Shown: positions 1 to 64,000 of the stretch, in pieces
Layout of the letters: each line of letters begins with the position of its first letter
How positions within the stretch are numbered: the stretch's first letter is position 1
NCBI GenBank assembly: GCA_038062895.1
Contig: JBBTWJ010000005.1
Span: forward strand, 67,715 to 131,714
DNA: 64,000 bases
Origin: Patescibacteria group bacterium
GTDB taxonomy: Bacteria; Patescibacteriota; Microgenomatia; UBA10105; UBA927
Direction of reading: 5' to 3'
Notes under the pieces: generated by a model
Seen by the model: only the letters and a program-made list of their open reading frames with translations
The model's database searches: none
Told to the model about the DNA's origin: nothing
Made by a program: the position numbers and the translations under genes

Positions 1-10
1 TCCTACAACC

Positions 11-766
11 ATGTCTGTCTTTTTCCATGGTGGTATAACGTCTTTCTGGGGTATCCTTAAATTATTTCCCGTTGGGGTTCATGTGGGTGCATCCGTCATA
101 ACGGGCTTAATCGGATTTCTTTTCACCGGCCTTGGGGTAAAGGGAGCAATCGCTGGAGCTTTCGCCCCACAAATACTCATCCTTTTCATAGTCGCAATTG
201 CCGTCATCATGGGTCTTGTACGACTGTTTTTTCTCCTTCTTGATGCTTATATCAATATCATAGTCGCGCTTCTCATCTCGCCTCTCCAACTTATGCTCGA
301 GGCGGTACCAGGAGTGGATGCTTTCGGGTCGTGGATAAAAAACCTCATAAGCAAATTGCTTGTGTTCCCTGTGACTGTCGCCCTTCTGCTCATCACATTC
401 TATCTGACAACAATCGGCGATACGGGAGAGCTCTGGGCTCCACCGCTTCTTTGGGGATCACCAGCTTCGTCTTCAGAAGGGCTTTCGGGATTGATCGCGC
501 TTGGCATGCTTTTATCTATTCCAACAATTGTCGGTGGTCTCCAAAAACTTCTCAAGGCTGAGCCCGTGGTCCCGGCTGGGATTGGTCCGATATTGGGCCC
601 CATGACCAGTGGCTTGGGACAACTCATCAATCTCTACTATCAGTTCAGCATGATCAAGGCGTACTCAAAGAAAGAACACGCGCCACCCGCCATGTCCTCA
701 GCCATGGGCGCCGGGAAACAAGATCTGGGAAGTCTGATCAAGGGCGGCGGGGGCGAGCAACATTAA
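11..766 (+). CDS. Polytopic membrane protein, possibly a VirB6/TrbL-like channel component of the adjacent T4SS-like cluster; may continue upstream of the window
   Basis: ORF track. Several hydrophobic helices followed by a Gly/Ala/Ser-rich tail. Adjacent to VirD4- and VirB4-like ATPases. No diagnostic motif seen. Confidence 0.4.
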   Translation: MSVFFHGGITSFWGILKLFPVGVHVGASVITGLIGFLFTGLGVKGAIAGAFAPQILILFIVAIAVIMGLVRLFFLLLDAYINIIVALLISPLQLMLEAVPGVDAFGSWIKNLISKLLVFPVTVALLLITFYLTTIGDTGELWAPPLLWGSPASSSEGLSGLIALGMLLSIPTIVGGLQKLLKAEPVVPAGIGPILGPMTSGLGQLINLYYQFSMIKAYSKKEHAPPAMSSAMGAGKQDLGSLIKGGGGEQH

Positions 767-773
767 AACATCA

Positions 774-3700
774 TCAATGACTTGATTTCTTCTCTTCTAT
801 GGACTGCGTGGCCGCCAACGCAATGGTGGCAAGGAGCACAACCCACCAATATTTACGCACCATCCCCAACAGTCGCCAATCCACCGTCGTTTTAAATTCT
901 TTGCGCAATTTATTGGCGTAGGTTGCATTAAACAGTCCATCATTTTGGGCGGTCACAATAAGTCGTTCGATCTCCCGTTCATCAAAAGCATTCCCTTCGG
1001 ATCCATCATAGCGGACGGAATACGATAACGCTTCCGCCACAGAATGTGGAAATTTTTCGATGTGCTTTTCTGATATTTCTTTCCAATGCGGGATAATCCG
1101 TTTAAACAGCGCATGGTTTTTCATATCGCTCCAGTCTGCTTCGGCAAAAAGCCGAACAAGAGTCGTTGCGCCGGGAATGGCCTGAAGGTTTAAGGCTCGA
1201 TTCCGGTTAAACTCGATAAACACACGGAACATTTCATACGTTGCATTATCTGCGGTGACGGGATCCGCGTAGTCCTGAATCGCCGCACGGTATTCTTTCA
1301 GTTTTTTTATGGTTTCCATCGGGTCATTCGGGGATATGAAATCCACGTTGGAAAGAAGCCCAATCCACGCGTCGCGTGCCCGCGCCATCGCTTCCATGTC
1401 GCGACCCCGCCGGTCCATGGCGATAAGGCCGAGCTGAAAAAAGTTGGCGTCTTTCCAGTTAAAGTCCGAGAGCATGAGCGTCATCGGAAATTCATGTTCC
1501 ACCCATGCATCGCGAAGGCTTTTGTGGAGAAGCGCTTTTCTCCCGTCTTTTTTATCAATTTTTCTTTCATGTTCAAATACTTCTTTTAAATCGTGAAGCA
1601 CTTCCTGATAATTATGTGCCCGTGCTTCCGGCACCCCCATCTGCTTTAAAAAGGGCATGACGTGCTCGGTAAATCCTTCTTTACTCGTCAGGTCCACGTG
1701 AACCACTTTAAGCTTTTCGTTGTCCCAAAGCTTCATCTCCGCCATGGAGAGCGCCCTCTGAAAAACCTGCAAGTCTTCCGCGTTCATGTTGTGAATCTTC
1801 AAGACCATATCCCTGTCTTTTCCGAGGAGTTGTAAAAATTTGGATGGCGTGCGCTCCATCATGAGGTTAAAAATACGCAACCGTTCGTCCCTCTTGTCCG
1901 TTCCAGCTAATAGAAGTTGGATTCCAAGCGCCTGGTTGTCCAGTATTGCCCCGTCCGGTAATGTGTCTTTGAGGCGCAAAAAGCGGCTGCGGATTTCGTC
2001 AAGCACGCCCTTCTCAAGCCGCCACGCCGACCCATCAAAAGACCCACCGCCTTTAAAAAACCCTTGACTGAGTATTTCGGTAAACGGAATACCGACGTCT
2101 TCTTCGGCAAACTTGAGATACGCGCGCGATAACTTGGCACCAGGCGAGTGATCAAAATAATGCTCTTCATCTTTCGTCCATGATTCAATCTGTTTCGTAT
2201 CGTATTTTTTGGCCCTAAGGAGATTGCGTTGAAGGATGTTTCTTGCTACTTTGCCCCGTTCATACCCCATGCCGAACCGGTGCATAAACAGGTCGGGATT
2301 AAAAATGCGCTGGTATTCTTCAAAGGCCGGAGAGCGCATAACATCTTTGCCGGTGGCTTGATATTCGATAGCCGGCCGGATGCCCATAAATGCACTGATT
2401 GCCGGCAGATGGGCGCTGCCGATCATGGCCTGACGGGCGGCCCAGATCGCGCGCTTGATCTTCCATTCCGGCACCTTCTCGCCCCTTGAATCGAGGTAAA
2501 TTTTGAGCCGCTCATAGACCTCGCGGTCCACGCGGGAGTAACTGAAATTTTTATCCAAATCTTTGAGATTGCCTTCGGATTTGCCGTTGTTTTTATAGAA
2601 CTTCTCAGCGCGAAGCGGTATCTCGCGGGTGAGGCGGTCAAATTCAAACTGTTCGGCTTCGTTGAGTTTGACGCCGGAAGCGACTTTTTTGTCGAGCATA
2701 ATCTTTTGCCGCTCCATAGCCTGAAGCTCCATGCCCAGTTGGGAATAGTTGATGACATCCTCGTCCCAAAGCATCACTCCGCCCCGGGCGGTATCCATGG
2801 CCTCCCCTATCTCGGACATAAGCAACTGTTGGTCTTTTGTAAGAAGACCAGTGTTATTTTTTTCCTTTAACACGTTGAATAATTCATCCCTTTTGATGTT
2901 GCCGCCGAATGGATTAGCCACTTCTTCTTTAAGCCAAACGAGCTTGGCTTGATAATCGGCTCTGCGGTCGTTGAGGATGTCCATGACTGCCTGCTCATAC
3001 ATGGGCATGGCGTAGTTAGCATAGTCAAAATTGCGGACATAAAACTCGAGATCGTCACCCGTAAGCATCCGGAACCAACGCGTCTTATCTTTCGCGTCAC
3101 CGGGTTGATACAAAATACCGGTCACGATGGCCTGGTGACGTCCGAAGTCTTTCCAAAGATAACGATATGTCTGAACTGTGGCTGAGTCCGCTCCATACGC
3201 CCACTCAATATACTTCTCAAACTCATTCCACTCGGACATCTCCGGCAAGTCCGGCTGGGCCCGCTCGCGACCAAAACCATATATTTTATTTAAGAACCGG
3301 TGCGCCCACTCGTCGACCCCCTCGTCACCTTTTCTGAGTAACTTCGCATCATCCGGAGAAATATATCCGAACTGTCCAAACTCATCTCCATCTGCGTGCT
3401 GAGCCGGCTTACTAAAGTTATCTTTTATATCCCCCCAACGGACTGTTTCCACCTCCTGGCCTCGCCTGTTGCGGCGAATCTTTTCCATTTCAAATTCATT
3501 CTGCTTTGATTCCCGAATGACATCGGTCAATCTTCTCACTGATTCTTTTACCTGTTCAGGGGGTAAATTTTTTGCAACACCTTCTTCTTTGATTTTTTGT
3601 ATGTGCTCGGCGATTTTATGAGTGTCATGAAGCGCCCCCTCGTCATACCGCAGCATCTGTTGATATGCCTTTAATTTCTCGTCAAGCCCGCTGCCGGCAA

Positions 3701-4217
3701 GGGCATCTCCCCCGTCCGCATCATACAACCGGTCCACCGCCGACCATTGAGAGAGTACTTCTCCCTGAAGGCGGAGGTCTGCAAGCGATGCGTGCTCTGC
3801 GGTAATTCTTCGTAGGTATTTGTTGGCTTCTTTGGCAGTGTCCGTTCCCGGGCCGGACTCATCCATGATATGCAGAAGCTTCTCCCCAACCCGACGCATG
3901 GCCGCCGGATCGGCAAGCACTTCTTCTGGTGCGTCAATAATTTCTTGAACCACGCTTAACACTCTGGCGTCACGGGGGCGGTCTCCCTCCTTCACAATTT
4001 TTTTGGTTGATTCCGGCACGCCCTTGGTGAGCCTTTCGGCAAGTGCCTTAAGTTTGTCGGTTGCTGCCTCTACAAAACTCTTTTTTTCGGGGTGTATCGG
4101 AAGATCCCCAAGCTCGTGGGCGCCCGGCGGGATAGCCCCCTCCACGGGAACATCACCGCTTCCTAATGCTCGGGCTACCGACTCTGCGACTCGCTTCAGT
4201 GTTTCTTCTCCGGCCAT
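774..4217 (-). CDS. Large (1147 aa) hypothetical protein with a single C-terminal transmembrane anchor, co-transcribed downstream of the VirD4-like ATPase
   Basis: Long uninterrupted ORF. Charged, helical sequence. C-terminal hydrophobic segment WWVVLLATIALAATQ. Intergenic gap to the upstream gene is 54 nt. Confidence 0.6.
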   Translation of the reverse strand: MAGEETLKRVAESVARALGSGDVPVEGAIPPGAHELGDLPIHPEKKSFVEAATDKLKALAERLTKGVPESTKKIVKEGDRPRDARVLSVVQEIIDAPEEVLADPAAMRRVGEKLLHIMDESGPGTDTAKEANKYLRRITAEHASLADLRLQGEVLSQWSAVDRLYDADGGDALAGSGLDEKLKAYQQMLRYDEGALHDTHKIAEHIQKIKEEGVAKNLPPEQVKESVRRLTDVIRESKQNEFEMEKIRRNRRGQEVETVRWGDIKDNFSKPAQHADGDEFGQFGYISPDDAKLLRKGDEGVDEWAHRFLNKIYGFGRERAQPDLPEMSEWNEFEKYIEWAYGADSATVQTYRYLWKDFGRHQAIVTGILYQPGDAKDKTRWFRMLTGDDLEFYVRNFDYANYAMPMYEQAVMDILNDRRADYQAKLVWLKEEVANPFGGNIKRDELFNVLKEKNNTGLLTKDQQLLMSEIGEAMDTARGGVMLWDEDVINYSQLGMELQAMERQKIMLDKKVASGVKLNEAEQFEFDRLTREIPLRAEKFYKNNGKSEGNLKDLDKNFSYSRVDREVYERLKIYLDSRGEKVPEWKIKRAIWAARQAMIGSAHLPAISAFMGIRPAIEYQATGKDVMRSPAFEEYQRIFNPDLFMHRFGMGYERGKVARNILQRNLLRAKKYDTKQIESWTKDEEHYFDHSPGAKLSRAYLKFAEEDVGIPFTEILSQGFFKGGGSFDGSAWRLEKGVLDEIRSRFLRLKDTLPDGAILDNQALGIQLLLAGTDKRDERLRIFNLMMERTPSKFLQLLGKDRDMVLKIHNMNAEDLQVFQRALSMAEMKLWDNEKLKVVHVDLTSKEGFTEHVMPFLKQMGVPEARAHNYQEVLHDLKEVFEHERKIDKKDGRKALLHKSLRDAWVEHEFPMTLMLSDFNWKDANFFQLGLIAMDRRGRDMEAMARARDAWIGLLSNVDFISPNDPMETIKKLKEYRAAIQDYADPVTADNATYEMFRVFIEFNRNRALNLQAIPGATTLVRLFAEADWSDMKNHALFKRIIPHWKEISEKHIEKFPHSVAEALSYSVRYDGSEGNAFDEREIERLIVTAQNDGLFNATYANKLRKEFKTTVDWRLLGMVRKYWWVVLLATIALAATQSIEEKKSSH

Positions 4218-4271
4218 AATGATCTTCCTCTTGTTGCATTTTACCCTGCCGGGGATGAATAAACAAACAAT

Positions 4272-6485
4272 TTATTCTTTTATGCTGCTCCCGTATCGCT
4301 CGCGTGAGCTGCGGATGACTTTTTCACGATTCTGATTTCTTGATCGCGGGAGGGGCAAGGTCGTGGCCGAAAACGGAAGACTCGTTTGGTTATCGATAGA
4401 TAATTTGAGAAGAATTTGATAATTGCCCAAAGACACAAGCTCTGCTTCTGTATATTTTTCCCCAAACTCGCGGCTTAACGCCCGGGCGTCGGCCGCTCCC
4501 ACTCCAAATGAAACGATCGACCCCGCATTACCAAAGATGGCTTTTTGGACCTCCTCGTCTATCTGGCCAATATATTGGTTGGCAAGCGTCAAGCATAGCC
4601 GATACTTGCGCGCTTCGGAAAGAATTTTGATAAACGAGTTGGTCGCGAAATTTTGGAACTCATCGACGTAAAGATAAAAGTCTTTACGATCCTCTTCCGC
4701 CTGGTATACGCGGTTCATGGCAGCAAGCTGGATCTTGGTAATAATCATGGCGCCAAGAAGCGCGCTGTTATCCTCCCCGAGCTTGCCCTGGGAAAGATTC
4801 ACCAACACGATTTTTCCGTCATTCATCATCGTCTCCAGGTCTACGGTTGATTTGGAGTGACCGACGATATTCCTAATCGTCTGGGAAGAGAGAAATTGGC
4901 CTACCTTGTTTAATATCGGCGATATCGCTTCGCTGCGAAGCTGCGGCGACATTTTATTAAATTCATTGACCCAATAATTTTTGAGGACCTGGTCGGGAAG
5001 CTTATCAACCACGCCCGCGCGATACTTATCATTGGTCAGAAGCTCCGGCACTCCGAGAAGCGTCGACCCGGGGACGTACAGAAGCGTCAAAATGGTGTTT
5101 CGTAAAATATACTCGAGCCGCGGCCCCCAACTGTAACTGTAGAGTTTGTAAAAAATTGAGACAATACCGGAGGCCACAAGCTCCCGAAATGCTTCGTTTT
5201 TCACCTCCAGAGGATTGAGGTGAAACGGATGCTCGCTATCGGACGGATCCAGATATGCCACGTCGTTAATCCGGTGAGACGGCACGTAATCCAAGATGAT
5301 GTCGATGAGGTCTCCGTGCGGGTCAACCACGGCGACTCCTTCGCGGTTTTTCATGTCGCCCACGACCAAGTTGGCGATCATGGTCGATTTGCCCGTCCCC
5401 GTTTTTCCGACGACGTACACGTGCTTCCTCCGATCATCTTTCTTGATGCCAAACGTCGCCGGTTTATTGCGAAATTCCGTACGGGCAAAAAAGTTAATCC
5501 GTGCCCTCTCCTCTTCGCTGTCGGTAGAAATAGGTAAATTTTCCGGCGCTTCACTGGTGAGTTTCTCCCCCCACGCGATATTTTTTATCATCGCAAGACT
5601 CATGCCCGGCGGATGCCAAAGGCTCGCTAGCTCCGCGGCCCCAAAAATTTGGTTTTTCGGAGAGCCATCGGACGCGCGGGCGACAAACGCCGCCTCGGTG
5701 CGCTTTTTTTGCCAAAACGGGGGTTGAGCGGCGTGAAGACTGTTTCCTTCGCCAAGAGCGAATGCGCCGTATGATCCGACGAGGTCGTGAATAAGTGACC
5801 AAGCCCGATCCTGGTCCCCCGCTACCGCAACGACCCGAAAAGCGACCGTAAAGCCTGTTTGATTTATTTTCGACTCGATAAGCCGCGCGTGCGGATGGGC
5901 TTTCGTGCGGCCAAGGGTCGATGAAAGATCCGGAATGCCCGCAGCGACTGTCCGGGCGGCTGACTGCTGCCATCCGGAACCCGCGGGGGCCACACGCAGC
6001 TGTACGGAAACCGCTTCACCCTTGGGGAGTTGAGCGAGTTGACCCAAAAGACCGGCGAGCATGTCCAGATCGCGCACGTCTTTGTAGGTTTTCAGAGGAT
6101 AATAATATGCGTTACCTAATGTAAGGTGGGCCACCGCATGAGGAAGAGACAAAAAGTGCGGGGCGTAATCAGGGACAGGGGCGAGCATCATCTTGGGGTA
6201 ATGTGCGGCAAGCTGACTTTCTAAAAATACGGCAACCCCTTTGGGGGCAACAATAAAAAAATGAATAGCGCTATTGACAGACGCCAGCTCAAAACTCGCC
6301 CATCGCGCCGCCGCCGCGTGGCCCCCGCCAAAAAGAGACTCAAAAAATCCGCGGTGTGCCCCCCCAGTCCCCAGGGCGGCAAACACTTGCTCCATGGCCT
6401 CCGGTGTTTCTTCGCTCTCTCTATTATTTTTAAGCTCAAGAATAGATATGGCTTCAGAATCCATGAAGTAATCATAGCAGAGCAA
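4272..6485 (-). CDS. virD4: Type IV coupling protein-like ATPase (TraD/VirD4/TraG family), no N-terminal TM segments
   Basis: Walker A VVGKTGTGKST; DPHGDL motif typical of the TraD/VirD4 DNA-transfer ATPase core; Walker B-like LYVDEFQNF. Confidence 0.7.
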   Translation of the reverse strand: MLCYDYFMDSEAISILELKNNRESEETPEAMEQVFAALGTGGAHRGFFESLFGGGHAAAARWASFELASVNSAIHFFIVAPKGVAVFLESQLAAHYPKMMLAPVPDYAPHFLSLPHAVAHLTLGNAYYYPLKTYKDVRDLDMLAGLLGQLAQLPKGEAVSVQLRVAPAGSGWQQSAARTVAAGIPDLSSTLGRTKAHPHARLIESKINQTGFTVAFRVVAVAGDQDRAWSLIHDLVGSYGAFALGEGNSLHAAQPPFWQKKRTEAAFVARASDGSPKNQIFGAAELASLWHPPGMSLAMIKNIAWGEKLTSEAPENLPISTDSEEERARINFFARTEFRNKPATFGIKKDDRRKHVYVVGKTGTGKSTMIANLVVGDMKNREGVAVVDPHGDLIDIILDYVPSHRINDVAYLDPSDSEHPFHLNPLEVKNEAFRELVASGIVSIFYKLYSYSWGPRLEYILRNTILTLLYVPGSTLLGVPELLTNDKYRAGVVDKLPDQVLKNYWVNEFNKMSPQLRSEAISPILNKVGQFLSSQTIRNIVGHSKSTVDLETMMNDGKIVLVNLSQGKLGEDNSALLGAMIITKIQLAAMNRVYQAEEDRKDFYLYVDEFQNFATNSFIKILSEARKYRLCLTLANQYIGQIDEEVQKAIFGNAGSIVSFGVGAADARALSREFGEKYTEAELVSLGNYQILLKLSIDNQTSLPFSATTLPLPRSRNQNREKVIRSSRERYGSSIKE

Positions 6486-6497
6486 AGTTAATTACAT

Positions 6498-6533
6498 AAG
6501 GCCACCCCTTGCGGCTCTGCAAGGGGTGGCCTT
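6498..6533. promoter_or_regulatory. Perfect 13-bp-stem GC-rich hairpin (AAGGCCACCCCTT-loop-AAGGGGTGGCCTT) in the divergent intergenic region
   Basis: Read directly. No T-tract on either side, so not a canonical intrinsic terminator. Confidence 0.5.
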
Positions 6534-6671
6534 AGAAAACAAAAGCTGTGAAAACTAAAAAGTGGAGTTTTCACGGTCCTGATGCGCTTCGTCATACTTG
6601 ATCCCCACATAAATCCAGCTTACAATGATTTTACGACGCTCATACGTCTTATTTATAAACAACCATTGATA

Positions 6672-6716
6672 AGCACATGATTTAGAAACGCGATATACAC
6701 ATGATTATCATGTGCT
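6672..6716. promoter_or_regulatory. Operator-like palindrome CACATGATTATCATGTG (17 bp, perfect) plus an upstream AGCACATGAT half-site, 9-50 nt upstream of the PrgI-like gene start
   Basis: Perfect palindrome read directly at 6698-6714. Half-site repeat at 6672-6681. Confidence 0.5.
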
Positions 6717-6722
6717 GATCAC

Positions 6723-8096
6723 GTGTTTTTCATCACGCGCTCATCTCTCGTATTCATGGAACAACATCCGGTTCCTCAAAACGTCACGACGTTTCAGTTT
6801 CGGCTGATCGGTGACATGACCATCAAGCAGTTCGGTTACTTGGCCGGCGGCATCATCGCGGCGTACGTCTGCTACAAGCTTCCTCTGCCTTTTTTCTTTA
6901 CATGGCCCCTTGCTGTGACCTGTGGACTTTTAGGCTTTGGCCTGGCCTTTGTACCCGTCGAGGAACGGCCCATGGACGTTTGGATTGCGTCGTTTTTTCG
7001 AAACATCTACAGCCCCACACAATGGGTTTGGTCCCGCGAAGCGAGATCCGGCTCCGCCGGACAAAAATCCGTAACTCACGAATTGCCCATGACCACGACG
7101 CGGGTCTCCTCGGCGCATCACACATCAATAATTGATCAAACCATGAGGGCCTTCTCTTCAACAAAACCCAGTCCTCGTTCGACTGCTCCCACAATGACCG
7201 CGCCACATCCCACCTTCTCAACGAGAATGGCGACGGCACCATTATTGAGCGGAAAACCCATGATAACAATTCACGCCCACACGGGTTGGGTTGAATGGCT
7301 TGAGGCACTGTTTCATGATAAATCCAAGCCGTCGCCGAGGCTGTCGCCAGGACTTTCTTTTACGGATGCCCTTGCTTTTAAACAAAAACCGTCTATTGTT
7401 GGCACCCGCGTTGCGCCAACTACACAGCCACAACAAGCGCCCCTACCAACGCCAAAACCCGCAAGCGCTCCTCCTGTGGCGGTGGCGGCGCAACAGGCCC
7501 AGGCGCCCGTGCGGGCGCCACAATCACCAGAGACGCACGATCGCGTCGCCCTGCTGCAAAATCAATTATCAGAAATGATGCGTGACCGCGAACGGCTACA
7601 AGGGGAACTTCTCACAATGAGACAGCACGCAGAGGGTCGCCAACCAACAACCCCTCTCCCGCCTTCACGACAGGCCTCCGTGATGAGACCGCCCGCCGCC
7701 CCATCCACCCCCACCGTCAGAGTTATCTCACCCGCAGCAGCAACAGGGGCGGGGCTTCCCCGATTGACTACGTTTCCTAACATTGTCACAGGAATCATCA
7801 AAGACCAGTACGGCAACCTCCTCCCCGGCATGCTCATCACGGTACGCGACCGCAACGACGTGCCCCTTCGGGCGCTTAAGACCAACCGTCTCGGCCAGTT
7901 CGCCGCATCCACACCACTTCCGGACAACACCTATGTCGTAGACATTGAGGATCCTAAAGCTTCGTTTATATTTGACAAAGCTCAAATTCAACTCGCCGGC
8001 GCCATCGCCCCACCCCTTGAGATCACTGCGAAAAGCCAAAAACAGGTGGAGCGAGACCGTCTGGCTAAGGAGATATTTGGAAACCAAATGCAATAA
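6723..8096 (+). CDS. PrgI/VirB3-like two-TM membrane protein fused to a long Pro/Ala/Thr-rich low-complexity region and a C-terminal globular domain
   Basis: N-terminal KQFGYLAGGIIAAYVCYKLPLPFFFTWPLAVTCGLLGFGLAFVPV (two hydrophobic helices). Sits immediately before the VirB4-like gene, as prgI does before prgJ. Proline-rich middle section. GTG start at 6723, alternative ATG at 6756. Confidence 0.5.
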   Translation: MFFITRSSLVFMEQHPVPQNVTTFQFRLIGDMTIKQFGYLAGGIIAAYVCYKLPLPFFFTWPLAVTCGLLGFGLAFVPVEERPMDVWIASFFRNIYSPTQWVWSREARSGSAGQKSVTHELPMTTTRVSSAHHTSIIDQTMRAFSSTKPSPRSTAPTMTAPHPTFSTRMATAPLLSGKPMITIHAHTGWVEWLEALFHDKSKPSPRLSPGLSFTDALAFKQKPSIVGTRVAPTTQPQQAPLPTPKPASAPPVAVAAQQAQAPVRAPQSPETHDRVALLQNQLSEMMRDRERLQGELLTMRQHAEGRQPTTPLPPSRQASVMRPPAAPSTPTVRVISPAAATGAGLPRLTTFPNIVTGIIKDQYGNLLPGMLITVRDRNDVPLRALKTNRLGQFAASTPLPDNTYVVDIEDPKASFIFDKAQIQLAGAIAPPLEITAKSQKQVERDRLAKEIFGNQMQ

Positions 8097-8103
8097 AAAT
8101 AAC

Positions 8104-8200
8104 GAAATAAACGAATAATGGAATAAACGAATAAGCTAATGAATAATTTATTCGAAATTCTATTATTTCATTATTCAATTATTCATTTATTCGCTTATTA
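8104..8200. repeat. AT-rich array of GAATAA hexamers (four forward) followed by TTATTC hexamers (four reverse), forming an extended imperfect palindrome between the PrgI-like and downstream T4SS genes
   Basis: Read directly: gaaataaacgaataatggaataaacgaataagctaatgaataatttattcgaaattctattatttcattattcaattattcatttattcgcttatt. Confidence 0.55.
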
Positions 8201-8203
8201 CTC

Positions 8204-8905
8204 ATGACACAACCCATCATACCCATCCGCTCAACCACGCAGGCATTCACGGAAATCGTGGACATTGACCGCGACGTCGTTCTATTTGTCGATGGATCCT
8301 GTGCCATAGTCATCTCCACGACCGCCGTAAACTTTGGTCTTCTCTCGGAAAAGGAACAAGAGGCCATCATCTACGCATATGCGGGACTCCTCAATTCGTT
8401 GTCGTTTCCCATACAAGTGCTCATCCGATCTCAACATAAAGACATATCATCGTATCTTAAGCTTCTCGAGGACCAGGAGATGAAACAGAAAAACCCGCGT
8501 CTTGCCAAAAATATCGCCAACTACCGCGCGTTTGTGGCATCAACCGTCAAAGAAAAGGACGTGCTCGATAAAAAATTTTATATCGTCATCCCGTTTTCAA
8601 GCCTCGAACTTGGATCTTCTACAAAAGTCCTTTTTGGCAGCAAAAGCCGCGGGCTGCCGTATGACAAAGAATATATTTATGAAAAAGCCATAACCGTACT
8701 TACCCCAAAAAAAGATCAGATTATGCGACTCGTTTCGCGCATAGGTCTCCAAGGTAAACAACTCACCAACGATCAGCTTACACGATTATTTTTTTCTGTC
8801 TACAACCCCGGTGTGCCACAACCGGAGCAAATTAATCCGACCAATTTAACCAATAACCCAATCCGACCAATGAATGAAAATCGGATTGATCAAATTAACA
8901 CATGA
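8204..8905 (+). CDS. Soluble hypothetical protein translationally coupled (ATGA overlap) to the VirB4-like ATPase
   Basis: ORF track. No TM segments. 4-nt overlap with the next ORF. Confidence 0.5.
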   Translation: MTQPIIPIRSTTQAFTEIVDIDRDVVLFVDGSCAIVISTTAVNFGLLSEKEQEAIIYAYAGLLNSLSFPIQVLIRSQHKDISSYLKLLEDQEMKQKNPRLAKNIANYRAFVASTVKEKDVLDKKFYIVIPFSSLELGSSTKVLFGSKSRGLPYDKEYIYEKAITVLTPKKDQIMRLVSRIGLQGKQLTNDQLTRLFFSVYNPGVPQPEQINPTNLTNNPIRPMNENRIDQINT

Positions 8906-10767
8906 ATATAAAAAAAGCATTCAAACAGTTTATCAACCCCATGCCCGAGGATGTGGCGGTCAAACATGACCCTGCCGCCCCCCTTGAGGCACGAGACATG
9001 ATCGCGCCACCCACCATTCAAGTGGACTTTGACCACATCAAGGTGGGTGATCAATTTCACAGAACACTCTTTGTGGTGGGTTACCCGAGGTTCGTCACCG
9101 CCAACTGGCTTGAGCCGCTTATTTCATTTAACCATACGCTTGATGTTTCTATGTATATCTACCCCACACGGTCTGAAGAAATTCTTGAAAATCTCAAGCG
9201 GAAAATCGGTGAGATGGAGGCCACCATACAGTCCGATATGAAACGCGGCAGGGCTATTGAGCCGTCCGTCCAGGTGTCTCTTGAAGACGCGCTTGGTCTC
9301 CAGCAAGAGCTTGCCAAGGGCGCAGAGCGGTTTTTCCAGTTCGGTCTTTACATCACAATCCCTGCACGCACCATAGAGGAATTGGATAAAGTCACCAAGC
9401 AGGTAGAGGCCACCATGGGATCACTCCTCATCATCACAAAAAAAGCCGTACTTGCTATGGACGAAGGATTCCGGACTACCCTCCCTATGGGGCAAGACAG
9501 AATAATGGTCACCCGCAACATGGACACGACCACGCTGGCGACCACGTTCCCTTTTACCACGTCTGAACTTTCTGCAAACGAAGGGATCCTCTACGGCATG
9601 AATGAGCACAATGGAAGTTTAATAATTTTCGACCGGTTTACTTTAGAGAACGCAAACATGGTGGTGTTTGGCAAATCCGGAAGTGGAAAGTCGTTCATGG
9701 TGAAACTTGAGGCCATGCGCAGCCTTATGTTTGACACCGAAGTCATCATCATTGACCCGGAAAACGAATATGAATCCATGACCCACGCGCTTGGGGGCGA
9801 ATATATCCGCTTTCATTTTGGTACGACGACAAAAATCAATCCGTTTGACCTGGCACTTCTTCGCGCCGGAAGCGGCGAAAGCGAGCTCAATCAAAAAATC
9901 CTCGCGCTTCACGGATTTTTCCGGGTCGTCATGGGGACGCTCACACCCACAGAAGACGCACTTATTGACCGGGCTCTCATCCTCACCTACAAACAGCGTG
10001 GCATTACGCCAGACCCGGCAACACAGGGGCGCGAGCCACCACTCATGGAGGATTTATATAAATCGCTCATCGGCATGGAAGAACCGCTAGCGCGGGGCCT
10101 GGCTGACCGCATAGAAAAATTTGTAAAGGGGAGCCTGGTGGGAATATTTGACCAACAAACCAACGTGGAGATACGAAACCCTCTCACGGTGTTCTCCATA
10201 CGCGACCTAGAGGAGGAGCTTCGCCCTATCGCGATGTATCTCATTCTTGATTTTATCTGGACCAAGGTAAGGCGAGACCTAAAGCGCCGGCTTCTTATTG
10301 TCGACGAAGCGTGGTATATGATGAAGTTTCCGGACTCGGCCTACTTTATGAACTCTATTGCTAAAAGGGCGCGCAAATATTATCTAGGCGTCACCACCAT
10401 ATCCCAAGACGTCGAGGATTTTCTTGGCACAGACCTCGGTCGCGCGATCATCCAAAACAGCAGCCTACAGGTCCTTCTCAAACAATCGCCTGCCGCCATA
10501 GACCGCATCGCGGAGGCATTTTTTCTCTCTGAAGGAGAAAAACACCTCCTTCTCTCCGCTGACATTGGCGAGGGGCTCTTTTTTGCCGGACCAGCCCACG
10601 CTGCCATGCGCGTCATCGCAAGCCCAATTGAACACGACCTGGTCACCACTAAGCCGCAGGAGCTTATTGCTCAATCACAAAAAATAAAATCTGAAGAGCG
10701 GCTGCTGCCCACGTCTAACCGCCCCCTTTTTACCGTGGAGGCGGTGACGGGCAATAACGGACAATAA
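8902..10767 (+). CDS. virB4: VirB4/TrbE/PrgJ-like type IV secretion ATPase
   Basis: Walker A FGKSGSGKSF. Walker B LLIVDEAWYMM. N-terminal region (FHRTLFVVGYPRFV...WLEPL...YIYP) resembles the VirB4 N-domain. Confidence 0.8.
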   Translation: MNIKKAFKQFINPMPEDVAVKHDPAAPLEARDMIAPPTIQVDFDHIKVGDQFHRTLFVVGYPRFVTANWLEPLISFNHTLDVSMYIYPTRSEEILENLKRKIGEMEATIQSDMKRGRAIEPSVQVSLEDALGLQQELAKGAERFFQFGLYITIPARTIEELDKVTKQVEATMGSLLIITKKAVLAMDEGFRTTLPMGQDRIMVTRNMDTTTLATTFPFTTSELSANEGILYGMNEHNGSLIIFDRFTLENANMVVFGKSGSGKSFMVKLEAMRSLMFDTEVIIIDPENEYESMTHALGGEYIRFHFGTTTKINPFDLALLRAGSGESELNQKILALHGFFRVVMGTLTPTEDALIDRALILTYKQRGITPDPATQGREPPLMEDLYKSLIGMEEPLARGLADRIEKFVKGSLVGIFDQQTNVEIRNPLTVFSIRDLEEELRPIAMYLILDFIWTKVRRDLKRRLLIVDEAWYMMKFPDSAYFMNSIAKRARKYYLGVTTISQDVEDFLGTDLGRAIIQNSSLQVLLKQSPAAIDRIAEAFFLSEGEKHLLLSADIGEGLFFAGPAHAAMRVIASPIEHDLVTTKPQELIAQSQKIKSEERLLPTSNRPLFTVEAVTGNNGQ

Positions 10768-10769
10768 TC

Positions 10770-13160
10770 ATGGCTCAACAAACAGAAGAAAAACAAACGA
10801 TAAAAGAATTTATCGACAACCTCCTTGACGACCTATCCTCTGGAAGGATAACGCCCGAAGCCGCCCTCGTGGCCGCGGGACAATATGCGGGCTTACGAAA
10901 AACACTGCTTCAAGAGCTTGATGGCACCCTCTCTACACAAGACCCAGAAGGGGGGCTTTCGGTTGACGTGGTGACGCGCGCACTTCGCAGCGCAGAGGCC
11001 GCCATTGAGACCTACCCACCACAATTTCAGGCAGAGCGGCCCGACACTCCGTTGTCCCCTAAAGATGTATTAGAAAGGGCGCGTTCACTTCGCGCGGCAG
11101 AGACAATTGTCACAGGGGCTTGGGCGGACCAACACACCAAGGTCGAGGAGTTGCGCAAAACATTCATTACGAGGCTTGTCAAAAATTGGATTGCCAAAAC
11201 GCGGGAGGTTGGAGCGGAAGAAATAGATGAGGTCGCTCTGACGCGAAAGCTTGAGGGCGTGATTACCAGCGACCCGTTGGGGCCCGGGGCGACAAACGCC
11301 ATGGAGTCGGCGCTTAGCACGGCGCCCACCCAAAAAAACGCCGCAAGAGAGATGGTTCGCGACGCACAGCCCGCGAGGCAAGAGCTCGCTGCGGCAGTGG
11401 CCAGCATTGAGAGCGTTCGGGCGGTATCAAGGGCTGTGTTTGGGCGCGCTGGATCGCCCAACGTCGACCACTTCGCTACAATCGCCACCCACATCGTCAC
11501 GTCTTCGGGGTTGCCCGCACAAGAAGCGGTCAGGCGCGCCGATGCGTTATCCCGCGCGGCAGAAGCCGCGTCCTCCTCTATTCCCAACGAAACTTCCCTG
11601 CTTGCCTCCGGCCGATTTTTTAGCAATTTAGCAGAGGGACCGGCACAAAAATTGGTCGCGGCGGCGGCGGATGCATTATTTGCCCAACTTTCTCCTCTCG
11701 CCCAACAAAACGTGATTCGCTCTGCGTTTTCCAGGGCGCTTGAGGGGGCGCTTAGTAAAACTGACGACCTTACGCTCCGCTTTGGGAAAAATTTCGTGGA
11801 CAGCGAGCTGTTCCGCGTCGTCATTGAGGGGGCAAAAAAAGAATTTGCCCAAGAACCGGGAGGCGGCGGAACAGGAACGAGGCAAGCCCGCAGCGTGATT
11901 GAGGACATTCTCGGATCCGTCCTTCGGGGCCCGGCCGCGGCGCCGCTTCTCGCCGGACCCCGCGAGACAATACTCAATTATTTTGAGCTTATGGCTATCA
12001 ACGCCGGGCTTGCGGATGATAAAAAGTTGCCTCTTTTTGGAAAAACCGACGGGTTAGCGCTCCTCCTTTCTTCTCCGGCGGGAAACGGAAAAGCCGCCCC
12101 AAGCGCTAGCCTTGTCGCGGCTGCCGCCTCTCTTTCGGGACAACTCCCATCTTGGCAACAGTATTATATGATGGCAACTTCCCTTGTCTCGCCCGCGGCC
12201 GCGTCCCCATCTTCTTTCCCGTCGGGCCCGGGCGTCCCGCAGGTTGGTTTTTCCGGGGGTGGATTGGGGGGCGCCATAAGCGGCGCCCTGGCGGGAGCAG
12301 GCTTGGGCCTTGCGGGACTTGGGGGGCGCATGGGTGGCAATTTTTTAAACACGATATTTGGCGGCGCCCCCTCTTCCCCCTTCGGAAGAAGGTCAGAAAA
12401 AACCAGCTTTTGGGACGACACTCCCCTCATGATCTCCGTGTTTATCGGTGTCGCGATCGTGCTTCTTTTTGTACTCCCGACGTTTTTCAATGTTGGGTCT
12501 ATAAAATCCAACACCATTACCTCTTCGTTATTAAACGCCGCAGCTGAAGCCGAAAGACGCGGACGAGACAGGGTGGGTGGATTTGACAAACAATATCCGC
12601 AACCTCCAGACTATCTCGACCCATCGCTTTTTACTGGAAAAGAGTTTGCCTGCTTGTCGTTTGGAGACGGGTTTGACACCGGCGCAGGAACAAGCCGAAA
12701 AATCACCAACACAGAAGCTTCTCGACTTGCGACCGTCCTGACAAAATTTCCTCAAATAAACGTGCTCTCTTGTGGCTTGTCGTGTCCTGCAAAAAAAATT
12801 AACATAACGGTTTTTTCTGAGCTAAGCGACTATGGTGGCTTTGCCCCGCCGTCCCACCCAGGAAACGTCATTCTCTATCAACACGTGTTTACAAATTATG
12901 ACGACCAACTCCTCGCGTATCTCCTTGCCCACGAACTGGCTCACAACATTGATTGGTTTCAAGATCCTCTTTCTGTGGGATTTCAAAAACTTGGGTGCGG
13001 AAGCGTGCCCCCATCAACATACCATTTCGGCGGGGACTCCCACGAGTCGTTTGCCGAGTCGGTGGCGCTTTATCTCATAAACCACCCGGAAATAAAAACG
13101 TACTGCGATGGGAAGGCATATAACTATTTAAATGGCGCGCTTAATCAGTGCAGACAGTGA
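10770..13160 (+). CDS. Large Ala/Gly-rich protein with a central TM helix and a C-terminal domain carrying an HExxH zinc-metallopeptidase-like motif
   Basis: TM LMISVFIGVAIVLLFVLPTFF. HELAH at nt 12930-12944 (LLAHELAHNIDW). Gly-rich linker GFSGGGLGGAISGALAGAGLGLAGLGG. Confidence 0.6.
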   Translation: MAQQTEEKQTIKEFIDNLLDDLSSGRITPEAALVAAGQYAGLRKTLLQELDGTLSTQDPEGGLSVDVVTRALRSAEAAIETYPPQFQAERPDTPLSPKDVLERARSLRAAETIVTGAWADQHTKVEELRKTFITRLVKNWIAKTREVGAEEIDEVALTRKLEGVITSDPLGPGATNAMESALSTAPTQKNAAREMVRDAQPARQELAAAVASIESVRAVSRAVFGRAGSPNVDHFATIATHIVTSSGLPAQEAVRRADALSRAAEAASSSIPNETSLLASGRFFSNLAEGPAQKLVAAAADALFAQLSPLAQQNVIRSAFSRALEGALSKTDDLTLRFGKNFVDSELFRVVIEGAKKEFAQEPGGGGTGTRQARSVIEDILGSVLRGPAAAPLLAGPRETILNYFELMAINAGLADDKKLPLFGKTDGLALLLSSPAGNGKAAPSASLVAAAASLSGQLPSWQQYYMMATSLVSPAAASPSSFPSGPGVPQVGFSGGGLGGAISGALAGAGLGLAGLGGRMGGNFLNTIFGGAPSSPFGRRSEKTSFWDDTPLMISVFIGVAIVLLFVLPTFFNVGSIKSNTITSSLLNAAAEAERRGRDRVGGFDKQYPQPPDYLDPSLFTGKEFACLSFGDGFDTGAGTSRKITNTEASRLATVLTKFPQINVLSCGLSCPAKKINITVFSELSDYGGFAPPSHPGNVILYQHVFTNYDDQLLAYLLAHELAHNIDWFQDPLSVGFQKLGCGSVPPSTYHFGGDSHESFAESVALYLINHPEIKTYCDGKAYNYLNGALNQCRQ

Positions 13161-13171
13161 CCTTCGCCGTC

Positions 13172-14281
13172 TTATTCCGAGGACACTCTCACGGGCATGA
13201 TGATATGGAGGAATGCGAGATCTTTGGACGACCGAAAGGCCCCGGGGTTTAATGCGCCGGTCATTTCAAGCGCCACATCACTCCCTGGAAAATTAGCAAG
13301 AAGCTCTGCGAGAAACCTGCTGTTGAAGGCAATGTCTCCCTCCTCCCCTTCGGTTTTCGCGTCCACCTCGACGGTGTTCTCCCCTACTTGCGGGGCGTTG
13401 GCGGAAATCGTGAGTGAGTTTTTTGCAATATGAAGCCGGACAATATTGGCGCTGTCGCGGGCGAATATGCTTGCTGATTTCACAGCCCTCGTGAGGGCCT
13501 CTACGTCAAGGGTTGCTGTCGTTGTGTGTTTGGAGGGGATAATTTTTTCAAAGTTGGGGTACTCTCCTTCTATCCGGCGGGTAATAATGGTGGTATCTCC
13601 CACCGCCACCACCAGCTGCCCGTCCCCCGCATCAGAAAGCAAAACATCTTTAACCTCTTTATCTTCTTGGCATAAGCGCAAAACCTCTCCCAGCGCACGG
13701 CCAGGAACAACGAAGCTCGTGTCTTTCGGAAGAACAAGCGTGGACTGATATACCGACAGGCGGTATCCATCGGTCGCGGCAAAGAGCGCCCCTTCTTCTT
13801 TTTGAACGATTCTCACCCCCGTCAGCAAGGGCCGCCCCTCGTCCGTAGACGCCGCAAACAAAACGAGAGACAAAATAGAGACCAACCTTCCTCTCTCAAG
13901 CGGAACTTCTTTCTTTGTGACGGCTTTGCCCGCAGGAGGAAACTCCCCGGCAGCCACGCCCGCAACCGTTGCCCGCACGCCCCCACAAGACACGCGAAGC
14001 GACCCCTCCTTCTCTTCGAGTGTCACGGTGTCCTGTGGAAGAGAGGAAATAAGTTCAGAGAACACCTTCGCCGGCACGCAAAGACCCCCTTCTTTTTCTA
14101 CTTTCGCGCCGACCAACACCGTCTCTGTCGTCTCTATGGACGAGGCAGTGATCAAGAGCCCTTCCTTCGTTGCGTTTATCAAAAGATGAGAGAGGATAGG
14201 GAGAAGGGGCTTCGTTGAAATAACTCTGTTCGTCCGGGTTACTGCCTTTACAAGGTTTTCTTGAAGTATAGAGACTTTCAT
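13172..14281 (-). CDS. dnaN: DNA polymerase III beta sliding clamp
   Basis: 369 aa. N-terminal MKVSILQENLVKAV...PILSHLLI pattern typical of DnaN. Positioned immediately downstream of dnaA. Confidence 0.85.
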   Translation of the reverse strand: MKVSILQENLVKAVTRTNRVISTKPLLPILSHLLINATKEGLLITASSIETTETVLVGAKVEKEGGLCVPAKVFSELISSLPQDTVTLEEKEGSLRVSCGGVRATVAGVAAGEFPPAGKAVTKKEVPLERGRLVSILSLVLFAASTDEGRPLLTGVRIVQKEEGALFAATDGYRLSVYQSTLVLPKDTSFVVPGRALGEVLRLCQEDKEVKDVLLSDAGDGQLVVAVGDTTIITRRIEGEYPNFEKIIPSKHTTTATLDVEALTRAVKSASIFARDSANIVRLHIAKNSLTISANAPQVGENTVEVDAKTEGEEGDIAFNSRFLAELLANFPGSDVALEMTGALNPGAFRSSKDLAFLHIIMPVRVSSE

Positions 14282-14400
14282 TGTTTATTTATTCGTCGTA
14301 GTAGTAAGTAACGAGCGTGGAAAAGTGTACGACGTTTGCGTGCGGGTGTCAACGACAAGGAGAAGGCGGGGCGAGGGGCGTGGAAAACACGCAGTTTCTT

Positions 14401-14450
14401 TGTGGATAAAGATGTGGATAAGGGGCGGGCGAATGTGGAAAAGTGGATAT
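14401..14450. promoter_or_regulatory. DnaA-box cluster in the dnaA-dnaN intergenic region: two perfect TGTGGATAA (= TTATCCACA) boxes plus degenerate copies
   Basis: Perfect 9-mers at 14401-14409 and 14413-14421. tgtggaaaa and gtggatat variants follow. Confidence 0.75.
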
Positions 14451-14470
14451 GTTGGGCCAGGGAAACGGAC

Positions 14471-15844
14471 TTATGCCCACAACCGCTTCTTTATCCCCTC
14501 TACGTCTGTGCGGAGACGCTCGTTGATGGAGAGCTCTTGAGTAATGGTTTCAACCCCATGCATGATCGTGGTGTGGTCGCGGCCCCCAAGAAGGCCGCCG
14601 ATGTCCTCAAGCGTTAGTCCCAGTTCGGTTTTACACAGATACATAATGATTTGCCGGGGCCTTGCGATGGGGCGGTCTCGCTTGGGGCTTTTGATCGTGG
14701 TTGGTTTGATGCTGAAATAGTTGGCAACCACCTCCAGAACCTCTTGTGGTGGTACGCGCTTGTCGTGTTTGGCGATGCCGCCGCTCCCCACGACCGCCTT
14801 GGATCCCAACAGCGACGCGACGAGCTCCGGGGTGGCCGGCCCAACGCCCGGCGCGGTAAGTTTTCGTAAAAATCCCTCGATGGCCCTCGTGTCGGTCAGG
14901 TTGGCCGCAACAAGTTGGGCGGCCTCCGAAGGAACCGTGATTTCGAGAGCCGCTGATTTAATATTGACGATTGCCACCCGTAGCTCAAAGTTGGGCGGGG
15001 CGATGTCCACCGTCAATCCCCCCTCGAACCGGCTGCGGAGCCGGTCTTCAAGTTTGGCAATCTCTGACGGCGGTCGGTCGCTCGTGAGGATGATCTGTGT
15101 CCCCTCGCGATGGAGCGCGTTGAAGGTGTGAAAAAATTCCTCCTGGGTTTGTTGTTTGCCGGCGATAAACTGGACGTCATCGACCAAAAAAAGCTGTGCC
15201 GTGCGGTATTTTTGTCGAAACTGGCGGTTGGTTTTTGTTTGGATGGCCTCAACGATTTCGTTGGTAAATTCCTCTCCCATACAATAGACGAGCTTAACGT
15301 TGGGCTTTTTAGCAAGAATGGCGTTTGCTACGGCGTGCATGAGGTGCGTCTTCCCCACTCCGACGCCACCATAAAGGAATAAGGGGTTATACGCGCCGCC
15401 AGGATTTTTGGCGACGGCGGTGGCGGCGGCATAAGCCAGCTGATTGGTGGTGGATACGGCAAAATTGTCAAACGAGGCGTCAGCCCGAATATGGAGCCGT
15501 CGGGCCGCATCCAACGGCCCGATTGTCGACGGAACAAACGAGGAAGCGTTTTGTGTGGAAAATAATGGGCCAGCGTCGTCACCCTCAAGGCGGTTGTGTT
15601 TGGCGGCCACCACAAACACCAGGCTCACATTTTCATTGGTGTGGTGGTCAAGGATGCTTTTGATGAGGCTGTAATAGCGCGATTCAACGAGCGTCCGTAT
15701 GGGCGCATTGGGGATACCGATGGTTGCAACACTGCTCGCAAGAGACAAAAGAGAAGACCCTTTGAATTGGGTATGAAAAGCAACGCGAGAGACAGAAAGC
15801 TCGACTTCCGCAAGGCACGTTTTCCAGAGTTTTTCCAGATCCAT
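14471..15844 (-). CDS. dnaA: Chromosomal replication initiator DnaA
   Basis: AAA+ Walker A GGVGVGKTHLMHA. Sensor motifs ILTSDRPP. C-terminal DNA-binding signature DHTTIMHGVETI. Confidence 0.9.
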   Translation of the reverse strand: MDLEKLWKTCLAEVELSVSRVAFHTQFKGSSLLSLASSVATIGIPNAPIRTLVESRYYSLIKSILDHHTNENVSLVFVVAAKHNRLEGDDAGPLFSTQNASSFVPSTIGPLDAARRLHIRADASFDNFAVSTTNQLAYAAATAVAKNPGGAYNPLFLYGGVGVGKTHLMHAVANAILAKKPNVKLVYCMGEEFTNEIVEAIQTKTNRQFRQKYRTAQLFLVDDVQFIAGKQQTQEEFFHTFNALHREGTQIILTSDRPPSEIAKLEDRLRSRFEGGLTVDIAPPNFELRVAIVNIKSAALEITVPSEAAQLVAANLTDTRAIEGFLRKLTAPGVGPATPELVASLLGSKAVVGSGGIAKHDKRVPPQEVLEVVANYFSIKPTTIKSPKRDRPIARPRQIIMYLCKTELGLTLEDIGGLLGGRDHTTIMHGVETITQELSINERLRTDVEGIKKRLWA

Positions 15845-15902
15845 ATGTGATGAGCACGTGATAAAATAATCTGATTAGCGCGTGACGTGGGCAGAAGGAG
15901 GC

Positions 15903-15920
15903 GTGGATAACTTATCCACA
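15903..15920. promoter_or_regulatory. Back-to-back inverted DnaA boxes GTGGATAAC/TTATCCACA upstream of dnaA (oriC/autoregulatory region)
   Basis: Read directly. Confidence 0.75.
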
Positions 15921-15937
15921 TCCTAGAAAGTTTTACT

Positions 15938-18814
15938 ATGATTGTCAAGGGCAACATAAAAAGGTTTTTACAACAAGCCCTATCTGTTTTTCAAAACAAT
16001 GGAGAAGTTGTTATTTTTTTCTTCTTTCTTCTGGCGTCTTTATTTTTAGGAGACGGGAAGCAGCCGCTTGTCGATGTGTGGTGGGCGTTGGGGATTCTGA
16101 CGATGTATGGGGCGCGGTATTATCAAAGGGGCAAGCTCGATCTCCAGCCACTCTCCCGCCCGACTGGATTTTTGTGGTCGGCGCTTATCGTGTATTTCAT
16201 TATATTGATTCCTTTTTCCGATAGCGCGGGATATTCTATCAGCGCAACAATGCGACTGATTGAGGGATATTTGGTCTATGTGATGTTTCACGCGGTTGCT
16301 TCAGAGCCCCGCGGCAACGTCTCAACAGCGAGCCCCCTCAAGGGGAGTCCAGTTGATTTGTTTGCCCGGGGACTTCTATTTGTTGGGGTAGTAGCAACAA
16401 GCGCTTCATTTGTGTTTCTTCTCTACCCTTCCTTTGCCCGGCTTTTGCCGCCCATGAACCTGCTTTATGCCAACTACGGACACAACCATCTGGCAGATTT
16501 GTTGTTATTTATCTTTCCCGTCGCGATTGGGTTGGTTGAAAAGAAAAAAAACACTTGGGTGTTTGGGGCGCTTGGGTTATTTAGTGTTGGCATGCTTCTC
16601 ACCTTTGCCCGCGGGGCGTGGGTTCTTCTTGTTTTTTACCTTTTATTTCTTGTCGTAGGAAGCAAAAGTCAATTAATAAGAAGGGTTGGGCTGTCTGTCG
16701 CGGCGGCTTCTGTCGCGGCCCTCCTCACTGTTTCTCTTGTTTCTCTTCGTGGAGCACCACAGGGCAGCGGCTTAATGGCGAGACTTGCGAGCCAGACTCA
16801 AAAATCATCGCTCCTGCAGGACGGGCGGTGGGAGTACTGGGGGCAATCCATTGAGGCGATAAAAGAGCGTCCCCTTTTTGGGAGCGGCCCGGGGACGTTT
16901 TATTTGGAGTCGAAACGGCTACAGTCGCGCCCGAATTCGTGGTCATGGTTTGCCCATAGCTTTCCGCTGCAAACAACAACAGAAATTGGATTCGTGGGGA
17001 CATTAATTTTTTTGTTTTTGATTTATATCATGCTTCGAGAAGCATGGTTTGGCTTGTCATCAACCAAAGACAACGACGGTGCGCCGCTATTACTATCAGG
17101 GGCGGTCCTAGTTTTTTTCTATGGATTTTTTGAGTTCACCATGGATTATGTCGCGGTCTGGATACTGCTTTGTGCGACACTTGGCTTGTTAATTGAACAT
17201 GATGCCAGCATTCATAAGGAGGGATCAACGCGTGGAGCCACTGAAATTGCCCTGATTGTGTTGGCGGCATTTTATTTTTCGTCTCTCGGTAGCATTGTGG
17301 CCACAGCAGCAAACAATAAATCATTTGCGTTTGGACTGGCCCCATATAACGCTGGCGCCGCAAAAGACGCGCTTGCTTCCCAAGGGCCCATGCAAATTAC
17401 GGCGCTGACCGGTAGGATTTTAGCTTTTTTTCATAAAGCCAACCCGGAGATTTTTTCATTGCTTGCGGCCGCGGAGAATGATGTGCTTCGTAATGCGCGC
17501 GCGCGCGAAACTCTAATTGAAATCGATCCCTGGGGGAAAACAGCATTTGAAGCGGCAAAGAATTTAATTCTACAAGGGTCGTGGGACCGGGCCGGATTAA
17601 TAATTTCTTCCAAACAGGGACACGAGGAAAACTACGCAGAACGCAAAGAGCTTTCCGGTTTAATGCTTGATCTGGGAGATGGACTTTATAAAGCGGGAAG
17701 ATGGGCCGAGGCGGGACAATGGTATATGCGCGCACAAGAAGAAGACGCGTGGGCGCTTAACCGGCATGAACCGGCATTCCTCCGGTTTCGTGCGAAACCC
17801 CAGGAGGCGCTATTCTTTTTTGACAATCTGATCCCAACCCCTGGTAATTATTTGGGTAAACATAGAGACGCCTACGCTCGTGAGTGGCTTAGTGCGCTGG
17901 TTGAAACCATTCGATCGGGGGAATCCGCCGATGTGGCCAAACACGTTCGTGCAATCGGATTGCTCGCTCCATGGATGAAAAATCAACTATGGAAAGATGT
18001 TGGATTACTGCTTGTGGATCAATCAAAAAATGATGAAAATAACGGAAATTATTCTGCGGCATCAGAAAAAGCCCTGTTAGTCTTTGCGCTATATCATGTA
18101 TTTCCTGAAAATCTGTCTAATCTTGATTGGGAGCTACGTAAAAAGGCCTCGATAGAGATGATGGAATTGGGAAATGTTGTCGCGTCACGCGACCTCATCA
18201 TCACAGAAAAATTGCAGGAGGCCGCCATGGATATGGTCTCATGGGTCGGGCGGTATGCACCTTCGTGGTATGAAGATCTGAATTCAAAGAAAACGACAGC
18301 AGAATTGCTTATGGATTATCTTGATAGCCCCAACAGCAAAGTTGGAAATTGGGCAAACAAAAGTCGCACACATGCGGCGATATTGTTGATAGAAAAACTT
18401 ATTGACGAGGGCAATCCTAAAGATGTTTATAGTTATGCAAAACAAATGACCGCCGTGAATGAAGTTAATTATGAAAGACGAAATAATCTTGTCGTTCGTC
18501 TTCAAAACAAAATAGATAGTTTATTGCTCGCAGGCAACGCGTCGGATGCACAACATCTTATGCGGTCTATGAAATTACTATTACCGGACGATTACTGGGT
18601 ACAAGCGCAAGAGGGATATTTTTATCTCGCGGCAGGTAACGCCGGAAAAGCGAAAGAAGCCTTTGCGGCGTGTACAACATCCAGGCCGCCGGGTCATAAA
18701 GACTGCACGTTGGGACTCGGGCAATTACATGGAACAACATTTTCAAAAACTAGATATCAGCAAATATCTTCTATTTTACAAAAAAAGAAACGGTGGCAAG
18801 ATTTTACCCGGTAA
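15938..18814 (+). CDS. O-antigen ligase (Wzy_C)-like polytopic membrane domain fused to a long C-terminal helical/TPR-like repeat domain
   Basis: About 10 TM helices in the first ~430 aa. Helical repeat region thereafter. Confidence 0.6.
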   Translation: MIVKGNIKRFLQQALSVFQNNGEVVIFFFFLLASLFLGDGKQPLVDVWWALGILTMYGARYYQRGKLDLQPLSRPTGFLWSALIVYFIILIPFSDSAGYSISATMRLIEGYLVYVMFHAVASEPRGNVSTASPLKGSPVDLFARGLLFVGVVATSASFVFLLYPSFARLLPPMNLLYANYGHNHLADLLLFIFPVAIGLVEKKKNTWVFGALGLFSVGMLLTFARGAWVLLVFYLLFLVVGSKSQLIRRVGLSVAAASVAALLTVSLVSLRGAPQGSGLMARLASQTQKSSLLQDGRWEYWGQSIEAIKERPLFGSGPGTFYLESKRLQSRPNSWSWFAHSFPLQTTTEIGFVGTLIFLFLIYIMLREAWFGLSSTKDNDGAPLLLSGAVLVFFYGFFEFTMDYVAVWILLCATLGLLIEHDASIHKEGSTRGATEIALIVLAAFYFSSLGSIVATAANNKSFAFGLAPYNAGAAKDALASQGPMQITALTGRILAFFHKANPEIFSLLAAAENDVLRNARARETLIEIDPWGKTAFEAAKNLILQGSWDRAGLIISSKQGHEENYAERKELSGLMLDLGDGLYKAGRWAEAGQWYMRAQEEDAWALNRHEPAFLRFRAKPQEALFFFDNLIPTPGNYLGKHRDAYAREWLSALVETIRSGESADVAKHVRAIGLLAPWMKNQLWKDVGLLLVDQSKNDENNGNYSAASEKALLVFALYHVFPENLSNLDWELRKKASIEMMELGNVVASRDLIITEKLQEAAMDMVSWVGRYAPSWYEDLNSKKTTAELLMDYLDSPNSKVGNWANKSRTHAAILLIEKLIDEGNPKDVYSYAKQMTAVNEVNYERRNNLVVRLQNKIDSLLLAGNASDAQHLMRSMKLLLPDDYWVQAQEGYFYLAAGNAGKAKEAFAACTTSRPPGHKDCTLGLGQLHGTTFSKTRYQQISSILQKKKRWQDFTR

Positions 18815-18817
18815 CAA

Positions 18818-19972
18818 ATGAGACCAAAAAATTTTTTTATTGGCCAATTGGCAATATCGATGCTTATAAAGAGAGGGCTTCTAGTGGTGTCGGCAATTTT
18901 AGGTGTAGCAGGGTCGTTTGTTGCTATAAACACAATCCTTGAGATCACAAATATAGGCATGTCCCCTGTTTATTCTGATTGGACGCTTGATAGAACCATT
19001 TATTCGCCGCGATATATTTATTGGGGGAAAAATTACTGTGAGTTGTTCCCTCAGAACTGCGAAGCGCCGGAAGAGGAGCTTGTCACAAATAAGCCAGAAG
19101 TTTTTAATAGCCAGGGTTTAAGCGATAAGGAATGCAAAAAAATTTTATTTCTTGGCGATTCTTATACGTTTGCCCCTTGGACAAAACGAGGGGAGTCTTA
19201 TGCTGCCATATTTTCGAAGCTGTACGCTTCTGAAAAAAATCAGTGCGTGGTGTTGTATCGGGTGGCGACAGGAGGAGTTGGAAATGACCAGGAGTTGGCG
19301 CGGTTTATCGATGTTGTCGAGCGGCTTCGTCCAAATATCGTCGTATGGCAATTTTATGAGAACGATTTATTTGAAAACGTTGTTGCCGAGTTATTTTCAG
19401 TAAAAAACGAAACGCTTTACAGAAATAACGCATATTTAAACATAAGATTTCTCGGTGGATTTATTAATCAACATGTCCCCCTCGTAAGGAACACCGCGAT
19501 AGGAAAACACCTTATGTTTTTGGGAGAAACAAATGATGTTTTTCGTGTTTGGCCCACAAATCCTTATAACCAGGAGCAAGTAATTGTCTATAATCAGAAA
19601 AAAGTAGTTAAAATGTTGGATTATATGGATAGTCTTGGTAAATTATATCAATTTACCAATTTCACCACCCTGGCCCCGGTGGAATGTGGGATTGTTCAAA
19701 AATATCCTTGCCAAGAAGGTAGCATGCGTTTGCACCAAGTCTTGAAGGACATCCTCCTTACCAGGAGTAATTATCTCAGCATGGAAACGCCATCGGGAGA
19801 CAACAATATTCTTGGAAGCCAGATTGACAGAGATGAAGCAGGCGAGGGCGAAGGTCTTTTTAACGTTGTTGATGATAAGAATCCGCCGGGGGCTCGACAC
19901 CTGTCTGTCAAAGGGAATAAAAAATTTGGTACCATATTTTATGAAAATTATCGATCAAAAAAGGGACTGTAA
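18818..19972 (+). CDS. Membrane-anchored SGNH/GDSL-type hydrolase-like protein
   Basis: N-terminal TM. ILFLGDSYTFAP (GDS(x) block I motif). Confidence 0.5.
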   Translation: MRPKNFFIGQLAISMLIKRGLLVVSAILGVAGSFVAINTILEITNIGMSPVYSDWTLDRTIYSPRYIYWGKNYCELFPQNCEAPEEELVTNKPEVFNSQGLSDKECKKILFLGDSYTFAPWTKRGESYAAIFSKLYASEKNQCVVLYRVATGGVGNDQELARFIDVVERLRPNIVVWQFYENDLFENVVAELFSVKNETLYRNNAYLNIRFLGGFINQHVPLVRNTAIGKHLMFLGETNDVFRVWPTNPYNQEQVIVYNQKKVVKMLDYMDSLGKLYQFTNFTTLAPVECGIVQKYPCQEGSMRLHQVLKDILLTRSNYLSMETPSGDNNILGSQIDRDEAGEGEGLFNVVDDKNPPGARHLSVKGNKKFGTIFYENYRSKKGL

Positions 19973-20742
19973 TCGCGAAGCCCATGACGCAGTTTTTGCC
20001 AAAGCGGCTTGACCAGTATTGCTAACATAAAATGAATATTACCGATCGCATACCGATACCAAAGCCTTCGTGGGTTTTGACAAAGACGGTAGAGCCATTC
20101 GAGGCCCAACCGTTGCACCCGTGGGTGTGCCTGTTTTTCTACTCCGGCTAATAGATTAAAAGCAGCACCGACTCCGATTAACGTGTTAGCATTTATTTTA
20201 TTGTGATTATTAATCATCCACAACTCTTGGTGAGGACAACCTAACCCCACAAACACCACGTGAGGTTTATGTTTATTGATTTGATTAATAATTTGACCGT
20301 TTTTTTTCTTACTAAATATTTTTACCGGTGTATCTAATGATCCGACGAGTCTAAGTTTTGGAAACAGAAGAGCAAGACGTGAAATCATTGCGGCACCTTG
20401 TCCAAGAGAGCCGCCCAAAAGGAAAACTTTCCAATTATTTGATTGTGCAAGGCTACACAGTTTCAACATTAATATGGGGCCATACACCCGTTCAACGTGT
20501 TTACATCCATGTAATTTTAGCAACCAAACCAAAGGCATTCCGTCTGGTGTTACAAGGGTTGCCTTATTAACGCCGTCTAATAATTTAGGATTGTTTTGGC
20601 ATTCCACAACGAGGTGAACGGCAGCAACGCAAATATACCCCTTTTTTCTTAACGTGATCACTGATTCAATCAGGCGAAGACAAGAATGATAATTGATTGC
20701 CGAAATATGAACACCGAGGATGTTTTTGAAGGGAACCGTCAT
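19948..20742 (-). CDS. WecG/TagA/CpsF family glycosyltransferase (GT26)
   Basis: Length and sequence pattern (VFLLGG..., VFVGLGCPHQELW, LEWLYRL) characteristic of the GT26 family. Confidence 0.8.
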   Translation of the reverse strand: MTVPFKNILGVHISAINYHSCLRLIESVITLRKKGYICVAAVHLVVECQNNPKLLDGVNKATLVTPDGMPLVWLLKLHGCKHVERVYGPILMLKLCSLAQSNNWKVFLLGGSLGQGAAMISRLALLFPKLRLVGSLDTPVKIFSKKKNGQIINQINKHKPHVVFVGLGCPHQELWMINNHNKINANTLIGVGAAFNLLAGVEKQAHPRVQRLGLEWLYRLCQNPRRLWYRYAIGNIHFMLAILVKPLWQKLRHGLRDYSPFFDR

Positions 20743-21993
20743 AGATCTTATTGTTGGAACAATGGTATTATACCTGACAAACGTATGAATATTCTTATGC
20801 TTACCTACGAGGTGGTTGATGAGGGGGGGAGTTTTATCCGTAGTTTTTCTTTGGCAAAAAAATTGGTGAAATTAGGACACACAGTCACGTTGTTGGCATC
20901 AAACAAAAAGCCGGGTTTATTTGAAAGAAAAACCAAACGTCATGGAGTTGTTGTCATAGAAATTGCCTGTCCCCTACCCCATCGTATACGACACAACGGA
21001 ACAAGCCCGTTTCAAACAATTGGTAGGACTGTTCATGTTTTGCGTCACCGCTATGACGTGGTACATGGATTTGGTCACCGGCCATCCGTGTTTATTCCGG
21101 CATTCATTCATAAGTTTCTCTACCGGCGACCATATGTCGCAGATTGGGCTGACCTTTGGGGATGGGGAGGGCTTGGGAGTTATCGTGGGGGCCTGTGGGG
21201 AACGACAGTTGGATGGCTGGATGATATTTTGGAAAAATTTGTATATCGTAACAGCGATGGTGTAAGCGTCATAAGCCGTGCTCTTTTTCAAAGAGCGCGG
21301 CGATTCGGCGTTTTACAAAGCCACACAGCGATCGTTCCGCCAGGGTCAAGCGTTGACGAAATTGTGCCGCTTTCAAAAGCAACTCAACGTAAAAAATATG
21401 GATTTTCTATCCGTGATCATATATTGGTTTATGTTGGCAACGCACCATATGACGCCCGCCTGTTGGGTAAAGTGATTGTAGAAGTGATGACGCAAGACGA
21501 CAGGGCCCGCGCAATTATTATTGGTCGACACATGGAAGAATTTGATAGTGTTGTGAGAATCAGCGGATTTAAGAAAAGAATACGGCATTATGGTTTTATT
21601 GCTCATGATCACATTTCTACTTTAATGGCATGTGGAGACGTGATGGTGCTGCCATACACGAATCGAGAGATAAATACCAATCGTTATCCGAATAAAATTG
21701 GTGACTATCTTGCTGCCGGACGTCCGACTGTTGCCAACGCAACGGGAGACCTGGCGAGGTTATTCAGGGACTATCCCATTGGAGAGACAGCACCGGAAGA
21801 ACCCATCGGATTTGCTCGCGTTATTTTACGGTTGTTAACAGACGCCAAAAAAAGGAGGGTTTTAGGACAAAATGCACGCAGACTCGCGGAAAGAGAATTT
21901 TCATGGAGACGGTCTGCTGAATCGTTAGATGCGTTTTACCTGTCAATTCTCGAGGAGTACCATTCGATGTCAACGTTACGGAGCCCGGCTTGA
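20686..21993 (+). CDS. Glycosyltransferase family 4/1-like (likely true start near 20785, MNILMLTYEV)
   Basis: N-terminal GT-B fold pattern (ILMLTYEVVDEGGSF...LVKLGHTVTLLA). C-terminal GT1/4-like region. The annotated 5' end overlaps the convergent GT26 gene, so an internal start is more plausible. Confidence 0.7.
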   Translation: MIIDCRNMNTEDVFEGNRHRSYCWNNGIIPDKRMNILMLTYEVVDEGGSFIRSFSLAKKLVKLGHTVTLLASNKKPGLFERKTKRHGVVVIEIACPLPHRIRHNGTSPFQTIGRTVHVLRHRYDVVHGFGHRPSVFIPAFIHKFLYRRPYVADWADLWGWGGLGSYRGGLWGTTVGWLDDILEKFVYRNSDGVSVISRALFQRARRFGVLQSHTAIVPPGSSVDEIVPLSKATQRKKYGFSIRDHILVYVGNAPYDARLLGKVIVEVMTQDDRARAIIIGRHMEEFDSVVRISGFKKRIRHYGFIAHDHISTLMACGDVMVLPYTNREINTNRYPNKIGDYLAAGRPTVANATGDLARLFRDYPIGETAPEEPIGFARVILRLLTDAKKRRVLGQNARRLAEREFSWRRSAESLDAFYLSILEEYHSMSTLRSPA

Positions 21994-22895
21994 CGAACAA
22001 ACCCCCGCAAGAATAGAAAATCATGGAGTTTGATGAGTAAAAAAACTACAACTTTTTTCCATACGTTGAGGTTTGTGTTTTTTAGCATGGCGCGAAATTC
22101 AACTGGCCAAAGCTTAATCCTTCGGAGAAAATAAAGTGCCCGGCGATCCGGAAGGTGAATAAACTCTCCTTTTAGGTTCCATTTTTGGCTCAATTGCATT
22201 GCGAGCATTCCTCTGTAATATGCTTTTTTTATTAACAAACAGACGGTCGGCGTTTCCTCGTGGGAGATCACCATGCGGGGGTTGTAGACGCCCCTGATCT
22301 TTTTGGATGTCAATTGAAATCCCAAGTCTGTGTCAGCAGAATCATATCCGAAGATCTGAAACGAAGGGTCAAAGCACACCCGCTTTGTTACGAGTATGTT
22401 TTTTTTGTAGGCAACGTTTTTGGTATCCATAAGGAAGGGAGATGGAATTCCGTTGTGTTTTTTTAACTCGTACAAAAACCAGTAGTTGTTTCGTGTTTGG
22501 AAGGCCTGGGCGACGACGTTTTTTGGGTTAAAAAGAAGAGACCTTCCTATAACATATGATGCACCCGCGTTGGTCAAGGAGAGTAGTACCGCTTTTGTCC
22601 ATAAGGGGTCCAAAACGCAATCATCGTCTGTAAAACCAATGATCGCGGTTTTACACTCAGCGATAGCCTTATTTCGTGCGTCTGGAACAGTGGTATTTGG
22701 TTCATATATATATATGAGGGTTGATATTTTTTTTTGGAACAATTTTATAACAGGAAACGCTGTTTTATTTATGTCGTTATCGACAACAAGAACCGCATGC
22801 GGCTTAATCGTTTGCCGAGCGACACTTTGCAGACACCTCGCAAGTTTTTGTGGGTTGTTTTTTGTAATGATTGCGATGGATAATCCCTGGTTCAT
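21936..22895 (-). CDS. Glycosyltransferase family 2
   Basis: LSIAIITKNNPQKLARCLQSV...AVLVVDNDINKT...GFTDDDCVL (GT-A DXD). Confidence 0.8.
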   Translation of the reverse strand: MNQGLSIAIITKNNPQKLARCLQSVARQTIKPHAVLVVDNDINKTAFPVIKLFQKKISTLIYIYEPNTTVPDARNKAIAECKTAIIGFTDDDCVLDPLWTKAVLLSLTNAGASYVIGRSLLFNPKNVVAQAFQTRNNYWFLYELKKHNGIPSPFLMDTKNVAYKKNILVTKRVCFDPSFQIFGYDSADTDLGFQLTSKKIRGVYNPRMVISHEETPTVCLLIKKAYYRGMLAMQLSQKWNLKGEFIHLPDRRALYFLRRIKLWPVEFRAMLKNTNLNVWKKVVVFLLIKLHDFLFLRGFVRQAGLRNVDIEWYSSRIDR

Positions 22896-24358
22896 ATGAC
22901 AGAGAGATATGCCAGAAGGACCATAAACATATCGAGAGACGGGTCTTGATGAAATAATGTATGAAATTGGGAATTAACCATAAATGTTGCTGCACTAACC
23001 CAAACACTAAAAGAGATCAGAGATTTCGTTGCCCGTCGGAGTGTAGAGTAAAGAATACCGATAGCAAATATGATAAAAAGCAACCCTCCCGGGATGCCCG
23101 TTTCCGAAAAAAAGAGAAGAAATGTATTGTGTACAGGAAAAAGAAAATTCCGGACAACAACCGGAAGATCTTGAGCTGACATAATCTCGGTAAACCGATT
23201 TAGCCCTACGCCAAACAAGGAAAATTTTGATATTTGATAGAACGCTTGTTCTAAAAGGTATATCCGTCCAACTCCGGTTCCTTGAGACCATATGGCGTTC
23301 AATGATGTTAGCCGATCAAGAAGAGTTCCTCCAAACAAGACAAACAATGAAAGGAAAAATATGAGAAGTGCGAGAGATATTTTATTATAGAATCTACGAA
23401 AGGTCTCGAGATTTACCACCACCAATAGGGCGATCGCGCCGCCAGTGGCAATCCACGCGCTTCTACTGAGTGTTCCGAAGAGTGCGAGCAACCCCAATAT
23501 GGTTGTGAGTGAAAATAAACCAACAGCAACATAATTACGCCTTTTTTGTATAAAGGATAGCGCCGTTAATGCAGAGGCAATCGGTATAACGAGAGACAGA
23601 TAGCTTCCAAAAAACGTTGGATGTCCAAAGAGGCCGGAGACTCGATAGAGTTGTGCTCCATCAGCAGTAAAAAATCCCATTACATTACGAAACGCGTTAT
23701 CTTCTAAAAACAACCCGATAGGCCTTTGAGAGAGAAGCTGTTTGGCTCCAATAAGCCCAAGGAATGCAAGTCCCGCAATGAACACCTCGAGGGCATGAAA
23801 TCGGGTTTCTCCCTTGACGAAAAGAACCCGTCCGGAAAAAAAGGCAGATAAAGGAATGATAAGGGAAATTAACCCAAGCCAGCTCACCGTAGAACCACCG
23901 GTGACAACAACGGACAACAGAGCCCATCCAAAGAAGGATGCAAGAATCCACAAAAAGCCCTCCCCTTTTTTGGTCAACGGGGTCTTTATTGGGGATAAAA
24001 ACAAGAGCAAAAGGATGGCAAAGGAGAAAATAAGTTTCAGCGAAAATCCAAAATAGAAGGCATATGCGGACATCCATGGTTCCGGCCCGGCAGTCACGAC
24101 GGAAATATTCCATCCGCGGATTCCCCGTTGAAAAGGAAGCACAAATAATAACATAAAAAAGAGGGTTTCCAAGGGAGGACGCTTGAAATACAAAAAAAGT
24201 ACAATCCCGTAAAGAAGGACCGTGATGATATAAGATTTTTCGTTATAGATAAAAAAAAGAAGAACGTACGACAACAGCGTCCATAAAAAAAATAGGTGTT
24301 CTGATATGAGTCTATAGAGACGGGGCATCTTGTATTGATTGAATTGTGGCCATAACAT
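22892..24358 (-). CDS. O-antigen ligase/polymerase (Wzy)-like polytopic membrane protein
   Basis: More than 10 TM helices. Wzy_C-like central region. Confidence 0.6.
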   Translation of the reverse strand: MLWPQFNQYKMPRLYRLISEHLFFLWTLLSYVLLFFIYNEKSYIITVLLYGIVLFLYFKRPPLETLFFMLLFVLPFQRGIRGWNISVVTAGPEPWMSAYAFYFGFSLKLIFSFAILLLLFLSPIKTPLTKKGEGFLWILASFFGWALLSVVVTGGSTVSWLGLISLIIPLSAFFSGRVLFVKGETRFHALEVFIAGLAFLGLIGAKQLLSQRPIGLFLEDNAFRNVMGFFTADGAQLYRVSGLFGHPTFFGSYLSLVIPIASALTALSFIQKRRNYVAVGLFSLTTILGLLALFGTLSRSAWIATGGAIALLVVVNLETFRRFYNKISLALLIFFLSLFVLFGGTLLDRLTSLNAIWSQGTGVGRIYLLEQAFYQISKFSLFGVGLNRFTEIMSAQDLPVVVRNFLFPVHNTFLLFFSETGIPGGLLFIIFAIGILYSTLRRATKSLISFSVWVSAATFMVNSQFHTLFHQDPSLDMFMVLLAYLSVI

Positions 24359-25202
24359 TCACTTGAGAAAAATATATCCAGATTTGCTGTCCGATTTTAA
24401 TACTCTGATGTCCCCCAAAGTACCACCCGCTGTCGTGGTGTTGTGCTCGTAGGCGCACCTTCATCACGACATCTTTTGCCCGAGGATCTATGGAGAGAAA
24501 CGTATTGTTTGGTGGGTTGTCGATTGTTGCGTCAGATAGAAATATCGCACTTGTGGGGGGCTCTATGGAAATAGTTTCCACAACAGCAACTTGTTTTTTT
24601 TGCGGACCATTGAGCATGGTGTCTCCTACACGCAGAGCTTCAACGACCCAAGGATCTTCATTTCTGACTCTTACTGTAGCGACAATTTCTTTTTCCGGAT
24701 ATCCCTTTTCGGGTACGTTATCATCAATGATTTGTCCCAACACGTCTGCCCGCGTGAGATGAAGCTCTATGAAGGCTCCCACTTCGACCGGCTTGCTGTT
24801 GTAGATGAATTTATTCGTCCGGCCGTTAATTTCTCCTTGAAGTTTGGCCGTGAGATACAAATCAACATCTGTGCCCCAGCGATCATATTTTTCAATGGCA
24901 ATGATTTCTCCAGACCTCCAGCCGTTGACCGTGGTTTCCACGTCACCCACCTGAATGTTTTCACTTAACCAAAACGGCGGCCGATACCCGGCGTAATTAT
25001 TGTAATTTTGAGTCCATGATTTACCGACGACCTGAATTCGAATAATCCGCTCCGTTGGTTTTCGACCGTAAAATTTTACGACGAAAATAGTTAACCCCAC
25101 TAGTATGAGCAATACAAGAACGTGTATTGGGCTTAAGGTCTTTATTCTTTGTAAGAATAGACGTGTTAGGCGGTGCATAGTTTCGTTTATAGATTTTATC
25201 AC
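24312..25202 (-). CDS. N-terminally membrane-anchored hypothetical protein with a beta-rich extracytoplasmic domain
   Basis: Single TM IHVLVLLILVGLTIFVV. Confidence 0.45.
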   Translation of the reverse strand: MIKSINETMHRLTRLFLQRIKTLSPIHVLVLLILVGLTIFVVKFYGRKPTERIIRIQVVGKSWTQNYNNYAGYRPPFWLSENIQVGDVETTVNGWRSGEIIAIEKYDRWGTDVDLYLTAKLQGEINGRTNKFIYNSKPVEVGAFIELHLTRADVLGQIIDDNVPEKGYPEKEIVATVRVRNEDPWVVEALRVGDTMLNGPQKKQVAVVETISIEPPTSAIFLSDATIDNPPNNTFLSIDPRAKDVVMKVRLRAQHHDSGWYFGGHQSIKIGQQIWIYFSQVNVMATIQSIQDAPSL

Positions 25203-26371
25203 AATGGAGGGATGATGGACGTTCGTCGCAGAGAAGAGACTGCGGACGAAAAAATTTGCTTGTTCATTATGGCCCAGCAGATGCGCTTCTCATTGTCTTT
25301 AAAGGGAAGATCAGATGGATGGAAAAGCCTTTGTTTCATTATGGAATATAGTATACGTTGAGGCAACCGGAAGGAGGCTCTGTATTTTAGAGCTGATTGC
25401 AGGATGTCCTTGGGGAGGGAATTGGGGAATAGGTCATTGAATAAACACGCAAACCAGTGAAAGTATGGTATCAAGTGATACGTACGAATAAGTCTCAGTA
25501 CTTCGTCCCAGCGTATGGATTTTTTATATGTGCGAACAACGCGGAACAGTTCGTAGTAACGAACCGCTGATTGGAGGTTATGTTGGTATAAAAGGTGTAC
25601 GAATAGGCTTACAAACAACGCAGTGGGTGAAAATATATACACAGGAATACCGTGGTATAGTCTGTGTTGTTTTTGATTATATAATTCTTGTGTGAGAAGC
25701 CGATTGTTGTAGTCGGACAGAATTCGACTAGTAAAGCTGGATGAATTAACGATAGCAGTATGAAGCTCTACGGTTGTATTACCTCTTATAAATATATGTT
25801 CACTCAACGGAGCATAGAAATCTTGATGTATGAGCGCATTTTTAATGGTCTTTTTGTGGTTCCAGAAACATTTGTACCCCAATTTTGTGAGGATACCTGC
25901 GGCTAATTTGACAGCAGAAACAGGTAAAAGGATGTCCAAGTCACCAGGGATTTTAATCGGCGCTTGGAAAAGCACATGTTCATGCGGAAGCGTTTTCATT
26001 ATGACAAATCGTATGCCTGCATTTGTGAGTGAGCGGACGATATCCGCAGTCGTCTGTTTTTTTATGGCTGACATATGCTGTATGGCCAGCTGATCTGCAA
26101 TCATGTGTCGCATAAATTCTTCTGGGGCAACCGATTGAAATACAGGAGAATTAAAAGAATCTTTACAAATTGCTTGTAGCTGGTTTTGCCGAATGAGTGC
26201 TAAAAGTTGTTGCCAATCAATGAGACCGGCCAATTTTTGTACTACGGCATATGTTTTTTTCGCCGCGGCCGCGTTATTACTCAACTCCAGGAGCACCTGT
26301 TCTTCTGGGGACAATCTGATCCAGGGCATAATATAGGCGCTTAACAAAAGCAAAGAACGGAAAATGTTCAT
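25199..26371 (-). CDS. Nucleotidyltransferase-family protein (PF14907-like 'uncharacterised nucleotidyltransferase')
   Basis: About 390 aa. IKIPGDLDILLP (pol-beta-like hG..DxD NTase motif). Confidence 0.5.
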   Translation of the reverse strand: MNIFRSLLLLSAYIMPWIRLSPEEQVLLELSNNAAAAKKTYAVVQKLAGLIDWQQLLALIRQNQLQAICKDSFNSPVFQSVAPEEFMRHMIADQLAIQHMSAIKKQTTADIVRSLTNAGIRFVIMKTLPHEHVLFQAPIKIPGDLDILLPVSAVKLAAGILTKLGYKCFWNHKKTIKNALIHQDFYAPLSEHIFIRGNTTVELHTAIVNSSSFTSRILSDYNNRLLTQELYNQKQHRLYHGIPVYIFSPTALFVSLFVHLLYQHNLQSAVRYYELFRVVRTYKKSIRWDEVLRLIRTYHLIPYFHWFACLFNDLFPNSLPKDILQSALKYRASFRLPQRILYSIMKQRLFHPSDLPFKDNEKRICWAIMNKQIFSSAVSSLRRTSIIPPL

Positions 26372-26392
26372 AGCCGGTATTAATTTTTTTGT

Positions 26393-27322
26393 TTATCCTT
26401 GCGTCGAGTGCATTATAGAAGTCGGTGAGACGACGCACAACCGTGCGACCAACGATCCAAACCAACGGCATAAACGCCGGATCACAAGAAATCCGGCTAT
26501 GAAGATCAAAAATATAAAAGATTTATGTGAAAGCGCGCATATGATATATGCTTCCTCTTCCCACAGTGACACACGGGACGAGTCGTATTGGGGGAACAGT
26601 CGTTTGATTTTTAGATCAACTGTAAACCGTTTTTCCAATAGACCCCTACTCGCTTCTTGCATATATGCCTTTTTATACAAAGAGAGAGACGTTAAATTAT
26701 CTTTATAGTGTCGAATATCAAGTTGTGGTGCATATTGAATGGTATACCCCAGGAGCTGAAGCGCTATGCAAAGAACAGCTCCGTCGTCCAGAGGTATAGT
26801 TTTTGGCGAAAACCATTGCGCAAGTTGCCGAAGTGTTGCTTTCTTTAGACAAAAACACTCACTATGAAGATAGGTCAGGTGCCGGCCGTTTTTCCAGGCA
26901 AGTTGCTTCTTAGTTTGGACCCAGGAGTACGTATCCATGGCATTGAATACGTCACCCACCCAATTGCTTTTGGGAAATACAAATCGGTTTTTTCCCTGGT
27001 ACAGAGTTCGTTGGTCTATTCTATTCACGTGTTTTATGTAAGCAATGTATCCGTTCGGGATAATGCAGTCGTCGTTTATAAAGAGGAGCACATCCCCTTT
27101 TGCCTGTTTTGCGGCGGCATTTTTGATTTTCAGCATGTGATTGTCGGACGAAGATAACCAAACCAGCAAGGGGCGGGACGTTTTTGTTAGCGTTTTTGGT
27201 TGTTTTCCGTTGTGGACAATGATAATCTCGTCATTGCGTGTCGTTTGTCGAGCCAATGCATTGAGACATGCGTCGAGTCTTATTGATGAATCATTCGCGG
27301 TGATAATAGCTGAAACATTCAT
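26393..27322 (-). CDS. Glycosyltransferase family 2
   Basis: MNVSAIITANDSSIRLDACLNALARQT...IIIVHNG...LFINDDCII. Confidence 0.8.
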   Translation of the reverse strand: MNVSAIITANDSSIRLDACLNALARQTTRNDEIIIVHNGKQPKTLTKTSRPLLVWLSSSDNHMLKIKNAAAKQAKGDVLLFINDDCIIPNGYIAYIKHVNRIDQRTLYQGKNRFVFPKSNWVGDVFNAMDTYSWVQTKKQLAWKNGRHLTYLHSECFCLKKATLRQLAQWFSPKTIPLDDGAVLCIALQLLGYTIQYAPQLDIRHYKDNLTSLSLYKKAYMQEASRGLLEKRFTVDLKIKRLFPQYDSSRVSLWEEEAYIICALSHKSFIFLIFIAGFLVIRRLCRWFGSLVARLCVVSPTSIMHSTQG

Positions 27323-27396
27323 CTTGACAGGCCTTAATGGGGTAACTTAATATACTATTATATATAAATGTGTATTAGGAAAGGAGGAAATAATAT

Positions 27397-27483
27397 ATGA
27401 AAAAGATAAGTTCTCAAAAAAAGACATATAGTAAGCCCGCGACAAAAATTGAAAAGATCGTGATTCAAACCAGGTCTTGCTAA
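27397..27483 (+). CDS. Candidate 28-aa peptide MKKISSQKKTYSKPATKIEKIVIQTRSC with a canonical Shine-Dalgarno (AGGAGG, 9-nt spacing), convergent with the PqqD-like gene
   Basis: ORF and RBS read directly. Lys/Ser/Thr/Tyr-rich with a C-terminal Cys. Below the ORF-track length cut-off. Confidence 0.3.
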   Translation: MKKISSQKKTYSKPATKIEKIVIQTRSC

Positions 27484-27516
27484 CGGGATTTGAATGTCAG
27501 AGCCTCTCATGCTTCT

Positions 27517-27801
27517 TCAGCCATCAATTGTGTTGAGTAGCTTTTTGTTGAGATAAACGGTTAAAAATTTAATAATATCCTCTTTTGCCTGTGCATAATC
27601 AACGTCAAATTCATCTGTAACCATATGAATAATATTTTGCACAGATCGAGGCTTGCGTAAATACTTCCATATGGATGTGGCGGTTTCATTAAGTGTATGA
27701 ATGGTCTCCGTCACCGGATCTACGATATAGATCGTTCCGTTGTGTTCTTTTTGGATAAGTGTATTATTGATACGCAGGACCGTGCTTAAGCGAAGAAGCA
27801 T
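27517..27801 (-). CDS. PqqD-family protein (stand-alone RiPP recognition element-like)
   Basis: 94 aa. TLNETATSIWKYL...SVQNIIHMVTDEFDVDYAQAKEDIIKFLTVYLNKKLL matches the PqqD/RRE pattern. Confidence 0.7.
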   Translation of the reverse strand: MLLRLSTVLRINNTLIQKEHNGTIYIVDPVTETIHTLNETATSIWKYLRKPRSVQNIIHMVTDEFDVDYAQAKEDIIKFLTVYLNKKLLNTIDG

Positions 27802-27824
27802 GGTTCAAATACTAATTTACATCA

Positions 27825-29537
27825 TTGTGCATGTCAACATTGACTCATCAATTCTTAAATTTTATCCTCGCTTTTTCGGTTTTTGGTCTGATTGCCTTTG
27901 TCGCGTTAAAGACCAAATGGACGAACAGGAAGCTTGATCTTCTCAGCTACATCTTTGTCGCGCCCAGTCACATAAAAACCCATCCGTGGCTATGGATAAT
28001 CTCACTGATTTCGATCGTTCTTATTCGCGACTTTTTGGAAAACTACTCGGAATGGTCAAAGTGGATAATTCCTCTAGACGTTCATATGGAGTATTCTCTG
28101 TTTTGGTTTTCTCTTTTTTTCACCTTTTCGCTTTTTCTTAAACTTTTATCGCGAGAAGGTATTGATAAAATATCGAAATTTTTGGTTTGTTCCTGGTTTG
28201 TGACTTATATTCCACCGCTTGTTGACCCGATAATATATTTTGGTCGTGCCTTCCGTATGACGTACGTGTATAAGGAGCCTCTACAGAAGTTCCTCACATT
28301 TTACGGTACAAGTCCCTTCGGTCGGGAGGCGACAATAGGCATAAGAATCGAAATTATTCTAGTTGTAATCCTTGCCAGCCTCTATGTTGCCAATAAAACC
28401 AGAAACTGGTTTAAAACAGTATTAGCCGGTTTAGGGGGCTACAGCATCGCCTTCTTTTATATGGCAATGCCTGTATTTTACAAAGGTTTGAAGACTATCT
28501 TGGGATTTCCCCCAACAATGTCGTACCCTCGTGAATACGTGGATTCTTTAATCTATATCATGCTTGTGCTTATTCCGATTTATTTATCAATGTATAAGAA
28601 AAGGGAGAGGATTCAGTTTTTTGAGAAATCTTTTGAGCTTATTAATATTAGACGGTTCAGAGTGAGCAGAGTGATCATTGTGACGTTAATCAGAAACATC
28701 AGACCGTTTCGACTGATTCACTATGCCACGCTTTCATTTTTTGGGATGTTTATTGCTTACCGGTTTGATCCCGGTGCTTCTTATTCCTTTAATGTTCTGA
28801 AAATAATACCGGCAATTCTCTCAATGGCTTTTGCCTGGCTTTTTGCAGTACAAATTAATGATATTTTTGATATACAAATCGATGAAATATCAAATCAACA
28901 AAGGCCTCTGGTCAAGAAGTTTATCGACCGAGAAAATTATAAGCTATATTCTGCAATCTTTTTTATATTATCTTTAATTTTTGCATCTTTGATTAACTTC
29001 GCGGCTGCAAACATGATACTATATTATATGGTAGCCTACTCGTTCATCTATTCGGCGCCACCACTAAGGCTCAGGAGATTTCTTTTTATTCCAAACGCCA
29101 TTATCGGGCTCTGTAGTGTGTTGGCGGTTCTTTTTGGCTTCTCAACGGTCGCCAACTCAAAGACTTTTGCCTTGATGCCGTGGCACTATTCTTTATTTAT
29201 ATTTTTAATATATGCGCTTGCTTCGACAATGAAGGACATTAAGGATTACAAGGGGGATAAAGTCAATAAAATCGATACGTTGCCGACAGTGCTGGGTCTC
29301 ACTCTTGGAAAAAAAATTATCGGTTTTTTTATTGTAACAAGCTTCATATTAATGGGAATTCTCATAAGCTGGATTCTTCCCTTATATCCCAAGAGCTGGT
29401 TGGCCCTCTTTACGACAGTGTTTGCTGTATTAGGATACTTGTTTACCGTAAAAAAGAATGAGAAGTGGCTTTTTTCCATAGAATATATTTACCTTACTGT
29501 CGTGCTCTCAACAGTGTCTTATTTCAGACTTATGTAA
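27825..29537 (+). CDS. Polytopic membrane protein whose C-terminal half is a UbiA-family prenyltransferase-like domain
   Basis: NDIFDIQIDEISNQQRPL (NDxxDxxxD) and KDIKDYKGDKVNKIDTLP (second Asp-rich motif). More than 12 TM helices. Confidence 0.6.
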   Translation: MCMSTLTHQFLNFILAFSVFGLIAFVALKTKWTNRKLDLLSYIFVAPSHIKTHPWLWIISLISIVLIRDFLENYSEWSKWIIPLDVHMEYSLFWFSLFFTFSLFLKLLSREGIDKISKFLVCSWFVTYIPPLVDPIIYFGRAFRMTYVYKEPLQKFLTFYGTSPFGREATIGIRIEIILVVILASLYVANKTRNWFKTVLAGLGGYSIAFFYMAMPVFYKGLKTILGFPPTMSYPREYVDSLIYIMLVLIPIYLSMYKKRERIQFFEKSFELINIRRFRVSRVIIVTLIRNIRPFRLIHYATLSFFGMFIAYRFDPGASYSFNVLKIIPAILSMAFAWLFAVQINDIFDIQIDEISNQQRPLVKKFIDRENYKLYSAIFFILSLIFASLINFAAANMILYYMVAYSFIYSAPPLRLRRFLFIPNAIIGLCSVLAVLFGFSTVANSKTFALMPWHYSLFIFLIYALASTMKDIKDYKGDKVNKIDTLPTVLGLTLGKKIIGFFIVTSFILMGILISWILPLYPKSWLALFTTVFAVLGYLFTVKKNEKWLFSIEYIYLTVVLSTVSYFRLM

Positions 29538-29573
29538 AATATACAGAGAGAATGTCCCGTTAGAAATATATAG

Positions 29574-31298
29574 TTATTTGGCAACAAGCCCACACATTTT
29601 TAGATGATTGAATATCATGTCAGTGCATTCTTGCGGCGTTTTATCGAGCGTATGGAGATGAACCTCCGGGATTAGTGGCGGTTCATACGCATCATTTATT
29701 CCGGTAAAATGTTTTATTTTATTTGATCTAGCATTTTGATAATATCCTTTTGTATCCCGCGCTTCACACGTAGCTAGCGGACAATCAACATACACTAAAA
29801 TAAAAGATCCATGCGGCATAAAATAACGAACCTGCTGTCGAGTTTGTTCGTATGGGCTTATAGCGGCGCATATGACTGCGCCGCTATGATGGACTATCTC
29901 TGATGCAACAAATCCGATTCGTAATACATTCGTGTCACGATCTTCTTTCGAGTATCCCAGACCCTTCGAAAGATGCGTGCGCACAACATCGCCATCCAAC
30001 AATGAGACTTCTCTTCCGGATTCCTGAATGAGATTTTGTAATAATACAGCGATGGTAGATTTGCCCGCGCAAGGGAGCCCCGTGAGCCAGACGCAAAACC
30101 CTTTTTTATGAAGCGGGATATACGAATCGGCAAGAATTTTTGCAACTTCCGGACGGGTGAACCACCCCGGTAGTTTTTTGCGGCCGGTTAGGTATACGTT
30201 GCGCACGTCCGTTCCGGAAAGAGCCGAAAATTTATTTTTTTTTGAAATAGAATAAGATTCTGTGTATTTTTTTTGCGAACGGTTGTATGCAAGCTCGTTG
30301 AATAGTAATGGTTTGATTCCAATTTCAGCTGCTACGCTCTGTATTAATTTTTGAGCAGCGTCAGGGGCATAAAACTGTTTCCCTTGAATATTGACACCGG
30401 GACTGGCGTGATTTCTTCCGACGATAAAATAATTAGCACCGTAATTTCGTCTGATTATGGCGTGCCATACCGCTTCGCGTGGGCCCGCAAACCGCATTGC
30501 CAACGGAAGAATGCTTAACACCGTTTTGTCGTGAGGGAAGTATTTTTGATACATAGTGTTATAAATTTGGACGCGGGTTATGTATGGAATGTCGTCTATT
30601 TTTGTTATTCCGACTGTTGGATGAATGAGCAGTGTCCCGTGTACCTTTTCCGCTGCGCGCTTACAAAGCTCTTCGTGGGCTCGATGCATGGGATTTCGCG
30701 TTTGAAAGGCAACGACATTATTGTTTCCGTATGTTTCCAATATGATGCGTAGCGATGCGGGTGTTTGACGGAGGTTAAAAAAGTTATAATAGTGGGGAAG
30801 GTTGATAACCTGTATTGGTCCGGAAACGCAATAATCAGGCCAGTGACACATTTCCGATACCATCGGATGGGTCGGATCCGTTGTTCCGTATACCAGTTGA
30901 CATTCCTTCTTAAAATCTCTTTTATATATATCCTGAACGGACATGACGGCGATAATTTCATTGAACTGGTTGCGGAGTGTTATTTTCTTATTTTTAAGGA
31001 TAGACCGGTCGTTTGATAGTGGAAGTGTAATGGGGATCGGGAACAGCGTCCCATTGGATAACCGCATGGATTCAATAACACGGTGATAGTCGTTGCGAGT
31101 CATGAATGTGGAGAGCGGTGAAAATGCCCCCGTAGCGAGTAATTCCAAGTCTTGCATAGACCGCTCAGACAGCTGATATGACGGGATGTTGATGGCGCGG
31201 GCGAGCAATTCTGCGCGTTTTTCTTTATCAACCACAAGCGAAATCAGCTTCCCGCCATAGGGAGTGATGAGTGACAGTGCTGTTTGATGGTTATTCAT
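29574..31298 (-). CDS. Bifunctional sulfate adenylyltransferase (ATP sulfurylase) / adenylylsulfate kinase (PAPS synthase)
   Basis: N-terminal Sat-like domain with QTRNPMHRAHEEL. C-terminal APS-kinase P-loop WLTGLPCAGKSTIA followed by LDGDVVR. Confidence 0.85.
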   Translation of the reverse strand: MNNHQTALSLITPYGGKLISLVVDKEKRAELLARAINIPSYQLSERSMQDLELLATGAFSPLSTFMTRNDYHRVIESMRLSNGTLFPIPITLPLSNDRSILKNKKITLRNQFNEIIAVMSVQDIYKRDFKKECQLVYGTTDPTHPMVSEMCHWPDYCVSGPIQVINLPHYYNFFNLRQTPASLRIILETYGNNNVVAFQTRNPMHRAHEELCKRAAEKVHGTLLIHPTVGITKIDDIPYITRVQIYNTMYQKYFPHDKTVLSILPLAMRFAGPREAVWHAIIRRNYGANYFIVGRNHASPGVNIQGKQFYAPDAAQKLIQSVAAEIGIKPLLFNELAYNRSQKKYTESYSISKKNKFSALSGTDVRNVYLTGRKKLPGWFTRPEVAKILADSYIPLHKKGFCVWLTGLPCAGKSTIAVLLQNLIQESGREVSLLDGDVVRTHLSKGLGYSKEDRDTNVLRIGFVASEIVHHSGAVICAAISPYEQTRQQVRYFMPHGSFILVYVDCPLATCEARDTKGYYQNARSNKIKHFTGINDAYEPPLIPEVHLHTLDKTPQECTDMIFNHLKMCGLVAK

Positions 31299-31325
31299 TG
31301 GACTTATTTAAGAGCGTGACGTCTG

Positions 31326-32105
31326 ATGTTAGAATACCCACATGGTCTTTCGCCACCTTGTACGACAATCAGTATAAATGTTGTTTCTATTTATATTAGA
31401 GCTATGCAACACGATATATCCATGACGGTTGCTGATATATGTTTTTCTTTGCGTTTTCCTACTATAAGATACACAAATTTTTTTAAACGAAAATATGTAA
31501 AGTATCTTCGACGTAAAGGTAGAGAACGGGCGATAACCTTTCCATATGTAGTTGATTACCCAATACAACGATTGCCATTTTTAAAATTTAATATGTATTT
31601 TCGAAATATTGCCTGTTCCGTATTAAAAAAGCACGGAGGGCTCATTCTTCACGGATCGGCATTGGTACATAACAACTTGGGATACGTTTTTGTCGGTCCT
31701 CCCGGAGCAGGAAAATCAACCATGCGGAAGCTTTTTTCTGATTATACATGTCTCGGTGATGACACGGCAATCGTACGAAAAGTAGGTAAGAGATACTACA
31801 TGTTTGGCTCTCCATTTTATCAGAAAACAAATATTGCTTATTCAAATGTGAAGATTCCGTTGCGCGGGGTGTATATTCTCAAACAGGCAACTATAACAAA
31901 ACTCGTACATTTATCTTATGCAGAGAGCCTGTCTCAGATATTAGCGAATACGTTTATGTCAACTGTGAATAGCCTATCGGATGAACGAACGAAAACCATA
32001 TCGCTTGTTATGCATATGATCGATGAAATACCAATAGTTATGCTTAATTTTGAAAAAAAACGTTCATTACTTGAATCTGTGGTTTTTCGAAAGCCCACAA
32101 CTTGA
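31326..32105 (+). CDS. HPr kinase/phosphorylase C-domain-like protein (serine kinase-like, as found in peptide-tailoring clusters)
   Basis: LHGSALVHNNLGYVFVGPPGAGKSTMRKLFSDYTCLGDDTAIV: HprK-like P-loop followed by the LxxDD block. True start probably internal. Confidence 0.55.
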   Translation: MLEYPHGLSPPCTTISINVVSIYIRAMQHDISMTVADICFSLRFPTIRYTNFFKRKYVKYLRRKGRERAITFPYVVDYPIQRLPFLKFNMYFRNIACSVLKKHGGLILHGSALVHNNLGYVFVGPPGAGKSTMRKLFSDYTCLGDDTAIVRKVGKRYYMFGSPFYQKTNIAYSNVKIPLRGVYILKQATITKLVHLSYAESLSQILANTFMSTVNSLSDERTKTISLVMHMIDEIPIVMLNFEKKRSLLESVVFRKPTT

Positions 32106-32117
32106 ACACATCATCAT

Positions 32118-32399
32118 ATGTTTGTAACATCGGGATCGAGCATGGCCCCGTTGATCGAAACGGGTTCAAAGTTGATTATTGATTGGCACCCAAAGATATT
32201 TAAGTTGGGAGACGTCGTCTTGTTTTTTAGCCACTACAACCGCTTGGTCGCGCATAGAATAGTAGCAGTTGCTCCCTCAGGAACAAAGAAGCATTATTTA
32301 ATCAAGGGGGATAATACGTTCCATGATGATGGATGGTTTGAAGAGGCGCAGCTCGTTGGTAGGGTTCGCAAAATTATCCGGAGGAGAAAAAGCTCTTGA
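32118..32399 (+). CDS. Mini (93 aa) S24/S26 signal-peptidase-like serine peptidase domain protein
   Basis: TSGSSMAPLIETGSKLII (Ser box), GDVVLF, LVAHRIVAV (His box of Ser/His-type SPase), GDNTFHDDGW. Confidence 0.5.
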   Translation: MFVTSGSSMAPLIETGSKLIIDWHPKIFKLGDVVLFFSHYNRLVAHRIVAVAPSGTKKHYLIKGDNTFHDDGWFEEAQLVGRVRKIIRRRKSS

Positions 32400-32433
32400 C
32401 CGAGATCGATTTGAGAGCTGCTGCATAAGCAAA

Positions 32434-33177
32434 TTATTCGAGAAAAAATTTGGACCATTCGGTTTTTTGAAAATAACGTTTGAGTTCTGTGTAGTTTTTT
32501 AGTAGATACGGAAGCGGAGTGGTATTGAGCTTGATTAAAGAGGATGCAAGGGGTTTTTGTTGGAGTTGTAAGAAATCCAGAATTTTGGCCGACCGCTTTT
32601 CCTTATTTGTGACCATGCTTTCGTATGTAATGGAAAGCATATCACTGTTTTGAAAAAAATCATCATAATACCGCTGATGCGTTGATACGATCATAAAATA
32701 TTTGAGACACTCTTGTGGATTGATCGTTAATCTTATTTGGTGGATGTGTGCCTGGTTTGTTGCCATTATAATATTCGTTTTTAACGTTAAAATTGTAGAA
32801 ACGTATGACGCAAGGAGATTTGTTCGTTTAAGATGAATGATTTTTATTTCACGATGATCGCGTAGCCATGTCCAGATGTGACCGGCTCTGCAATTAATTG
32901 CCTGCGTATACATAAGCTTAAATCCGACTGCACGAACATGATTAGGATATTGTTTATATATATGATGTCTCAAAAATATCAACGGAAAGCAGTCGCGTAC
33001 ATGAGCGAATAGCCATGGCTCAAGAGCGCTCCTATGGGGGAAACGATTGAAATAGGAAGGATGAAAACACTCACCATATGCCCGTACCATTGGATGGCTG
33101 TTGAGTAAGGAGAGCAACCACACCGTACCACTCCTGTAGGTAGATAGAATAATAAATCGCTGATAATTTTTGTTCAT
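32434..33177 (-). CDS. PAPS-dependent sulfotransferase (Stf0/NodH-like family)
   Basis: N-terminal 5'-PSB-like loop FIILSTYRSGTVWL. Size about 250 aa. Confidence 0.65.
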   Translation of the reverse strand: MNKNYQRFIILSTYRSGTVWLLSLLNSHPMVRAYGECFHPSYFNRFPHRSALEPWLFAHVRDCFPLIFLRHHIYKQYPNHVRAVGFKLMYTQAINCRAGHIWTWLRDHREIKIIHLKRTNLLASYVSTILTLKTNIIMATNQAHIHQIRLTINPQECLKYFMIVSTHQRYYDDFFQNSDMLSITYESMVTNKEKRSAKILDFLQLQQKPLASSLIKLNTTPLPYLLKNYTELKRYFQKTEWSKFFLE

Positions 33178-34049
33178 ACAGGAATAAGAGCCTGATGGGG
33201 AAAATTTCCCTTTAATTGATGTACGGCAATAAGTGTGGATGTTGTTTTTCCGTTTAAATATAAATGATGGTTCGGAAACGCACGTTTGTAATAACTAATA
33301 ATTTGTTGCACAGAAGATTTTTTGGCGCCGAGGAGATTAACAAAGACGATCGTCCGCATCTTGCTTAAACGCGCGAGGGTGTGAATAAATCGCCACCCAA
33401 GTGAGTTCTTCGGTATTTCCGAGTTTACAAAAAGATCTACGATGATTATGTCATACTGTTTTTTTGTGTGTGTGACATACTCCGATGCATCACGGAGTAG
33501 AAGAGTAATTTTTTGAGTCTCCCTCGGAGATAAAAAAAATCGTTTTGTGATTGACACCATGGTCTTTGATATTTCGATCACATCAATGTGAGAGGACGGA
33601 TATTGTTGAATAATAGTTTTTGCAAGAGAGCACCCACCCCCTCCCAGGAGCAAGACGGCCGCATTGTCTGGAATAGATTGTGCCTGTAAAATAATCCGGA
33701 TATTGTCAAAATATGCCCATGTCGATTGTTTGGTAAAAAATATTTTAGAATCGATTGCGTTGCTATTGAATGTTGATAATGATCGATAATTATTAAGTGA
33801 ATGAAATGGTTTGTAATAATCCTTAATTTCATATTGTTTTCCATATTCCATGAATGAATATCTGCGGATCACTATGCCGTATTTGTAGGCAGCAACAACA
33901 CATATGAAGGCCAAGGTAATAAACGATCCGACGATAACGTAGCCAAGTGATCGAGTGAGGTCGTGACCCCATACAGCAAAAATACCGCTATTTCGACGCC
34001 GAATAAGAGCATCAAGCGTTTTACCCCTACATTTATATATGCGATCCAA
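33174..34049 (-). CDS. Membrane-anchored spermidine-synthase-like / class I SAM-dependent methyltransferase-fold protein
   Basis: AVLLLGGGGCSLAKTI...HIDVIEIS...YDIIIVDLF (PABS/Rossmann MTase pattern). N-terminal TM. Confidence 0.5.
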   Translation of the reverse strand: MDRIYKCRGKTLDALIRRRNSGIFAVWGHDLTRSLGYVIVGSFITLAFICVVAAYKYGIVIRRYSFMEYGKQYEIKDYYKPFHSLNNYRSLSTFNSNAIDSKIFFTKQSTWAYFDNIRIILQAQSIPDNAAVLLLGGGGCSLAKTIIQQYPSSHIDVIEISKTMVSITKRFFLSPRETQKITLLLRDASEYVTHTKKQYDIIIVDLFVNSEIPKNSLGWRFIHTLARLSKMRTIVFVNLLGAKKSSVQQIISYYKRAFPNHHLYLNGKTTSTLIAVHQLKGNFPHQALIPV

Positions 34050-34081
34050 AATATTGGCACGATGGGCATCATATTGTCTTA

Positions 34082-34804
34082 TTATGTTTTTCGGTGCAAA
34101 TAATTTTTGAGTACTGTATGAGAACTATTAATTTTAATAATTGTTCCTTTATGCATCCAAATAATTTTTTGGGTGTGTTTTCGAATGGTTTCGAGATTGT
34201 GAGACACAACAACCAGAGTCAATGTATGCGAAATGATTTTTTGTAGTGCTTTTTTTAATTTTGTTTGAAAGTTTATATCTCCTGCTTGTAACCCTTCGTC
34301 TAAGATCAGAACATCGGGGTTCGTATATACAGAAATAGCAAATCCCAACCGCAGTTTCATCCCTTGTGAATAGGTAAACAGCGGAGCATCGATAAAGTTG
34401 TCAATATCTGCAAAGGCGATTATGCGTTTGAGTTTTTCGTCAATTTCTCGCCTTTTCATCCCCAAGAGCAAGCCGTTAAGGTATACATTCTGTTCGCCTG
34501 TTAACTCCGGATGGAAGCCGGCCTCGAGATCAATAAGGGACACGACTTGGCCATGAGTTTTTACGGTACCGGAGGTCGGCGTGGTGATACCAGCGATGAT
34601 TTTGAGCAGCGTGGTCTTCCCCGATCCGTTGGAGCCGATGATGCCTACCCGCTCCCCCTTGCGGATGGTGAGATTTACATTGTTGAGTGCCCAAAATTCT
34701 TCGTCTTTCCCTTTAGCAAGCCGTTCCATCAGTGTCGGCTTTTCATGGTGGATGGTATACTTTTTACTTACGCCACTTAGTTTAATGGCTATTTGGTTAT
34801 TCAT
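34082..34804 (-). CDS. ABC transporter ATP-binding protein, polysaccharide-export (Wzt/TagH) type
   Basis: Walker A GIIGSNGSGKTTLL. Signature LSGGQ-like FTYSQGMKLRLGFA. Walker B ILILDEGL. Confidence 0.85.
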   Translation of the reverse strand: MNNQIAIKLSGVSKKYTIHHEKPTLMERLAKGKDEEFWALNNVNLTIRKGERVGIIGSNGSGKTTLLKIIAGITTPTSGTVKTHGQVVSLIDLEAGFHPELTGEQNVYLNGLLLGMKRREIDEKLKRIIAFADIDNFIDAPLFTYSQGMKLRLGFAISVYTNPDVLILDEGLQAGDINFQTKLKKALQKIISHTLTLVVVSHNLETIRKHTQKIIWMHKGTIIKINSSHTVLKNYLHRKT

Positions 34805-34824
34805 AATTCACGAATAGACACGAA

Positions 34825-35223
34825 TCACTCGCGAATAGAGCGCGAATTGTTAATGATACGTTTATATTCGAGCCTGGGACGACGGAAGTTTACCAAAATA
34901 GCTAGGGGCAGATTTGTTTCTACGAGATATGCCAGAGCCTGCTTGAAAAATTTAGGACTATATGCCACTTGAGCCTTCGTTTCTAGAATGATCTGATTTT
35001 CGACAATGAAATCAAGAATATACTTGCCTATCGGCTCTTCTTTGTAGGTGAGGGCGACGGAGATTTCCCGTTTATACGCGATTTTTTGATTATCGAATTC
35101 TTTTGCAATGGCTCGTTGATAGTATTTTTCTAACAAAGAGGACCCGAGTTCGTTGTGGACGGCAAACAACGCACCCATGATTTTATATGATAGTTCTGGT
35201 AAGACGATAGGCTTGTCAGTCAT
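34825..35223 (-). CDS. GxxExxY family protein
   Basis: 132 aa. YKIMGALFAVHNELGSSLLEKYYQRAI pattern (GxxExxY). Commonly inserted in polysaccharide loci. Confidence 0.65.
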   Translation of the reverse strand: MTDKPIVLPELSYKIMGALFAVHNELGSSLLEKYYQRAIAKEFDNQKIAYKREISVALTYKEEPIGKYILDFIVENQIILETKAQVAYSPKFFKQALAYLVETNLPLAILVNFRRPRLEYKRIINNSRSIRE

Positions 35224-36079
35224 ATTTGATTATTTCGATATGCGATGTGTGCCATGGTTCCCATTGCATGAACAGGTTGCCGTGTTTTAAATCATTGATT
35301 TGTTTATTCGTGCACGCGGGGTAGTTGGAACCGATGTCTCTGTTTGGGATGCAGAGCCTATCGAATTTTTTAAGAAATTTTAATTCGTTTTTCTCGGTAT
35401 ATACAAAAAGAAATGATGGAACCGGCGTATGTTTATTTAGTTCTAACAGACCCAGTATGAGCATGCTGTTTCTTTCCCGGCCGCCGGATGATCCGTTTCC
35501 CCCGCGGCTGGCGACTTTTTGATCGTCTTGCTCCCAAACAAAGATGTTGTCATACGGGTTGCGCCAATCAATCCAATTGAGCGGTTCCGGCAAGCAGTAA
35601 TACCGTTCCCTGTCGATCTGAACGCGGTTTTGAAAAAGCTTTATGTGATTGCGGTGTTTGGCAAGAATTGCGCGTTTGTATCGCGGTTCCAGTTCTCGCT
35701 CAATTATAAAGTCATCTATTGTTTCATATTTTTTACTTTGTTGCCAAACAGGGCGGTATCGTTCAAGCCACGTAGCAAACAGATCGTTTCCTTCTCTCTG
35801 GCCAAACTCCTCAAAGAACAGGGAATACAGGAGCTTCCGGTATTTGCTCACCATCGGCTTTTTGGTTTTTTTGACGTATTCTTTTCTGTTTCTTAACTCC
35901 CATTTCAGCGGGTCGATAATGACGGTAATCGTATACGGGTTTTTATCCTGCAGTGCCGCGGCGATCTCTCGGTGCGTGCGGAACAGTGCGTTGGACCAGG
36001 AAATGTTTTCAAAAAGTATTGGGTCGAAATCCTTTTGGAGTGCGGACGGATTGATTTGGATGGTTTGTAGGACATTCAT
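35216..36079 (-). CDS. Hypothetical protein (287 aa), 8-nt overlap with the GxxExxY gene
   Basis: ORF only. No motif recognised. Confidence 0.4.
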   Translation of the reverse strand: MNVLQTIQINPSALQKDFDPILFENISWSNALFRTHREIAAALQDKNPYTITVIIDPLKWELRNRKEYVKKTKKPMVSKYRKLLYSLFFEEFGQREGNDLFATWLERYRPVWQQSKKYETIDDFIIERELEPRYKRAILAKHRNHIKLFQNRVQIDRERYYCLPEPLNWIDWRNPYDNIFVWEQDDQKVASRGGNGSSGGRERNSMLILGLLELNKHTPVPSFLFVYTEKNELKFLKKFDRLCIPNRDIGSNYPACTNKQINDLKHGNLFMQWEPWHTSHIEIIKYD

Positions 36080-36092
36080 AGTGCCGTTAGCA

Positions 36093-36839
36093 TCAGATAA
36101 AACTTTTGACTTCCTGCCGCAGAAGCCGGGGGAAGTCTTTCAGGAGCGCGTGAAAACCTGAAGGGAGAAATTCTGTCAGTTCTTTGGTAAAAAACGCCGG
36201 ATCATGAGGAATAAGAGCGAGTGCTCGGGGCAGCACCGTGCGCTGCGAGACAGGGAGGAGGTTTGCCCGGAGCATGTAGTAGAGGTCAAAAAAATCCCGA
36301 GGTTTCTTGCGTGAGAGGAGCGCCGTTAGTTTACCGCTCATAATGAGATCGCGCGGCAAAGCGATGAGACTGTAGTTTGGGAAAAACTCGCTGGTGATAA
36401 TCACGAGATCACCGCGTGTTTTTTTGCTGCTGCGCAGGGAAAACTCGGTGCGTATATCAATCGGTCTCCCATGGAGACGGAAGACAATGTTTGCGAGATA
36501 TCCGCCGCTGGTTGGTGCGGCCCCTTTGACATCAACGGCAATATTGGTTCTCCCTATGGCGATGACGGTGTCCGTTAGGACATCCTCAATCGTGGCGATA
36601 TCGTGCTTTGTAAAATCGTACGGTGTTTTTTCTACGTGTTCAAAATCCAAATCTTCGGAGAAGCGCGGACTTTTATATACAAGCCTGATAGCAGTACCGC
36701 CCTTAAAGCACAGTGACGCCGAGTTTTTTTGCTGGTAGAGCGCGCGCAGAAACAAGTGTTGGCAGTACTCGCGTGCGACATTGGTCTCGCTCGTTTGCAG
36801 TTTTGTGGCCAGCGCAATGATCGTGTCATGCGATATCAT
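36093..36839 (-). CDS. AbiEii/AbiGii-family nucleotidyltransferase toxin (type IV TA / abortive infection)
   Basis: FKGGTAIRLVYKSPRFSEDLDFE signature. Confidence 0.8.
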   Translation of the reverse strand: MISHDTIIALATKLQTSETNVAREYCQHLFLRALYQQKNSASLCFKGGTAIRLVYKSPRFSEDLDFEHVEKTPYDFTKHDIATIEDVLTDTVIAIGRTNIAVDVKGAAPTSGGYLANIVFRLHGRPIDIRTEFSLRSSKKTRGDLVIITSEFFPNYSLIALPRDLIMSGKLTALLSRKKPRDFFDLYYMLRANLLPVSQRTVLPRALALIPHDPAFFTKELTEFLPSGFHALLKDFPRLLRQEVKSFI

Positions 36840-37435
36840 GGCGCCACCTTTCGTATCAACTCCTCAAGGATCGGACGCCGAAACAGTTTTGCGTAGGCGC
36901 GGAGCTTTTTTGTATCTATCTCCTGAACTGAAAGCCGGTCGTTGAGCGTTTTTTGACCCAGAGATACGAGGTAGAGGTAATCGACAAGCGCTTTTTCGCG
37001 GTCCGCCATCAGGATGAGGCGGTTTGCGTCGGAGACCGGTGTATAGCCCGTGTATGCATCGCGTTTCACTGTGTGATAGATGTAGGTTTTACCCAACACG
37101 GTAAATCTGCGCGTTGGTTTAGTGGTCGTCGAGGTTATGGCATACACCGCTTCCGGCATCATGTTGTACCACGCTAGCGCGTACTCAAACGAGATATATG
37201 ACGGCTCGTAGAGCCGGTTGGCGAGTGTCTGCTCGTCCGGTAAGCTCGTTTTTACCCCATAGAGGCCGCGTTTAAACCGAACAAGGAGGCCCTGTTGGGT
37301 GTAGGTCTCGAGGAAATATTTTCTTTGATACGCCGTGGCGTGAAAGAGCCGCGTAAACTCATCCGGCGTAAAGACGGTCATCCCTTTCTCCAGGAGCTTT
37401 TCTTGGACGGAAAACGGTTTCAGTAAGGTAGACAT
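36836..37435 (-). CDS. AbiEi-family antitoxin/transcriptional regulator
   Basis: 4-nt overlap upstream of the AbiEii gene. About 200 aa. AbiEi-like organisation. Confidence 0.6.
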   Translation of the reverse strand: MSTLLKPFSVQEKLLEKGMTVFTPDEFTRLFHATAYQRKYFLETYTQQGLLVRFKRGLYGVKTSLPDEQTLANRLYEPSYISFEYALAWYNMMPEAVYAITSTTTKPTRRFTVLGKTYIYHTVKRDAYTGYTPVSDANRLILMADREKALVDYLYLVSLGQKTLNDRLSVQEIDTKKLRAYAKLFRRPILEELIRKVAP

Positions 37436-37482
37436 TTTTATACTTTAATGAAATAATACTGTTCCGTATAAACGCTGTCAAG

Positions 37483-38250
37483 TTACAGCCAATCATCAAA
37501 ATATCTACTCTCGCGTTGGAAAACAGAAATACCAAGGATAGCAATGATCAAAATAACACCAATGTTAGATAGGAGCATGGCCGGGCCGGGGCCTGGCAAA
37601 CCCAAGATGGCCATTTGAAGAAGTTGGAGGATAGACGTGAGAGGGTTAAATCTCCAGAGCCAGAGGAAACGGGGCGGGATCATGGTAAGCGCATACATGA
37701 CAGGGGTTGCATAAAACCAAACAATGAGGAGGGCGGAGATAAAAAAACTGACATCACGAAAGCGCACATTGAGACTTGCGGTCAAGAGGCTTAATCCGAC
37801 AGTAAATGAGAGTAATAACACAAAACTCAACAGAATGAGAGGAGCAGAAAATATGGAGAGTGTCCCGAGGAAAAGAACGGGTATGAGGTAAAGGAGGAAT
37901 GCGAGAAAAAAATGGATGAAGTTGGAGAGGATAATGGAGATAGGGATGACGGCGTGGGGAAACCGCGCTTTTTTTATGAGTCCCCGTTCGTTGACGATGG
38001 ACGGGGTGGTTTTGGCTAGCGATAGCGAGAAAAAATTCCAGACCAACAGTCCGTTAAAGAGGAAAAAATAATAATTTTTTACCGGCTGTTTGAGAAGGAA
38101 TGTAAACACGAATCCGATGACGAGCATCTGGAGAAGTGGGTTGGCTACAAGCCATAAAAATCCGAATAGTGTGTGTTTGTACCGCGCGCGCAGTTCCTTC
38201 TCCGTCATGGCGATAATGAGTTCGATCGCGTGAGCCACTTCTTTTCGCAT
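37483..38250 (-). CDS. ABC-2 type transporter permease (Wzm/TagG-like)
   Basis: ELRARYKHTLFGFLWLVANPLLQMLVIGFVF and six TM helices. Confidence 0.8.
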   Translation of the reverse strand: MRKEVAHAIELIIAMTEKELRARYKHTLFGFLWLVANPLLQMLVIGFVFTFLLKQPVKNYYFFLFNGLLVWNFFSLSLAKTTPSIVNERGLIKKARFPHAVIPISIILSNFIHFFLAFLLYLIPVLFLGTLSIFSAPLILLSFVLLLSFTVGLSLLTASLNVRFRDVSFFISALLIVWFYATPVMYALTMIPPRFLWLWRFNPLTSILQLLQMAILGLPGPGPAMLLSNIGVILIIAILGISVFQRESRYFDDWL

Positions 38251-38279
38251 GGGGAATAGTATACTCTATAGTACGATTT

Positions 38280-39269
38280 ATGCACGCTTCATCTTCTGTC
38301 TCTATCGTCATCCCTACAATCCGGACGCTTGAGTTTCTTGATGTCTGGAAAAATCAGTTGCCGGGCGTTTCGCTCTATATAATAGAAGATCACCCGACGA
38401 AAGAACTGGTCACGCCTATCCTTGATGGGATACGGGTCCATCATTATAGTTGGGAAGACATTCACCGCGAGTTTGGGGACGATGAATGGATATTTTCGCG
38501 CAAAAATGCAGGGATCCGCTCGTATGGATTTTGGAAAGCATATCAGGACGGGGCGGATGTCATCATGACGCTTGACGATGATTGCTACCCCGCGGGTGAC
38601 CAGCTCATTGCGGGACACATCGATAATCTTTCCTACAAAGCTCCCGCCTCATGGATGAGTGTGTACCCGGATCCCAAACATCTCTACACCAGAGGGTTTC
38701 CGTACGGCGTTCGAGACCAGAAACAAACAGTCATAAGTCATGGGCTCTGGTCCGGGGCTCTTGACCTGGACGCTAAGACCGAAGTAGTGAGCGGAAAACT
38801 CAATGAGAAACCGTATCCCCCGCTTCGGACAATAGTGCCGTCTGAAGTGTTTTTCCCAATGTCCTCAATGAACCTTGCGTTTGCCCGCGTCATCACGCCT
38901 GCTATGTTTTTTCCGATGATGGGATATGATCCGAGTGGCCAGCCGTGGGGGTACGACCGGTACGATGATATTTGGGCGGGTGTCTTTGCCAAAAAAATTT
39001 GTGACCATTTAGGGTTAGCGGTGGTAAGCGGGTCTCCGTTTGTGGATCACCGGAAAGCGTCGGACCCGGGAGCGAATCTCCAAAAAGAAAAAACAGGAAT
39101 GGCGGCTAATGAGACGTTGTGGAAAATCGTTGACTCCGTAAAGCTCACCAAGAGCGATCCAGCATTCTGCTACAGCGAGCTTGCAGGGAAAGTGAAGTTT
39201 CCCCGTCTCCCCTACTTTGACAAGTTACGGCGGGCGATGAGGATATGGGCAGAGCTATATGAAGAGTAA
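38280..39269 (+). CDS. GT75 / reversibly-glycosylated-polypeptide (UDP-arabinopyranose mutase)-like protein
   Basis: SIVIPTIRTLEFLDVWKNQL and IMTLDDDCYPAGD closely resemble the RGP/UAM N-terminus (IVIPTIRNLDFLEMW...DDDCF). Confidence 0.55.
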   Translation: MHASSSVSIVIPTIRTLEFLDVWKNQLPGVSLYIIEDHPTKELVTPILDGIRVHHYSWEDIHREFGDDEWIFSRKNAGIRSYGFWKAYQDGADVIMTLDDDCYPAGDQLIAGHIDNLSYKAPASWMSVYPDPKHLYTRGFPYGVRDQKQTVISHGLWSGALDLDAKTEVVSGKLNEKPYPPLRTIVPSEVFFPMSSMNLAFARVITPAMFFPMMGYDPSGQPWGYDRYDDIWAGVFAKKICDHLGLAVVSGSPFVDHRKASDPGANLQKEKTGMAANETLWKIVDSVKLTKSDPAFCYSELAGKVKFPRLPYFDKLRRAMRIWAELYEE

Positions 39270-39330
39270 GGAGAAGATAAATTAGTAAGGCGTTGACAAA
39301 ATCGCCTTACTATAGTAGGATAGAGATCCT

Positions 39331-39597
39331 ATGTATCAAACGGCTACGATTACCAGCAAGCGGCAGCTTACTATTCCAGCGGAAATGTATCGGAGGATGA
39401 ATTTTGAGAAACGGCAGAAAGTCGTTCTTTCTTTGGAAGCTGATGTGATCCATATAGAACCGGCGTTTGATTTGGTCGAGCGGCTTGCCGGATCCCTTTC
39501 TGTGCCACCAGCCTATCGGGGAAAAGATGTAGATACCATGATTGCAGATGCGAAGCGAGTATATATCCAGAAACGGATGAAGCGTCGATTGGTATGA
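39331..39597 (+). CDS. AbrB/MazE/VapB-type antitoxin
   Basis: SKRQLTIPAEMYRRM looped-hinge-helix motif. 4-nt overlap with the PIN gene. Confidence 0.7.
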   Translation: MYQTATITSKRQLTIPAEMYRRMNFEKRQKVVLSLEADVIHIEPAFDLVERLAGSLSVPPAYRGKDVDTMIADAKRVYIQKRMKRRLV

Positions 39598-39998
39598 TAT
39601 TTGTTGATACAAATTATTTTCTCCGTTTTTTCCTCGGGGAGCCCTACGATCAGGCTACCCACGTCAAGACACTCTTCCAAAAGGCCGCGCGCGGGGACGT
39701 GGAGCTTGGTACGTCAGTAGTGGTATTTTTTGAAGTGTACTGGGTCGCCTCATCGTTTTATCAGGTGGATGAAGAAAAGATTGCAGAGTTTCTCCAAAAT
39801 ATGTTGAAGATGGAGTTTATCCGCCTGGAAAATCGACCGATTTTGATTGAGGCGGTGTCACTGTATCGGGGTATGAATTTTGATCTGGAAGATGCCTATA
39901 ATTTGGCTTTTGCCCGCACCTCTCGCGCTAAAGAGTTTGCAACGTTTGACGTAAAACTCAAAAAGAAATCTTTGGAAATTCTCAAAGGAACGGTGTAA
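39594..39998 (+). CDS. vapC: PIN-domain VapC toxin
   Basis: MIFVDTNYFLRFF start and acidic residues typical of PIN. Confidence 0.8.
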   Translation: MIFVDTNYFLRFFLGEPYDQATHVKTLFQKAARGDVELGTSVVVFFEVYWVASSFYQVDEEKIAEFLQNMLKMEFIRLENRPILIEAVSLYRGMNFDLEDAYNLAFARTSRAKEFATFDVKLKKKSLEILKGTV

Positions 39999-40027
39999 AA
40001 AATTTTACGTCATGGACCTATGAAGCG

Positions 40028-40110
40028 TTAGGGTTGTGGGGTCCAGAGGCCGCGGGTGGCACCTTTTGCCCGCTCTTCGGCAGCTAGGAGTATAGAGAGA
40101 TATTTGGGTT
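40028..40110. repeat. About 80-nt near-identical repeat (3' end of the SNase gene plus 8 nt downstream); partner at 41976-42060
   Basis: tgtggggtccagaggccgcgggtggcaccttttgcccgctcttcggcagc... shared by both copies, read directly. Confidence 0.8.
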
Positions 40111-40573
40111 TGATTTCACCCTTGATGAGCAACACTTTCGCCAAGCCGTCATCGACCAGTCGCTCATTGATCATGGTGTCCCCTATCCAGACGAACGCGA
40201 GTATCCGTCCGTATATATCGCGTGTTGGTCGATCAATCTCAATTCGTACCGTTTTTCCCTCGACGAGATCGCGGTTGGTTTTGTACGCGACCGTGCCCCA
40301 CTTTTCGTCATTTTCGGGTGCATCTATTGCGTGGTAACGAACGCGTTCGCCGGAAGAAATTTCAATTGTGTCGCCATCCAGCACCCTTACCACCTTATAA
40401 TATCCAGGTTGCGGCGTGGGTACGATTGCCTCTCGAGGAGTAGGCGTGAGTGAGGGGTATGATAAGGGAGATAGGGTTGATTCGGGAGATGAGGGGGTTG
40501 ATTTGCCTACGATCAGACCAAAGAGGAAGGTGGCAATGAGGAGAAAAAGTCCGATGGCAGAAAGTCGTTTCAT
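40028..40573 (-). CDS. Secreted/membrane-anchored thermonuclease (SNase-like), copy A
   Basis: Signal/TM MKRLSAIGLFLLIATFLFGLIVG. VVRVLDGDTIEISSGERVRYHAIDAPE SNase motif. Confidence 0.8.
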   Translation of the reverse strand: MKRLSAIGLFLLIATFLFGLIVGKSTPSSPESTLSPLSYPSLTPTPREAIVPTPQPGYYKVVRVLDGDTIEISSGERVRYHAIDAPENDEKWGTVAYKTNRDLVEGKTVRIEIDRPTRDIYGRILAFVWIGDTMINERLVDDGLAKVLLIKGEIKPKYLSILLAAEERAKGATRGLWTPQP

Positions 40574-41394
40574 GCGGGTAAATCTTTTTGGAGCAGATCG
40601 TGTGTCAAACGGGGAAGCTCCGCAATAATTCTCCGTTGGGACCTAGGAAGGAACTTGGCGATATCCTGATACAATTCCTTTTCACGCCACGAAGCGACAG
40701 CGTCAAAAAGTATTTTTGGTTCAAATGCTTCATGATAAAACAGTAACTTTTTTTCGATAAGAGTTTTGGTCACGGGCGTACCCGTATGGAGTAAATACCA
40801 GAGATCGTATATATCCCTCCCCTTCCTGCGGTTGATGACGGCTCGGATTTTTTCCGCGAGAATTTCTTCTTTCGATACGGTATCGACCAGTGGGGTACCG
40901 GCAATAGGGAGCGATGTTTTTATGGCGGCAAGTTGCGGCGTAAGGACGTCTTCGCGCAGCGAGAAATCCAGCTTAATAGTGAGAGGCTGATGCGAGGCAA
41001 AACTCTGCAGGGAAATTTTGGCGCTTTGTCCAGCGATGGTTTTGACAGGCTTCATGGAAATATCCGGCATCTCAGCCTTGAGTAGTTGAATAGCTTTAGT
41101 TGCCTGTTCAATCGGATTGGTTTTTCCGTGTGTGACTGTAAAATCCAGGTCTTCTGAGAACCGATCGGATCCGTATGCGAGACGGATGGCTGTCCCCCCT
41201 TTGAAGAAAAAGGATTTTGGTTTAACGATCCGAAAAAATACATCCAGGAATCTGATTTGTACATATTCCCGTACGATGGTGTACGGGTCTATTTCCTGTT
41301 TATTGGCAAGAGCGATGGCCGTGGGTTCATCTATCATAGGATATGTTTTGACTTGAGGAATCGTTGAAATTGTCCGATGGGTGTTTGCCGGCAA
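40570..41394 (-). CDS. AbiEii-family nucleotidyltransferase toxin, second copy
   Basis: FFKGGTAIRLAYGSDRFSEDLDFTV. Confidence 0.8.
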   Translation of the reverse strand: MPANTHRTISTIPQVKTYPMIDEPTAIALANKQEIDPYTIVREYVQIRFLDVFFRIVKPKSFFFKGGTAIRLAYGSDRFSEDLDFTVTHGKTNPIEQATKAIQLLKAEMPDISMKPVKTIAGQSAKISLQSFASHQPLTIKLDFSLREDVLTPQLAAIKTSLPIAGTPLVDTVSKEEILAEKIRAVINRRKGRDIYDLWYLLHTGTPVTKTLIEKKLLFYHEAFEPKILFDAVASWREKELYQDIAKFLPRSQRRIIAELPRLTHDLLQKDLPA

Positions 41395-41924
41395 TACTGC
41401 CTGAATATTGTTGTGCGAGCCGCGGATAGGTCCATCTCATCAAGCGGATAGGATCGCAACCCCTTGGACATAAAATAGAGCGCGTCAAAAAGTGCTTTCT
41501 CCGGGGTGGCGATGAGATAATCCTCTACTTTCACAAAACCGAAATAGAGGTGAGGTGCGATGTGGGTATATTCAAACGACTTGTTTGTTTCGATCGTACG
41601 GCTTCGTGCGGTGGTCACCGAGGTGACCACGAAGGGAAACTGCGCAATGATGCTGTAGCGGGACAAGGCTGATTCGAGACTCACGTAGGACTGCCGGTAC
41701 AGAGCGTTAGCAAGCACAAAATCGTGGATCTTTGCGTCGAGCAACTGATAGGTCCCAGATCTGAGCCGTCGAAGAATATTCCCCTGCTCAAGACGTCTCA
41801 TGAGCTTATATGCCGTATTTTCATTGGGGACGTCAAGAAGTTGCTGGATGTCATGTTTTGAGAACAGCGATAATCCAGAGGATTGAAGGATACGGAACAC
41901 ATCGAATTTTTTTAACGATGCCAT
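41334..41924 (-). CDS. AbiEi-family antitoxin, second copy
   Basis: Position and size. Overlaps the AbiEii start. Confidence 0.6.
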   Translation of the reverse strand: MASLKKFDVFRILQSSGLSLFSKHDIQQLLDVPNENTAYKLMRRLEQGNILRRLRSGTYQLLDAKIHDFVLANALYRQSYVSLESALSRYSIIAQFPFVVTSVTTARSRTIETNKSFEYTHIAPHLYFGFVKVEDYLIATPEKALFDALYFMSKGLRSYPLDEMDLSAARTTIFRQYCRQTPIGQFQRFLKSKHIL

Positions 41925-41975
41925 AGTTGGTACTAATTTATACCAATATATACATCGTTGTCAAGGGGCAATATA

Positions 41976-42542
41976 TTATGGCTGTGGGGTCCAGAGGCCG
42001 CGGGTGGCACCTTTTGCCCGCTCTTCGGCAGCTTGGAGTATAGAGAGATATTTGGGCTTGGCCTCTTTTGCGACGAGAAACACTTTTGCAAGACCATCAT
42101 CCACTAGTCGTTCACTCACAAACACATCGTTAATCCATACGTGGGCAAGCGTTCGGCCATAGAAATCCCGGTCGGGATGATCCTCCTCAATGCGGACAAA
42201 TTTTCCCTCGACCAGATCGCGGTTGGTCTCGTAGGCTAGCGTCCCCCACTTTTCGTAGAGTTCCGGCGCATCAATGCCCATATACCGAATCCGTTTGCCG
42301 CCCTTGATTTCAATCGTGTCACCATCCAGGACGCGCGTGACGAGAGAGAGCCCCGTCGGCGTGGGGGTGGCAATGCTTTGCGCAGCGATCGTTGATGGTG
42401 TGGTGGATATAGGTGATTGGGTTAATTGATCCGATGGGAAGGTTGGCGAGGTTCGGCCGGCGGAGAAGCCCAGGAGAAATGCGGTCAGGAGAAGGAAGAT
42501 GCCAACAGCATGGATGCGCCTCATATTTATGTATGGTAACAC
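41976..42542 (-). CDS. Secreted/membrane-anchored thermonuclease (SNase-like), copy B
   Basis: TRVLDGDTIEIKGGKRIRYMGIDAPE. C-terminus near-identical to copy A. Confidence 0.8.
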   Translation of the reverse strand: MLPYINMRRIHAVGIFLLLTAFLLGFSAGRTSPTFPSDQLTQSPISTTPSTIAAQSIATPTPTGLSLVTRVLDGDTIEIKGGKRIRYMGIDAPELYEKWGTLAYETNRDLVEGKFVRIEEDHPDRDFYGRTLAHVWINDVFVSERLVDDGLAKVFLVAKEAKPKYLSILQAAEERAKGATRGLWTPQP

Positions 42543-42639
42543 GAGGAGTAGTTATGAGATATTTGGAGAGACTACGGGAAGGTAAGGGAACAAACGGGAG
42601 GTTGTGAGAGGTGTGGTATGATCGAAACGAAAAACGCAT

Positions 42640-43236
42640 ATGAAGCGAATGATGTATCGGATCTTCATTTCCCTCTTATTCCTTAGCGCATTACCCGCCA
42701 TGGGGGTGATTGCTATTTTTATTATGCTCATCGATGGCACCCCAGTCCTTTACCGACAGAAGCGGGTGGGATATAACGGCAAGCCATTTACGATGGTGAA
42801 GTTCCGGACGATGGTGCGGGGGGCGGATACGTTACAGAAAAAATACGCAAGGCGTAATGAGGCAGAATGGCCGGTGTTTAAAATCCGCAATGATCCGCGG
42901 TTTACCCGTATGGGGAGATTTTTGAGCCACACGGGATTGGATGAGCTTCCTCAATTAATAAATGTCCTTCATGGCGACATGGCACTCTTTGGTCCACGAC
43001 CGTTGCCCGTGGCAGAAGCAAAAAAACTCAAACCCTGGATGCAAAAACGTCACGCGATCAAACCCGGCATCATCAGCCCTTGGATATTTGAAGGCTATCA
43101 CGCCAAACCGTTTGATGAATGGATGGAAAGCGACATCGTCTATACACAGCAAAAATCAATATGGTTTGACCTCACGCTTTTAGGTAAGGCGGTAGTGTTT
43201 GTGGGAAAGCTATTGAGAAGAGAAGCGATGGATTGA
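42640..43236 (+). CDS. Bacterial sugar transferase (small monotopic phosphoglycosyl transferase, WbaP/CpsE C-domain type)
   Basis: PVLYRQKRVGYNGKPFTMVKFRTM...DELPQLINVLHGDMALFGPRPL. Confidence 0.8.
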   Translation: MKRMMYRIFISLLFLSALPAMGVIAIFIMLIDGTPVLYRQKRVGYNGKPFTMVKFRTMVRGADTLQKKYARRNEAEWPVFKIRNDPRFTRMGRFLSHTGLDELPQLINVLHGDMALFGPRPLPVAEAKKLKPWMQKRHAIKPGIISPWIFEGYHAKPFDEWMESDIVYTQQKSIWFDLTLLGKAVVFVGKLLRREAMD

Positions 43237-43325
43237 CGGGGATGTAAAAAATGTGTATTGTAGAATACAAATGAAGACGAGGAGGCTGATTGATTTTGGT
43301 ACCTTTTATAAAACGGCAGTATGAA

Positions 43326-43351
43326 CCCCGCCCCGGCGGGGTATTTTTTTT
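43326..43351 (+). terminator. Intrinsic terminator CCCCGCCCCGGCGGGG + T9 (copy 1 of 3 identical elements)
   Basis: GC hairpin followed by T-run, read directly. Confidence 0.6.
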
Positions 43352-43393
43352 GGAAAAATTATACGAAATGAAAAATTGTAGTATACTTTACCC

Positions 43394-43681
43394 ATGGATA
43401 TACAGACGATTCGACTAAAAATAACCCCTTTATTGAAGCATTACCACGTGCGTAAGGCATCACTGTTCGGTTCTGCGGCGCGGGGCGAAGTACAGCCGGA
43501 TAGCGATCTGGATATCCTCGTTGAGATGCCCTCGACAAGCGGGCTCTTTGATTTCCTCGCGCTCCAGAGTGATTTAGAAGAACTTTTTGCTCGTTCGGTG
43601 GACCTGGTAGAGTTTGATGCGATACGAGAGCGACTGAAGCCGTATATTCTACACGATCAAACACCTATTTTTGCCGTATGA
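43394..43681 (+). CDS. Minimal nucleotidyltransferase (MNT) antitoxin of a HepT/MNT pair
   Basis: LFGSAARGEVQPDSDLDILVEM. Confidence 0.75.
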   Translation: MDIQTIRLKITPLLKHYHVRKASLFGSAARGEVQPDSDLDILVEMPSTSGLFDFLALQSDLEELFARSVDLVEFDAIRERLKPYILHDQTPIFAV

Positions 43682-43803
43682 AGAAAGACAACACGATCTA
43701 TCTTGATGACATGCTCGAGGCAATTAAAAAGATTCGTGATCTTCCGGAACTCAAAAAAGAGCTCACGGCGCTGCGCACTTTGGTAGAAAACCAGCGACGG
43801 TAA
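43678..43803 (+). pseudogene. Truncated HepT (DUF86)-like toxin remnant, 41 aa (MKKDNTIYLDDMLEAIKKIRDL...)
   Basis: ATGA overlap with the MNT gene. N-terminus resembles HepT (IYLDDMLEAI) but the ORF stops after 41 codons. Confidence 0.4.
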
Positions 43804-43858
43804 TATAGTATGAAAATAAATCCAAGCATTTATAATTTTTTGCACGACGGAAAACAAA

Positions 43859-43885
43859 CCTCCGCCCCGGCGGGGTATTTTTTTG
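43859..43885 (+). terminator. Intrinsic terminator, copy 2 (CCGCCCCGGCGGGG + T-run)
   Basis: Read directly. Confidence 0.6.
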
Positions 43886-44128
43886 GGTATGAAAAAAATT
43901 TTCTACACTAAACACGCGGAGGAAATGCTTGCCGCGCGCGGCATTGACAGGAACGTGGTTGAATCGTGTCTTTTGCAACCGTCCAGGATTATACCGGCAA
44001 GAGATAATAATTTTGCCTACTTGAAAGATTTTCATACCAACATTCTCAAGGTGATCGTGGCAGAAGAAAAAGAAACGCTGGTAGTCATAACGGTCTATTG
44101 GATTGCAAAAGATCGGATGACCCAGTAA
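43883..44128 (+). CDS. DUF4258-like putative toxin
   Basis: KIFYTKHAEEMLAARGI N-terminus. Paired with the DUF2283-like ORF. Confidence 0.5.
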   Translation: MGMKKIFYTKHAEEMLAARGIDRNVVESCLLQPSRIIPARDNNFAYLKDFHTNILKVIVAEEKETLVVITVYWIAKDRMTQ

Positions 44129-44139
44129 ACTATGCTCAT

Positions 44140-44352
44140 ATGAACGTCACTTTTGACCCGAAAGCGGATGCCATGTATATCTATTTTTCTGACAAAAAGA
44201 GTACGAAAACGCTCGAGTTTCAAGATGATCTTCTCGTGGACTACGCTGGAGAGGAAATGGTCGGCATAGAAGTGCTCGATGTGTCACAAAAGGTTGCCAA
44301 GAAAGACATCACGTCGCTCACGTTGAGTATTCCAGCGGTATACGCATCATAA
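44140..44352 (+). CDS. DUF2283-like putative antitoxin (start at internal Met MNVTFDPKADAMYIYF)
   Basis: VTFDPKADAMYIYF matches the DUF2283 N-terminus. The ORF-track start at 44098 overlaps the upstream gene. Confidence 0.55.
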   Translation: MNVTFDPKADAMYIYFSDKKSTKTLEFQDDLLVDYAGEEMVGIEVLDVSQKVAKKDITSLTLSIPAVYAS

Positions 44353-44405
44353 ATTATGATCACTCATCCGGACATGTTTATTACATCTTGCAAAAAGGAA
44401 TAAAT

Positions 44406-44428
44406 CCCCGCCCCGGCGGGGTATTTTT
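44406..44428 (+). terminator. Intrinsic terminator, copy 3 (CCCCGCCCCGGCGGGG + T6)
   Basis: Read directly. Confidence 0.6.
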
Positions 44429-44475
44429 TGGAATAGTATTGACGGATGACGCATTTAGTGATACTATAGGTTTTT

Positions 44476-47286
44476 ATGATACCTGTTGATTCAGAAGTTC
44501 GCATTGGCTCTTGGCCACCAATTCCCATTGGTTCTATTCTTTCTGACGAGGTGTTGAATCCAATTACGTTTACAGACGCAGCGGCAATCATGGACCCTTT
44601 GGCGACAGCCATTGTTCCCTCTCGATTGGATAACCACAATTTGATTAAATCCCCAGACATAACATTCCTTAGTGTGGACAACATTCTTGCGTTGCCTAGC
44701 GTGAGAGAGCAAATTCAAAAAGCAGAAACCGTCATTCAGATAAACAAAGAATGGAGCGAGGCTTGGGGGAAAGATGGAATAAGCAGATGGAATCGCTGGG
44801 ATGGAACCGAATCATACACACAACCTATCATCGATCCAAACATTATCCAGATCGCCGTGGCAGAGATGGTCGGAAGACACCAGGCAGGCTATGCGTCAGA
44901 CGCAGAGACTGTAGATCATAACACCGTTGTCACTTTACACGCGAATTATGATGCCATACAGACGCAGATCGCAGAATTTGAAAATAAGCACCCCGATCCA
45001 GAGATGTGGTCCAATAGAGAAAGAATCCAACATGACAGACTGTTAAGAAATAGCGATAGAGCAGCCGTGGCGTGGGGGGAAGCGGATATCCAGCCTGAGC
45101 GCCGTATTCTAGAAAGTCAAACAGCAAAGCTTGGTGATTTATCCCGCGCAGCAGAACAGGCGGTTGCTGACGCTTCATGGTATAGCGACGGTATTAATCG
45201 AAGTGCTGACGGGTACCAGCACGTAGCCAAAGCCGGAGAGAGATCTGTTTTATTAAGCCATCAAAGTTTTAGTGCGATGGAAGCCATGCGATTAGGAGAA
45301 AAAGCTGATGAGGCGTTATCCGCGGTCGATACGCAGATAAAAGAGAATGCAAAGGATGAGAATAATGCGGGATGGGCCTACATGATGGCAGGATTACCGT
45401 GGGCCGGCATAGTTCTAAATAACAATTTACCTGCATGGAAAAGGGCGATATTTGGTGCTGGAGCATTTGCCACCGCTTTGTGGTCTTGTGTCCCTCTGGT
45501 TCCCGGTCAAGGCCCTAAACCGACCCCGACGGAGCCTTCTATGGGCTTGGTAAATGATGGATTTGTGATCGCTCCTGACATCCGCAGTCAGATCGTCCAG
45601 GCGGGAATCAATGTTGATGGGTGCCGGAAGGATGAACGATTCTTTGCCGATTTAGCGACAAATCATCCGGGCACGTTAGATCAGTTTAATACGCTTTCAC
45701 AGGTTGCCTACAAAGCATATGAAAAGTCAGGAACAGGCGCAGGTATCGGTGCGATCCAATGCGAGTTAAGCAAGGATGGCAAAAATGTGCTTGTCTATTA
45801 CACGACTCGCGATTGGAAGAAGATCCTTATTCCCACGCTGGAGGGGCTTCTCATTCCAGGAAGAAAGACTGATAGCGGGGCGCTGGAGGTCATCGATCAA
45901 CCATCTGCTACGCCGATTGTCCCGGACACGAGGGCGGTTCGCGTTCCTGATGCTATTCCTCCCGCAGGTGGAGCAATACCAGAGCTGTTGCGTGCTGGTG
46001 AGCCCGCAGAAGTAGCGAGATTGAAAGCGTCGTTGGTTAAATTTGGAATAAATCCGGACGACGTTAATATACAATTTTTTGACGATCCTACAGGATCCTA
46101 CCAGTGGGCGCACATCATAACAGCAAAAGATGGGTCCTATGTGGCGCTCCCCCATCTTACTAATGGGCAAATTGCTTCACGGCCGGATTTCACTTCATCA
46201 TACGGCGAAGTGAAATTTGATGGATGGACTAAAGTGCAGATCCCGAAGGGAGTTTCTGGTAATATCGTCGGAGTTTTTGTAGAGGGAAACGATTTACCTC
46301 AAGTACTTATCATAGATAAAACTCCGGGAGCAGATGGAAAGATGAAGGTGTTAGCCGTATTTGATCCGGTAAAATCAGAATGGAAGAAAGCAGATGGAGG
46401 CAGTCTAGTCCCACCAACTCCAACCCTTGCTCCTGTCCCCACCCTCGTGCCGATCTCGACGCCGGAGGTGCGGAATTGGGTGATAAACCCACCAAAGAAT
46501 TTTGCGGAGTGTTGTGCAAAATTTGATGAAAAAACAAATAATTTTGCAACGGTGAAGGCTAAAGAGCTTATGAAGACCTATCTCTCAACCCACGACTTGC
46601 AAGCTGATTTAGCAAAAGCAAAGCCTTATTATCGGGCCCCCGGTTTCTTTTCAGAAGCCGATGTAAATGACGAGGGGAGATTAGCGGATACAAATGTTGG
46701 TCGACTTCGCAGCGCGATTCATATTGGTACTTTTGCTGTGGATCTCCCTCACATGAATTTTGGAACAGAAAAAGATATCACGATTCATGCTGATGTCGGG
46801 GTGTATTTGCCTCAAGATAATCCGGATCCAGACAAACCCATAATTGCCGTTAAGCAGTTTTCATTTGTATATACGGGGTCAGGTAAAAAAATAGCATTTG
46901 GTATGGATTGGGTGTTGAAAGAGACCATCGTTGATGGGAAAACCGTGATGAACATTAACAGTGATAGGACAGCAGAGCCGATTGGTCAGGCCGTGAGCTT
47001 ATATGAGCTTGTCGCTTCGGCTGATGCTGGAATGTATGAAAGAGGTCTTGATCCGAAATACAAAAATGATTCGAGATATAGCCCAATCGCTGCAGTTGAA
47101 GGCAAGTCGCTCATGGATATATTTGATATGGTCGGTCCGGTCCAGCTTACGAAAGAAATGACCGATGCACAGGCCGCTGGCGGTAAGGAGGCAATAGCAA
47201 AATTGCTTGGTGAAAAGCTGGATAAGCGCAAAAGCATTTTGCTTCATGCTGTCATTATCAGAACTGTCCCCGGATCTAAATATTAA
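44476..47286 (+). CDS. Large (936 aa) hypothetical protein with one central TM helix
   Basis: ORF track. TM AIFGAGAFATALWSCVPLV. No catalytic motif recognised. Confidence 0.55.
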   Translation: MIPVDSEVRIGSWPPIPIGSILSDEVLNPITFTDAAAIMDPLATAIVPSRLDNHNLIKSPDITFLSVDNILALPSVREQIQKAETVIQINKEWSEAWGKDGISRWNRWDGTESYTQPIIDPNIIQIAVAEMVGRHQAGYASDAETVDHNTVVTLHANYDAIQTQIAEFENKHPDPEMWSNRERIQHDRLLRNSDRAAVAWGEADIQPERRILESQTAKLGDLSRAAEQAVADASWYSDGINRSADGYQHVAKAGERSVLLSHQSFSAMEAMRLGEKADEALSAVDTQIKENAKDENNAGWAYMMAGLPWAGIVLNNNLPAWKRAIFGAGAFATALWSCVPLVPGQGPKPTPTEPSMGLVNDGFVIAPDIRSQIVQAGINVDGCRKDERFFADLATNHPGTLDQFNTLSQVAYKAYEKSGTGAGIGAIQCELSKDGKNVLVYYTTRDWKKILIPTLEGLLIPGRKTDSGALEVIDQPSATPIVPDTRAVRVPDAIPPAGGAIPELLRAGEPAEVARLKASLVKFGINPDDVNIQFFDDPTGSYQWAHIITAKDGSYVALPHLTNGQIASRPDFTSSYGEVKFDGWTKVQIPKGVSGNIVGVFVEGNDLPQVLIIDKTPGADGKMKVLAVFDPVKSEWKKADGGSLVPPTPTLAPVPTLVPISTPEVRNWVINPPKNFAECCAKFDEKTNNFATVKAKELMKTYLSTHDLQADLAKAKPYYRAPGFFSEADVNDEGRLADTNVGRLRSAIHIGTFAVDLPHMNFGTEKDITIHADVGVYLPQDNPDPDKPIIAVKQFSFVYTGSGKKIAFGMDWVLKETIVDGKTVMNINSDRTAEPIGQAVSLYELVASADAGMYERGLDPKYKNDSRYSPIAAVEGKSLMDIFDMVGPVQLTKEMTDAQAAGGKEAIAKLLGEKLDKRKSILLHAVIIRTVPGSKY

Positions 47287-47341
47287 AGCACAGGTTATTA
47301 CTTCATAAGTAATCCTCTTCCGGTAATTCTCTTCCTCTCTT

Positions 47342-47947
47342 GTGTTTTTCTCCCAAACTTGTTCTAATGGTTGTAGAGATATGCCCACAAAAAAATTAGG
47401 CTTATTCCTTCTTGGTCTGCTTGCAATTAGTGTTCTTACTTTTGTTATTGTCGGGCTACGGAAACTTAGATCGCTTCCTCCTCCACGGCCCATCTTCGTA
47501 ACGGAGGCAGATCGGAATACCCCGACGAATCTTCTGGATAAGAAGCAGGATAGAAATTATGTAACCACGCTTTCCAAGTCTCCGAATATATTCCAGATCC
47601 AGGGGGTGATAAGCGGGATTACGAGTGGGTCATTTACTCTATGGTCGCAGAAAAATTATTCCGTCTCGACGAATGATAAAAGTGTGGTGGAGTGTCGGGA
47701 TAAGTTCATAAAGATGGCCGATGGAAGTTTAGCTCTGGCGTACTCTACGTTTCTGGACCTTTCTAAATATGTGGCAACACTTCAAACGAATAGAGATACG
47801 TTCCTTAAACAAGGGAAAATATTTCTGTATAAGGATGTATATAAGAAAATAGAGCCGGATACATGGGTGACGGGGGTTTTTCAGGAACAGGAAGAAAAAG
47901 AGAAGAAGTATCTATTGGATGTAGTACTCGTCTATGGGTGTAAATAG
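47342..47947 (+). CDS. Membrane-anchored hypothetical protein
   Basis: TM LGLFLLGLLAISVLTFVIVGL. Likely start MPTKK at 47381. Confidence 0.45.
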   Translation: MFFSQTCSNGCRDMPTKKLGLFLLGLLAISVLTFVIVGLRKLRSLPPPRPIFVTEADRNTPTNLLDKKQDRNYVTTLSKSPNIFQIQGVISGITSGSFTLWSQKNYSVSTNDKSVVECRDKFIKMADGSLALAYSTFLDLSKYVATLQTNRDTFLKQGKIFLYKDVYKKIEPDTWVTGVFQEQEEKEKKYLLDVVLVYGCK

Positions 47948-49661
47948 TCCTATCAGAACCTTCATAGTGATGATAATAGGGTGTATTTTGGCATCGTTTT
48001 TTTTCGCGACAAGCGTATCGGCTCAAAATTTTTGTTCGGCTAACTGCGGGGAAACATCGACATCGTGTACGTCAGTAAATCAGGTATATTGTACGCAACA
48101 TCAAGCGTGGGTAATGTTTTATTGTAATGCCTATTCAGAGCCCGGGTGTGTAGATGGCGAGCGATTAGTGAACGTAGCTGATCCTGATTGCATCATAAGT
48201 CCTGCCCCTTGTGTCCAGGAAATATGTTGCACCTACTGCGTTCCCGGAGATTGCGGGACGGCGGCGCCGACGGCGTCACCCACGCCCGGCGCGACCGCCA
48301 CGCCGGGGCCGTCACCTACGCCAGGACCGACGAGCGGTGGGGTGCCTCCGCCATCAGGCACTCCCGCGCCGAGCTGCACCGAGGGAGGACCGTACATCAG
48401 CGCGTGGTCGGTGTGTTCCGGAAGTCCGGCCAAGCACAGTAGGACGGTGGGATATGATTGCTATACAGGCTATATAGAGACGGTAGACTGCACCGGCGCC
48501 ATCCAGGCAAAAGCCGTGCAGGTCTCGGCTGCCGATACATCTTGTGCTGCTGTGGCAGCCTCAACAAATGGCATAACCGGTACGAGTCATGCCTTCACCC
48601 CCGGGTCAGCGAGCCAACCCACGGCCCAGGTCCAGTCAGGAAATAATTACGTGTCCTTCTTCCCTGTCGTTGGCGGGAGCTACACCATCGCGTCTACAGC
48701 GCTAAGCGACTATACCTTGGCCCGTGCCTGCTGGAGCAGAGCGCTCAATGCCCCATTAAGCGGAGAAGCATTATCATCTACCCTCTCTGTTCCGACGGAT
48801 GGCGATACACTGACCTGGCGGTTGGGCTACACGTTCTCCGGTCCGTGGGTGCAAACCGGCGGGGGCGGGAATGTGTATGGGGCGGGGGCGGTGACGTCTC
48901 CGGTTTCGGCGCTTGCCGTTCCCAGATTATTCAGTGTGGATGGCAGCGGCGGGACGCCGGGACTGGTCACCTACGGCACGAGCTATGACTTCGACTCCAA
49001 TCCGCTCCTGACAGGGGAAACGTATGTCTCCTCCGCCAACTGGCTTGCTAATGATGCATACACGAACATAAATTACTATGACTTTTTTTACCGCAAGCTC
49101 GGGGGGATGACGATAGAAAATGCCACAGATGCCGTGGGGGCCGCGATAGACAAAGGTGCTATGACCAAACCCGCAACGGGCACCTATTACCTAAAAGGTC
49201 CGGTCACGACGAGCAGCATCGGTTGGGTGATGGGTGCAACAGAGAAGACCATTATCATCATAAATGAATCTACTCCAGGAGCGGGAGATGCAGGTCTGAC
49301 GATAGGAGGACCAATCACCATAACCGCGGGCGGATTTGTAGCATTCATCGTCAACGGAAATATCACGGTTGCCTCCTCCGTGGGTGGACTGTATACCTTG
49401 GACACACCAACCGTTGAAGGTGTTTACGTAACGAGCCCGACGGGGACCCTCGCCACATCGTTAGGAGCGATCGGCAAAGAGCGGCTCGTGGGGCAAGGGA
49501 TATTCGTAGCCGGCTCCTTCCTCCTTCAACGAGATCTGGTGAGTGTGGTCGCAAATACCACGACGGCTGCGGAATTATTTCTTTACAATCCCCGCCTGCT
49601 CATTAGTATGCCCGATTCGATGAAAGACGTACCAATAACTTGGGAGGAAGTAGCACCATAG
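47934..49661 (+). CDS. Secreted cysteine-rich protein with a Pro/Thr/Gly linker
   Basis: Signal peptide IVMIIGCILASFFFATSVSA. Cys-rich block. APTASPTPGATATPGPSPTPGPTSG linker. Confidence 0.55.
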   Translation: MGVNSPIRTFIVMIIGCILASFFFATSVSAQNFCSANCGETSTSCTSVNQVYCTQHQAWVMFYCNAYSEPGCVDGERLVNVADPDCIISPAPCVQEICCTYCVPGDCGTAAPTASPTPGATATPGPSPTPGPTSGGVPPPSGTPAPSCTEGGPYISAWSVCSGSPAKHSRTVGYDCYTGYIETVDCTGAIQAKAVQVSAADTSCAAVAASTNGITGTSHAFTPGSASQPTAQVQSGNNYVSFFPVVGGSYTIASTALSDYTLARACWSRALNAPLSGEALSSTLSVPTDGDTLTWRLGYTFSGPWVQTGGGGNVYGAGAVTSPVSALAVPRLFSVDGSGGTPGLVTYGTSYDFDSNPLLTGETYVSSANWLANDAYTNINYYDFFYRKLGGMTIENATDAVGAAIDKGAMTKPATGTYYLKGPVTTSSIGWVMGATEKTIIIINESTPGAGDAGLTIGGPITITAGGFVAFIVNGNITVASSVGGLYTLDTPTVEGVYVTSPTGTLATSLGAIGKERLVGQGIFVAGSFLLQRDLVSVVANTTTAAELFLYNPRLLISMPDSMKDVPITWEEVAP

Positions 49662-49951
49662 TACCCCATGTCCGACTCTCCCTCGACTGCGCTCGGGATG
49701 AAGCACATGCGGGATGTCCCGATTACATGGGAAGAGGTTGCGCCATAGTTTTCAATCACGTGGCCCGCCTTCGTCCCTCAACTAGGCTCGGGACTACGGA
49801 CGGGTGAAAGAAGAAGTGGCTCCGTAACATAAGAATGTACGGAGTAAACGCCGTAAAAGAAGGTACGAGAAGTACGAAAGGTACGGGAAGCCCGGCGGGT
49901 GAGCTAATCATTAAATACTGCCAATAGGAAGCGCTTGATTGTGGCTTAATT

Positions 49952-50170
49952 GTGATTTGTTCTGTGGGGAAGTACAATAGAAATGGCATGACCCTCAAAG
50001 AACGCTTCTACAAGGTCTATAATAATTTACCACTCAATCTGCGGGAAGAAGTGATAGTGGTTTTGAGTAACGAGCCGATTACCTGGAAAGTGGCAAAGCT
50101 GGAAGTTGATCAGGATACAGAGCTTTCTCGTATCATTTTGGAAAAACTTGATGGGCTTGGCATGCTATGA
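49952..50170 (+). CDS. Small hypothetical protein (first gene of a 3-gene insert)
   Basis: ORF track. Overlaps the next ORF by 4 nt. Confidence 0.4.
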   Translation: MICSVGKYNRNGMTLKERFYKVYNNLPLNLREEVIVVLSNEPITWKVAKLEVDQDTELSRIILEKLDGLGML

Positions 50171-50403
50171 GAGATATGTATAACAAAAAGAAAGTGACAG
50201 ACGAGGAAATCCGTCAATTGGTCGTTGCCCGGCTCCGGTCGTTTCCTTCGGGCAAGAAGATATCCATCGGTTCCGACGGGGAATTTTCCAAAGAGGAGCT
50301 TATCGATCGCGTGAGTAAAAACGATCCGGTGGGAAATAAGATAATTCAGATACAGCTTTCCTACCTCCAATCGTTCAAAGAAGGCCTTATTTTTGAAGAA
50401 TAA
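50167..50403 (+). CDS. Small hypothetical protein (second gene of the insert)
   Basis: ORF track. Translational coupling on both sides. Confidence 0.4.
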   Translation: MRDMYNKKKVTDEEIRQLVVARLRSFPSGKKISIGSDGEFSKEELIDRVSKNDPVGNKIIQIQLSYLQSFKEGLIFEE

Positions 50404-51049
50404 GTCCATGGTTATCACCCGTCCCAACCACGACATCACCACCAACTACCTCTCTTTTTGGAGTCAATTGGTTATTGATTACGCCGACAAACGGTCCTTG
50501 CGGGTCATAGATCTATGTGGGTCGCGAGCGACGCGAAAAGAATTCGAAAGCGTTTTGCGCAAGCGCGGTGGCCAGGCGTTTATATTTCTTAACGGCCACG
50601 GCAGCGCAGAGAAGGTTGCAGGGCAAAACGATGAAGTGCTTGTGGAGGTCAGAGGAAACGATGATGTATTTTTCGGTACTGTCGTGTATGCCAGATCCTG
50701 TAGTTCTGCGGCAGCACTCGGGCCAAAGAGCGTGGCAAAGGGAGCGATTGCCTACCTTGGGTACACAGACGATTTTGTATTTTTTATTGAAGACGAATGC
50801 ATGACCCGGCCACTTAAAGACAAAACTGCGCGATTGTTTCTCGAACCATCGAACCAGGTGGCAATTGCGATACTTAAAGGACATTCTGTGGGTGAGGCGA
50901 ATGACCTATCGAAAAACATGACAAAACACACCATACAGACTCTTATGACGAGTGAAACTCCGAAAGAGGAGAAAGAACTGATTCCTTATTTACGCTGGAA
51001 CGTCATCCATCAGGTGTGCCTTGGAGACCAGGGTGCCCGTCTGACGTAG
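50393..51049 (+). CDS. Hypothetical protein with a caspase-like (clan CD) His...Cys arrangement
   Basis: AFIFLNGHGS then about 43 aa later TVVYARSCSSAAALG (hydrophobic strand-HG ... hydrophobic strand-xC). Confidence 0.35.
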   Translation: MKNKSMVITRPNHDITTNYLSFWSQLVIDYADKRSLRVIDLCGSRATRKEFESVLRKRGGQAFIFLNGHGSAEKVAGQNDEVLVEVRGNDDVFFGTVVYARSCSSAAALGPKSVAKGAIAYLGYTDDFVFFIEDECMTRPLKDKTARLFLEPSNQVAIAILKGHSVGEANDLSKNMTKHTIQTLMTSETPKEEKELIPYLRWNVIHQVCLGDQGARLT

Positions 51050-51405
51050 AAGAACGGCTCGTGGGACAGGGAATTTTTGTCGCCGGCTCTTTCCTCCTCC
51101 AGCGGGATCTCGAGAGCATCACCCAAAACGATACAACGGCGGCCGAACTTTTTCTCTACAACCCCCGCCTCCTCATCGCCATGCCCGACTCTCCTTCGAC
51201 TCTCTCGTCGATAAGAGCGCGATCGCTCAGGACCATGGCCCCTCGATTTCGCTCGGGACTTCGCATGCGGGATGTGCCGATCACGTGGCCCGCCTTCGTC
51301 CCTCGACTAGGCTCGGGACTACGGACGGGTGAAAGAAGAAGTGGCACCATAGGGGCAAATACTACTCCCCGCGGAGCGGGATCCACGATGCTGTATTTCC
51401 GATAA
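51016..51405 (+). pseudogene. Degenerate duplicate of the 3' end of the 47934-49661 gene
   Basis: ERLVGQGIFVAGSFLLQRDL...AELFLYNPRLLIAMPDS...MRDVPITW parallels the C-terminus of the 575-aa protein. Followed by a near-identical ~67-nt segment (51287-51353 vs 49757-49825). Confidence 0.45.
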
Positions 51406-51568
51406 AAACCGGAAACAGCATCGGGACAATTCTATTAATCATCAAATACTACCAATAAAATACGGAAAGAAATTACTAGCGGGAGAGCCAGTAACGAAAT
51501 GAAATATCTGGGGCAATGACAGACAGGAATTTGACGGCGGAACGGAGTGTGACATATACTTACCCGTA

Positions 51569-51823
51569 ATGAAGCAAGACGTACGCATCACCACAGATCC
51601 GATGGTTTGCCACGGGAAGCCGGTGATCGCCGGAACGCGGGTGATGGTGTGGCAAATCCTTGAGTCTCTTGAATCCGGTTTGACGGCAGGTGATGTGCAG
51701 AAAGCGCATCCAACGCTTCCAAAGGGATCGGTGGAAGCGGCACTCCACTATGCTGCAGAACGGGTCAAATCCATAGAATATGTCCCCTTTGCGCCGCACC
51801 AACAGCCCTACGTTTTTGCTTGA
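51569..51823 (+). CDS. DUF433-family protein (putative antitoxin)
   Basis: ITTDPMVCHGKPVIAGTRVMVWQILESL. Confidence 0.7.
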   Translation: MKQDVRITTDPMVCHGKPVIAGTRVMVWQILESLESGLTAGDVQKAHPTLPKGSVEAALHYAAERVKSIEYVPFAPHQQPYVFA

Positions 51824-51914
51824 TGAAAACGTGAATGTACTACACGATCTTCGTGGCGAGATACAGAACCGATGTATTGTATTAGGTGAGCGAGGATATA
51901 CTATCGTTTCATAA
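51816..51914 (+). pseudogene. Truncated DUF5615-like partner (LLDENVNVLHDLRGEIQNRCIVLGERGYTIVS-stop)
   Basis: Frame read directly. Compare the intact pair at 56167-56738 (LLLDAAFARP...). Confidence 0.4.
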
Positions 51915-52567
51915 TGGAAAACAAGTACGTGCATATTCATATCCTGCGCTCCTCAGGGAGATTTGAGCCGTATTTTAAAATTCTTGAACGAACAATACAA
52001 CGCGCTGTTGAGAAAACAGCGGACTATATTTCTCTCCATCCAATTGATATTGTGGTGTATGACGATTCGCGCCAGGTGATTCCGGGGTTTGGGCATGGGG
52101 GGCGAACCAACAATCCGCATACAATGTGCGTATTTCTTGATCCGGCTTTTCCTGATTTTGAACATACCATCAAAAAAGAAATTCCAAAAACCATTAGTCA
52201 TGAGCTTCACCATGCGGTGCGATGGAAGGCTGTGGGATATGGGATGACACTCCTGGAAAGATTAGTGAGTGAAGGACTCGCAATATGTTTTGAACAGGAT
52301 GTATGGGGAGGAACGCTTTCTCCCTGGGCTACTGCACTGAGTGGTAAATCCTTGGCGGATATACATGAAAAGGCAAAATCGGAATATACCAGTACAACAT
52401 TTCATCATGGCCGTTGGTTTTATGGCACGGGTGATCTCCCTCGCTGGGCGGGATATTCCCTTGGTTATCAGCTTGTCGGCGAGTACCTGAGGGAGCATGC
52501 TGATAAAAACGCAGCAATGCTAGTTAGCACGCCTTTGCAGTCAATGATTGCAAGTGGATTAAGATAA
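51914..52567 (+). CDS. HExxH putative zinc-dependent protease (DUF2268-like)
   Basis: TISHELHHAVRW. Confidence 0.5.
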   Translation: MENKYVHIHILRSSGRFEPYFKILERTIQRAVEKTADYISLHPIDIVVYDDSRQVIPGFGHGGRTNNPHTMCVFLDPAFPDFEHTIKKEIPKTISHELHHAVRWKAVGYGMTLLERLVSEGLAICFEQDVWGGTLSPWATALSGKSLADIHEKAKSEYTSTTFHHGRWFYGTGDLPRWAGYSLGYQLVGEYLREHADKNAAMLVSTPLQSMIASGLR

Positions 52568-52663
52568 TTTAGGAAACGTCAATAGAAATTTTTCTGCCGG
52601 AATTTTTGCAGGGTGGGGATGACCCTTGTTCCGGAGCTCCTTTTCCCGTATACTTAAAGAGTT

Positions 52664-52801
52664 ATGCCAAAGAGAGTCTATCAGCCGAAGAAGAAAAAGA
52701 GAGCGCGAAAGCACGGATTCCGGAGTCGGATGGCAACGCGTGTCGGACGCAAAGTGCTCAAGAGACGAAGATTGACGGGTAGAAAAAAGTTAACCGTTTA
52801 A
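52664..52801 (+). CDS. rpmH: 50S ribosomal protein L34
   Basis: [45 protein letters not shown] read directly. Below the ORF-track length cut-off. Confidence 0.85.
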
Positions 52802-52806
52802 AACAT

Positions 52807-53055
52807 ATGAACATTCATCATTTCACTGTCGTCTTTCAGAAAGAACCGGAGGGGGGCTATACCGCTATCGTTCCGGCGCTTCCCGGATGCGTGACATGGG
52901 GAGAGACAGTGGAAGTGGCTAAGACAGCAGCTCGGGAGGCTATCGAATCGTATCTCGGAAGTCTTGCAAAAGACAACGAAGATACCCCAAGTGATATAAG
53001 CTTTGTGTCAACCATTGATGTTTCTTCGTCTCTCATCCCCCACGCATATGCCTAA
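52807..53055 (+). CDS. hicB: HicB-family antitoxin
   Basis: FTVVFQKEPEGGYTAIVPALPGCVTWGETVEVA. Confidence 0.7.
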   Translation: MNIHHFTVVFQKEPEGGYTAIVPALPGCVTWGETVEVAKTAAREAIESYLGSLAKDNEDTPSDISFVSTIDVSSSLIPHAYA

Positions 53056-53269
53056 ATTGCCGGCCATCCGGCCGCGGGAGCTCGTCGCGAAACTGAAAAA
53101 ACTGGGATTTATCGAGCATCATCAGGTAGGAAGTCACCTTACTATGAAAAACCCAATCACAGGAAGCCGCGCAGTAGTTCCCATGCATCTCAAAGATGTG
53201 AAAAAGGGAACATTAAGCGCATTGCTGCGGGAAGCGCGCGTTGAAAGAGATGAATTTTTGGGCGCTTGA
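53048..53269 (+). CDS. hicA: HicA-family mRNA interferase toxin (start at internal Met MPKLPAIRPRE)
   Basis: RPRELVAKLKKLGFIEHHQVGSHLTMKNP...VPMH. The ORF-track start at 53003 overlaps hicB. Confidence 0.6.
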   Translation: MPKLPAIRPRELVAKLKKLGFIEHHQVGSHLTMKNPITGSRAVVPMHLKDVKKGTLSALLREARVERDEFLGA

Positions 53270-53275
53270 ATACCT

Positions 53276-53689
53276 ATGCTACCACGCAAGAATCGACTCC
53301 CCTCCCCTGAAATCAAATCCATTATGCGCGCCGGGTGGAGGACGAATGGCGATGGGGTCTCCCTTATATATAGGAAGCGTATTGATTCCGGGAATCCTCC
53401 GGATTCCCGGAATCTGAAGTTCAGCCGGTTTGCGTTCGTCGTTCCAGTAAGTGTCGATAAACGCGCGGTGGGGAGAAACCGCTTGAAACGGCTAGCCCGC
53501 GAATCGGTGCGCTTGGCTCTCTCCCATCTCGCGCCCGGATGGGATGGAATTTTTATGGTGCGGAAGGGATTGGGTGAGGAGTTTGGTGTGGTGGATGGGA
53601 AAGTGCGGGAGCTTCTTGGTCGGGCGGGAATGCTTAACGAATCAATAATGACACAGAATAAGACTGGATCCCCGCCTTCGCGGGGATGA
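53276..53689 (+). CDS. rnpA: Ribonuclease P protein component
   Basis: LPRKNRLPSPEIKSIMRAG start. Conserved position between rpmH and yidD. Confidence 0.75.
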   Translation: MLPRKNRLPSPEIKSIMRAGWRTNGDGVSLIYRKRIDSGNPPDSRNLKFSRFAFVVPVSVDKRAVGRNRLKRLARESVRLALSHLAPGWDGIFMVRKGLGEEFGVVDGKVRELLGRAGMLNESIMTQNKTGSPPSRG

Positions 53690-53699
53690 CACACTAAAG

Positions 53700-53969
53700 A
53701 TGAAAACAATACTTCTTTACGCCATCCGTTTCTACCAGCGGTATCTGTCGTTTGATACGGGGATCCTCAAATTTCTCTTTTTGGCCCATTCGACTCGTTT
53801 CACTCGCTCAGGGCATGTTGAGAAAATCTGTCGATTTTCTCCAACATGTAGCGAGTACATGTATCAGGCTGTCGATCGCTATGGTATAATCCATGGGTTG
53901 TGGCTCGGGGTCAAGCGGATAGTACGATGTCACCCATGGAGCGCGGGGGGAAGCGATCCTGTAAAATAA
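53700..53969 (+). CDS. yidD: Membrane protein insertion efficiency factor YidD
   Basis: CRFSPTCSEYMYQAVDRYG. Confidence 0.85.
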   Translation: MKTILLYAIRFYQRYLSFDTGILKFLFLAHSTRFTRSGHVEKICRFSPTCSEYMYQAVDRYGIIHGLWLGVKRIVRCHPWSAGGSDPVK

Positions 53970-53970
53970 A

Positions 53971-54070
53971 ATTATCCAATTCTCAAATTATCCAATAGTC
54001 AAATAATCCAATAGAACGCAAAAATATTTATTGGATAATTGGATAATTAGTTGATTGGATAATTGGATAA
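53971..54070. repeat. Array of seven TTATCCAAT/ATTGGATAA 9-mers (three direct, four inverted as two tandem pairs) between yidD and yidC
   Basis: Copies at 53973, 53988, 54004 (TAATCCAAT), 54030, 54038, 54054 and 54062, read directly. Confidence 0.7.
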
Positions 54071-54075
54071 TTGTT

Positions 54076-54915
54076 ATGACTAATCCGAATCTTTGGAACC
54101 AATTGTTGATTTGGCCCATAGTAAATGTACTTGTGGCATTGTATAAATTCTTTGAATGGCTCCATGTGCCGGGCCCTCTGGGATTTGCCATCATTGGGTT
54201 GACCATTGCCATCCGCCTCCTCCTTTATCCCCTCATGCAAGCGCAGCTCAAAAGCGCCAAAAAGATGTCAAACCTCAAGCCGCACCTTGACGCCCTCAAC
54301 GCCAAACACAAAGACGATAAGAAAAAATTACAACAAGCACAATTGGATCTCTACAAAGAGCACGGCGTCAATCCCGCGGCCGGGTGTCTCCCCCTCCTTA
54401 TCCAGATGCCGGTCTTGATCGCACTCTATAATGTTTTTTATCAGGTATTGGGAAACGGGAATCTCACCACCCTCATGACGGAAATCAATGCGATCCTGTA
54501 CACACCGTTTATCAAATTGACGCAGCTTGACCTTACATTTTTCGGCGTCAATCTGGGGCTTAAGCCGGAGGCATGGGCTACGCAGGGATGGTGGTTGCTT
54601 TCAATCCCCATCATCACCGGCCTCTTACAGTTTTGGCAGAGCAAGTTGATGCTGCCGGTAAGTCAGCCTTCAGCTGTCAGCTCTCAGCCGTCAGCTAAAA
54701 ATAAATTGAAAACAGGTAATGAAAAAACGGAAGAGAAGAAGGAGGATACGATGGGAGATATGCAGAAGCAGATGGCCATGATCACGCCTATCATGTTTGG
54801 GTTTTTTGCTTTCCAGTTTCCCTTGGGTTTATCGCTCTACTGGAACGTATTCGGACTTTTTGGTATTATGCAACAACTCGCGGTAAACCGCGAAGCGGCA
54901 AATCCTAAATCCTAA
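54076..54915 (+). CDS. yidC: Membrane protein insertase YidC (short form)
   Basis: YidC/Oxa1 core with PVLIALYNVF. Start moved to MTNPNLW because the ORF-track start lies inside the repeat array. Confidence 0.85.
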   Translation: MTNPNLWNQLLIWPIVNVLVALYKFFEWLHVPGPLGFAIIGLTIAIRLLLYPLMQAQLKSAKKMSNLKPHLDALNAKHKDDKKKLQQAQLDLYKEHGVNPAAGCLPLLIQMPVLIALYNVFYQVLGNGNLTTLMTEINAILYTPFIKLTQLDLTFFGVNLGLKPEAWATQGWWLLSIPIITGLLQFWQSKLMLPVSQPSAVSSQPSAKNKLKTGNEKTEEKKEDTMGDMQKQMAMITPIMFGFFAFQFPLGLSLYWNVFGLFGIMQQLAVNREAANPKS

Positions 54916-54974
54916 GCACAAAATCCTAAACAATTTCAAAATTCAAATATTTAAAGCTCAAAACTGTTTAGAAT

Positions 54975-55433
54975 TTGATGTATATGGAACCTATTGATCA
55001 AGTCAAACAAATTACGGAAGATTTACTGAAACGACTCGAAGTGGTCGGGACGGTGGCCGTGGACTTGGATGAAACCGGCGCGTACCAAGTGCAGATCGAC
55101 ACAGAAGAAACCGGACTCCTCATCGGCTTTCATGGACGGACACTCGAAAGCTTTCAGATACTTCTTTCTATCATCGTTTCCAAAAAACTTGAATCCTGGG
55201 TGAAGGTGTACGTAAACGTGGGCGACTATCGGCAGAAACGGGAAGAGACGCTTATGCATATGGCCCAACGGGCTGCCGAGCGGGCGTTAGCTTTTGGCAA
55301 ACCGGTTGAGCTTGCCAACCTCTCCGCCTCCGAACGGCGCGTGATCCATATGACGTTGGGCGGCGATGAGCGGATTGCGACGGAATCCGTAGGGGAAGGA
55401 ATGAATAGGACGCTTATAGTAAAGCCACGATGA
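54975..55433 (+). CDS. jag: Jag/KhpB-like RNA-binding protein (Jag_N, KH and R3H domains)
   Basis: R3H-like ERRVIHMTL at the C-terminus. Conserved position after yidC. Confidence 0.7.
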   Translation: MMYMEPIDQVKQITEDLLKRLEVVGTVAVDLDETGAYQVQIDTEETGLLIGFHGRTLESFQILLSIIVSKKLESWVKVYVNVGDYRQKREETLMHMAQRAAERALAFGKPVELANLSASERRVIHMTLGGDERIATESVGEGMNRTLIVKPR

Positions 55434-55553
55434 AATCCTAAATCCTAATTTCTAAATCCTAAACAATATCAAAATCCAAAATACTAATGTTCCAAACGTT
55501 TTGAATTTGAAATTTAAGACATTTGAATTTGTTTAGAATTTAGGATTTAGTGC

Positions 55554-56132
55554 TTGGTGCTTACGAATATGCATGTTGGTATCTTCGGCGGAGTCTTTAA
55601 CCCCCCACATCTCGGGCACCTCATGATCGCCCAGCAGATCCTGGACTTTACAGATATAGAGGAAGTTTGGTTTCTGCCCAATTACGGACAGCACCCTCCC
55701 AAACCCCACGTGGCTCCTGTTGTGGATCGCTTGGCGATGACGAAATTCCTTGAAAGGCCGAAGATGAAATTGTCTACTCTAGAGGTTGATCATAAACTCG
55801 ACGGGAACACCATCAATCTCCTCCCCCATCTTCCGTCCAACAACACCTACACATTTATCATGGGTGCGGATTGGCTGCCGGGATTTACCACGAAGTGGGG
55901 GCACTGGGAAGAACTTCTCAATCGGATTCCGTTTCTTATATTCCCCCGTAGTGGCTATGCCAATGCGCCAATGCAAAAAAATATGACCCTCCTCACTCAC
56001 GAGTCGTTGGTGATTTCAAATCTATCGTCAACAAAAATTCGTGAACGGCTGCGGCAAGGACTATCCATCGATGCATTTGTCCCACAGGCAGTTTCTACAT
56101 ATACAAAGAAGCATGGGTTGTATAAAAGTTGA
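55554..56132 (+). CDS. nadD: Nicotinate-nucleotide adenylyltransferase
   Basis: GIFGGVFNPPHLGHL. Confidence 0.8.
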   Translation: MVLTNMHVGIFGGVFNPPHLGHLMIAQQILDFTDIEEVWFLPNYGQHPPKPHVAPVVDRLAMTKFLERPKMKLSTLEVDHKLDGNTINLLPHLPSNNTYTFIMGADWLPGFTTKWGHWEELLNRIPFLIFPRSGYANAPMQKNMTLLTHESLVISNLSSTKIRERLRQGLSIDAFVPQAVSTYTKKHGLYKS

Positions 56133-56166
56133 CATATAAATAAAAGCTTTTTATACTGCGTTAAGT

Positions 56167-56379
56167 ATGCCTAAGATTATTGAATCAAATCCTCAAGTAT
56201 TAGGAGGTAAACCGGTTATCAAAGGAACACGCATTCCCGTCGCACGGATTCTCGCGTTACTTGGCATGGATTATACACTCACGGACATACGGAACGAGTT
56301 TCCCCAACTATCTCTACTCACGAAAGAAAATCTTTCTGATATTCTTACCTATTACCAGTCAAAACTTCAGTATAGATAA
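56167..56379 (+). CDS. DUF433-family protein (putative antitoxin), second copy
   Basis: VLGGKPVIKGTRIPVARILALL. Confidence 0.7.
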   Translation: MPKIIESNPQVLGGKPVIKGTRIPVARILALLGMDYTLTDIRNEFPQLSLLTKENLSDILTYYQSKLQYR

Positions 56380-56420
56380 CTATAAAACTTTTCAAAACAA
56401 GAAAAAATAAGAAATTTCGT

Positions 56421-56738
56421 TTGCTTCTCGACGCTGCCTTTGCAAGACCACGTACTTTTGCTCGACTGTCTAAGAAGGCAAATGTCACACATGTCGTTTT
56501 TGATTATAATCTTCCACCTCAGTGTTCTGATGAAGAAATCTATCAGTTGGCTGTGAAGGAAGATAGATTTGTCGTTACCATCAATTACCAGGACTTCAGG
56601 AAGCTTGTCAAAAAGGGAAAGCCGGGAATTATATCGATACCCTCCGAGCTTTCTAATCAAGAAATAGATCAATTGTTATGTCGTTTCCTATTGATGAAAA
56701 ATCCTGGTGATTATGTGGGGTCTGCAATAAAAGTATGA
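56421..56738 (+). CDS. DUF5615-like (PIN-like) putative toxin partner of DUF433; TTG start
   Basis: LLLDAAFARP N-terminus. About 105 aa. Confidence 0.55.
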   Translation: MLLDAAFARPRTFARLSKKANVTHVVFDYNLPPQCSDEEIYQLAVKEDRFVVTINYQDFRKLVKKGKPGIISIPSELSNQEIDQLLCRFLLMKNPGDYVGSAIKV

Positions 56739-57799
56739 TGTATTGGGACAAGACTACTATTGAGCGGATCCGAAGAGGATATTATACTGCCGCCTACTTC
56801 AACCGGACCAAATATATTCTCGAGCAGGAACACGATGAGACGATCGTGACGATGCAGATATTTCAACGGAACGAAAACAGTGTTTTGTGTGGCGTGGATG
56901 AAATGGTTGAACTTCTTCGCATCGGAACGGGAACGTGGCGTGGCAATCGATGGATGGGAAAACGACAAACACTGAAAGTGACCGCGCTCTCCGACGGGGA
57001 TATAGTCCAGAGTAAAGAGCCGGTGATGCACATTACTGGTCCGTATGTATATTTCGCTCACCTCGAGTCGTTGTATCTCGGAATTTTTGCACGGCGAACG
57101 ATGGTGGCGACGAACACGCGCCGGGTGGTAGAAGCGGCAAAGGGAAAACCCGTTTTTTTCTTTGCCGATCGATTTGATGATTTTAGCAATCAGGAAGGCG
57201 ATGGGTATGCGGCGCGCATAGGCGGCGCTGCGGGTGTGTGTACCCAGGCTCATGCCTCGCGATGGAACGGAATCCCGGTCGGCACCATTCCCCATGCACT
57301 TATTGCCGTTGGCGGCGGCGATACGACAAAGGCGACGCAACGGTTTGCCAACCACATAAAAGACGTGAACGTGGTAGCCCTTGTCGACTTTGATAATGAT
57401 TGCGTGGGAACAGCGCTTGCGGTCGCGCGGGCTCTCGGAAAAAAATTATGGGGAGTACGTATAGATACGGCAGAGAATATAACGGATGTTTCCGCGTCTT
57501 CTCCTGGTGTCAATCCAACGCTTGTCATGCGTGTCCGCCAGACGCTTAACGACGCGGGGTTTACTCATGTTAAAATACTCGTGTCCGGCGGATTTACTGA
57601 AAAAAAGGTACGGATGTTTGAAAGAGAAAAGACACCGGTCGATGGGTACGGCGTGGGTTCAGCACTCGTCCATGGGAGCAATGACTTTACCGCTGACGTG
57701 GTGAAAGTGAATGGGAAGCAGCAGGCTAAGGCTGGAAGAATGTACATGGCAAACAGACGAATGAAAGGAATAAAAAACTTTTTAAAGGAGGAAGTATGA
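56735..57799 (+). CDS. pncB: Nicotinate phosphoribosyltransferase-like (type II PRTase)
   Basis: RGYYTAAYFNRTKYIL N-terminus. Flanked by nadD, pncA-like and nadE genes forming a salvage pathway. Confidence 0.6.
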   Translation: MMYWDKTTIERIRRGYYTAAYFNRTKYILEQEHDETIVTMQIFQRNENSVLCGVDEMVELLRIGTGTWRGNRWMGKRQTLKVTALSDGDIVQSKEPVMHITGPYVYFAHLESLYLGIFARRTMVATNTRRVVEAAKGKPVFFFADRFDDFSNQEGDGYAARIGGAAGVCTQAHASRWNGIPVGTIPHALIAVGGGDTTKATQRFANHIKDVNVVALVDFDNDCVGTALAVARALGKKLWGVRIDTAENITDVSASSPGVNPTLVMRVRQTLNDAGFTHVKILVSGGFTEKKVRMFEREKTPVDGYGVGSALVHGSNDFTADVVKVNGKQQAKAGRMYMANRRMKGIKNFLKEEV

Positions 57800-58335
57800 A
57801 GAAAGGAAAATATGCAGCGATCGTCATCGATATGCTGGAAGATTTTGTTTATGGAGCACTGAAAAATGATCGGGCGAAACGAATCATTCCCAATATCGAG
57901 AAACTTCTCGCAGACGCAAGAAAGAAGGGTTGGCTCGTAGTATATGCCAACGACGCACATTTGTCGGGAGATCCTGAAGAAAGAGTGTGGGGCGCTCACG
58001 CGCTTGCCGGGAGTCCCGGCGCTCAAATAATAGAAGCATTAGCTTCTAAAAAGGGAGACATAGTGCTTGGGAAGCGAACCTATAGCGCGTTTCATGAAAC
58101 AGGGCTTGATTTACTCCTTCGGCAACACGATATCAAAACAGTGATACTTGTTGGGCAACATACGCATATTTGCGTAAGGCATACAAGCGCTGATGCGTTT
58201 GCAAATAATTATTCGATTGTCGTTCCGGATGATTGCGTTGAGTCCTTTAGCGATGAGGATCATCATGGGGGTCTGGCTTATCTGAAAATGTGCTACGGAG
58301 CCACGATCACATCTGTGAAGAAACTTTTGAAGTAA
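57796..58335 (+). CDS. pncA: Isochorismatase-family cysteine hydrolase, probable nicotinamidase
   Basis: AIVIDMLEDF...YANDAH...VILVGQHTHICVRHT. Confidence 0.7.
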   Translation: MKKGKYAAIVIDMLEDFVYGALKNDRAKRIIPNIEKLLADARKKGWLVVYANDAHLSGDPEERVWGAHALAGSPGAQIIEALASKKGDIVLGKRTYSAFHETGLDLLLRQHDIKTVILVGQHTHICVRHTSADAFANNYSIVVPDDCVESFSDEDHHGGLAYLKMCYGATITSVKKLLK

Positions 58336-59129
58336 TGAGTATGAAGTCTGTCGACATAAAGCAAGTTTATCGCAATGCCATTGATTTTCTTGGCCAGTCG
58401 ATGAAGCATGCCGGATTCCGCTCTGCAGTTATTGCCCTGTCCGGCGGGGTGGATTCGAGTGTAAGCGTGGTACTCTCGGTTCGGGCGATTGGAAAAAATA
58501 ATGTCTATCCCCTACTTCTTCCCTACGGTAACTTGAATTTTCAAGGTGTTAGTGATGCGCAACTTGTCATAAAAACTCTTGGGATACCTCCAGCCCACGT
58601 GAGAGATATAAATATTCAACCACTTGTTGACCCGATCACTGCTCTAGATCCCGATCTGCCTGCCGGCAGGCAGGTGGATCGCCTCCGGCGCGGCAACACC
58701 ATGGCGCGTGTGCGGATGATCCTGCTATACGATCTCGCTAAAAAAAACAATGCCTTGGTCGTGGGGACGGAAAACAAGACGGAACATTTACTAGGGTACT
58801 ATACGCGCTTCGGCGATGAGGCGAGCGATATAGAACCATTACGGAATTTGTATAAAACAGACGTTCGCCGTCTAGCCCAAGCGTTGGGGTTGCCCCAGAC
58901 GATTATTACGAAAGCACCGACGGCCGGACTTTGGGACGGGCAGACGGATGAAGGAGAGTTTGGATTTACCTACGAAGAGGCGGACCGGGTTCTTGCGTTG
59001 ATTGTAGATGAGAAGAAGTCCATTGATGAAGTTATTGCAAAAGGATATGATCGATCCACCGTGGAGAAGGTGGTGAAGAGAATGAATGATAATGATTTCA
59101 AGCACCGTCTTCCCTTCGTTCCTTCATGA
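58290..59129 (+). CDS. nadE: NH3-dependent NAD+ synthetase
   Basis: ALSGGVDSSVSVVL PP-loop. Confidence 0.85.
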   Translation: MLRSHDHICEETFEVMSMKSVDIKQVYRNAIDFLGQSMKHAGFRSAVIALSGGVDSSVSVVLSVRAIGKNNVYPLLLPYGNLNFQGVSDAQLVIKTLGIPPAHVRDINIQPLVDPITALDPDLPAGRQVDRLRRGNTMARVRMILLYDLAKKNNALVVGTENKTEHLLGYYTRFGDEASDIEPLRNLYKTDVRRLAQALGLPQTIITKAPTAGLWDGQTDEGEFGFTYEEADRVLALIVDEKKSIDEVIAKGYDRSTVEKVVKRMNDNDFKHRLPFVPS

Positions 59130-60535
59130 AATGGCATCAACGATTTTTTTGGCTTCTGCTTTTGTTTCTTCCTACACAACTAGGCTACCATTTTTGGCCC
59201 CAGTGGGCGGGGGTGCTCGGAAGGAGAGTAGATTACCTCGCCCCAACCATTTATCTTACAGATATTCTTATTTTTTTGATCATTGTTGCCTGGGTTGTTC
59301 CTCGCGTTGTTCAAATGGTGCGAGGAAATCCTAAATCCAAATTTCTAAATCCTAAACAAATCCAAAAGTTCAAAATTCAAATATTACAAACAAAATATCT
59401 GTGGATGATGGCAGGAGTGGTGTTTGCGATTGTTAATATTTTTGTCGCTACAAATAAGCCCATCGCCATATACAAATGGATAAAGGTGAGTGAGTTTGTA
59501 ATGCTGGGATGGTATATCGTGCGGACGAGGCCTACGCTATCAGCTATCATCACTCCCCTATCGGTTGGCATCCTGTACTCATCGATTCTTGCGATCATCC
59601 AATTTATTCTGCAGCACTCCGTCGGGGGCCCACTTTGGTGGCTAGGAGAACGGACGTTTGGCGTCGATACGCCGGGGATAGCGCGTTACGATTTCAACTT
59701 TCAACTTTTAACTTTAAACTTTCAACTTTTTGGCCTCCGGCCGCATGCTACGTTCCCCCACCCGAATGTGTTGGGAGGATTTTTGGCAGTAGTCTTGCCA
59801 TTACTTATTTATAATCTACAAATCTACAAATCTACAAATCTACAAATGAATGATTCATTAAAAAAAATGTTGCAATGGGGGTTGGGTTTGACAATTTCAA
59901 TTGGAGTTGTTGCTTTGATTCTGACGTTTAGCCGGAGCGCGGTAGTAGTGGGGGCAATCGCAATTGCTTTGACCATTGCGAGAATTAGGAATGATGCCCG
60001 CCCGGAGCGAGGCCGAAGGGAATTACGGATTATGAATAGTAAACGCTTTGTAGTTACAGCCGTCATTGGATTATTAATTATACTTTTGGCTTCATACTTC
60101 ATGATTCATAATTCAACAGAGGAAAGTGTTGTTGTTCGTGGACAACTCAACGCAGCGGCAATAAAGCTTTGGCAGACCGCTCCCCTCTTCGGCGTGGGAC
60201 TCGGAAATTTTCTTGTGCGGCTGCCGGAGACACTCCCCACCCGGACGATTTACTTTCTCCAGCCAGTCCATAATATATATTTGCTTATACTGTCAGAGAC
60301 GGGAGTCGTCGGGTTTTTACCGGTTCTTTTGTTGTTAGTAAAGATTTTTCTCTGGACAATAAACAATAAGCAGAAAGCACGCGAATCGTTTGTTTATTGC
60401 TTATTGCTTACTGCCCTTCTTGTTTTGGGTCTCGTCGACCACTACCTCCTTACGCTTCAGCAAGGACAGTTGCTGCTCACTGTATTTACAGGATTAAGTC
60501 TAACATTGTTACAAAATAACAAAATAACAAAATAA
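59126..60535 (+). CDS. O-antigen ligase (Wzy_C)-like polytopic membrane protein carrying several in-frame simple-repeat insertions
   Basis: HNIYLLILSETGVVG Wzy_C motif. Low-complexity inserts encoded by tandem repeats at 59324-59395, 59690-59730 and 59808-59850. Confidence 0.6.
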   Translation: MKWHQRFFWLLLLFLPTQLGYHFWPQWAGVLGRRVDYLAPTIYLTDILIFLIIVAWVVPRVVQMVRGNPKSKFLNPKQIQKFKIQILQTKYLWMMAGVVFAIVNIFVATNKPIAIYKWIKVSEFVMLGWYIVRTRPTLSAIITPLSVGILYSSILAIIQFILQHSVGGPLWWLGERTFGVDTPGIARYDFNFQLLTLNFQLFGLRPHATFPHPNVLGGFLAVVLPLLIYNLQIYKSTNLQMNDSLKKMLQWGLGLTISIGVVALILTFSRSAVVVGAIAIALTIARIRNDARPERGRRELRIMNSKRFVVTAVIGLLIILLASYFMIHNSTEESVVVRGQLNAAAIKLWQTAPLFGVGLGNFLVRLPETLPTRTIYFLQPVHNIYLLILSETGVVGFLPVLLLLVKIFLWTINNKQKARESFVYCLLLTALLVLGLVDHYLLTLQQGQLLLTVFTGLSLTLLQNNKITK

Positions 60536-60554
60536 CAAAATAACAAAATAACAA

Positions 60555-61979
60555 ATGGCGAATTGCGGTACAATGGGGAACATGACTTCTACCAAATGGA
60601 ACGTCGCATGGAATACGGGGAGCCAGCTTCTCGGAAAATTAGTCGGGAGTGGCGCGATGTTTTTGGTCAGCATCCTGGTTGCGCGGGGCTTTGGCGCTCA
60701 AGGATTTGGTGACTTCACGAAGATCATCACTTTCGTTGCATTTTTTTATCTCCTGGTTGATTTTGGACTCAATGCGGTGTATCTGCAGAGGCAGACAGCA
60801 CCTGCCCGCAATGCTATGCAAAGCGTTGTAGGCGGGGACAGCAGCGGCCCGCCTACTGGCGGGGCAGGCAAAGCGGATTGGGGAACGCTTTTTAGCATGA
60901 GGCTTCTGGGCGGCATACTCCTCATGTTTTTTGTGGTCGCAATTTTAGCTTTTCTTCCTCACGGCACGGATCAGGGATATACGGGACTGGTCCGGCTTGG
61001 CATCATTCTCTTCTCCCCCACTATTCTCATCCAAGGGTTGATCGTATCAGCTAATGCTATATTTCAGAAACACCTGCGATATGACTTGGCAAGTTTTGCT
61101 CTTATTGCTGGATATATTGTAACCGTGTTCCTTGTTGCTGGCTCTGTATTTGGACTTTCTTCCCGTGTAGGCGTTTTGGGTGTGACAACTTCCCTCCTTC
61201 TTGGTTTGGGTGTCACGGGGTTTGTTTCCCTTTTTTTTGTGCGTCGCATCGAACAATTTGCTCACATTTCTTTTGATAGGAAGACCGCCACCATGTTATT
61301 TATGACTGCTCTCCCCTTAGGGATCACTCTGCTTTTTAATCAAGTGTACTTCCGGATCGACAGTTTTGTTTTGACGTTGACACGCAGCACGACTGAAGTT
61401 GGCCTGTATGGCCTGGCGTATAAAGTGTTTGAATTGCCTCTCGTGATCCCCACATTTTTTATGAACAGCGTGTACCCGCTACTTCTTGCAAAGCAAATGA
61501 CGAAAGACGTAGGACGTAGGACGTATGAAACCAAGAAATTATTAAAAAAATCCGGCACCATCTTATGTCTTATGTCCGTAGTCTTATCTCTCACGTTTTG
61601 GTATGCTGCTCCCCTCCTTATGTACATCCGTCCGGAGTTTGCTCCTAGTATTCCTCTTTTGAGAATCCTTACGCTTGGCTTGCCGTTCTTTTTTCTCTCA
61701 AGTCTCGTGATGTGGGCACTTATTGCTCTTGGCAAACAGATAGTACTCGCGGGTATCTATGGAAGCCTGATGATGGTCACAGTACTATTAGATATTCTCA
61801 TCATTCCAACCCACGGGGCTATCGGGGCAGCGTGGATCACGGTGGGGTCGGAAGGAGTTGTGTTGTTGATATCAGTTTTGTATCTTCGGAGGGTGTTCCA
61901 TTATCCCACGGCTGTGTCGAGCGAATCTACAAATTACAAATCTACAAATATGCAAATGAATGATAGAATGCATAAATAA
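60555..61979 (+). CDS. MOP-superfamily polysaccharide/lipid-II flippase-like (Wzx/MurJ-type) membrane protein
   Basis: About 14 TM helices. MOP flippase-like N-terminus. C-terminal tail encoded by an ATCTACAA-type repeat. Confidence 0.6.
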   Translation: MANCGTMGNMTSTKWNVAWNTGSQLLGKLVGSGAMFLVSILVARGFGAQGFGDFTKIITFVAFFYLLVDFGLNAVYLQRQTAPARNAMQSVVGGDSSGPPTGGAGKADWGTLFSMRLLGGILLMFFVVAILAFLPHGTDQGYTGLVRLGIILFSPTILIQGLIVSANAIFQKHLRYDLASFALIAGYIVTVFLVAGSVFGLSSRVGVLGVTTSLLLGLGVTGFVSLFFVRRIEQFAHISFDRKTATMLFMTALPLGITLLFNQVYFRIDSFVLTLTRSTTEVGLYGLAYKVFELPLVIPTFFMNSVYPLLLAKQMTKDVGRRTYETKKLLKKSGTILCLMSVVLSLTFWYAAPLLMYIRPEFAPSIPLLRILTLGLPFFFLSSLVMWALIALGKQIVLAGIYGSLMMVTVLLDILIIPTHGAIGAAWITVGSEGVVLLISVLYLRRVFHYPTAVSSESTNYKSTNMQMNDRMHK

Positions 61980-62041
61980 ATTAATTAATCAGTAACGAAG
62001 TTGTTAATTTGCAGATTTGAATATTTGCAGATTTGTAGATT

Positions 62042-62542
62042 ATGAAATTAATTGTACATACAGATGGGGGAGCGAGGGGGAACCCGGGACCGGCGGCAGT
62101 GGGGGTGGTGATAGAAAGACAGGAGGAGTCAAAAGTCGAAAGTCCCGCCGCCGAGGCTTTGGCGGGCAGGCAAAAGTCGAAAGTACTTGCTGCGGAGTTT
62201 GGGAAACGGATAGGGGAGACGACGAATAATGTAGCGGAATACACCGCGGTAGTGGAAGCACTGACCTACTTAAAAATTAAAACTTTAAACTTTAAACTTG
62301 AAAGTGGAGAAGACCTTCATATTCAGTTTTTACTTGATTCGAAACTTGTGGTCGAACAACTCAATGGAAATTTTAAGGTGAAGGATGGCAGACTCCGGGA
62401 ACTTATGATGAAGGTGAAAGTTTTGGAGCAGGAGGTTGGTCCGCCTGGCGGCGAGACAAGGGGAGTGGTGACGTATGCGTATGTGCCGAGGGAGCAGAAT
62501 AAACGAGCGGATTATTTCGTCAATAAAGCACTAGATGCGTGA
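62042..62542 (+). CDS. rnhA: Ribonuclease HI
   Basis: VHTDGGARGNPGPAAVGVVI, NNVAEYTAVVEAL, VPREQNKRADYFVNKALD. Contains two in-frame repeat-derived insertions. Confidence 0.8.
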   Translation: MKLIVHTDGGARGNPGPAAVGVVIERQEESKVESPAAEALAGRQKSKVLAAEFGKRIGETTNNVAEYTAVVEALTYLKIKTLNFKLESGEDLHIQFLLDSKLVVEQLNGNFKVKDGRLRELMMKVKVLEQEVGPPGGETRGVVTYAYVPREQNKRADYFVNKALDA

Positions 62543-62645
62543 GCCTCATGTGTCGTTCTTGTATGTAGCCTCGAAATACTTCTGTTGTTCCGTTGTTTTC
62601 GGGACTTGCTTTTGTAATAATACACATACCCTTATTCCCGAATAT

Positions 62646-62779
62646 GCCAGGTAGTAGAATTTCGATCGCATCGTATAGCGCTACGATGCGCTAAATTAAG
62701 ATATACGTATCGCTTATTGTTAGGAATATAGTTATGAATGTTCTATTAAATTAGTTAGTTTCGAAATTTCACTACCTGG
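62646..62779. repeat. 19-bp imperfect terminal inverted repeats (ccaggtagtagaatttcga / tcgaaatttcactacctgg) flanking a ~96-nt AT-rich core that contains a perfect 8-bp-stem hairpin (gcatcgta-tagcgc-tacgatgc)
   Basis: Read directly. Lies immediately upstream of the ATG at 62781. Confidence 0.5.
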
Positions 62780-62780
62780 T

Positions 62781-64000
62781 ATGACTAAATTTGATGCCCC
62801 GAGTCGAGTGAATGCCCAGACGGTGGATCTCCCCATAGCGCATATCGACGCGCAGGATATACAGTTGTCCCTGTCGGTGCAGGAATATCTGGAGCTCAAC
62901 GGGTGCGCGGTCGTGGTGAACAGAAAACCTGCGGTTCCGGCGGTCTATCATATCGTGATCGGCGATGAGGAATATGTGAAAGAAACTCTTGCGCTATCTC
63001 AAAAAAAATCTATACAGACTTTTGCAATAATCTATACGACGAAAAAGAAACAGACCTTCAGCGATCTTGGTGCAATCCACGCAAAGATCGCGGTGGTTTC
63101 TGCTTCCTCAATCGGCACACGTGAGACGCAACAGCTCTTCGCTTACTTTTTTACCGGGGGCGACGATATCCTGTATCTCGATGGCACATCGCCGCTGCCC
63201 GTAGCCCGTGAAGCCGTCGCTCCCGTAGCAGAGAAATGGCAGGACGAACGACGTGAGGAAATATGGAAAGAACCCGCGCCGCACGTGGATACAGCGACGA
63301 GGATATCGGCGACTATTGATGAATTATTTGGGGTTCACAACATTTCCCCAACGAAGACTCCGCGTATGAGAAAGAAATTCCATTTACCTACCTATACATC
63401 CCGGCGAGTTTTTGTCAGTGCGCTTGTGTTTATCGCGAGCTTCATCGTCATCCCGGTATGTTGGTATTTGTTGAGCATCGTTATCGCCGGATCGGCACAG
63501 TGGTATGTGCTCACTTCAATGAAAACGGAGAACGTGGGGAGTCTCGGAAAGGCCGCGTCTATTACTTCGTATTGGATTGGACAGGGAAAGCGTTCGCTCC
63601 GCTTTATGAGTGCGGCCGCCGGGAGCGTGGGACGAGAAGATCTATTCAGAAATCAGGAGCGGATTTTGAGCGTCGTCGAGGGTATTGCCGGGGCAGAGGA
63701 GAAAGCGGCTCGGCTGCTCTCCGAAAGCACAGCAATCATGCCAATGCTTTTTTCGCCTGGTGGTGGACGCGAAACGGAGTCTCTTTTGGTTTCCATCGGA
63801 AGACTTCTGACAACACTGGAAGATTTGACGAACTCTCTGGGATTAGTAAACGCAGAGCTTGAGGTCATAAGAGGACAGCATCAGTTTCCGATGACCTTAT
63901 CGGTTGGTCGGGTACTGGTGGCCAACGCGCGGACACGGATTGATCGGGCGGTGACCCAAGTGTCCCATGCACGCAATCTTCTCGCCCTTTACCGTGCGGC
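62781..64000 (+). CDS. Partial ORF (at least 406 codons, runs off the window end) for a hypothetical protein with one central TM helix
   Basis: Manual translation found no stop from ATG 62781 to the window end. Not in the ORF track, presumably because no stop lies in the window. TM RVFVSALVFIASFIVIPVCWYLLSIVIAG. Confidence 0.5.
   Translation, partial: MTKFDAPSRVNAQTVDLPIAHIDAQDIQLSLSVQEYLELNGCAVVVNRKPAVPAVYHIVIGDEEYVKETLALSQKKSIQTFAIIYTTKKKQTFSDLGAIHAKIAVVSASSIGTRETQQLFAYFFTGGDDILYLDGTSPLPVAREAVAPVAEKWQDERREEIWKEPAPHVDTATRISATIDELFGVHNISPTKTPRMRKKFHLPTYTSRRVFVSALVFIASFIVIPVCWYLLSIVIAGSAQWYVLTSMKTENVGSLGKAASITSYWIGQGKRSLRFMSAAAGSVGREDLFRNQERILSVVEGIAGAEEKAARLLSESTAIMPMLFSPGGGRETESLLVSIGRLLTTLEDLTNSLGLVNAELEVIRGQHQFPMTLSVGRVLVANARTRIDRAVTQVSHARNLLALYRA

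Follow-up and report, generated by a model that had tools for sequence, protein, structure and literature searches.

The rpmH and dnaA operons normally lie back to back at the bacterial replication origin. Flexible surface-glycan loci occupy fixed core positions: O-antigen and capsule loci, for instance, have conserved genes on either side, and the 'glycotype' hypervariable region HVR2 of SAR11 sits inside the rRNA operon.

The window that we analysed, a stretch of 64,000 nucleotides, comes from the genome of an uncultured Candidatus Gottesmanbacteria (CPR/Patescibacteria) member from Hainich groundwater. It shares with the canonical rnpA-rpmH/dnaA-dnaN cluster the dnaA-dnaN adjacency, the DnaA boxes, the skew switch and a divergent rpmH-rnpA-yidD-yidC-jag operon, but here 36.8 kb separate the two operons and HicBA is found between rpmH and rnpA. 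The interval resembles the flexible surface-glycan loci in having a complete assembly set, the flanks that relatives have, a lower GC content and no integrase, with content and allele divergence well above core divergence. It differs from them in being located at the replication origin, in being thick with toxin-antitoxin and Abi modules, and in the single version seen here among assembled Hainich contigs. We regard it as a flexible glycan locus of the ordinary kind, unusual in its position. As in defence islands and AbiE systems, two AbiEi/AbiEii pairs, MNT (PDC-S09) and a VapBC-type pair are clustered here, and the SNase genes match a PADLOC candidate. However, these modules are scattered singly in a biosynthetic locus and form no contiguous island. 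For Patescibacteria, an origin-proximal T4SS-dnaN-dnaA-rpmH/rnpA neighbourhood, with rpmH and rnpA as frequent neighbours, is described in the retrieved passages of PMC12102498. The left flank here, with T4CP, PrgI and VirB4 beside dnaN-dnaA, matches that description, whereas the glycan-filled split of many Gottesmanbacteria is not mentioned in those passages.

Flanking operons and the likely origin

On the minus strand, dnaA (14471–15844; Pfam Bac_DnaA, Bac_DnaA_C and DnaA_N) is adjoined, as at every related locus, by dnaN, encoding the DNA polymerase III beta clamp (13172–14281; all three domains of Pfam DNA_pol3_beta). The T4SS genes to their left are kept in nearly all related loci. On the plus strand, rpmH (52664–52801), a 45-aa ORF with 75–100% identity to the L34 genes of relatives, is followed by HicB (52807–53055), HicA (53048–53269) and the Pfam-assigned rnpA (53276–53689), yidD (53700–53969), yidC (54055–54915) and jag (54975–55433). 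This right-boundary operon (52664–55433) is itself broken up by HicBA, and the same insertion is present in relatives L108 and L026. These coordinates confirm the earlier note, which had placed dnaA-dnaN on the minus strand and the rpmH operon on the plus strand from 52.66 kb, and had put the split between them at about 37 kb. The measured distance is 36,819 bp (15845–52663), so rpmH and dnaA are not the immediate neighbours that they are in the canonical cluster, while the dnaA-dnaN adjacency, the DnaA-box cluster and the GC-skew switch are all present.

There are three perfect TTATCCACA DnaA boxes in the 64 kb. Those at 14401 and 14413 are in the dnaA-dnaN spacer and that at 15912 is upstream of dnaA, so that all of them flank this gene, on either side, as had been claimed. 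One-mismatch boxes occur at 14434 and 15902. In all, there are 29 matches with at most one mismatch, where shuffles gave 14.5 ± 3.4; none falls in 47541–53452, a stretch that includes the rpmH spacer. The dnaA-dnaN spacer (14282–14470) contains two perfect boxes and one single-mismatch box together with further GTGGAAAA/GTGGATAT-like repeats, all in the same orientation, and the GC skew switches sign there, between 13.5 and 14.5 kb. Most likely oriC lies in or beside this spacer, an origin function suggested by the boxes and the skew. The left boundary of the interval is a 93-bp divergent spacer (15845–15937) with a back-to-back DnaA-box pair at 15902–15920.

Gene content and composition of the interval

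From the dnaA end, the interval begins with a plus-strand gene (15938–18814) for a 958-aa membrane protein with a Pfam Wzy_C (O-antigen ligase/polymerase-like) domain; its homologue in the nearest genome has 53% identity. A variable glycosyltransferase/polymerase module of low GC follows (18818–27322), with Pfam matches to GDSL-like, WecG, GT4, GT2, Wzy_C (488 aa), DUF4330, NTP_transf_5 and GT2 in turn; its identity to relative L091 is just 38–48%, whereas that of neighbouring genes is 65–84%. The sulfation/export module (27517–34804), also assigned by Pfam, encodes a PqqD-like protein, a UbiA-family protein (570 aa), a bifunctional ATP sulfurylase/APS kinase (29574–31298) and a ScmC-like protein, then a 93-aa ORF, a sulfotransferase, a methyltransferase and a Wzt-like ABC ATPase. 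It is syntenic in L091 at 65–82% identity, with the exception of the methyltransferase (51%), and is patchy among other relatives. A minus-strand insert (34825–37435; Pfam) with genes for a PDDEXK_3 nuclease-fold protein, a 287-aa protein of unknown function, AbiEii and AbiEi lies between the two ABC transporter genes. Beyond it are the Wzm-like ABC-2 permease on the minus strand and an RGP-family protein on the plus strand (37483–39269; Pfam), the latter adjoining dnaA in many relatives. On the right, the glycan locus ends with Bac_transf, an initiating phosphoglycosyl transferase (42640–43236, plus strand; Pfam), which is the glycan gene closest to rpmH in L017 and L052 (directly adjacent) and in L088 and L090 (about 6 kb). 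The glycan assembly set is complete, with Bac_transf, WecG, GT2 (two), GT4, Wzy_C (two), ABC2 and ABC_tran, and these Pfam assignments agree with the glycan/sulfation locus proposed earlier.

Toxin-antitoxin and abortive-infection genes are interspersed with the glycan genes. A MazE-like antitoxin and a PIN toxin form a VapBC-type pair (39331–39998, plus strand; Pfam), and L094 has an 80% identical pair. Next is an SNase-AbiEii-AbiEi-SNase array (40028–42542, minus strand; Pfam, PADLOC and repeats), whose two SNase genes are 62% identical, and 95% identical over an 85-nt 3' end; an SNase gene is beside Bac_transf in L091 and L094 too. There are thus two pairs of adjacent AbiEi and AbiEii genes, with PADLOC E values for AbiEi and AbiEii of 1e-40 and 2e-24 in the insert between the ABC genes and of 7e-33 and 8e-34 in this array. 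Each is beside an SNase gene, as expected for the two AbiE-SNase modules reported before, and their mutual identity is just 30%. By gene adjacency and PADLOC, both are predicted type IV toxin-antitoxin/abortive-infection systems. The small TA-type genes at 43394–44352 (plus strand) are MNT, which matches PADLOC PDC-S09, with a 41-aa ORF that is a probable HEPN remnant, and a DUF4258-like/DUF2283 pair. At 51569–52567 (plus strand; Pfam), a DUF433 antitoxin-like gene and a 44-aa ORF, probably a DUF5615 remnant, precede a DUF2268 Zn-protease-like gene, the final gene ahead of rpmH, of which L108 has a remnant. We count four intact and two degraded TA-type pairs, the latter being MNT/HEPN remnant and DUF433/DUF5615 remnant, where at least five pairs had been announced.

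Between these small genes lies a conserved three-gene module of unknown function (44476–49661, plus strand; 936, 201 and 575 aa). Inspection of the N-termini showed a membrane anchor in the 201-aa protein and a signal peptide in the 575-aa protein, in keeping with the secreted proteins noted earlier; the homologues of the latter in relatives belong to the DUF7305 family. Homologues of the module adjoin rpmH in L086, L088, L090, L021 and L062. The small ORFs that follow (49755–51405) include a 218-aa gene, 86% identical to its L086 homologue, and a copied C-terminal fragment of the 575-aa gene (51016–51405), which substantiates the duplicated gene fragments of the earlier note. A 72-nt repeat with 96% identical copies starts at 49755 and 51280. 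The 201-, 575- and 218-aa genes are 69–86% identical to L086, and core genes are at 65–95%; judged by these identities, the rpmH-proximal genes are conserved like core genes.

The GC content is 41.4% over 18.0–35.5 kb (17.5 kb), against 51.7% in the dnaA/T4SS flank and 46.7% in the rpmH flank, and is low as judged against the flanks. The AT-rich 19–35 kb stretch seen by eye is therefore real. The tetranucleotide profile of the low-GC stretch correlates with that of the rpmH flank at r = 0.84, while the dnaA/T4SS flank gives r = 0.73 with the rpmH flank and 0.56 with the low-GC stretch. The GC skew is positive, the expected sign, over the whole interval, though most interval genes are on the minus strand; the plots that had been proposed as a check show one low-GC stretch but no disturbance in the sign of the skew. 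No integrase, recombinase or transposase was found among the Pfam matches for the scanned interval ORFs, no tRNA in the window, and no repeat of 40 nt or more bounding the interval or the low-GC stretch.

The junction in related genomes

Synteny was compared in about 58 related genomes and an outgroup. The dnaN/type IV secretion side of dnaA is fixed among these relatives, and the upstream side is variable. The rpmH gene is about 100 bp from dnaA in four genomes and the outgroup, and 1.9–8.6 kb away in eight, where MurD-like, SecA-like or surface-protein genes intervene; two (L017 and L052) have an inverted rpmH block. In about 35 genomes, glycan genes lie upstream of dnaA, mostly directly beside it, without rpmH inside 10 kb. 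About 30 of the 58 or so have a Wzy_C homologue upstream of this gene, some with RGP, and four have DUF4330. Sister genomes in clades with 100% bootstrap differ in state, with adjacent, short-gap, inverted and glycan-filled junctions intermixed. The deep nodes of the DnaA + DnaN tree are weak (bootstrap 15–43), so it fits one ancient split with later re-closures as well as repeated independent insertions.

In three relatives with DnaA identities of 89%, 70% and 69%, dnaA and rpmH are on one contig with gaps of 32.8, 44.2 and 38.2 kb, respectively. The dnaA end matches in all three (Wzy_C/RGP), as does the rpmH end (ABC_tran-ABC2, then Bac_transf and three conserved unknown genes). For the nearest genome, the comparison covered the interval on either side of its middle 14 kb or so. 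Since end architecture is the same across gaps of 32.8–44.2 kb, the split is old and shared, and the proposal that 37 kb of accessory DNA had split the junction in this genome is not supported. As to whether relatives all have the same content with uniform composition, the backbone and the gap are shared, but sub-modules are patchy and composition is uneven here.

Within the shared frame, content varies. A 4.25-kb segment beside dnaA in the three nearest relatives (L006, L007 and L050) is missing here, the breakpoint being the 93-bp spacer at 15845–15937. L091, with YidC about 80% identical, shares 26.4–43.2 kb, mostly at 65–84%. Glycosyltransferase/Wzy identities are 38–53%, against 65–95% for core genes; weak constraint instead of replacement could account for the low Wzy_C identity. 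On the 258-kb contig of the nearest genome, the best matches to the ATP sulfurylase/APS kinase and the ABC-2 permease are not close (about 58% and 69%, respectively), while ABC-2 is found at 81–89% identity on about 30 other contigs; the alleles of ABC-2 and of the sulfation genes run counter to DnaA relatedness. The sulfation genes have 55–57% identity to many phyla, and the cargo between ABC2 and ABC_tran in L091 and L094 is unlike that here. Among the assembled Hainich contigs of the population, no alternative version of the locus was found, only one being seen.

The suggestion of an origin-proximal hotspot for gene acquisition is thus partly sustained. The junction changes repeatedly in this class, its states being interleaved among well-supported sisters, and the TA/Abi cargo, the sulfation module and the 4.25-kb segment vary between close relatives. 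However, the housekeeping-type genes at the junction in other genomes point to rearrangement rather than acquisition.

History of the split

Was the interval acquired as a unit? A 37-kb genomic island gained recently between dnaA and rpmH, here or in an immediate ancestor, would fit the low GC (41.4%) at 18–35.5 kb, the many toxin-antitoxin/Abi genes, the dnaA-rpmH adjacency in the outgroup and four Gottesmanbacteria, and the patchy sulfation genes with their 55–57% identity to many phyla. It is nevertheless very unlikely, given the 33–44 kb gaps with the same ends in relatives whose DnaA is as little as 69% identical, the core-like identity of the rpmH-proximal genes, the lack of integrase, transposase, tRNA and bounding repeat, and a skew of correct sign throughout; the same-architecture gaps in three relatives largely refute it. 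A gap would also arise if the true origin had remained near rpmH or elsewhere and the dnaA-dnaN-T4SS block had been relocated. That blocks around the region do move is seen in L017 and L052, where the arrangement is inverted, but the skew minimum and every perfect DnaA box are at dnaA-dnaN, and the rpmH spacer is within the box-free stretch, which makes this highly improbable. The source is a metagenome-assembled genome, and a chimera of unrelated contigs from assembly or binning has to be considered. The dnaA/Wzy_C join, the ABC2 region and the DUF2268/rpmH join are, however, each found in independent assemblies (ENA replicates, Logan and an NCBI MAG) from several samples, and one 33.5-kb Logan contig reaches from the T4SS genes as far as the PIN gene. 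Because the joins recur in this way, we give almost no credence to a chimera.

A purely ancestral gene order, inherited vertically with no special turnover at the site, accounts for the conserved backbone, the consistent GC skew, the absence of mobility genes and the single version in the local population. We think it unlikely, since the junction state differs between sisters in 100%-supported clades, a 4.25-kb indel is found at dnaA, the cargo of the ABC2/ABC_tran gap differs, ABC-2 and sulfation alleles do not track DnaA relatedness, and glycosyltransferase/Wzy identities are 38–53% against about 80% for the core.

We suggest that the interval is probably a long-resident, flexible, mosaic cell-envelope glycan locus at the origin and not a mobile island. 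Its parts would be Bac_transf, WecG/GT2/GT4, two Wzy_C proteins and a Wzm/Wzt-type ABC exporter, with the RGP-family and UbiA-family enzymes, the PAPS-synthesis and sulfotransferase module and, beside rpmH, the three conserved genes for secreted or membrane proteins; the product would be a glycan, presumably sulfated. Probably the locus was already at the dnaA/rpmH junction when several Gottesmanbacteria lineages diverged. Its glycosyltransferase/Wzy genes and sulfation module would then have been replaced or lost between relatives, presumably by recombination, while toxin-antitoxin and abortive-infection modules would build up in its intergenic gaps and small indels would arise at the very promoter of dnaA. 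Elsewhere in the group, rpmH may have come to lie beside dnaA, or other genes between the two, through inversion, relocation or deletion, if the changes ran in the direction that we infer.

A doubtful extension of this is that the junction is a dedicated origin-side cassette site, where homologous recombination swaps modules and TA/Abi genes. As arms for this recombination there would be the highly conserved dnaA and rpmH-yidC genes, the glycan modules exchanged between lineages would include the PAPS-dependent sulfation module that is otherwise rare in the group, and the embedded toxin-antitoxin/Abi modules would move along with the cassettes. If this were so, selection would act on the position at the origin itself, for example through the dosage or the early replication that it gives to an episymbiont's surface and defence genes.

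Origin signals and the dnaA–rpmH distance

The dnaN (13172–14281) and dnaA (14471–15844) genes on the minus strand were identified by Pfam, as were rnpA (53276–53689), yidD (53700–53969), yidC (54055–54915) and jag (54975–55433) on the plus strand. The rpmH gene preceding rnpA is a 45-aa ORF (52664–52801, plus strand), which is 75–100% identical to the L34 genes of relatives. An earlier note on this DNA had put the separation of dnaA and rpmH at about 37 kb, and we find 36,819 bp between the two starts. Several contigs from the Hainich groundwater well H41, including a 224,654-bp ENA contig, encode a DnaA identical to that of the window, and its closest relatives among species-representative genomes are MAGs labelled Candidatus Gottesmanbacteria or Patescibacteria. 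A literature search on dnaA in Gottesmanbacteria found no paper.

Perfect TTATCCACA boxes occur only three times in the 64 kb. Those at 14401 and 14413 are inside the 189-bp dnaA–dnaN spacer, and the one at 15912 is upstream of dnaA, so that perfect DnaA boxes lie on both sides of this gene. Boxes with one mismatch are at 14434 and 15902. The dnaA–dnaN spacer contains additional GTGGAAAA-like repeats in the same orientation, and in the spacer upstream of dnaA two DnaA boxes are arranged back to back. Overall, the window has 29 matches with at most one mismatch, compared with 14.5 ± 3.4 in shuffles; none falls in 47541–53452, which includes the rpmH spacer. The GC skew is negative until about 13.5 kb, positive from about 14.0 kb on, and positive or near zero over the entire interval between dnaA and rpmH (15845–52663). 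Because the DnaA boxes and the change in sign of the skew occur together there, oriC is probably in or adjoining the dnaA–dnaN spacer.

The rpmH operon itself has been subject to insertion. A HicB/HicA pair lies between rpmH and rnpA (52807–53269), and the same insertion is seen in the relative JACREO01 (locus L108, 2003–2465, 82–86% identical) and in locus L026 of another relative (6894–7347, 62–73%). The nearest genome, JAUXTO01, has instead a 23S_rRNA_IVP/bAvd-like gene between rnpA and yidD (its rpmH-side locus L086, 9319–9699). There is a 44-nt inverted repeat of ATTATCCAAT-like units between yidD and yidC (53970–54072), and a 70-nt direct repeat (AAATCCTAAATCCTAA..., 79% identical) follows both yidC (54900–54969) and jag (55433–55502). 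Downstream of nadD is an intact DUF433/DUF5615 pair (56167–56738) that is conserved in two relatives, and a degraded copy is inside the interval (51569–51914). Both relatives have a TIR-domain gene, absent from the window, in the row of NAD-salvage genes, where JACREO01 also has a Y1 transposase. These features of the relatives are at L086 14420–15061 and at L108 8939–9499 and 10616–11431.

Gene content of the interval

The first gene at the dnaA end encodes a 958-aa Wzy_C protein (Pfam). It is followed by genes for GDSL-like, WecG, GT4, GT2, second Wzy_C, DUF4330, NTP_transf_5 and another GT2 protein, then PqqD-like, a 570-aa UbiA-family protein, a bifunctional ATP sulfurylase/APS kinase and a ScmC-like protein, and next a sulfotransferase, a methyltransferase and an ABC ATPase. 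After an insert of PDDEXK_3, a 287-aa protein, AbiEii and AbiEi come an ABC-2 permease and an RGP-family protein, a MazE/PIN pair, the row SNase–AbiEii–AbiEi–second SNase, and Bac_transf. The content from Bac_transf to Wzy_C is a complete ABC-transporter-type glycan assembly set with a PAPS-dependent sulfation branch, the glycan product and its sulfation being predicted from gene families. The set is interrupted by four toxin–antitoxin or abortive-infection modules. The identity between the two AbiE pairs is only about 30%, so these arrived separately and did not arise by duplication. The SNase genes share 62% identity.

Beyond Bac_transf are MNT with a short ORF, probably a HEPN remnant, and a DUF4258-like/DUF2283 pair. 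Genes for proteins of 936, 201 (with a membrane anchor) and 575 aa (with a signal peptide) are also found here, with several small ORFs downstream, among them a duplicated C-terminal fragment of the 575-aa gene. The 936-, 201-, 575- and 287-aa proteins gave no Pfam or PADLOC match. At the rpmH end are DUF433 with a short ORF, probably a DUF5615 remnant, and a DUF2268 protease-like gene. By gene-family content, the inventory in the earlier note was essentially right.

The genes for PAPS synthesis (ATP sulfurylase/APS kinase), the sulfotransferase, the 570-aa UbiA-family protein and the RGP-family protein are at 27517–34049 and 38280–39269. The PqqD-like, NTP_transf_5 and ScmC-like genes (25199–27801 and 31326–32105) could be a peptide-modification sub-cluster, and the JACREO01 copy of the locus also has a radical SAM/SPASM gene (L091 18444–19616); a literature search for ScmC returned nothing but unrelated acronyms. 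Two ORFs of 557 and 367 aa take the place of the 958-aa Wzy_C gene in the 224-kb ENA contig (L001 7031–9907), and on two other contigs the methyltransferase (window 33174–34049) is likewise split (L098 5993–6891; L100 4442–5340). These split ORFs are either frameshift variants or assembly errors.

A probable resident locus in the dnaA–rpmH junction

Is the interval a recently acquired island or a resident locus? The dnaA–rpmH distance could be measured in three large-gap relatives with both genes on one contig. It is 32,842 bp in JAUXTO010000022.1 (DnaA 89% identical), 44,154 bp in CAYUKU010000001.1 (70%) and 38,214 bp in CAZKLT010000002.1 (69%). The last two genomes have, next to rpmH, glycosyltransferase or methyltransferase genes and then ABC_tran and ABC2 on one strand, and Bac_transf, 643–674-aa, 203–216-aa, 525–545-aa DUF7305 and PMT-like proteins on the other strand, with RGP and Wzy_C at the dnaA end. 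This end architecture equals that of the window. The JAUXTO01 comparison covers both ends of the interval, on either side of about 14 kb in the middle; the rpmH-proximal genes are 69–86% identical to those of the window, except for the 936-aa protein (29%). These values are within the range of the core genes of JAUXTO01 (rnpA 65%, yidC 77%, jag 89%, rpmH 95%). JACREO01 (YidC 79–80%, rpmH 100% identical) has a colinear copy of window 21.9–43.2 kb, in which identity is 65–84% for the genes between Bac_transf and the second GT2, these two and the sulfation genes included (methyltransferase 51%), while NTP_transf_5, DUF4330, Wzy_C and the first GT2 are only 38–48% identical. In the L017 genome, Bac_transf–rpmH is directly preceded by a glycan locus that includes a sulfotransferase and an ATP sulfurylase/APS kinase (57% identical), as would result from a single inversion of a window-like order. 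Several lineages thus have a glycan locus splitting the junction, and the large gaps of the relatives with their matching ends show that the split did not occur recently in this genome. Thus, the proposal that 37 kb of accessory DNA had split the junction in this genome is not borne out.

The ORFs of the interval that were scanned with Pfam include no integrase, transposase or recombinase family, and neither a tRNA scan nor Rfam at gathering thresholds returned anything in the window. The interval is not bounded by repeats in a repeat search; those detected were the SNase duplication, the 575-aa gene fragment, and short intergenic repeats near yidC and jag. Most genes at 20–42.5 kb are on the minus strand, yet the sign of the skew is as expected for the right replichore, which fits either long residence or replacement by donor DNA from the same position. 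Independent assemblies show the same joins at each end of the interval and in its middle, which rules out a chimera, and the assembled contigs of this population have only one version of the locus.

The base composition is uneven. The GC content is 51.7% in the left flank (1–15844), 41.4% at 18.0–35.5 kb, 48.3% at 35.5–43.3 kb, 48.2% at 43.3–52.7 kb and 46.7% in the rpmH flank, and GC3 has the same pattern. The AT-rich stretch seen by eye at 19–35 kb is therefore real, as a contrast with the window flanks rather than with the genome-wide average. The tetranucleotide profile of the low-GC stretch correlates with that of the rpmH flank at r = 0.84, and that of the dnaA/T4SS flank at r = 0.56 with the low-GC stretch and 0.73 with the rpmH flank. 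By these correlations, the high-GC T4SS/dnaA side is as much an outlier as the low-GC stretch. The interval is best described as a surface-glycan locus, flexible yet conserved in the lineage, that occupies the divergent dnaA|rpmH junction, and may be likened to O-antigen-type loci held between conserved flanks.

Junction states and turnover among relatives

The 10-kb flanks of dnaA were compared in about 58 Gottesmanbacteria-like genomes (DnaA 63–93% identical), with the window proteins mapped by tblastn. Nearly all of them share the order dnaN–(796-aa protein)–VirB4–233-aa protein–PrgI–coupling protein downstream of dnaA. Origin-proximal T4SS genes are described in Patescibacteria (PMC12102498), and the conserved T4SS–dnaN–dnaA side seen here agrees with that description. 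VirB4 has an in-frame insertion of about 540–610 aa, with no stop codons, in four relatives (L007 15084–18779, L006 9734–13423, L048 15836–19456 and L015 6728–9706), and the window VirB4 (8902–10767) lacks it. In translation, the insertion in L007, the dnaA-side locus of the nearest genome, is in the P-loop region, ends in HN followed by S, and appears intein-like.

Upstream of dnaA, rpmH is about 100 bp away in four relatives (L015, L024, L030 and L037) and in the outgroup L063. It is 1.9–8.6 kb away in eight genomes, with MurD-like ligases, a SecA-like protein, and Big_2 or DUF7305 surface proteins between. In L017 and L052, the rpmH block is inverted and 8–9 kb away, with a DUF4012 protein between it and dnaA. 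In about 30 genomes, the DNA upstream of dnaA has a gene homologous to that of the 958-aa Wzy_C, in most cases as the immediate neighbour of dnaA and in some with RGP too, and rpmH is absent from their available 10 kb. DUF4330 adjoins dnaA in four genomes. A third Wzy_C with a Polysacc_synt (flippase-like) gene follows the rpmH–jag operon (59126–61979), a position kept after jag in nearly all relatives, so glycan genes are on both sides of the operon.

In a neighbour-joining tree of concatenated DnaA and DnaN (100 bootstraps, outgroup included), clades with 100% bootstrap hold mixed junction states. One contains L024 and L030 (adjacent), L022 (glycan beside dnaA), and L062 and L021 (8.6 and 5.0 kb); other mixed pairs are L042 (glycan) with L029 (4.6 kb) and L049 with L048. 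The deep nodes are weak, and the number and direction of the state changes are therefore not fixed. The suggestion of an origin-proximal hotspot holds in that the junction changes often across the class and collects toxin–antitoxin and Abi modules.

The locus itself also turns over. The three nearest relatives, L050, L007 and L006 (DnaA 93, 89 and 88%), have between the dnaA spacer and Wzy_C a 4.25-kb segment with genes for an alkaline-phosphatase-family phosphodiesterase, a 210-aa protein and a sulfatase. This segment is missing from the window, where the break in DNA homology is between 15930 and 16043. In L007, the sulfatase and phosphodiesterase of these close relatives are beside dnaA at 5774–9874. 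Between the ABC transporter genes, the window has PDDEXK_3, the 287-aa protein and AbiE, JACREO01 has a DUF4143 ATPase and an ABC fragment, and CAYHOT01 has AbiE (34–36% identical), two sugar-modifying enzymes and DUF4143 ATPases. Among the best 120 matches to the ATP sulfurylase/APS kinase, about five exceed 57% identity, the named ones being Gottesmanbacteria or Patescibacteria, and a flat series at 53–57% has named members from many phyla; none is on JAUXTO010000022.1 (258 kb). The best 120 matches to the ABC-2 permease include about 30 at 81–89% on other contigs and none on JAUXTO010000022.1, where about 69% at most is possible. The drop in identity from DnaA (89%) to Wzy_C (53%) in L007 had suggested a sharp recombination boundary. 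This reading was dropped because the N-terminal 0.9 kb of Wzy_C has 72% DNA identity, near the 76% of dnaA–dnaN. Homologous recombination within the conserved flanks would be a plausible route for such exchange.

Breaks in dnaA–rpmH synteny and flexible glycan loci, such as SAR11 HVR2 and the O-antigen and capsule loci, are each well known. Their combination in CPR bacteria was not found in our literature searches; it is not surprising, and no new kind of element or mechanism is revealed. The results give a concrete, checkable map of origin-region organisation in one class of CPR bacteria, in which the T4SS–dnaN–dnaA side is fixed and the content upstream of dnaA varies, a surface-glycan locus being usual there. 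Origin prediction and rearrangement analysis in MAGs should not presume that rpmH adjoins dnaA. A full-text literature search found no paper joining Candidate Phyla Radiation, sulfotransferase and polysaccharide, and the gene families of the locus point to sulfated glycans in Patescibacteria. The glycan locus may help to determine how episymbiotic bacteria interact with hosts or phages.

Follow-up and report, generated by a model that had tools for sequence, protein, structure and literature searches.

Positions 24312-38250 of the window, the whole 64,000-nucleotide stretch of Patescibacteria DNA that was analysed, hold genes for a PqqD-type RRE, a kinase, a nucleotidyltransferase (NTase), a peptidase, GT2 glycosyltransferases, sulfation enzymes and a Wzm/Wzt transporter, and the region is flanked by GT2, GT4, WecG, Wzy_C, Wzm/Wzt and Bac_transf genes. 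All genes that an earlier note had named are present, and its calls of a stand-alone PqqD/RRE protein, an HprK-like kinase, a PF14907-like NTase, a 93-aa Ser/His peptidase, a fused ATP-sulfurylase/APS-kinase and a sulfotransferase stand after HMM searches. Several of these proteins have equivalents in the experimentally validated linear polyphosphorylated peptide (LPP) family of RiPPs from Bacillota (Paenibacillus alginolyticus lppA-K-B-S-D-N; Popov et al., Nat Commun 2026, PMC13381572), whose core quartet is a peptidase, an RRE, a kinase and an NTase (PMC13381572).

The RRE (27517-27801, minus strand; PF05402, 52.8 bits) is the equivalent of LppB (or B1). Its best NCBIfam model is lasso_PqqD_Bac, and its best sequence matches in the PDB are a lasso PqqD chaperone (9x90_B, identified by sequence as PbaB1; E 2.5e-4) and TbiB1 (E 4.6e-4). 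It shares 32% identity across 59 aa with Bacillus aquimaris LppB. In the alignment its Asn38 and Asp75 correspond to LppB N33 and D70, the residues that fix the Pro and the Tyr, respectively, of the leader motif YxxP, and neither position varies among 11 CPR RREs. Between the RRE gene and a GT2 gene lies an unannotated precursor peptide gene (27397-27483, plus strand), overlooked by the earlier note and encoding the 28-aa peptide MKKISSQKKTYSKPATKIEKIVIQTRSC. No gene is called at this position in the source contigs, and the sequence was not found in a 15-billion-protein collection. Its leader carries the motif bound by such RREs (Tyr11-x-x-Pro14), the Tyr and Pro of which are invariant across 11 peptides. 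A GGAGG ribosome-binding site is found at 27383-27387, 9 nt 5' of the ATG, and a putative sigma-70-like promoter further upstream (27324-27353, plus strand; TTGACA, 18 nt spacer, TAATAT), which is a consensus match only (10/12 positions in a consensus scan) and is kept in one of the related loci, L010.

Relatives of the precursor adjoin RRE/GT2 genes in 10 other loci, and the ORF keeps this constant place although the enzymes of the loci are just 30-50% identical. When a leave-out HMM, trained on 8 peptides from elsewhere than the window, was searched against 2299 stop-to-stop segments of the window, the precursor ORF was the sole match in 64 kb (E 2.7e-8; next best 0.051). Relative to L010, synonymous changes are seen inside the ORF (dN/dS 0.24), whereas the DNA past the stop codon diverges. 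By analogy with LPP precursors, cleavage is predicted after Thr25, which would release the core Arg-Ser-Cys (RSC). The CPR precursors are 24-38 aa long with cores of roughly 3 to 11 residues, the window having 3, and a conserved core nucleophile (C, C, C, Y, Y, Y, T, T, T) is located 13-14 residues past the Pro in 9/11 peptides; a nucleophile at the predicted position is absent from the other two (L016 and L022). The phospho-Ser3 of LppA lies at P+15.

The LppK equivalent is an HprK/ScmC-type P-loop kinase (31326-32105, plus strand), the true start of which is probably Met27 at 31404. It matches TIGR04249 (ScmC, 28.8 bits) and TIGR04352 (HprK_rel_A, 19.4 bits), the models to which RODEO assigned 132 of the 152 LPP 'HprK kinases', and has a precomputed match to PF27840 (ScmC); a search of the local Pfam copy, PF07475 included, gave no match. 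The P-loop residues G124/G129/K130/T132 and D145/D146 are invariant, and the AF2 model (pLDDT 88.8) has the PEPCK/HprK/P fold (Foldseek: PEPCK, E 3.5e-7; HprK/P 1knx and 1kkl, E about 2e-4). The predicted leader peptidase, equivalent to LppS, is a minimal signal-peptidase-I-like (SpI; SipW/archaeal-type) serine peptidase of 93 aa (32118-32399, plus strand), which reaches 48.4 bits against TIGR02228 (cutoff 51.85) and 39.7 bits against the SipW model and shares 35% identity with LppS across 84 aa (pairwise E 7e-15). In the alignment, the LppS catalytic residues S29, H68 and D93 are matched by its Ser8, His46 and Asp71, and these motifs are kept in 13 CPR homologues; for the AF2 model (pLDDT 91), the best structural match is human SEC11A/C (TM 0.79, rmsd 2.2 A), and the dN/dS is 0.15. 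It has neither the C-terminal tail of other CPR homologues nor the N-terminal helix through which LppS docks on the RRE (PMC13381572), and the missing helix is a point against the interpretation preferred below. 

The PF14907 NTase (25199-26371, minus strand; 86 bits), equivalent to LppN/PsmN, also occurs in L007, L010, L011, L012, L030 and L034, and in L023 it is fused to SpI; this domain (NTP_transf_5) belongs to the LPP core and was counted 140 times in 126 neighbourhoods. It is adjoined by a DUF4330 membrane protein (24312-25202, minus strand; PF14221, 47.6 bits), with orthologues in L010, L013, L023 and L030. The glycosyltransferase GT2b (26393-27322, minus strand; PF13641, PF00535) has orthologues that directly adjoin the RRE or peptide gene in 9/11 loci and matches MftF-type models weakly (35.6 versus a cutoff of 182 bits). 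PIG-L deacetylases and a GT2 occur as fusions with cassette genes or next to them, so that sugars likely belong to the peptide pathway. 

Sulfation is represented by a bifunctional Sat/CysC protein for PAPS synthesis (29574-31298, minus strand; NF004040, 736 bits; further matches to PF14306, PF01747 and PF01583) and a NodH/Stf0-like PAPS-dependent sulfotransferase (32434-33177, minus strand; PF00685, 38.7 bits; PF13469, 38.8 bits), a carbohydrate type judging by its sequence family, whose best solved relative is NodH (PDB 9vki, E 4.4e-9). The sat/cysC gene interrupts the succession of RRE and kinase genes, an arrangement conserved in L010, and between the RRE and PAPS genes lies a polytopic membrane protein whose C-terminal part is a prenyl/phosphoribosyl-transferase domain of the UbiA family (27825-29537, plus strand; PF01040, 95.7 bits, residues 318-543), conserved in L010 only. 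Sulfation genes are found in 3/11 loci, interleaved with the cassette in the window and L010 and adjacent to it in L034. With this distribution, sulfation is accessory and not a core feature, and this part of the earlier note's interpretation does not hold. Only 7 homologues of the sulfotransferase were found, and the three closest with context (window, L010 and L034) all adjoin the RRE/kinase cassette, so that the refutation proposed by the earlier note, in which these genes would occur elsewhere only with carbohydrate-sulfation genes and never with RRE/kinase genes, did not materialize. The analogy that the note drew with RaxX/RaxST was rejected, because the sulfotransferase is of a carbohydrate type; in addition, the predicted core RSC contains no tyrosine.

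The probable exporter consists of a Wzt-type ABC-2 ATPase (34082-34804, minus strand; PF00005, TagH/Wzt NCBIfam models up to 193 bits) without carbohydrate-binding extension and a Wzm-type permease (37483-38250, minus strand; PF01061), which in the window are split by an inserted PDDEXK/AbiE block. Every longer locus has Wzm together with Wzt, Wzt adjoins the cassette in 10/11 loci, and the CPR loci examined showed neither an MsbA-type nor any other dedicated peptide exporter. In the Microgenomates protein OGV92686.1, Wzt and SpI are fused, and its identity to the window Wzt is 41% across 221 aa. Next to wzt is a spermidine-synthase-like methyltransferase-fold protein (33174-34049, minus strand; PF01564, 38.9 bits), found again beside Wzm/Wzt in L010, L014, L023 and L034.

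Peptide, RRE, kinase and SpI occur together in 11/11 distinct loci, the window and ten others, the named ones among which belong to the Microgenomates group. Wzm/Wzt is present in 10/11 (9/10 besides the window), GT2b in 9/11 and the NTase in at least 8/11, and every gene shows purifying selection (dN/dS 0.08-0.32). The recurrence excludes a chance juxtaposition: as the syntenic comparison suggested by the earlier note brought out, the gene set travels together. No lasso protease or cyclase was found anywhere in the window and no large ORF in it has an Asn-synthase or transglutaminase domain, which bears out the reported absence of lasso maturation enzymes. The combination is also no longer unexplained, because the same set was described in Bacillota in 2026, likewise within polysaccharide loci (PMC13381572). 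We therefore consider it likely that the segment is a groundwater-CPR (Microgenomates-type) version of an LPP-class RiPP pathway, placed in a Wzm/Wzt glycan-export locus and probably exporting its product through Wzm/Wzt. What survives of the reading of the locus as specifying a modified ribosomal peptide is thus its substance, upheld by a precursor with a YxxP leader beside the RRE and by the LPP quartet, and not the RaxX/RaxST logic, the unexplained combination or the core role of sulfation.

In the proposed model, the 28-aa peptide would be produced from its own promoter and bound through its leader by the RRE, with Asp75 holding Tyr11, Asn38 holding the Pro14 kink and precursor residues 17-23 pairing as a beta strand. 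The ScmC/HprK-like kinase would then phosphorylate the core nucleophile, possibly repeatedly, which by register would be the C-terminal Cys28 or, alternatively, Ser27, and the NTase and the cassette GT2 may attach one or more sugars to that phosphate or side chain. A sugar would be sulfated by the NodH/Stf0-like enzyme with PAPS from the dedicated Sat/CysC fusion, a target suggested by enzyme family and gene order, before the SpI-like enzyme, with the RRE presenting the substrate, cleaves after Thr25 and a small anionic glycopeptide leaves via Wzm/Wzt, a role to which the same two indications point. Phosphorylation, cleavage site, sugar addition and the order of steps are modelled on LppK/LppS/LppB and PsmN. 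In the LPP system, LppK polyphosphorylates core Ser3 and LppS cuts after T-1 only if LppB is present (PMC13381572). The chemistry may differ in CPR, since several loci have Cys or Tyr as the core nucleophile and LppK did not accept Thr or Tyr at this position (PMC13381572). The HMM scores of kinase, SpI and RRE below the curated equivalog cutoffs also count against this explanation, as do the core of only about 3 residues, the two peptides without a nucleophile at the predicted position, the absence of an MsbA-like exporter and the restriction of sulfation genes to 3/11 loci.

A possible, though rather unlikely, alternative is that two independent systems share the locus: an LPP-like cassette making a phosphorylated, perhaps glycosylated mini-peptide, and a set comprising the sulfotransferase, PAPS synthase, UbiA-like protein, WecG, GT4, GT2a, Wzy_C proteins and Wzm/Wzt that makes and exports a sulfated Und-P-linked surface glycan, their interleaving reflecting mosaic locus evolution rather than shared chemistry. 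The sulfotransferase family acts on carbohydrates and could therefore equally serve the surrounding Und-P-linked glycan, the sulfation genes are confined to 3/11 loci and UbiA to 2, a full glycan toolkit including Bac_transf (42640-43236) surrounds the cassette, and toxin-antitoxin (TA) and nuclease genes inserted between wzt and wzm attest to a mosaic locus; Bacillota LPP clusters, too, lie in capsule loci to which a functional link has not been demonstrated. However, the kinase and RRE genes, otherwise contiguous, are separated in both the window and L010 by the PAPS and UbiA genes, with the sulfotransferase gene directly bordering that of the peptidase, and the differently arranged L034 again brings APS kinase and sulfotransferase together alongside the cassette. 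The adjacency of Wzm/Wzt in loci without a dedicated peptide exporter, the Wzt-SpI fusion, and the PIG-L and GT2 genes fused or adjacent to cassette genes likewise argue for one pathway. It is very improbable that a larger protein or a glycan/lipid carrier serves as the target of RRE, kinase, NTase and peptidase, with the small ORF being a chance or regulatory element. Such a view could appeal to an ORF so short that gene callers missed it and to a core of about 3 residues, below any characterised RiPP of the LPP family (precursors of 35-200 aa), but it is countered by the sole leave-out HMM match, the invariant Tyr/Pro with matching invariant Asn/Asp in the RRE, the ribosome-binding and promoter-like sites, the synonymous changes against diverging downstream DNA and the fixed position across divergent loci.

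Compared with known systems, the preferred single-pathway reading recalls the Nod-factor genes, which decorate a small secreted glycoconjugate and combine the NodH sulfotransferase, NodPQ PAPS synthesis and the ABC-2 exporter NodIJ; a NodH-like enzyme, a dedicated ATP sulfurylase/APS kinase and an ABC-2 exporter also share the locus here, but chitin-oligomer synthase and acyl-transfer genes are absent and the set is interleaved with a RiPP cassette. Class II bacteriocins and lanthipeptides have peptidase-containing ABC transporters (PCATs), type-I exporters whose C39 Cys protease couples leader removal to ABC export. The Microgenomates Wzt-SpI fusion similarly joins the two, but its peptidase domain is of the Ser/His signal-peptidase-like kind and sits on the ATPase subunit of an ABC-2 system, and in the window the genes are separate. 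Mycofactocin, with the C-terminal Val-Tyr core of MftA, the RRE MftB, the peptidase MftE and the GT2 MftF, resembles the locus in its short precursor, a core formed by the last residues only, its RRE, its own peptidase and the glycosylation of the peptide-derived product by a GT2, GT2b being the weak MftF-type match; it differs in having the radical-SAM MftC and MftD, and in oxidative decarboxylation in place of the phosphorylation presumed here. Paeninodin/pseudomycoidin-type lasso clusters share an RRE with a Y/WxxP leader, an HprK-like kinase (PadeK/PsmK, which there acts on the linear precursor), a PF14907 NTase (PsmN adds hexose to phospho-Ser; PMC8498205) and, in some, a sulfotransferase gene (PMC8498205). 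Unlike them, the window has no B2 protease or Asn-synthetase-like cyclase, its core falls far short of the length that a 7-9-residue macrolactam requires, and its RRE has Asn where the paeninodin type has Gly at the Pro-kink position.

With the LPP family, the locus shares a SipW/archaeal-type SpI leader peptidase with the same catalytic Ser/His/Asp, a discrete PqqD RRE whose Asn/Asp pair reads YxxP, a TIGR04249/TIGR04352 kinase, a PF14907 NTase, a precursor in which the leader has YxxP, the predicted cleavage site follows a Thr and the third core residue is a nucleophile, the lack of a lasso cyclase and the polysaccharide-locus setting reported for LPP clusters (PMC13381572). In contrast to LPP, the CPR precursors are shorter (24-38 versus 35-200 aa), lack the extended VLxHQxIxFETxxS consensus and have Cys, Tyr or Thr instead of Ser as acceptor; an ABC-2 Wzm/Wzt replaces the MsbA-like LppD, the cassette includes a conserved GT2 and often a PIG-L deacetylase, the window peptidase is reduced to its 93-aa catalytic core, and PAPS synthesis is found with a sulfotransferase, whereas Sulfotransfer_3 occurs once in 126 Bacillota neighbourhoods. 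The family is stated to be confined to Bacillota (PMC13381572); the version described here, from Patescibacteria (CPR), would be an LPP-type set beyond the phylum to which those authors considered it restricted.

The peptide-tailoring genes of the window make up a real and coherent cassette, which is a variant of the linear polyphosphorylated peptide (LPP) family of RiPPs in a new phylum. LPPs were described in Bacillota, where their clusters lie in capsule loci and to which the authors call the family restricted (Popov et al., Nat Commun 2026, PMC13381572). The occurrence of sulfation genes with an RRE, a kinase, an NTase and a peptidase inside a glycan locus, which an earlier note on this DNA pointed out, is therefore unexplained no longer. 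Beyond what is known of LPPs, the window offers a core of minimal size, a link with an ABC-2 exporter, and sulfation. As the LPP machinery is kept across Microgenomates-type bacteria of the CPR (Patescibacteria), the family extends to a very distant lineage with reduced genomes.

The precursor, which the earlier note missed, is encoded by an uncalled ORF for 28 amino acids (27397-27483, +), located in the 195-nt gap between the cassette GT2 (26393-27322, -) and the RRE, on the strand opposite to both, and reading MKKISSQKKTYSKPATKIEKIVIQTRSC. GGAGG is found 9 nt upstream of its ATG and a promoter-like consensus match (TTGACA-18-TAATAT) farther upstream; this site is conserved in a Gottesmanbacteria relative (locus L010), and the DNA past the precursor stop codon diverges. 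The ORF is called as a gene on none of the source contigs and the exact peptide was not found in a 15-billion-protein collection; precursor genes of 24-38 amino acids are systematically overlooked by gene callers. Related peptides lie beside the RRE or the GT2 in ten other loci, namely MKKASSQKKAYSKPAAKVEKIVIQTRTC (L010), ..KKAYRKPEAKIEKIVIQSRVC (L007), ..KKTYRKPAEKKESIKEIKTVTTSDY (L011, Beckwithbacteria), ..KRIYQKPAEKVKRIEILRGY (L012, Shapirobacteria), MKKKKTYNKPKDRVEKIEIYTAEY (L013), ..REIYKKPAEKKEKITITTIVQS (L016), ..KQKYQTPAEKVEKIKTTFEVNSNSDAW (L022), ..KKSYIKPSVKIIKIVAQTIRTSEF (L023), ..KKRPYVSPAEKIEKLEVFAGYGNAE (L030) and ..KRAYVKPSAKVEKMLMLTEST (L034). An HMM was also made from eight of the related peptides, so that neither the window peptide nor its two closest relatives contributed to it; of the 2299 stop-to-stop segments in the window, it matched the precursor ORF alone (E 2.7e-8; next best 0.051).

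The YxxP leader motif, which in the window peptide is Y11-S-K-P14, has an invariant Tyr and Pro throughout the 11 peptides. After Pro14 the window peptide runs ATKIEKIVIQT to the putative cut and ends in RSC, a predicted core of three residues. In the register of the LPP precursor LppA, the Thr before the cut is at P+12 and the phosphorylated Ser3 at P+15. As read from the sequences, 8 of the 11 CPR peptides have Thr or Ser at P+11, and nine have a nucleophile at P+13 or P+14 (Cys, Tyr and Thr in three each), which is the last residue in five. Of the extended LPP pattern, the window peptide retains just the Thr that precedes the putative cut and the nucleophile at +3, each one residue nearer the Pro.

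Profile matches to the window proteins bear out all the gene calls of the earlier note. The PqqD-type RRE (27517-27801, -) matches PF05402 with 52.8 bits, and its Asn38 and Asp75, the equivalents of N33 (Pro kink) and D70 (Tyr hydroxyl) of the LPP RRE LppB, are invariant in 11 CPR RREs; it thus resembles a Tyr reader of the LPP type or of the general lasso type, and not the Gly-containing paeninodin type. The NTase (25199-26371, -) reaches 86 bits against PF14907 (NTP_transf_5; cutoff 31.2). For the kinase (31326-32105), called HprK-like, PF07475 was not matched; the protein has a precomputed PF27840 (ScmC) assignment and weak matches to TIGR04249 (ScmC, 28.8 bits) and TIGR04352 (HprK-related kinase A, 19.4 bits), both under the equivalog cutoffs. 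Its P-loop and DD motif are invariant, and its AF2 model (pLDDT 88.8) matches PEP carboxykinases and HprK/P, the superfamily expected of HprK-like P-loop kinases. A word-indexed search returned 3 relatives of this kinase and an exhaustive search a large family of 6926 representatives. The closest relatives (homologues P0004-P0027) are about 390 amino acids long and carry at the C terminus an additional domain with an IIDGNH[RH]A motif; this domain has no Pfam match, is absent from the window kinase and is reminiscent of ParB/sulfiredoxin-like domains.

The 93-amino-acid peptidase matches TIGR02228 (archaeal-type signal peptidase I) with 48.4 bits, just below the cutoff of 51.85, and also SipW. 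Its AF2 model (pLDDT 91) superposes best on human SEC11A/C (TM 0.79, 2.2 Å), then on SipA and SpsB. It is 35% identical to the LPP peptidase LppS over 84 residues, with Ser8/His46/Asp71 aligned to S29/H68/D93, defined as catalytic by mutation; LppS cuts after T-1 and requires LppB (PMC13381572). Unlike LppS, which docks on LppB via an N-terminal helix, the window peptidase lacks that helix; it also lacks the C-terminal tail of other CPR homologues. From its sequence it is predicted to be an LppS-like leader peptidase. All cassette and sulfation genes have dN/dS values of 0.08-0.32 between the window and L010, the trimmed peptidase 0.15. Searches of PDB sequences with the NTase, the GT2 and the mini-peptidase gave nothing informative. 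In the LPP supplement tables, kinases are recognised via TIGR04249 and TIGR04352, the NTase via NTP_transf_5 (a core LPP domain) and the peptidase via TIGR02228 (PMC13381572), the same models that the window proteins match.

Kinase and peptidase homologues yielded 11 distinct loci, including the window; scans of genome contigs and metagenomes based on the kinase alignment, using a single degenerate pattern, gave 4 and 15 loci, respectively. The peptide, RRE, ScmC-type kinase and signal peptidase I (SpI)-like peptidase occur together in all 11. Wzm/Wzt is present in the DNA examined in ten (the exception is a 4-kb contig), the cassette GT2 in nine, the PF14907 NTase in at least eight, a PIG-L-family sugar de-N-acetylase beside the kinase in five, and sulfation genes in three (the window, L010 and L034). 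Three fusions of cassette components were found: SpI-NTase (L023 6534-7964, the only locus with an NTase fused to the peptidase), PIG-L deacetylase-kinase (homologue P0038) and Wzt-SpI in the Microgenomates protein OGV92686.1, which is listed in the authors' LPP table with an adjacent RRE and no assigned precursor (PMC13381572). The N-terminal part of this last protein is 41% identical to the window Wzt (34082-34804, -, identified by profile matches), and the fusion ties leader removal to the ABC-2 exporter. In L030, which shares the rest of its gene order with the window, the UbiA, PAPS and sulfotransferase genes give way to another PqqD gene and one for a QueC-like PP-loop ATPase (4294-5561), which suggests that tailoring modules are interchangeable. 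Radical-SAM genes adjoin some cassettes (L011 4329-5366, B12-binding; L010 1-378, SPASM; L034 12738-14213, a weak match) and none in the window. A four-gene version without a glycan locus, comprising a 53-amino-acid YxxP peptide, PqqD, an HprK_C-like kinase and SpI, is found in L031 (6567-8471), in a genome with Por-secretion-tail proteins, so that the core cassette is present beyond both CPR and Bacillota. The SpI homologue P0189 (L032/L033) was rejected as part of this system, since it lies in a capsule locus without an RRE and is thus an ordinary SipW-like enzyme.

The 224-kb contig to which the window belongs comes from Hainich groundwater (ENA ERZ1292633), and proteins that are identical or nearly so carry the labels 'Patescibacteria group bacterium' and 'Candidatus Gottesmanbacteria'. 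The glycan locus (about 15.9-43.2 kb) follows dnaN and dnaA (13.2-15.8 kb; 13172-15844) and encodes two Wzy_C proteins, a GDSL esterase, WecG/TagA, GT4, two GT2s, DUF4330, Wzt, Wzm, an RGP-like protein and a Bac_transf phosphoglycosyltransferase. Its G+C content across the glycan/RiPP part (18000-36000) is 0.39-0.44 vs 0.47-0.55 in both flanks, as would fit a surface-structure island that is mobile or evolves fast. One Wzy_C protein (15938-18814, 958 amino acids, kept in L030) has an O-antigen-ligase membrane domain and, after it, about 550 soluble residues without a family match. Conserved at the locus edge (38280-39269; also L023 11994-12977) is a bacterial homologue of the plant 'reversibly glycosylated polypeptide' of the UDP-arabinopyranose mutase family (PF03214, 180 bits). 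The gap between wzt and wzm (34825-37435) holds an inserted PD-(D/E)XK nuclease gene, a hypothetical gene and an AbiEii/AbiEi-like toxin-antitoxin pair, and in the syntenic L030 the PDDEXK gene alone; further downstream (39331-42542) are a PIN/antitoxin pair and two repeated SNase, AbiEii and AbiEi-like units. Directly beside dnaN/dnaA, type-IV-secretion-like genes (774-13160) encode a VirD4/TraG-type coupling protein (4272-6485), a PrgI-like protein (6723-8096) and a VirB4/TraG P-loop ATPase (8902-10767), together with large ORFs without a family match.

The sulfation genes encode a fused ATP sulfurylase/APS kinase (29574-31298, -; NF004040, 736 bits) and a sulfotransferase (32434-33177, -). 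The RRE and kinase genes, otherwise neighbours, are split apart in the window and L010 by the UbiA-like and PAPS genes, and there the sulfotransferase gene abuts that of the peptidase; in L034, from a 1-Mb CPR contig, the gene order differs from that of the window. The best solved relative of the sulfotransferase is NodH (9vki, E 4.4e-9 over residues 4-205; PAPS-binding loop RSGTVWL vs RSGSSHL), and sources give its homologues the names NodH or Stf0. Enzymes of the NodH/Stf0 family sulfate sugars. Since the enzyme appears to be of this carbohydrate type and the predicted core RSC has no Tyr, the likeness to RaxX/RaxST drawn in the earlier note finds no support; a closer parallel is NodH/NodPQ/NodIJ, in which a carbohydrate sulfotransferase is joined by dedicated PAPS synthesis and by an ABC-2 exporter. 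The same note proposed that its reading would fall if the sulfotransferase occurred elsewhere with carbohydrate genes alone and never with RRE or kinase genes; this was not the case, because among its very few matches (7) the three closest with context (the window, L010 and L034) all lie beside the cassette. A distant homologue (P0243, L035) has an unrelated, transposase-rich context. Gene order and the recurrence in L034 favour a sulfated sugar on the peptide product, while, given the enzyme family and the distribution over 3 of 11 loci, the sugar may instead belong to the surrounding lipid-linked glycan. The UbiA-like protein was considered as an enzyme that might S-prenylate the C-terminal Cys; this is not supported, as L007 lacks UbiA and its peptide also ends in Cys.

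From the gene identities and the conservation of genes and residues, all of which are observed, we infer the chemical steps that are most likely. The RRE would capture the YxxP leader and the kinase would phosphorylate the core nucleophile, after which the NTase and GT2 may, by analogy with the pseudomycoidin-cluster NTase PsmN, extend the product with a sugar. This sugar would be sulfated using locally made PAPS, the SpI-like peptidase would take off the leader after Thr25, and Wzm/Wzt would export the product. Genes for Wzm/Wzt export and for sugar modification and, in three genomes, those for dedicated PAPS synthesis are physically tied to the pathway, and these ties of the locus support the idea of an anionic glycopeptide or glycoconjugate linked to the cell envelope as mature product. 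A further reading, which we consider rather unlikely, is that the ribosomal peptide primes a surface glycoconjugate instead of being the end product. The kinase, NTase and GT2 would then build a phosphate-linked glycan on a single core residue (Cys, Tyr or Thr), the glycan would be de-N-acetylated, methylated or sulfated, and the SpI-like enzyme would clip the leader at the Wzm/Wzt exporter, as the Wzt-SpI fusion suggests. If true, ultra-small CPR cells would bear on their surface a sulfated glycoconjugate that is genetically templated and anchored on a peptide, made by a surface-glycan route starting on a ribosomal peptide and not on undecaprenyl phosphate. For CPR biology, the cassette points to a conserved product, costly to make and either secreted or on the cell surface, in bacteria believed to be host-attached. 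LppN, the LPP NTase, was inactive in a heterologous host (PMC13381572); the three-residue, one-nucleophile CPR cores are naturally minimal substrates and could make the NTase and GT chemistry tractable.

Among known systems, a canonical lasso cluster was rejected: as the earlier note had stated, no Asn-synthetase-like cyclase and no B2 transglutaminase-like protease is encoded by any window ORF of at least 110 amino acids, and the predicted core has 3 residues vs a ring of 7-9. The SynChlorMet (Scm) cassette, which consists of ScmC, two radical-SAM/SPASM enzymes and ScmD, was also rejected, as the scanned window ORFs include an ScmC-type kinase and PqqD alone and no radical-SAM gene. Literature searches returned unrelated acronyms for ScmC/SynChlorMet and nothing relevant for Patescibacteria RiPPs with PqqD. 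With LPP, the window shares the SpI peptidase with its Ser/His/Asp, the PqqD RRE with its Asn/Asp, the HprK-like kinase, the PF14907 NTase and the YxxP leader. LPP precursors are 35-200 amino acids long, with leaders of the form YxxPxVLxHQxIxFETxxS, and the kinase LppK puts up to four phosphates on core Ser3, where Thr and Tyr are rejected (PMC13381572). In contrast, the window precursor, at 28 amino acids, is below this size range, lacks the extended leader consensus and has a predicted core of RSC, and the predicted CPR acceptor is Cys, Tyr or Thr instead of Ser. An MsbA-like exporter (LppD) was not found among the scanned window ORFs, and Wzm/Wzt ABC-2 genes are adjacent instead. Finally, unlike in LPP, GT2 and PIG-L genes belong to the CPR cassette and sulfation genes are present in the window; among 126 Bacillota neighbourhoods, Sulfotransfer_3 occurs once and ABC2_membrane twice (PMC13381572).

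Follow-up and report, generated by a model that had tools for sequence, protein, structure and literature searches.

AT-rich palindromic repeats made of 7–8-nt units lie between genes and in-frame within genes of a Gottesmanbacteria-like CPR bacterium

Results

Hairpin repeats are concentrated in one gene block

The window analysed here, a 64-kb stretch of the genome of a Gottesmanbacteria-like CPR bacterium from groundwater, contains AT-rich hairpin repeats made of 7–8-base units that lie both between genes and in-frame within genes. They are concentrated in one 8-kb gene block, not genome-wide: 15 of the 17 period-7/8 tandem arrays found by TRF fall in 53.9–62.3 kb, and mononucleotide shuffles of the window gave no period-7 or -8 arrays. 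Between genes, the copies form long AT-rich palindromes that stretch from the stop codon of one gene to the ATG of the next, and coding copies, which are in-frame and free of stop codons, occupy variable loops or C-terminal tails of yidC and of the Wzy_C (O-antigen-ligase-like), flippase and RNase H genes. These host genes are all intact. The sole similar palindrome outside the block (8087–8192; TRF, Pfam; fold z −3.3 and −3.1) has octamer arms, AACGAATA and ATTCAATT, and separates a PrgI-like gene from the next one. Features below are on the + strand, except that no strand is assigned to the palindromes at 8087–8192, 53969–54073, 55433–55562, 58656–58673 and 61924–62041.

An earlier note on this DNA had listed repeats of both kinds; every one was recovered by TRF and repeat searches, with coordinates exact or within a few bases, and its statement that the reading frames stay open was borne out, all ORFs being intact with full Pfam domain coverage. 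Its list did not include the members at 53969–54073, 54662–54696, 60020–60114, 60354–60416, 61506–61576 and 8087–8192 or the GC-rich mini-palindromes at 58656–58673, 60799–60868, 62144–62170 and 62441–62461, and it contained neither the link to rRNA intervening sequences (IVSs) nor the nesting of GC-rich palindromes.

Repeats in the yidD–yidC–jag–nadD–nadE stretch

The yidD–yidC spacer holds a palindrome (53969–54073; TRF; inverted repeat I2, 44 nt, 80% complementary) with a left arm formed by an array of the 16-mer AAATTATCCAATAGTC and a right arm formed by an array of the 8-mer ATTGGATA that stops 2 nt short of the yidC ATG (54076). It folds with −30.9 kcal/mol (z −5.8), and the orthologous spacer has a median length of 2 nt (46 species). 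Within yidC, TRF and alignment reveal a GTCAGCT x5 heptamer array (54662–54696) that encodes SQPSAVSSQPSAK in a variable cytoplasmic linker. This array lies in a hot spot (aa 204–229) in which arrays are found in as many as 10 species, and its unit (canonical form ACAGCTG) also occurs in L006, L010 and L020.

An IVS-like element of what we term family A (54900–54977; direct-repeat family D2; superfamily HMM E = 2.5e-13) has its left arm in full, whereas the right arm is truncated. It finishes at the jag ATG (54978) and its − strand forms a hairpin of −21.3 kcal/mol (z −3.3). Its description as intergenic (54905–54975) needs qualification, as its first 16 nt also supply the last yidC codons (NPKS) and TAA stop; the ancestral yidC tail, LAVNREK-stop, is present in the alignment in L027, L029 and L036. 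A complete family-A palindrome (55433–55562; HMM E = 4.5e-13 for the left arm and 1.7e-10 for the right) begins on the final base of the jag stop codon and occupies the jag–nadD spacer. Its two ~60-nt arms show 7-nt periodicity, with the autocorrelation maximum at lag 7, and the ~120-nt imperfect hairpin proposed at 55433–55560 proved to be a 128-nt imperfect fold that is more stable on the − strand (−31.5 kcal/mol, z −4.5) than on the + strand (−28.3 kcal/mol, z −3.8). In nadE, the hairpin census identified a perfect in-frame 18-nt GC palindrome, CTGCCTGCCGGCAGGCAG (58656–58673), that encodes LPAGRQ; the peptide PAG(R/K/E) is seen again in arrays within proteins of other species.

Wzy_C is the densest host gene

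Wzy_C carries 189 arrays in 79 orthologues, and its first kb holds 48 arrays over 31 loci, compared with 1–3 per kb in the flanks. The three coding copies previously proposed in this gene are all present. The first (59326–59395; HMM E = 1.2e-11) is a family-A half-element, a left arm, that encodes GNPKSKFLNPKQIQKFKIQILQ (segment NPKSKFLNPKQIQKFKIQILQTK) in loop 1, between helices H44–65 and H85–107 of the AlphaFold model, where pLDDT in 10-residue blocks is 60 (aa 71–80) and 49 (aa 81–90). The two intergenic family-A copies, when threaded in this frame, contain two stop codons each, whereas the Wzy_C copy has none of them; in L066 a whole element lies in-frame at this loop. The second, a TTTCAAC x5.4 array in a periplasmic loop (59692–59729; TRF), encodes DFNFQLLTLNFQLFG (segment DFNFQLLTLNFQLF), a predicted β-hairpin (AF2 strands 188–194 and 197–203, low pLDDT). 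Short-loop orthologues lack it, and L004 has TTTCGAC x5.4 at the orthologous spot. The third feature (59813–59854) comprises a AATCTACA x4.4 array (59813–59847; TRF 100%), which encodes LQIYKSTNLQMND, and AAATGAATGAT. It is 71% identical over 56 nt to the flippase-tail copy (direct repeat D1), and in relatives this loop contains AATCTACG (L006) or ATGAGTCCA (L004).

Further downstream, the inverted heptamer arms GAATTACGGATTATGAATAG and CTTCATACTTCATGATTCATAATTC (60020–60114; TRF 60091–60115) lie either side of a TM helix, preceded by a GC-rich stretch (59996–60020, ARPERGRR). This hairpin is marginal (−21.3 kcal/mol yet z only −1.6), and its ELRIM..SYFMIHNS pair is also found in P0003, P0005, P0007 and P0009. 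An in-frame palindrome at 60354–60416 (inverted repeat I9; fold z −4.3 and −6.7) lies at a hot spot (aa 408–432) that bears arrays in up to 24 species; the polar loop TINNKQKA is encoded by its A-rich arm, and FVYCLLLTA, with which a TM helix begins, by its T-rich arm, and in the AF2 model loop 414–417 separates two helices here. More generally, A-rich arms give polar N/K/Q/P/S loops and T-rich arms give F/L/I segments able to lengthen TM helices. The gene ends in a perfect ACAAAATA x5.6 octamer array (60511–60555; TRF 100% matches, score 90). This array had been called intergenic (60510–60550) and does fill the entire spacer to the flippase ATG, but it also supplies the last 8 Wzy_C codons (LQNNKITK) and the stop codon. 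The corresponding tail contains ACAAAGTA x2.6 in L004 and CGAGAAGTA in L005 and L006.

Flippase and rnhA copies

A flippase loop contains, in-frame, a pair of GC-rich palindromes side by side (60799–60868), encoding PARNAMQSVVGGDSSGPPTGGAG. The first (60802–60836), family G, has GACAG on both sides. A pattern search for it gave one match in the window, where 0 were expected, and another in rnhA of L004; these sites in two species are non-orthologous, and 5-nt direct repeats flank family G there. The palindromes are missing from L048 and L040, and L004 and L005 have AAACAAT arrays instead. A second loop (61506–61576; TRF) contains in-frame GACGTAG x2.9 and TCTTATG x2.3 arrays, kept in the L004 and L048 alignments, that pair with G.U pairs as a hairpin of −20.0 kcal/mol (z −2.8 on the + strand, −0.7 on the − strand). 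The AATCTACA-type palindrome at the flippase–rnhA junction (61924–62041; inverted repeats I12 and I17; fold z −2.2 and −4.4) has a left arm (61924–61957) that forms the flippase C-terminal tail, STNYKSTNMQMND, a loop that contains the stop codon and an inverse arm (62004–62041) that finishes exactly at the rnhA ATG (62042). As anticipated, the repeat-encoded tail peptide reads NYKSTNMQMNDRMHK followed by the stop. L048 and L011 share this unit, L004, L005 and L022 have others, and the spacer is only 3–11 nt in L027, L015 and L006. Ancestral spacers have medians of −12 to 30 nt, versus 57–134 nt for filled flippase–rnhA spacers.

The two insertions predicted in rnhA correspond to arrays at 62127–62184 and 62268–62303. 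The former, an AAAGTCG array in a β-hairpin loop (direct repeat D19), is interrupted by a nested 27-nt GC-rich hairpin (62144–62170, SPAAEALAGR); L005 has an uninterrupted AGTCGAA x4.4 array, the GC palindrome nested at this point in L004 is a different one (family G), and many RNase H orthologues have no insert. The latter, an in-frame ACTTAAA x5.1 array (TRF; alignment), encodes KIKTLNFKLE in a variable linker. At this spot the unit is shared by L006, whereas AAATCAC is found in L004 and L048, and AATAATCC in L005. A 21-nt GC-rich mini-hairpin, CCGCCTGGCGGCGAGACAAGG (62441–62461, PPGGETR), was identified as an insertion by protein alignment and DNA comparison (L004, L005, L006, L011 and L022) and is absent from the other RNase H orthologues inspected (first 30 of 55 aligned).

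The repeats are insertions of more than one family

In orthologues from ~80 related species the repeats are absent or replaced by other units at equivalent spots, and array columns of the alignments have occupancies of 0.53–0.75 compared with 0.91–0.96 for other residues. The insertion status of the segments, which the earlier note had proposed to check by alignment, is borne out, and distant homologues lack them. In the AlphaFold model they fall at inter-helix loops, helix ends and one β-hairpin, with confidence mostly below average. The earlier view that such repeats are tolerated in loops of membrane proteins holds for the loops, but RNase H and ValRS are also hosts. Across 1.44 Mb of related loci TRF gave 382 rows of period 7, versus 28 in shuffles. 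GC-rich mini-palindromes are nested inside arrays, and the census of GC-rich hairpins counted 18 against 5.2 in shuffles. At least one open frame is present in 41% of elements and 10% of shuffles.

The repeats had been taken for one family. The four arms of the AAATCCT..CTAAACAA..TTCAAA group are indeed related (the AAATCCT core has 4 matches in the window, 0.01 expected), but an HMM built from outside copies alone, which found these arms with E = 1e-10 to 1e-13, recognised no other window repeats. We caution that low-complexity AT-rich sequence can inflate HMM significance. Family A comprises widespread ~150-nt palindromes with arms of 7-nt periodicity. In Gottesmanbacteria it has 14 arms in 9 species, at differing junctions and with an own unit variant per species, and it occurs in at least 120 metagenome contigs (CPR and Planctomycetota/Verrucomicrobiota-like, at least one contig of the latter), and among the matches listed none is close to the yidC–wzy cluster; ~75 of these copies are palindromes (median 151 nt). 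Copies are in-frame in Tagabacteria ValRS, NRPS A-domains, PMT_2 glycosyltransferases and a 6PGDH-like gene, and a true phage contig with portal and capsid genes carries 7 arms.

Family A also lies inside 23S rRNA genes, in helix 45 (L087), the classical IVS site, and in a domain V helix (L118). Longer elements of the same anatomy hold in their loop a gene for the four-helix bundle PF05635 "23S rRNA IVS protein": inverted tandem-repeat arms flank such genes in 11 of 12 distinct cases (8/8 in the loci analysed and 3/4 distinct viral loci), and in L123 these arms are family A. The 64-kb window itself yielded neither a PF05635 gene nor a transposase.

Discussion

The repeats are probably copies of palindromic DNA elements that are selfish and non-coding and have arms of 7–8-nt units, some copies being complete, others truncated or consisting of one arm. 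Our best reading is that IVS/RPE-like selfish hairpins and slippage arrays are retained only where harmless. The results above show the anatomy of the elements, their insertion status, the spread of the family, its ties to rRNA and PF05635 and the open frames; that the elements move, by what machinery, and that RNase III cuts the intergenic hairpins in operon mRNA are inferences. Several observations weigh against this reading: the AT-rich family yielded no target-site duplication, neither a transposition event nor within-population presence/absence polymorphism was seen, indels and copy-number differences are absent among this population's four assemblies, the window has no PF05635 gene or transposase that was detected, and its repeats cluster in a single gene block.

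Alternatively, the repeats could have expanded in place, with slippage amplifying tolerated arbitrary 7–8-mers and template switching making the inverted arm, nothing being mobile. Heptanucleotide SSRs are reported as the commonest long SSR class in many bacteria, with polymerase slippage the proposed cause (PMC4692102, PMC4679880), and the perfect arrays at 59813–59847 and 60511–60555 suit such a process. So do the one-base unit differences at orthologous sites (TTTCAAC and TTTCGAC; ACAAAATA and ACAAAGTA), which fit concerted evolution in place, and the diversity of the 460 arrays, which comprise 277 distinct canonical units, 184 of them singletons; for most arrays no dispersed relatives were detectable and growth in place is possible. 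As a general account, however, we regard this as unlikely. Families A and G have common non-repetitive cores at non-orthologous sites within and between genomes, they also occur in other phyla, phage and rRNA, and element length is consistent at ~150 nt. The units, moreover, average 30% GC in a 47% GC genome, which argues against local duplications. Mis-assembly of repeats, a hazard of short-read metagenomes, can be practically dismissed as the source: the region is identical, with 0 indels, in three other assemblies, such arrays occur in ~80 independently assembled species, including records titled complete chromosome assemblies, and reading frames are kept.

Two functional explanations are not supported. 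Selection for hairpins that act in cis in the RNA of the rnpA-to-rnhA operon (as RNase III sites, stabilisers, terminators or stop–start coupling devices) would account for the exact stop-to-ATG span at four junctions (yidD–yidC, yidC–jag, jag–nadD, within a few nt, and flippase–rnhA), for a flippase–rnhA right arm that stops at the ATG in six array-rich species and for folds of z < −2 in 38–48% of long spacers, and RNase III is known to cut IVS stems in rRNA (PMC4990558). We nonetheless doubt this strongly. The spacers show no strand asymmetry (E+ < E− in 33/61; means −26.7 vs −26.1 kcal/mol), several window hairpins are more stable on the antisense strand and the same sequences are also met in phage, in rRNA and in coding loops. 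In most species the spacer measures only a few nt and has no hairpin, which indicates that the hairpin is dispensable. Very improbable, too, are contingency loci, in which non-triplet repeats switch the surface-polysaccharide genes (Wzy_C, flippase) on and off by slipped-strand mispairing. Units of 7 and 8 nt would shift the frame and Wzy_C is the densest host, but copy number is equal among the four assemblies, and the arrays are short (2–5 units), frequently imperfect, several per gene and found likewise in RNase H, yidC and ValRS. Frame splits, which might have indicated disrupted genes, affect just 2/80 Wzy and 1/57 flippase orthologues, and the one inspected (L048) was not at an array.

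If the repeats are indeed selfish palindromes, slippage during replication, together with concerted evolution of one arm with the other, would drive the turnover of their units. Short GC-rich palindromes may insert secondarily, also into arrays, and positions would be set by selection, not targeting. Surviving copies would then be those between a stop codon and the following start codon, those that form new C-terminal tails with their own stop codon and those that are stop-free and in-frame in loops.

The likeness to Rickettsia palindromic elements drawn in the earlier note is apt, as family A is likewise a dispersed palindromic family that occupies non-orthologous sites and lies in-frame in unrelated genes. 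The IVS of Coxiella combines a PF05635-family ORF and terminal inverted repeats with tandem heptamers whose number differs from strain to strain (PMC4990558), and the PF05635 elements described here similarly pair such an ORF with inverted repeats and tandem-repeat units. The family match to 23S rRNA interrupters suggests that selfish hairpins of that sort colonise protein-coding DNA too.

Tandem repeats and palindromes in the window

The window derives from a groundwater metagenome (Hainich, well H41). The closest named relatives of its Wzy_C (O-antigen-ligase-like) protein, of which a 100% identical copy is present in the NCBI MAG GCA_964357735.1, are Candidatus Gottesmanbacteria (CPR/Microgenomates). 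Tandem Repeats Finder identified 17 loci in the 64 kb with periods of 7, 8, 14 or 16, 15 of them at 53.9-62.3 kb, and the remaining two form one palindrome at 8087-8192. Shuffles of the window gave no period-7/8 arrays. These data bear out the arrays described in the earlier note, whose repeat coordinates and peptides all proved correct. Three other assemblies of this population show no indels against the window DNA, which excludes an assembly artefact.

The repeats sit in a co-directional block composed of rnpA, yidD, yidC, jag/KhpB, nadD, a DUF433/DUF5615 pair, an NAPRT-like gene, isochorismatase, nadE, Wzy_C, a Polysacc_synt flippase and RNase H; all frames in the block are open and its Pfam domains are covered. 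The order rnpA-yidD-yidC-jag-wzy-flippase-rnhA is kept in ~80 fetched Microgenomates species representatives, and these loci (L numbers below, which are also used for metagenome and viral contigs) supplied the orthologous proteins and spacers used for comparison. The loci were picked via Wzy_C, array-rich genes being perhaps slightly favoured, and their gene calls are crude.

Intergenic palindromes in which both arms are tandem arrays are located at 53969-54073, 54900-54977, 55433-55562, 61924-62041 and 8087-8192. Each takes up its entire spacer, beginning at the preceding stop codon and ending no more than a few bases short of the next start. Their fold energies are 2.2-5.8 SD under those of shuffles on at least one strand, and window hairpins had z values of -2.2 to -6.7, so that the extended stem-loop/terminal inverted repeat feature of rRNA intervening sequences (IVSs) is met. 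Two elements that had been taken as intergenic are present but partly coding: the 54900 element encodes the NPKS* end of yidC, and the ACAAAATA array (60511-60555) encodes the last eight Wzy_C residues and the stop and runs up to the flippase ATG.

Coding copies are single or paired arms. In Wzy_C the A-rich arrays (59326-59395, 59813-59854, 60020-60039, 60354-60384 and 60511-60535) map to inter-helix loops or the tail of an AlphaFold model (mean pLDDT 65). Two of the three T-rich arrays (59692-59729, 60090-60114 and 60386-60416) fall in TM helices of the model and the third forms a predicted beta-hairpin; model confidence at the array segments is mostly under the average. The A-rich arms encode N/K/Q/P/S-rich peptides and the T-rich arms F/L/I-rich ones, which provides a simple reason for their tolerance in polytopic membrane proteins.

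Other features of the window were also recorded. The dnaN and dnaA genes (13172-15844, - strand) lie where the cumulative GC skew turns, indicating a likely origin at ~15.9 kb. They adjoin type IV secretion/conjugation-like genes (4272-13160; VirD4/TraG-like, TraG P-loop/VirB4-like and PrgI-like), and dnaA also adjoins a second Wzy_C-domain protein (15938-18814, 958 aa), which is almost without heptamer arrays compared to its 469-aa paralogue. Origin proximity as the reason for repeat clustering is unsupported, as dnaA/dnaN at 13-16 kb are ~40 kb off. The stretch at 18000-36000, which has a GC content of 39-44% compared to about 47-55% elsewhere and is without period-7/8 arrays, may be a glycosylation or foreign island. 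A 66-nt direct repeat (49755-49820 and 51280-51345; 98.5-100% identity, 1.5 kb apart) lies among small ORFs upstream of a HicAB pair and is unrelated to the heptamer arrays. The toxin-antitoxin-like pairs are HicB/HicA and DUF433/DUF5615 (52807-53269 and 56167-56738), the latter inside the NAD-salvage gene block. That block, which few relatives have, is an insert in the conserved yidC-jag-wzy cluster and is without AT-rich arrays.

Repeat segments are insertions that turn over among orthologues

In alignments of 55-79 orthologues, array-encoded residues have a mean column occupancy of 0.53-0.75 compared to 0.91-0.96 for other residues, and many species have short loops where the window has arrays. 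These low-occupancy columns establish the repeats as lineage-specific insertions, as had been proposed. The genes are also intact: frames are open, Pfam domains are covered and splits are confined to 2 of 80 Wzy orthologues and 1 of 57 flippase orthologues.

Spacers in the block have medians of -12 to 30 nt across species. L027 and L015 have flippase-rnhA spacers of 3 and 5 nt, while that of the window, L004, L005, L048, L011 and L022 is 57-134 nt long and entirely palindrome. The yidC end changed from the ancestral LAVNREK* to LAVNREAANPKS* in the window. At equivalent spots, the window has TTTCAAC where L004 has TTTCGAC, AATCTACA where L006 has AATCTACG and L004 has ATGAGTCCA, and ACAAAATA where L004 has ACAAAGTA. 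That related species carry different units at an equivalent spot indicates permissive hot spots with sequence turnover.

Wzy_C is by far the densest host, with 189 arrays in 79 orthologues at ~seven loops; its first kb contains 48 arrays over 31 loci compared to 1-3 per kb in the flanks. Array density by lineage ranges from 0 to 17 per 10 kb. The 1.44 Mb of loci contained 359, 148, 142 and 61 non-redundant arrays of period 7, 8, 9 and 6, respectively, compared to 28, 27, 34 and 6 rows in block shuffles. The units are AT-rich (mean 30% GC), and the 460 arrays comprise 277 canonical units, some shared by many species. An inverted partner within 200 nt was found for 34% of intergenic arrays, 13% of coding arrays and 1% of controls.

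Family A is a dispersed palindromic element

The arrays had been described as a single repeat family. This view was not supported, as an HMM built from outside copies only matched the four AAATCCT arms of the window (E = 1e-10 to 1e-13) and none of AATCTACA, ATTGGATA or the other arrays; profile significance can be inflated by AT-rich low complexity. The three direct copies of this AAATCCT-type palindrome (family A) show 69-79% identity over 70 nt and share a non-repetitive core, CTAAACAA(A/T)(T/A)TCAAA, and family-A autocorrelation peaks at lag 7. An nhmmer profile recovered 14 arms in nine Gottesmanbacteria species at differing places: between yidD and yidC (L012, L014, L022 and L030), at the flippase tail and rnhA start (L022), in Wzy loop 1 (window, L004, L007 and L066) and at an unrelated site (L082). 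Position 7 of the heptamer varies by species (AAATCCT, AAATCCG or AAATCCC). A presumed reverse-orientation copy in the L066 Wzy gene was discarded, being the right arm of a complete in-frame element.

A 27-nt degenerate pattern, with four matches in the window compared to 0.01 expected, is found on at least 120 contigs of a metagenome collection, and none of the metagenome matches listed is near yidC-wzy genes. Nearly all of the matches listed have the same design, a left arm, a loop and an inverse arm, whereby the left arm is (AAATCCG / AAATTCG / AAGCACG / AATATCG)n AAACAAATTCAAA..CAAAAC. The ~75 clear palindromes among these listed matches have a median length of 151 nt, arms of ~61 nt and loops of ~24 nt, and 84 of the 126 metagenome arms listed have a partner arm over the 99th percentile of controls. 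Ungapped or strict palindrome scoring missed elements because the arms are out of register, and softer gapped scoring succeeded. No Rfam family reached its gathering score, and the sub-threshold matches were all to generic miRNA hairpins. BLAST of the canonical element against plasmid and phage collections gave no match, and the low-complexity filter may have masked the query.

The loops of the AT-rich metagenome elements often contain GC hairpins. Directly before many family-A elements, and sometimes after them, lies a short GC-rich hairpin (stem of 5-7 bp, loop of 2-4 nt); it is seen to the left of elements in contigs L089, L105, L110, L118, L119, L129 and L193. This hairpin may belong to the element itself, or serve as a terminator or a target structure.

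Family A is also found in-frame in unrelated proteins. The valine-tRNA ligase of a Candidatus Tagabacteria (L125) contains a half-element (RNPKQIQNSKFKIPKPK) in a variable linker that is absent or differently filled in other Parcubacteria. L105 and L089 contain a complete 50-residue element, in-frame, in the same linker of NRPS adenylation domains. The two elements, on different contigs, directly precede a LAY(V/I)IYTSGSTGKPKG motif; their common site could reflect shared ancestry or a preferred site. Additional hosts are PMT_2 glycosyltransferases (L180 and L111) and a 6-phosphogluconate-dehydrogenase-like gene (L130). Family A is also present on a contig of 61% GC (L086) that encodes a DUF6288 protein with named relatives in Planctomycetota and Verrucomicrobiota. 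IMG/VR contains 88 arms on 42 contigs, including a viral contig (L238) with seven arms alongside genes for a portal and a major capsid protein.

The sequence of family A favors open frames. Unit instances are stop-free in all six frames in 59% of cases, compared to 15-27% for random AT-rich heptamers, and 41% of whole elements have at least one open frame, compared to 10% of shuffles. When threaded in the Wzy frame, the two intergenic family-A copies of the window contain two stops each, the first being the stop that ends yidC, while the Wzy copy contains none. These data demonstrate that coding copies are purged of stop codons.

GC-rich mini-palindromes

The rnhA AAAGTCG array, which is unbroken in L005, is split by a 27-nt GC hairpin in the window and by a different, 38-nt palindrome in L004. 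The L004 palindrome belongs to the same family (family G) as the window flippase palindrome at 60802-60836, a non-orthologous site. Both copies lie between 5-nt direct repeats (GACAG and AAAGT), with n=2 and one of them within an array. A 21-nt GC hairpin at 62441-62461 was unseen in other RNase H orthologues (first 30 rows inspected of a 55-sequence alignment), and nadE contains a perfect 18-nt palindrome. Overall, the window has 18 GC hairpins compared to 5.2 in shuffles. A further GC hairpin, ATCCCCGCCTTCGCGGGGAT, lies in the rnpA 3' end (53668-53687), where the protein tail is ..NKTGSPPSRG. Its opposite strand reads CHPREGGDPV, a peptide type that we presume to be that of repeat-derived ORFs in many metagenome proteins.

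Family A is linked to rRNA intervening sequences and PF05635

IVS elements sit at the tip of 23S rRNA helix 25 or 45. Two metagenome family-A matches are located within 23S rRNA genes. One, in L087, takes the place of the helix tip at LSU model positions ~1205-1226, the classical IVS site in helix 45; the other, a copy of 189 nt in L118, stands in for 12 model positions of a domain V helix. The L087 23S rRNA gene (6010-9519) also contains a group I intron (6689-6929) in addition to the helix-45 palindrome; 5S rRNA and a tRNA lie close by. The window itself is without an rRNA gene, all its copies being either intergenic or coding, and hence it does not show the rRNA-site feature of IVSs.

The loci and contigs compared contain eight genes of PF05635 (23S_rRNA_IVP), in L123, L167, L138, L182, L131 and the Gottesmanbacteria loci L048, L006 and L022. 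We take the PF05635 protein to be a four-helix bundle related to the DGR accessory protein Avd. All eight genes are surrounded by inverted tandem-repeat arms (7 or 9 nt); in L123 these belong to family A (E = 3e-11 and 5e-8), and the PF05635 gene occupies the loop between them. A viral-contig search gave five further PF05635 loci, four of them distinct, and three of these four have inverted heptamer/octamer arrays, bringing the flanked genes to 11 of 12 distinct. In L048, L006 and L022 the cargo element starts at the stop codon of a SurA-like gene, while in the window genome the next ATG follows the SurA-like gene after 1 nt with no cargo element between. Tblastn detected no PF05635 homologue in the 64-kb window.

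The 9-mer AATACTACC flanks the Gottesmanbacteria PF05635 gene in L048 (11083-11558), is also present at 4024-4068 in L004, and forms an in-frame array (NTTN peptides) in yidC of L021 and L022. Its presence both in yidC arrays and around a PF05635 gene links the coding arrays to cargo-element arms.

The Coxiella burnetii IVS has terminal inverted repeats and a PF05635-family ORF, as well as two or three tandem GACAGAT heptamers, strain-variable in number, with RNase III cleavage at the first repeat; RNase III excision is known for both Coxiella and Salmonella IVSs (PMC4990558). Knowledge of rRNA IVSs dates back to 1990, yet where they come from and what the PF05635 ORF does are unresolved (PMC4990558). 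According to a 2024 survey, CPR rRNA genes contain many short inserts without an ORF as well as 23S_rRNA_IVP ORFs; repeats or palindromes go unmentioned (PMC11270868). Our data demonstrate that one family is present in rRNA helices, at gene junctions and in protein loops, and that cargo forms carry PF05635. Because the same family is found in 23S rRNA helices, between genes, in-frame in essential genes (RNase H, ValRS, the yidC tail and Wzy_C) and in phage DNA, and PF05635 lies in the loops of like hairpins, the hypothesis that the IVS is a mobile element becomes directly testable.

Origin and maintenance of the elements

The reading that we consider probable is that the repeats are selfish, IVS/RPE-like hairpins (RPE, Rickettsia palindromic element) that also undergo slippage and whose positions are set by selection. 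The elements would spread by an unidentified route, which is inferred as no mobility event was seen; PF05635-assisted spread, phage-borne transfer and recombination are possible routes. Arms may grow and be homogenised via slippage and inter-arm correction, and selection would remove all copies except those that span the gap from a stop to a start, lengthen a C-terminus or form a loop that the protein tolerates. The intergenic hairpins are probably RNase III substrates, like IVS stems, an inference made without transcript data.

In-place slippage alone, which would require no spread, accounts reasonably well for the many unique arrays; at least two families are demonstrably dispersed at non-orthologous sites, across phyla, and we regard slippage alone as an improbable explanation of the whole. 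Phase variation was rejected as the main explanation, as there are no unit-number differences among the four assemblies and almost no frame splits, and the one split checked, in L048, lies away from any array. Selection on sense-strand RNA was likewise rejected because the antisense strand gives the more stable fold for several window hairpins. The clearest case is 54895-54980 (-5 kcal/mol on the + strand compared to -21 kcal/mol on the antisense), although the flippase hairpin at 61506-61576 has G.U pairs on the + strand only. Among 61 long spacers the + strand folds better in 33 and mean energies are equal, which, with the antisense-favoured window hairpins, indicates that the palindromes are symmetrical at the DNA level.

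The selfish-hairpin reading may extend further. We suggest, only tentatively, that IVS-type hairpins with tandem 7-9-nt arms form one cross-phylum mobile class (CPR, PVC-like bacteria and phages), in which the cargo form might encode a PF05635 protein that binds the repeat units and promotes spread or maintenance and the ~150-nt ORF-less copies might be MITE-like derivatives that colonise rRNA helices, gene junctions and protein loops. If true, this class would be a source of new protein loops and tails and would settle where rRNA intervening sequences originate. The elements also account for many odd low-complexity peptides (NPKQIQNS, FRISDFGF, ELRIMNY and LQIYKSTN) in predicted CPR and metagenome proteins, and annotators should regard such segments as repeat-derived.

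Comparison with known systems

Like the IVSs of Salmonella, Leptospira and Coxiella, the window elements form a long stem-loop from terminal inverted repeats and have tandem heptamers in the arm (in Coxiella, two to three strain-variable GACAGAT; PMC4990558). The optional PF05635/S23p gene in the IVS loop is seen in relatives of the window elements, and family-A relatives share the 23S helix 45 site, in addition to the domain V helix. By contrast, the window copies lie outside rRNA, in spacers and in-frame in protein genes, where RNase III excision would cut mRNA; they are without an ORF, and their arms are far longer (~60 nt) and AT-rich.

RPEs are ~100-150 bp palindromic repeats of several families, often in-frame in unrelated genes that are left intact (PMC10969869). 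The likeness to RPEs in behaviour that had been proposed is supported, as in-frame palindromic copies lie in unrelated genes (Wzy_C, flippase, rnhA, ValRS and NRPS, with full elements in the L066 Wzy_C and in NRPS), frames remain open, the element is ~150 nt (median 151 nt among the metagenome matches listed) and family A is enriched in open frames. Family A differs in its 7-8-nt tandem arm periodicity, its rRNA IVS/PF05635 link and its hosts, which are CPR, PVC-like bacteria and phage rather than Rickettsia; given these hosts, we do not class the elements as RPEs.

Coxiella QMITE1/2-type MITEs overlap gene 3' ends and supply C-terminal residues and stops (PMC5896051), and the window elements likewise donate gene ends in yidC, Wzy_C and the flippase. 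As with MITEs (Coxiella QMITE1/2, intragenic ERIC and Correia), they are small, non-autonomous, palindromic and multi-copy, and the criteria of terminal inverted repeats, small size, no transposase and multiple copies are met. However, the whole AT-rich element is palindromic, not its termini alone. No target-site duplication was recognisable around the ~75 AT-rich elements among the metagenome matches listed, the AT-rich family had no identifiable parent insertion sequence (without genome-wide data), and the cargo-bearing relatives found carry PF05635 and no transposase. REP/BIME elements are GC-rich palindromes of 20-40 nt with a GTAG or CGTC head. The AT-rich arms (~60 nt, ~20-30% GC) do not fit this description; the separate GC-rich mini-palindromes are similar to REPs in size.

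In heptanucleotide long SSRs, period 7 is dominant, location is largely between co-directional genes, length and sequence differ among related species at one site, some occur as inverted pairs and coding regions are under-represented (PMC4692102, PMC4679880). The arrays here meet the criterion of heptamer over-representation relative to other unit sizes and resemble the cyanobacterial STRR, Xanthomonas GGGAATC and Beggiatoa TAACTGA repeats in period-7 dominance, spacer location, interspecies variation and inverted pairing; however, 74% of the period-7 arrays fall within long ORFs, as called by a crude method, and many units coexist instead of one favoured unit. Phase-variable SSR contingency loci are found in Haemophilus and Neisseria. 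Non-triplet tandem repeats in surface-polysaccharide genes are the shared feature, but the arrays here are short, degenerate and several per gene, with nearly all orthologue frames open.

Literature on CPR tandem or in-frame repeats, the sequence strings and PVC palindromic repeats gave no description of these elements, and neither IVS-type tandem-armed palindromes in coding genes or gene junctions nor this family is described in the searchable literature; description elsewhere is not excluded. Thus RPE/MITE-type behaviour, IVS anatomy and heptanucleotide SSR excess were known already, and what appears to be new, judged from sequence, is the presence of IVS-type palindromes in coding genes and gene junctions.
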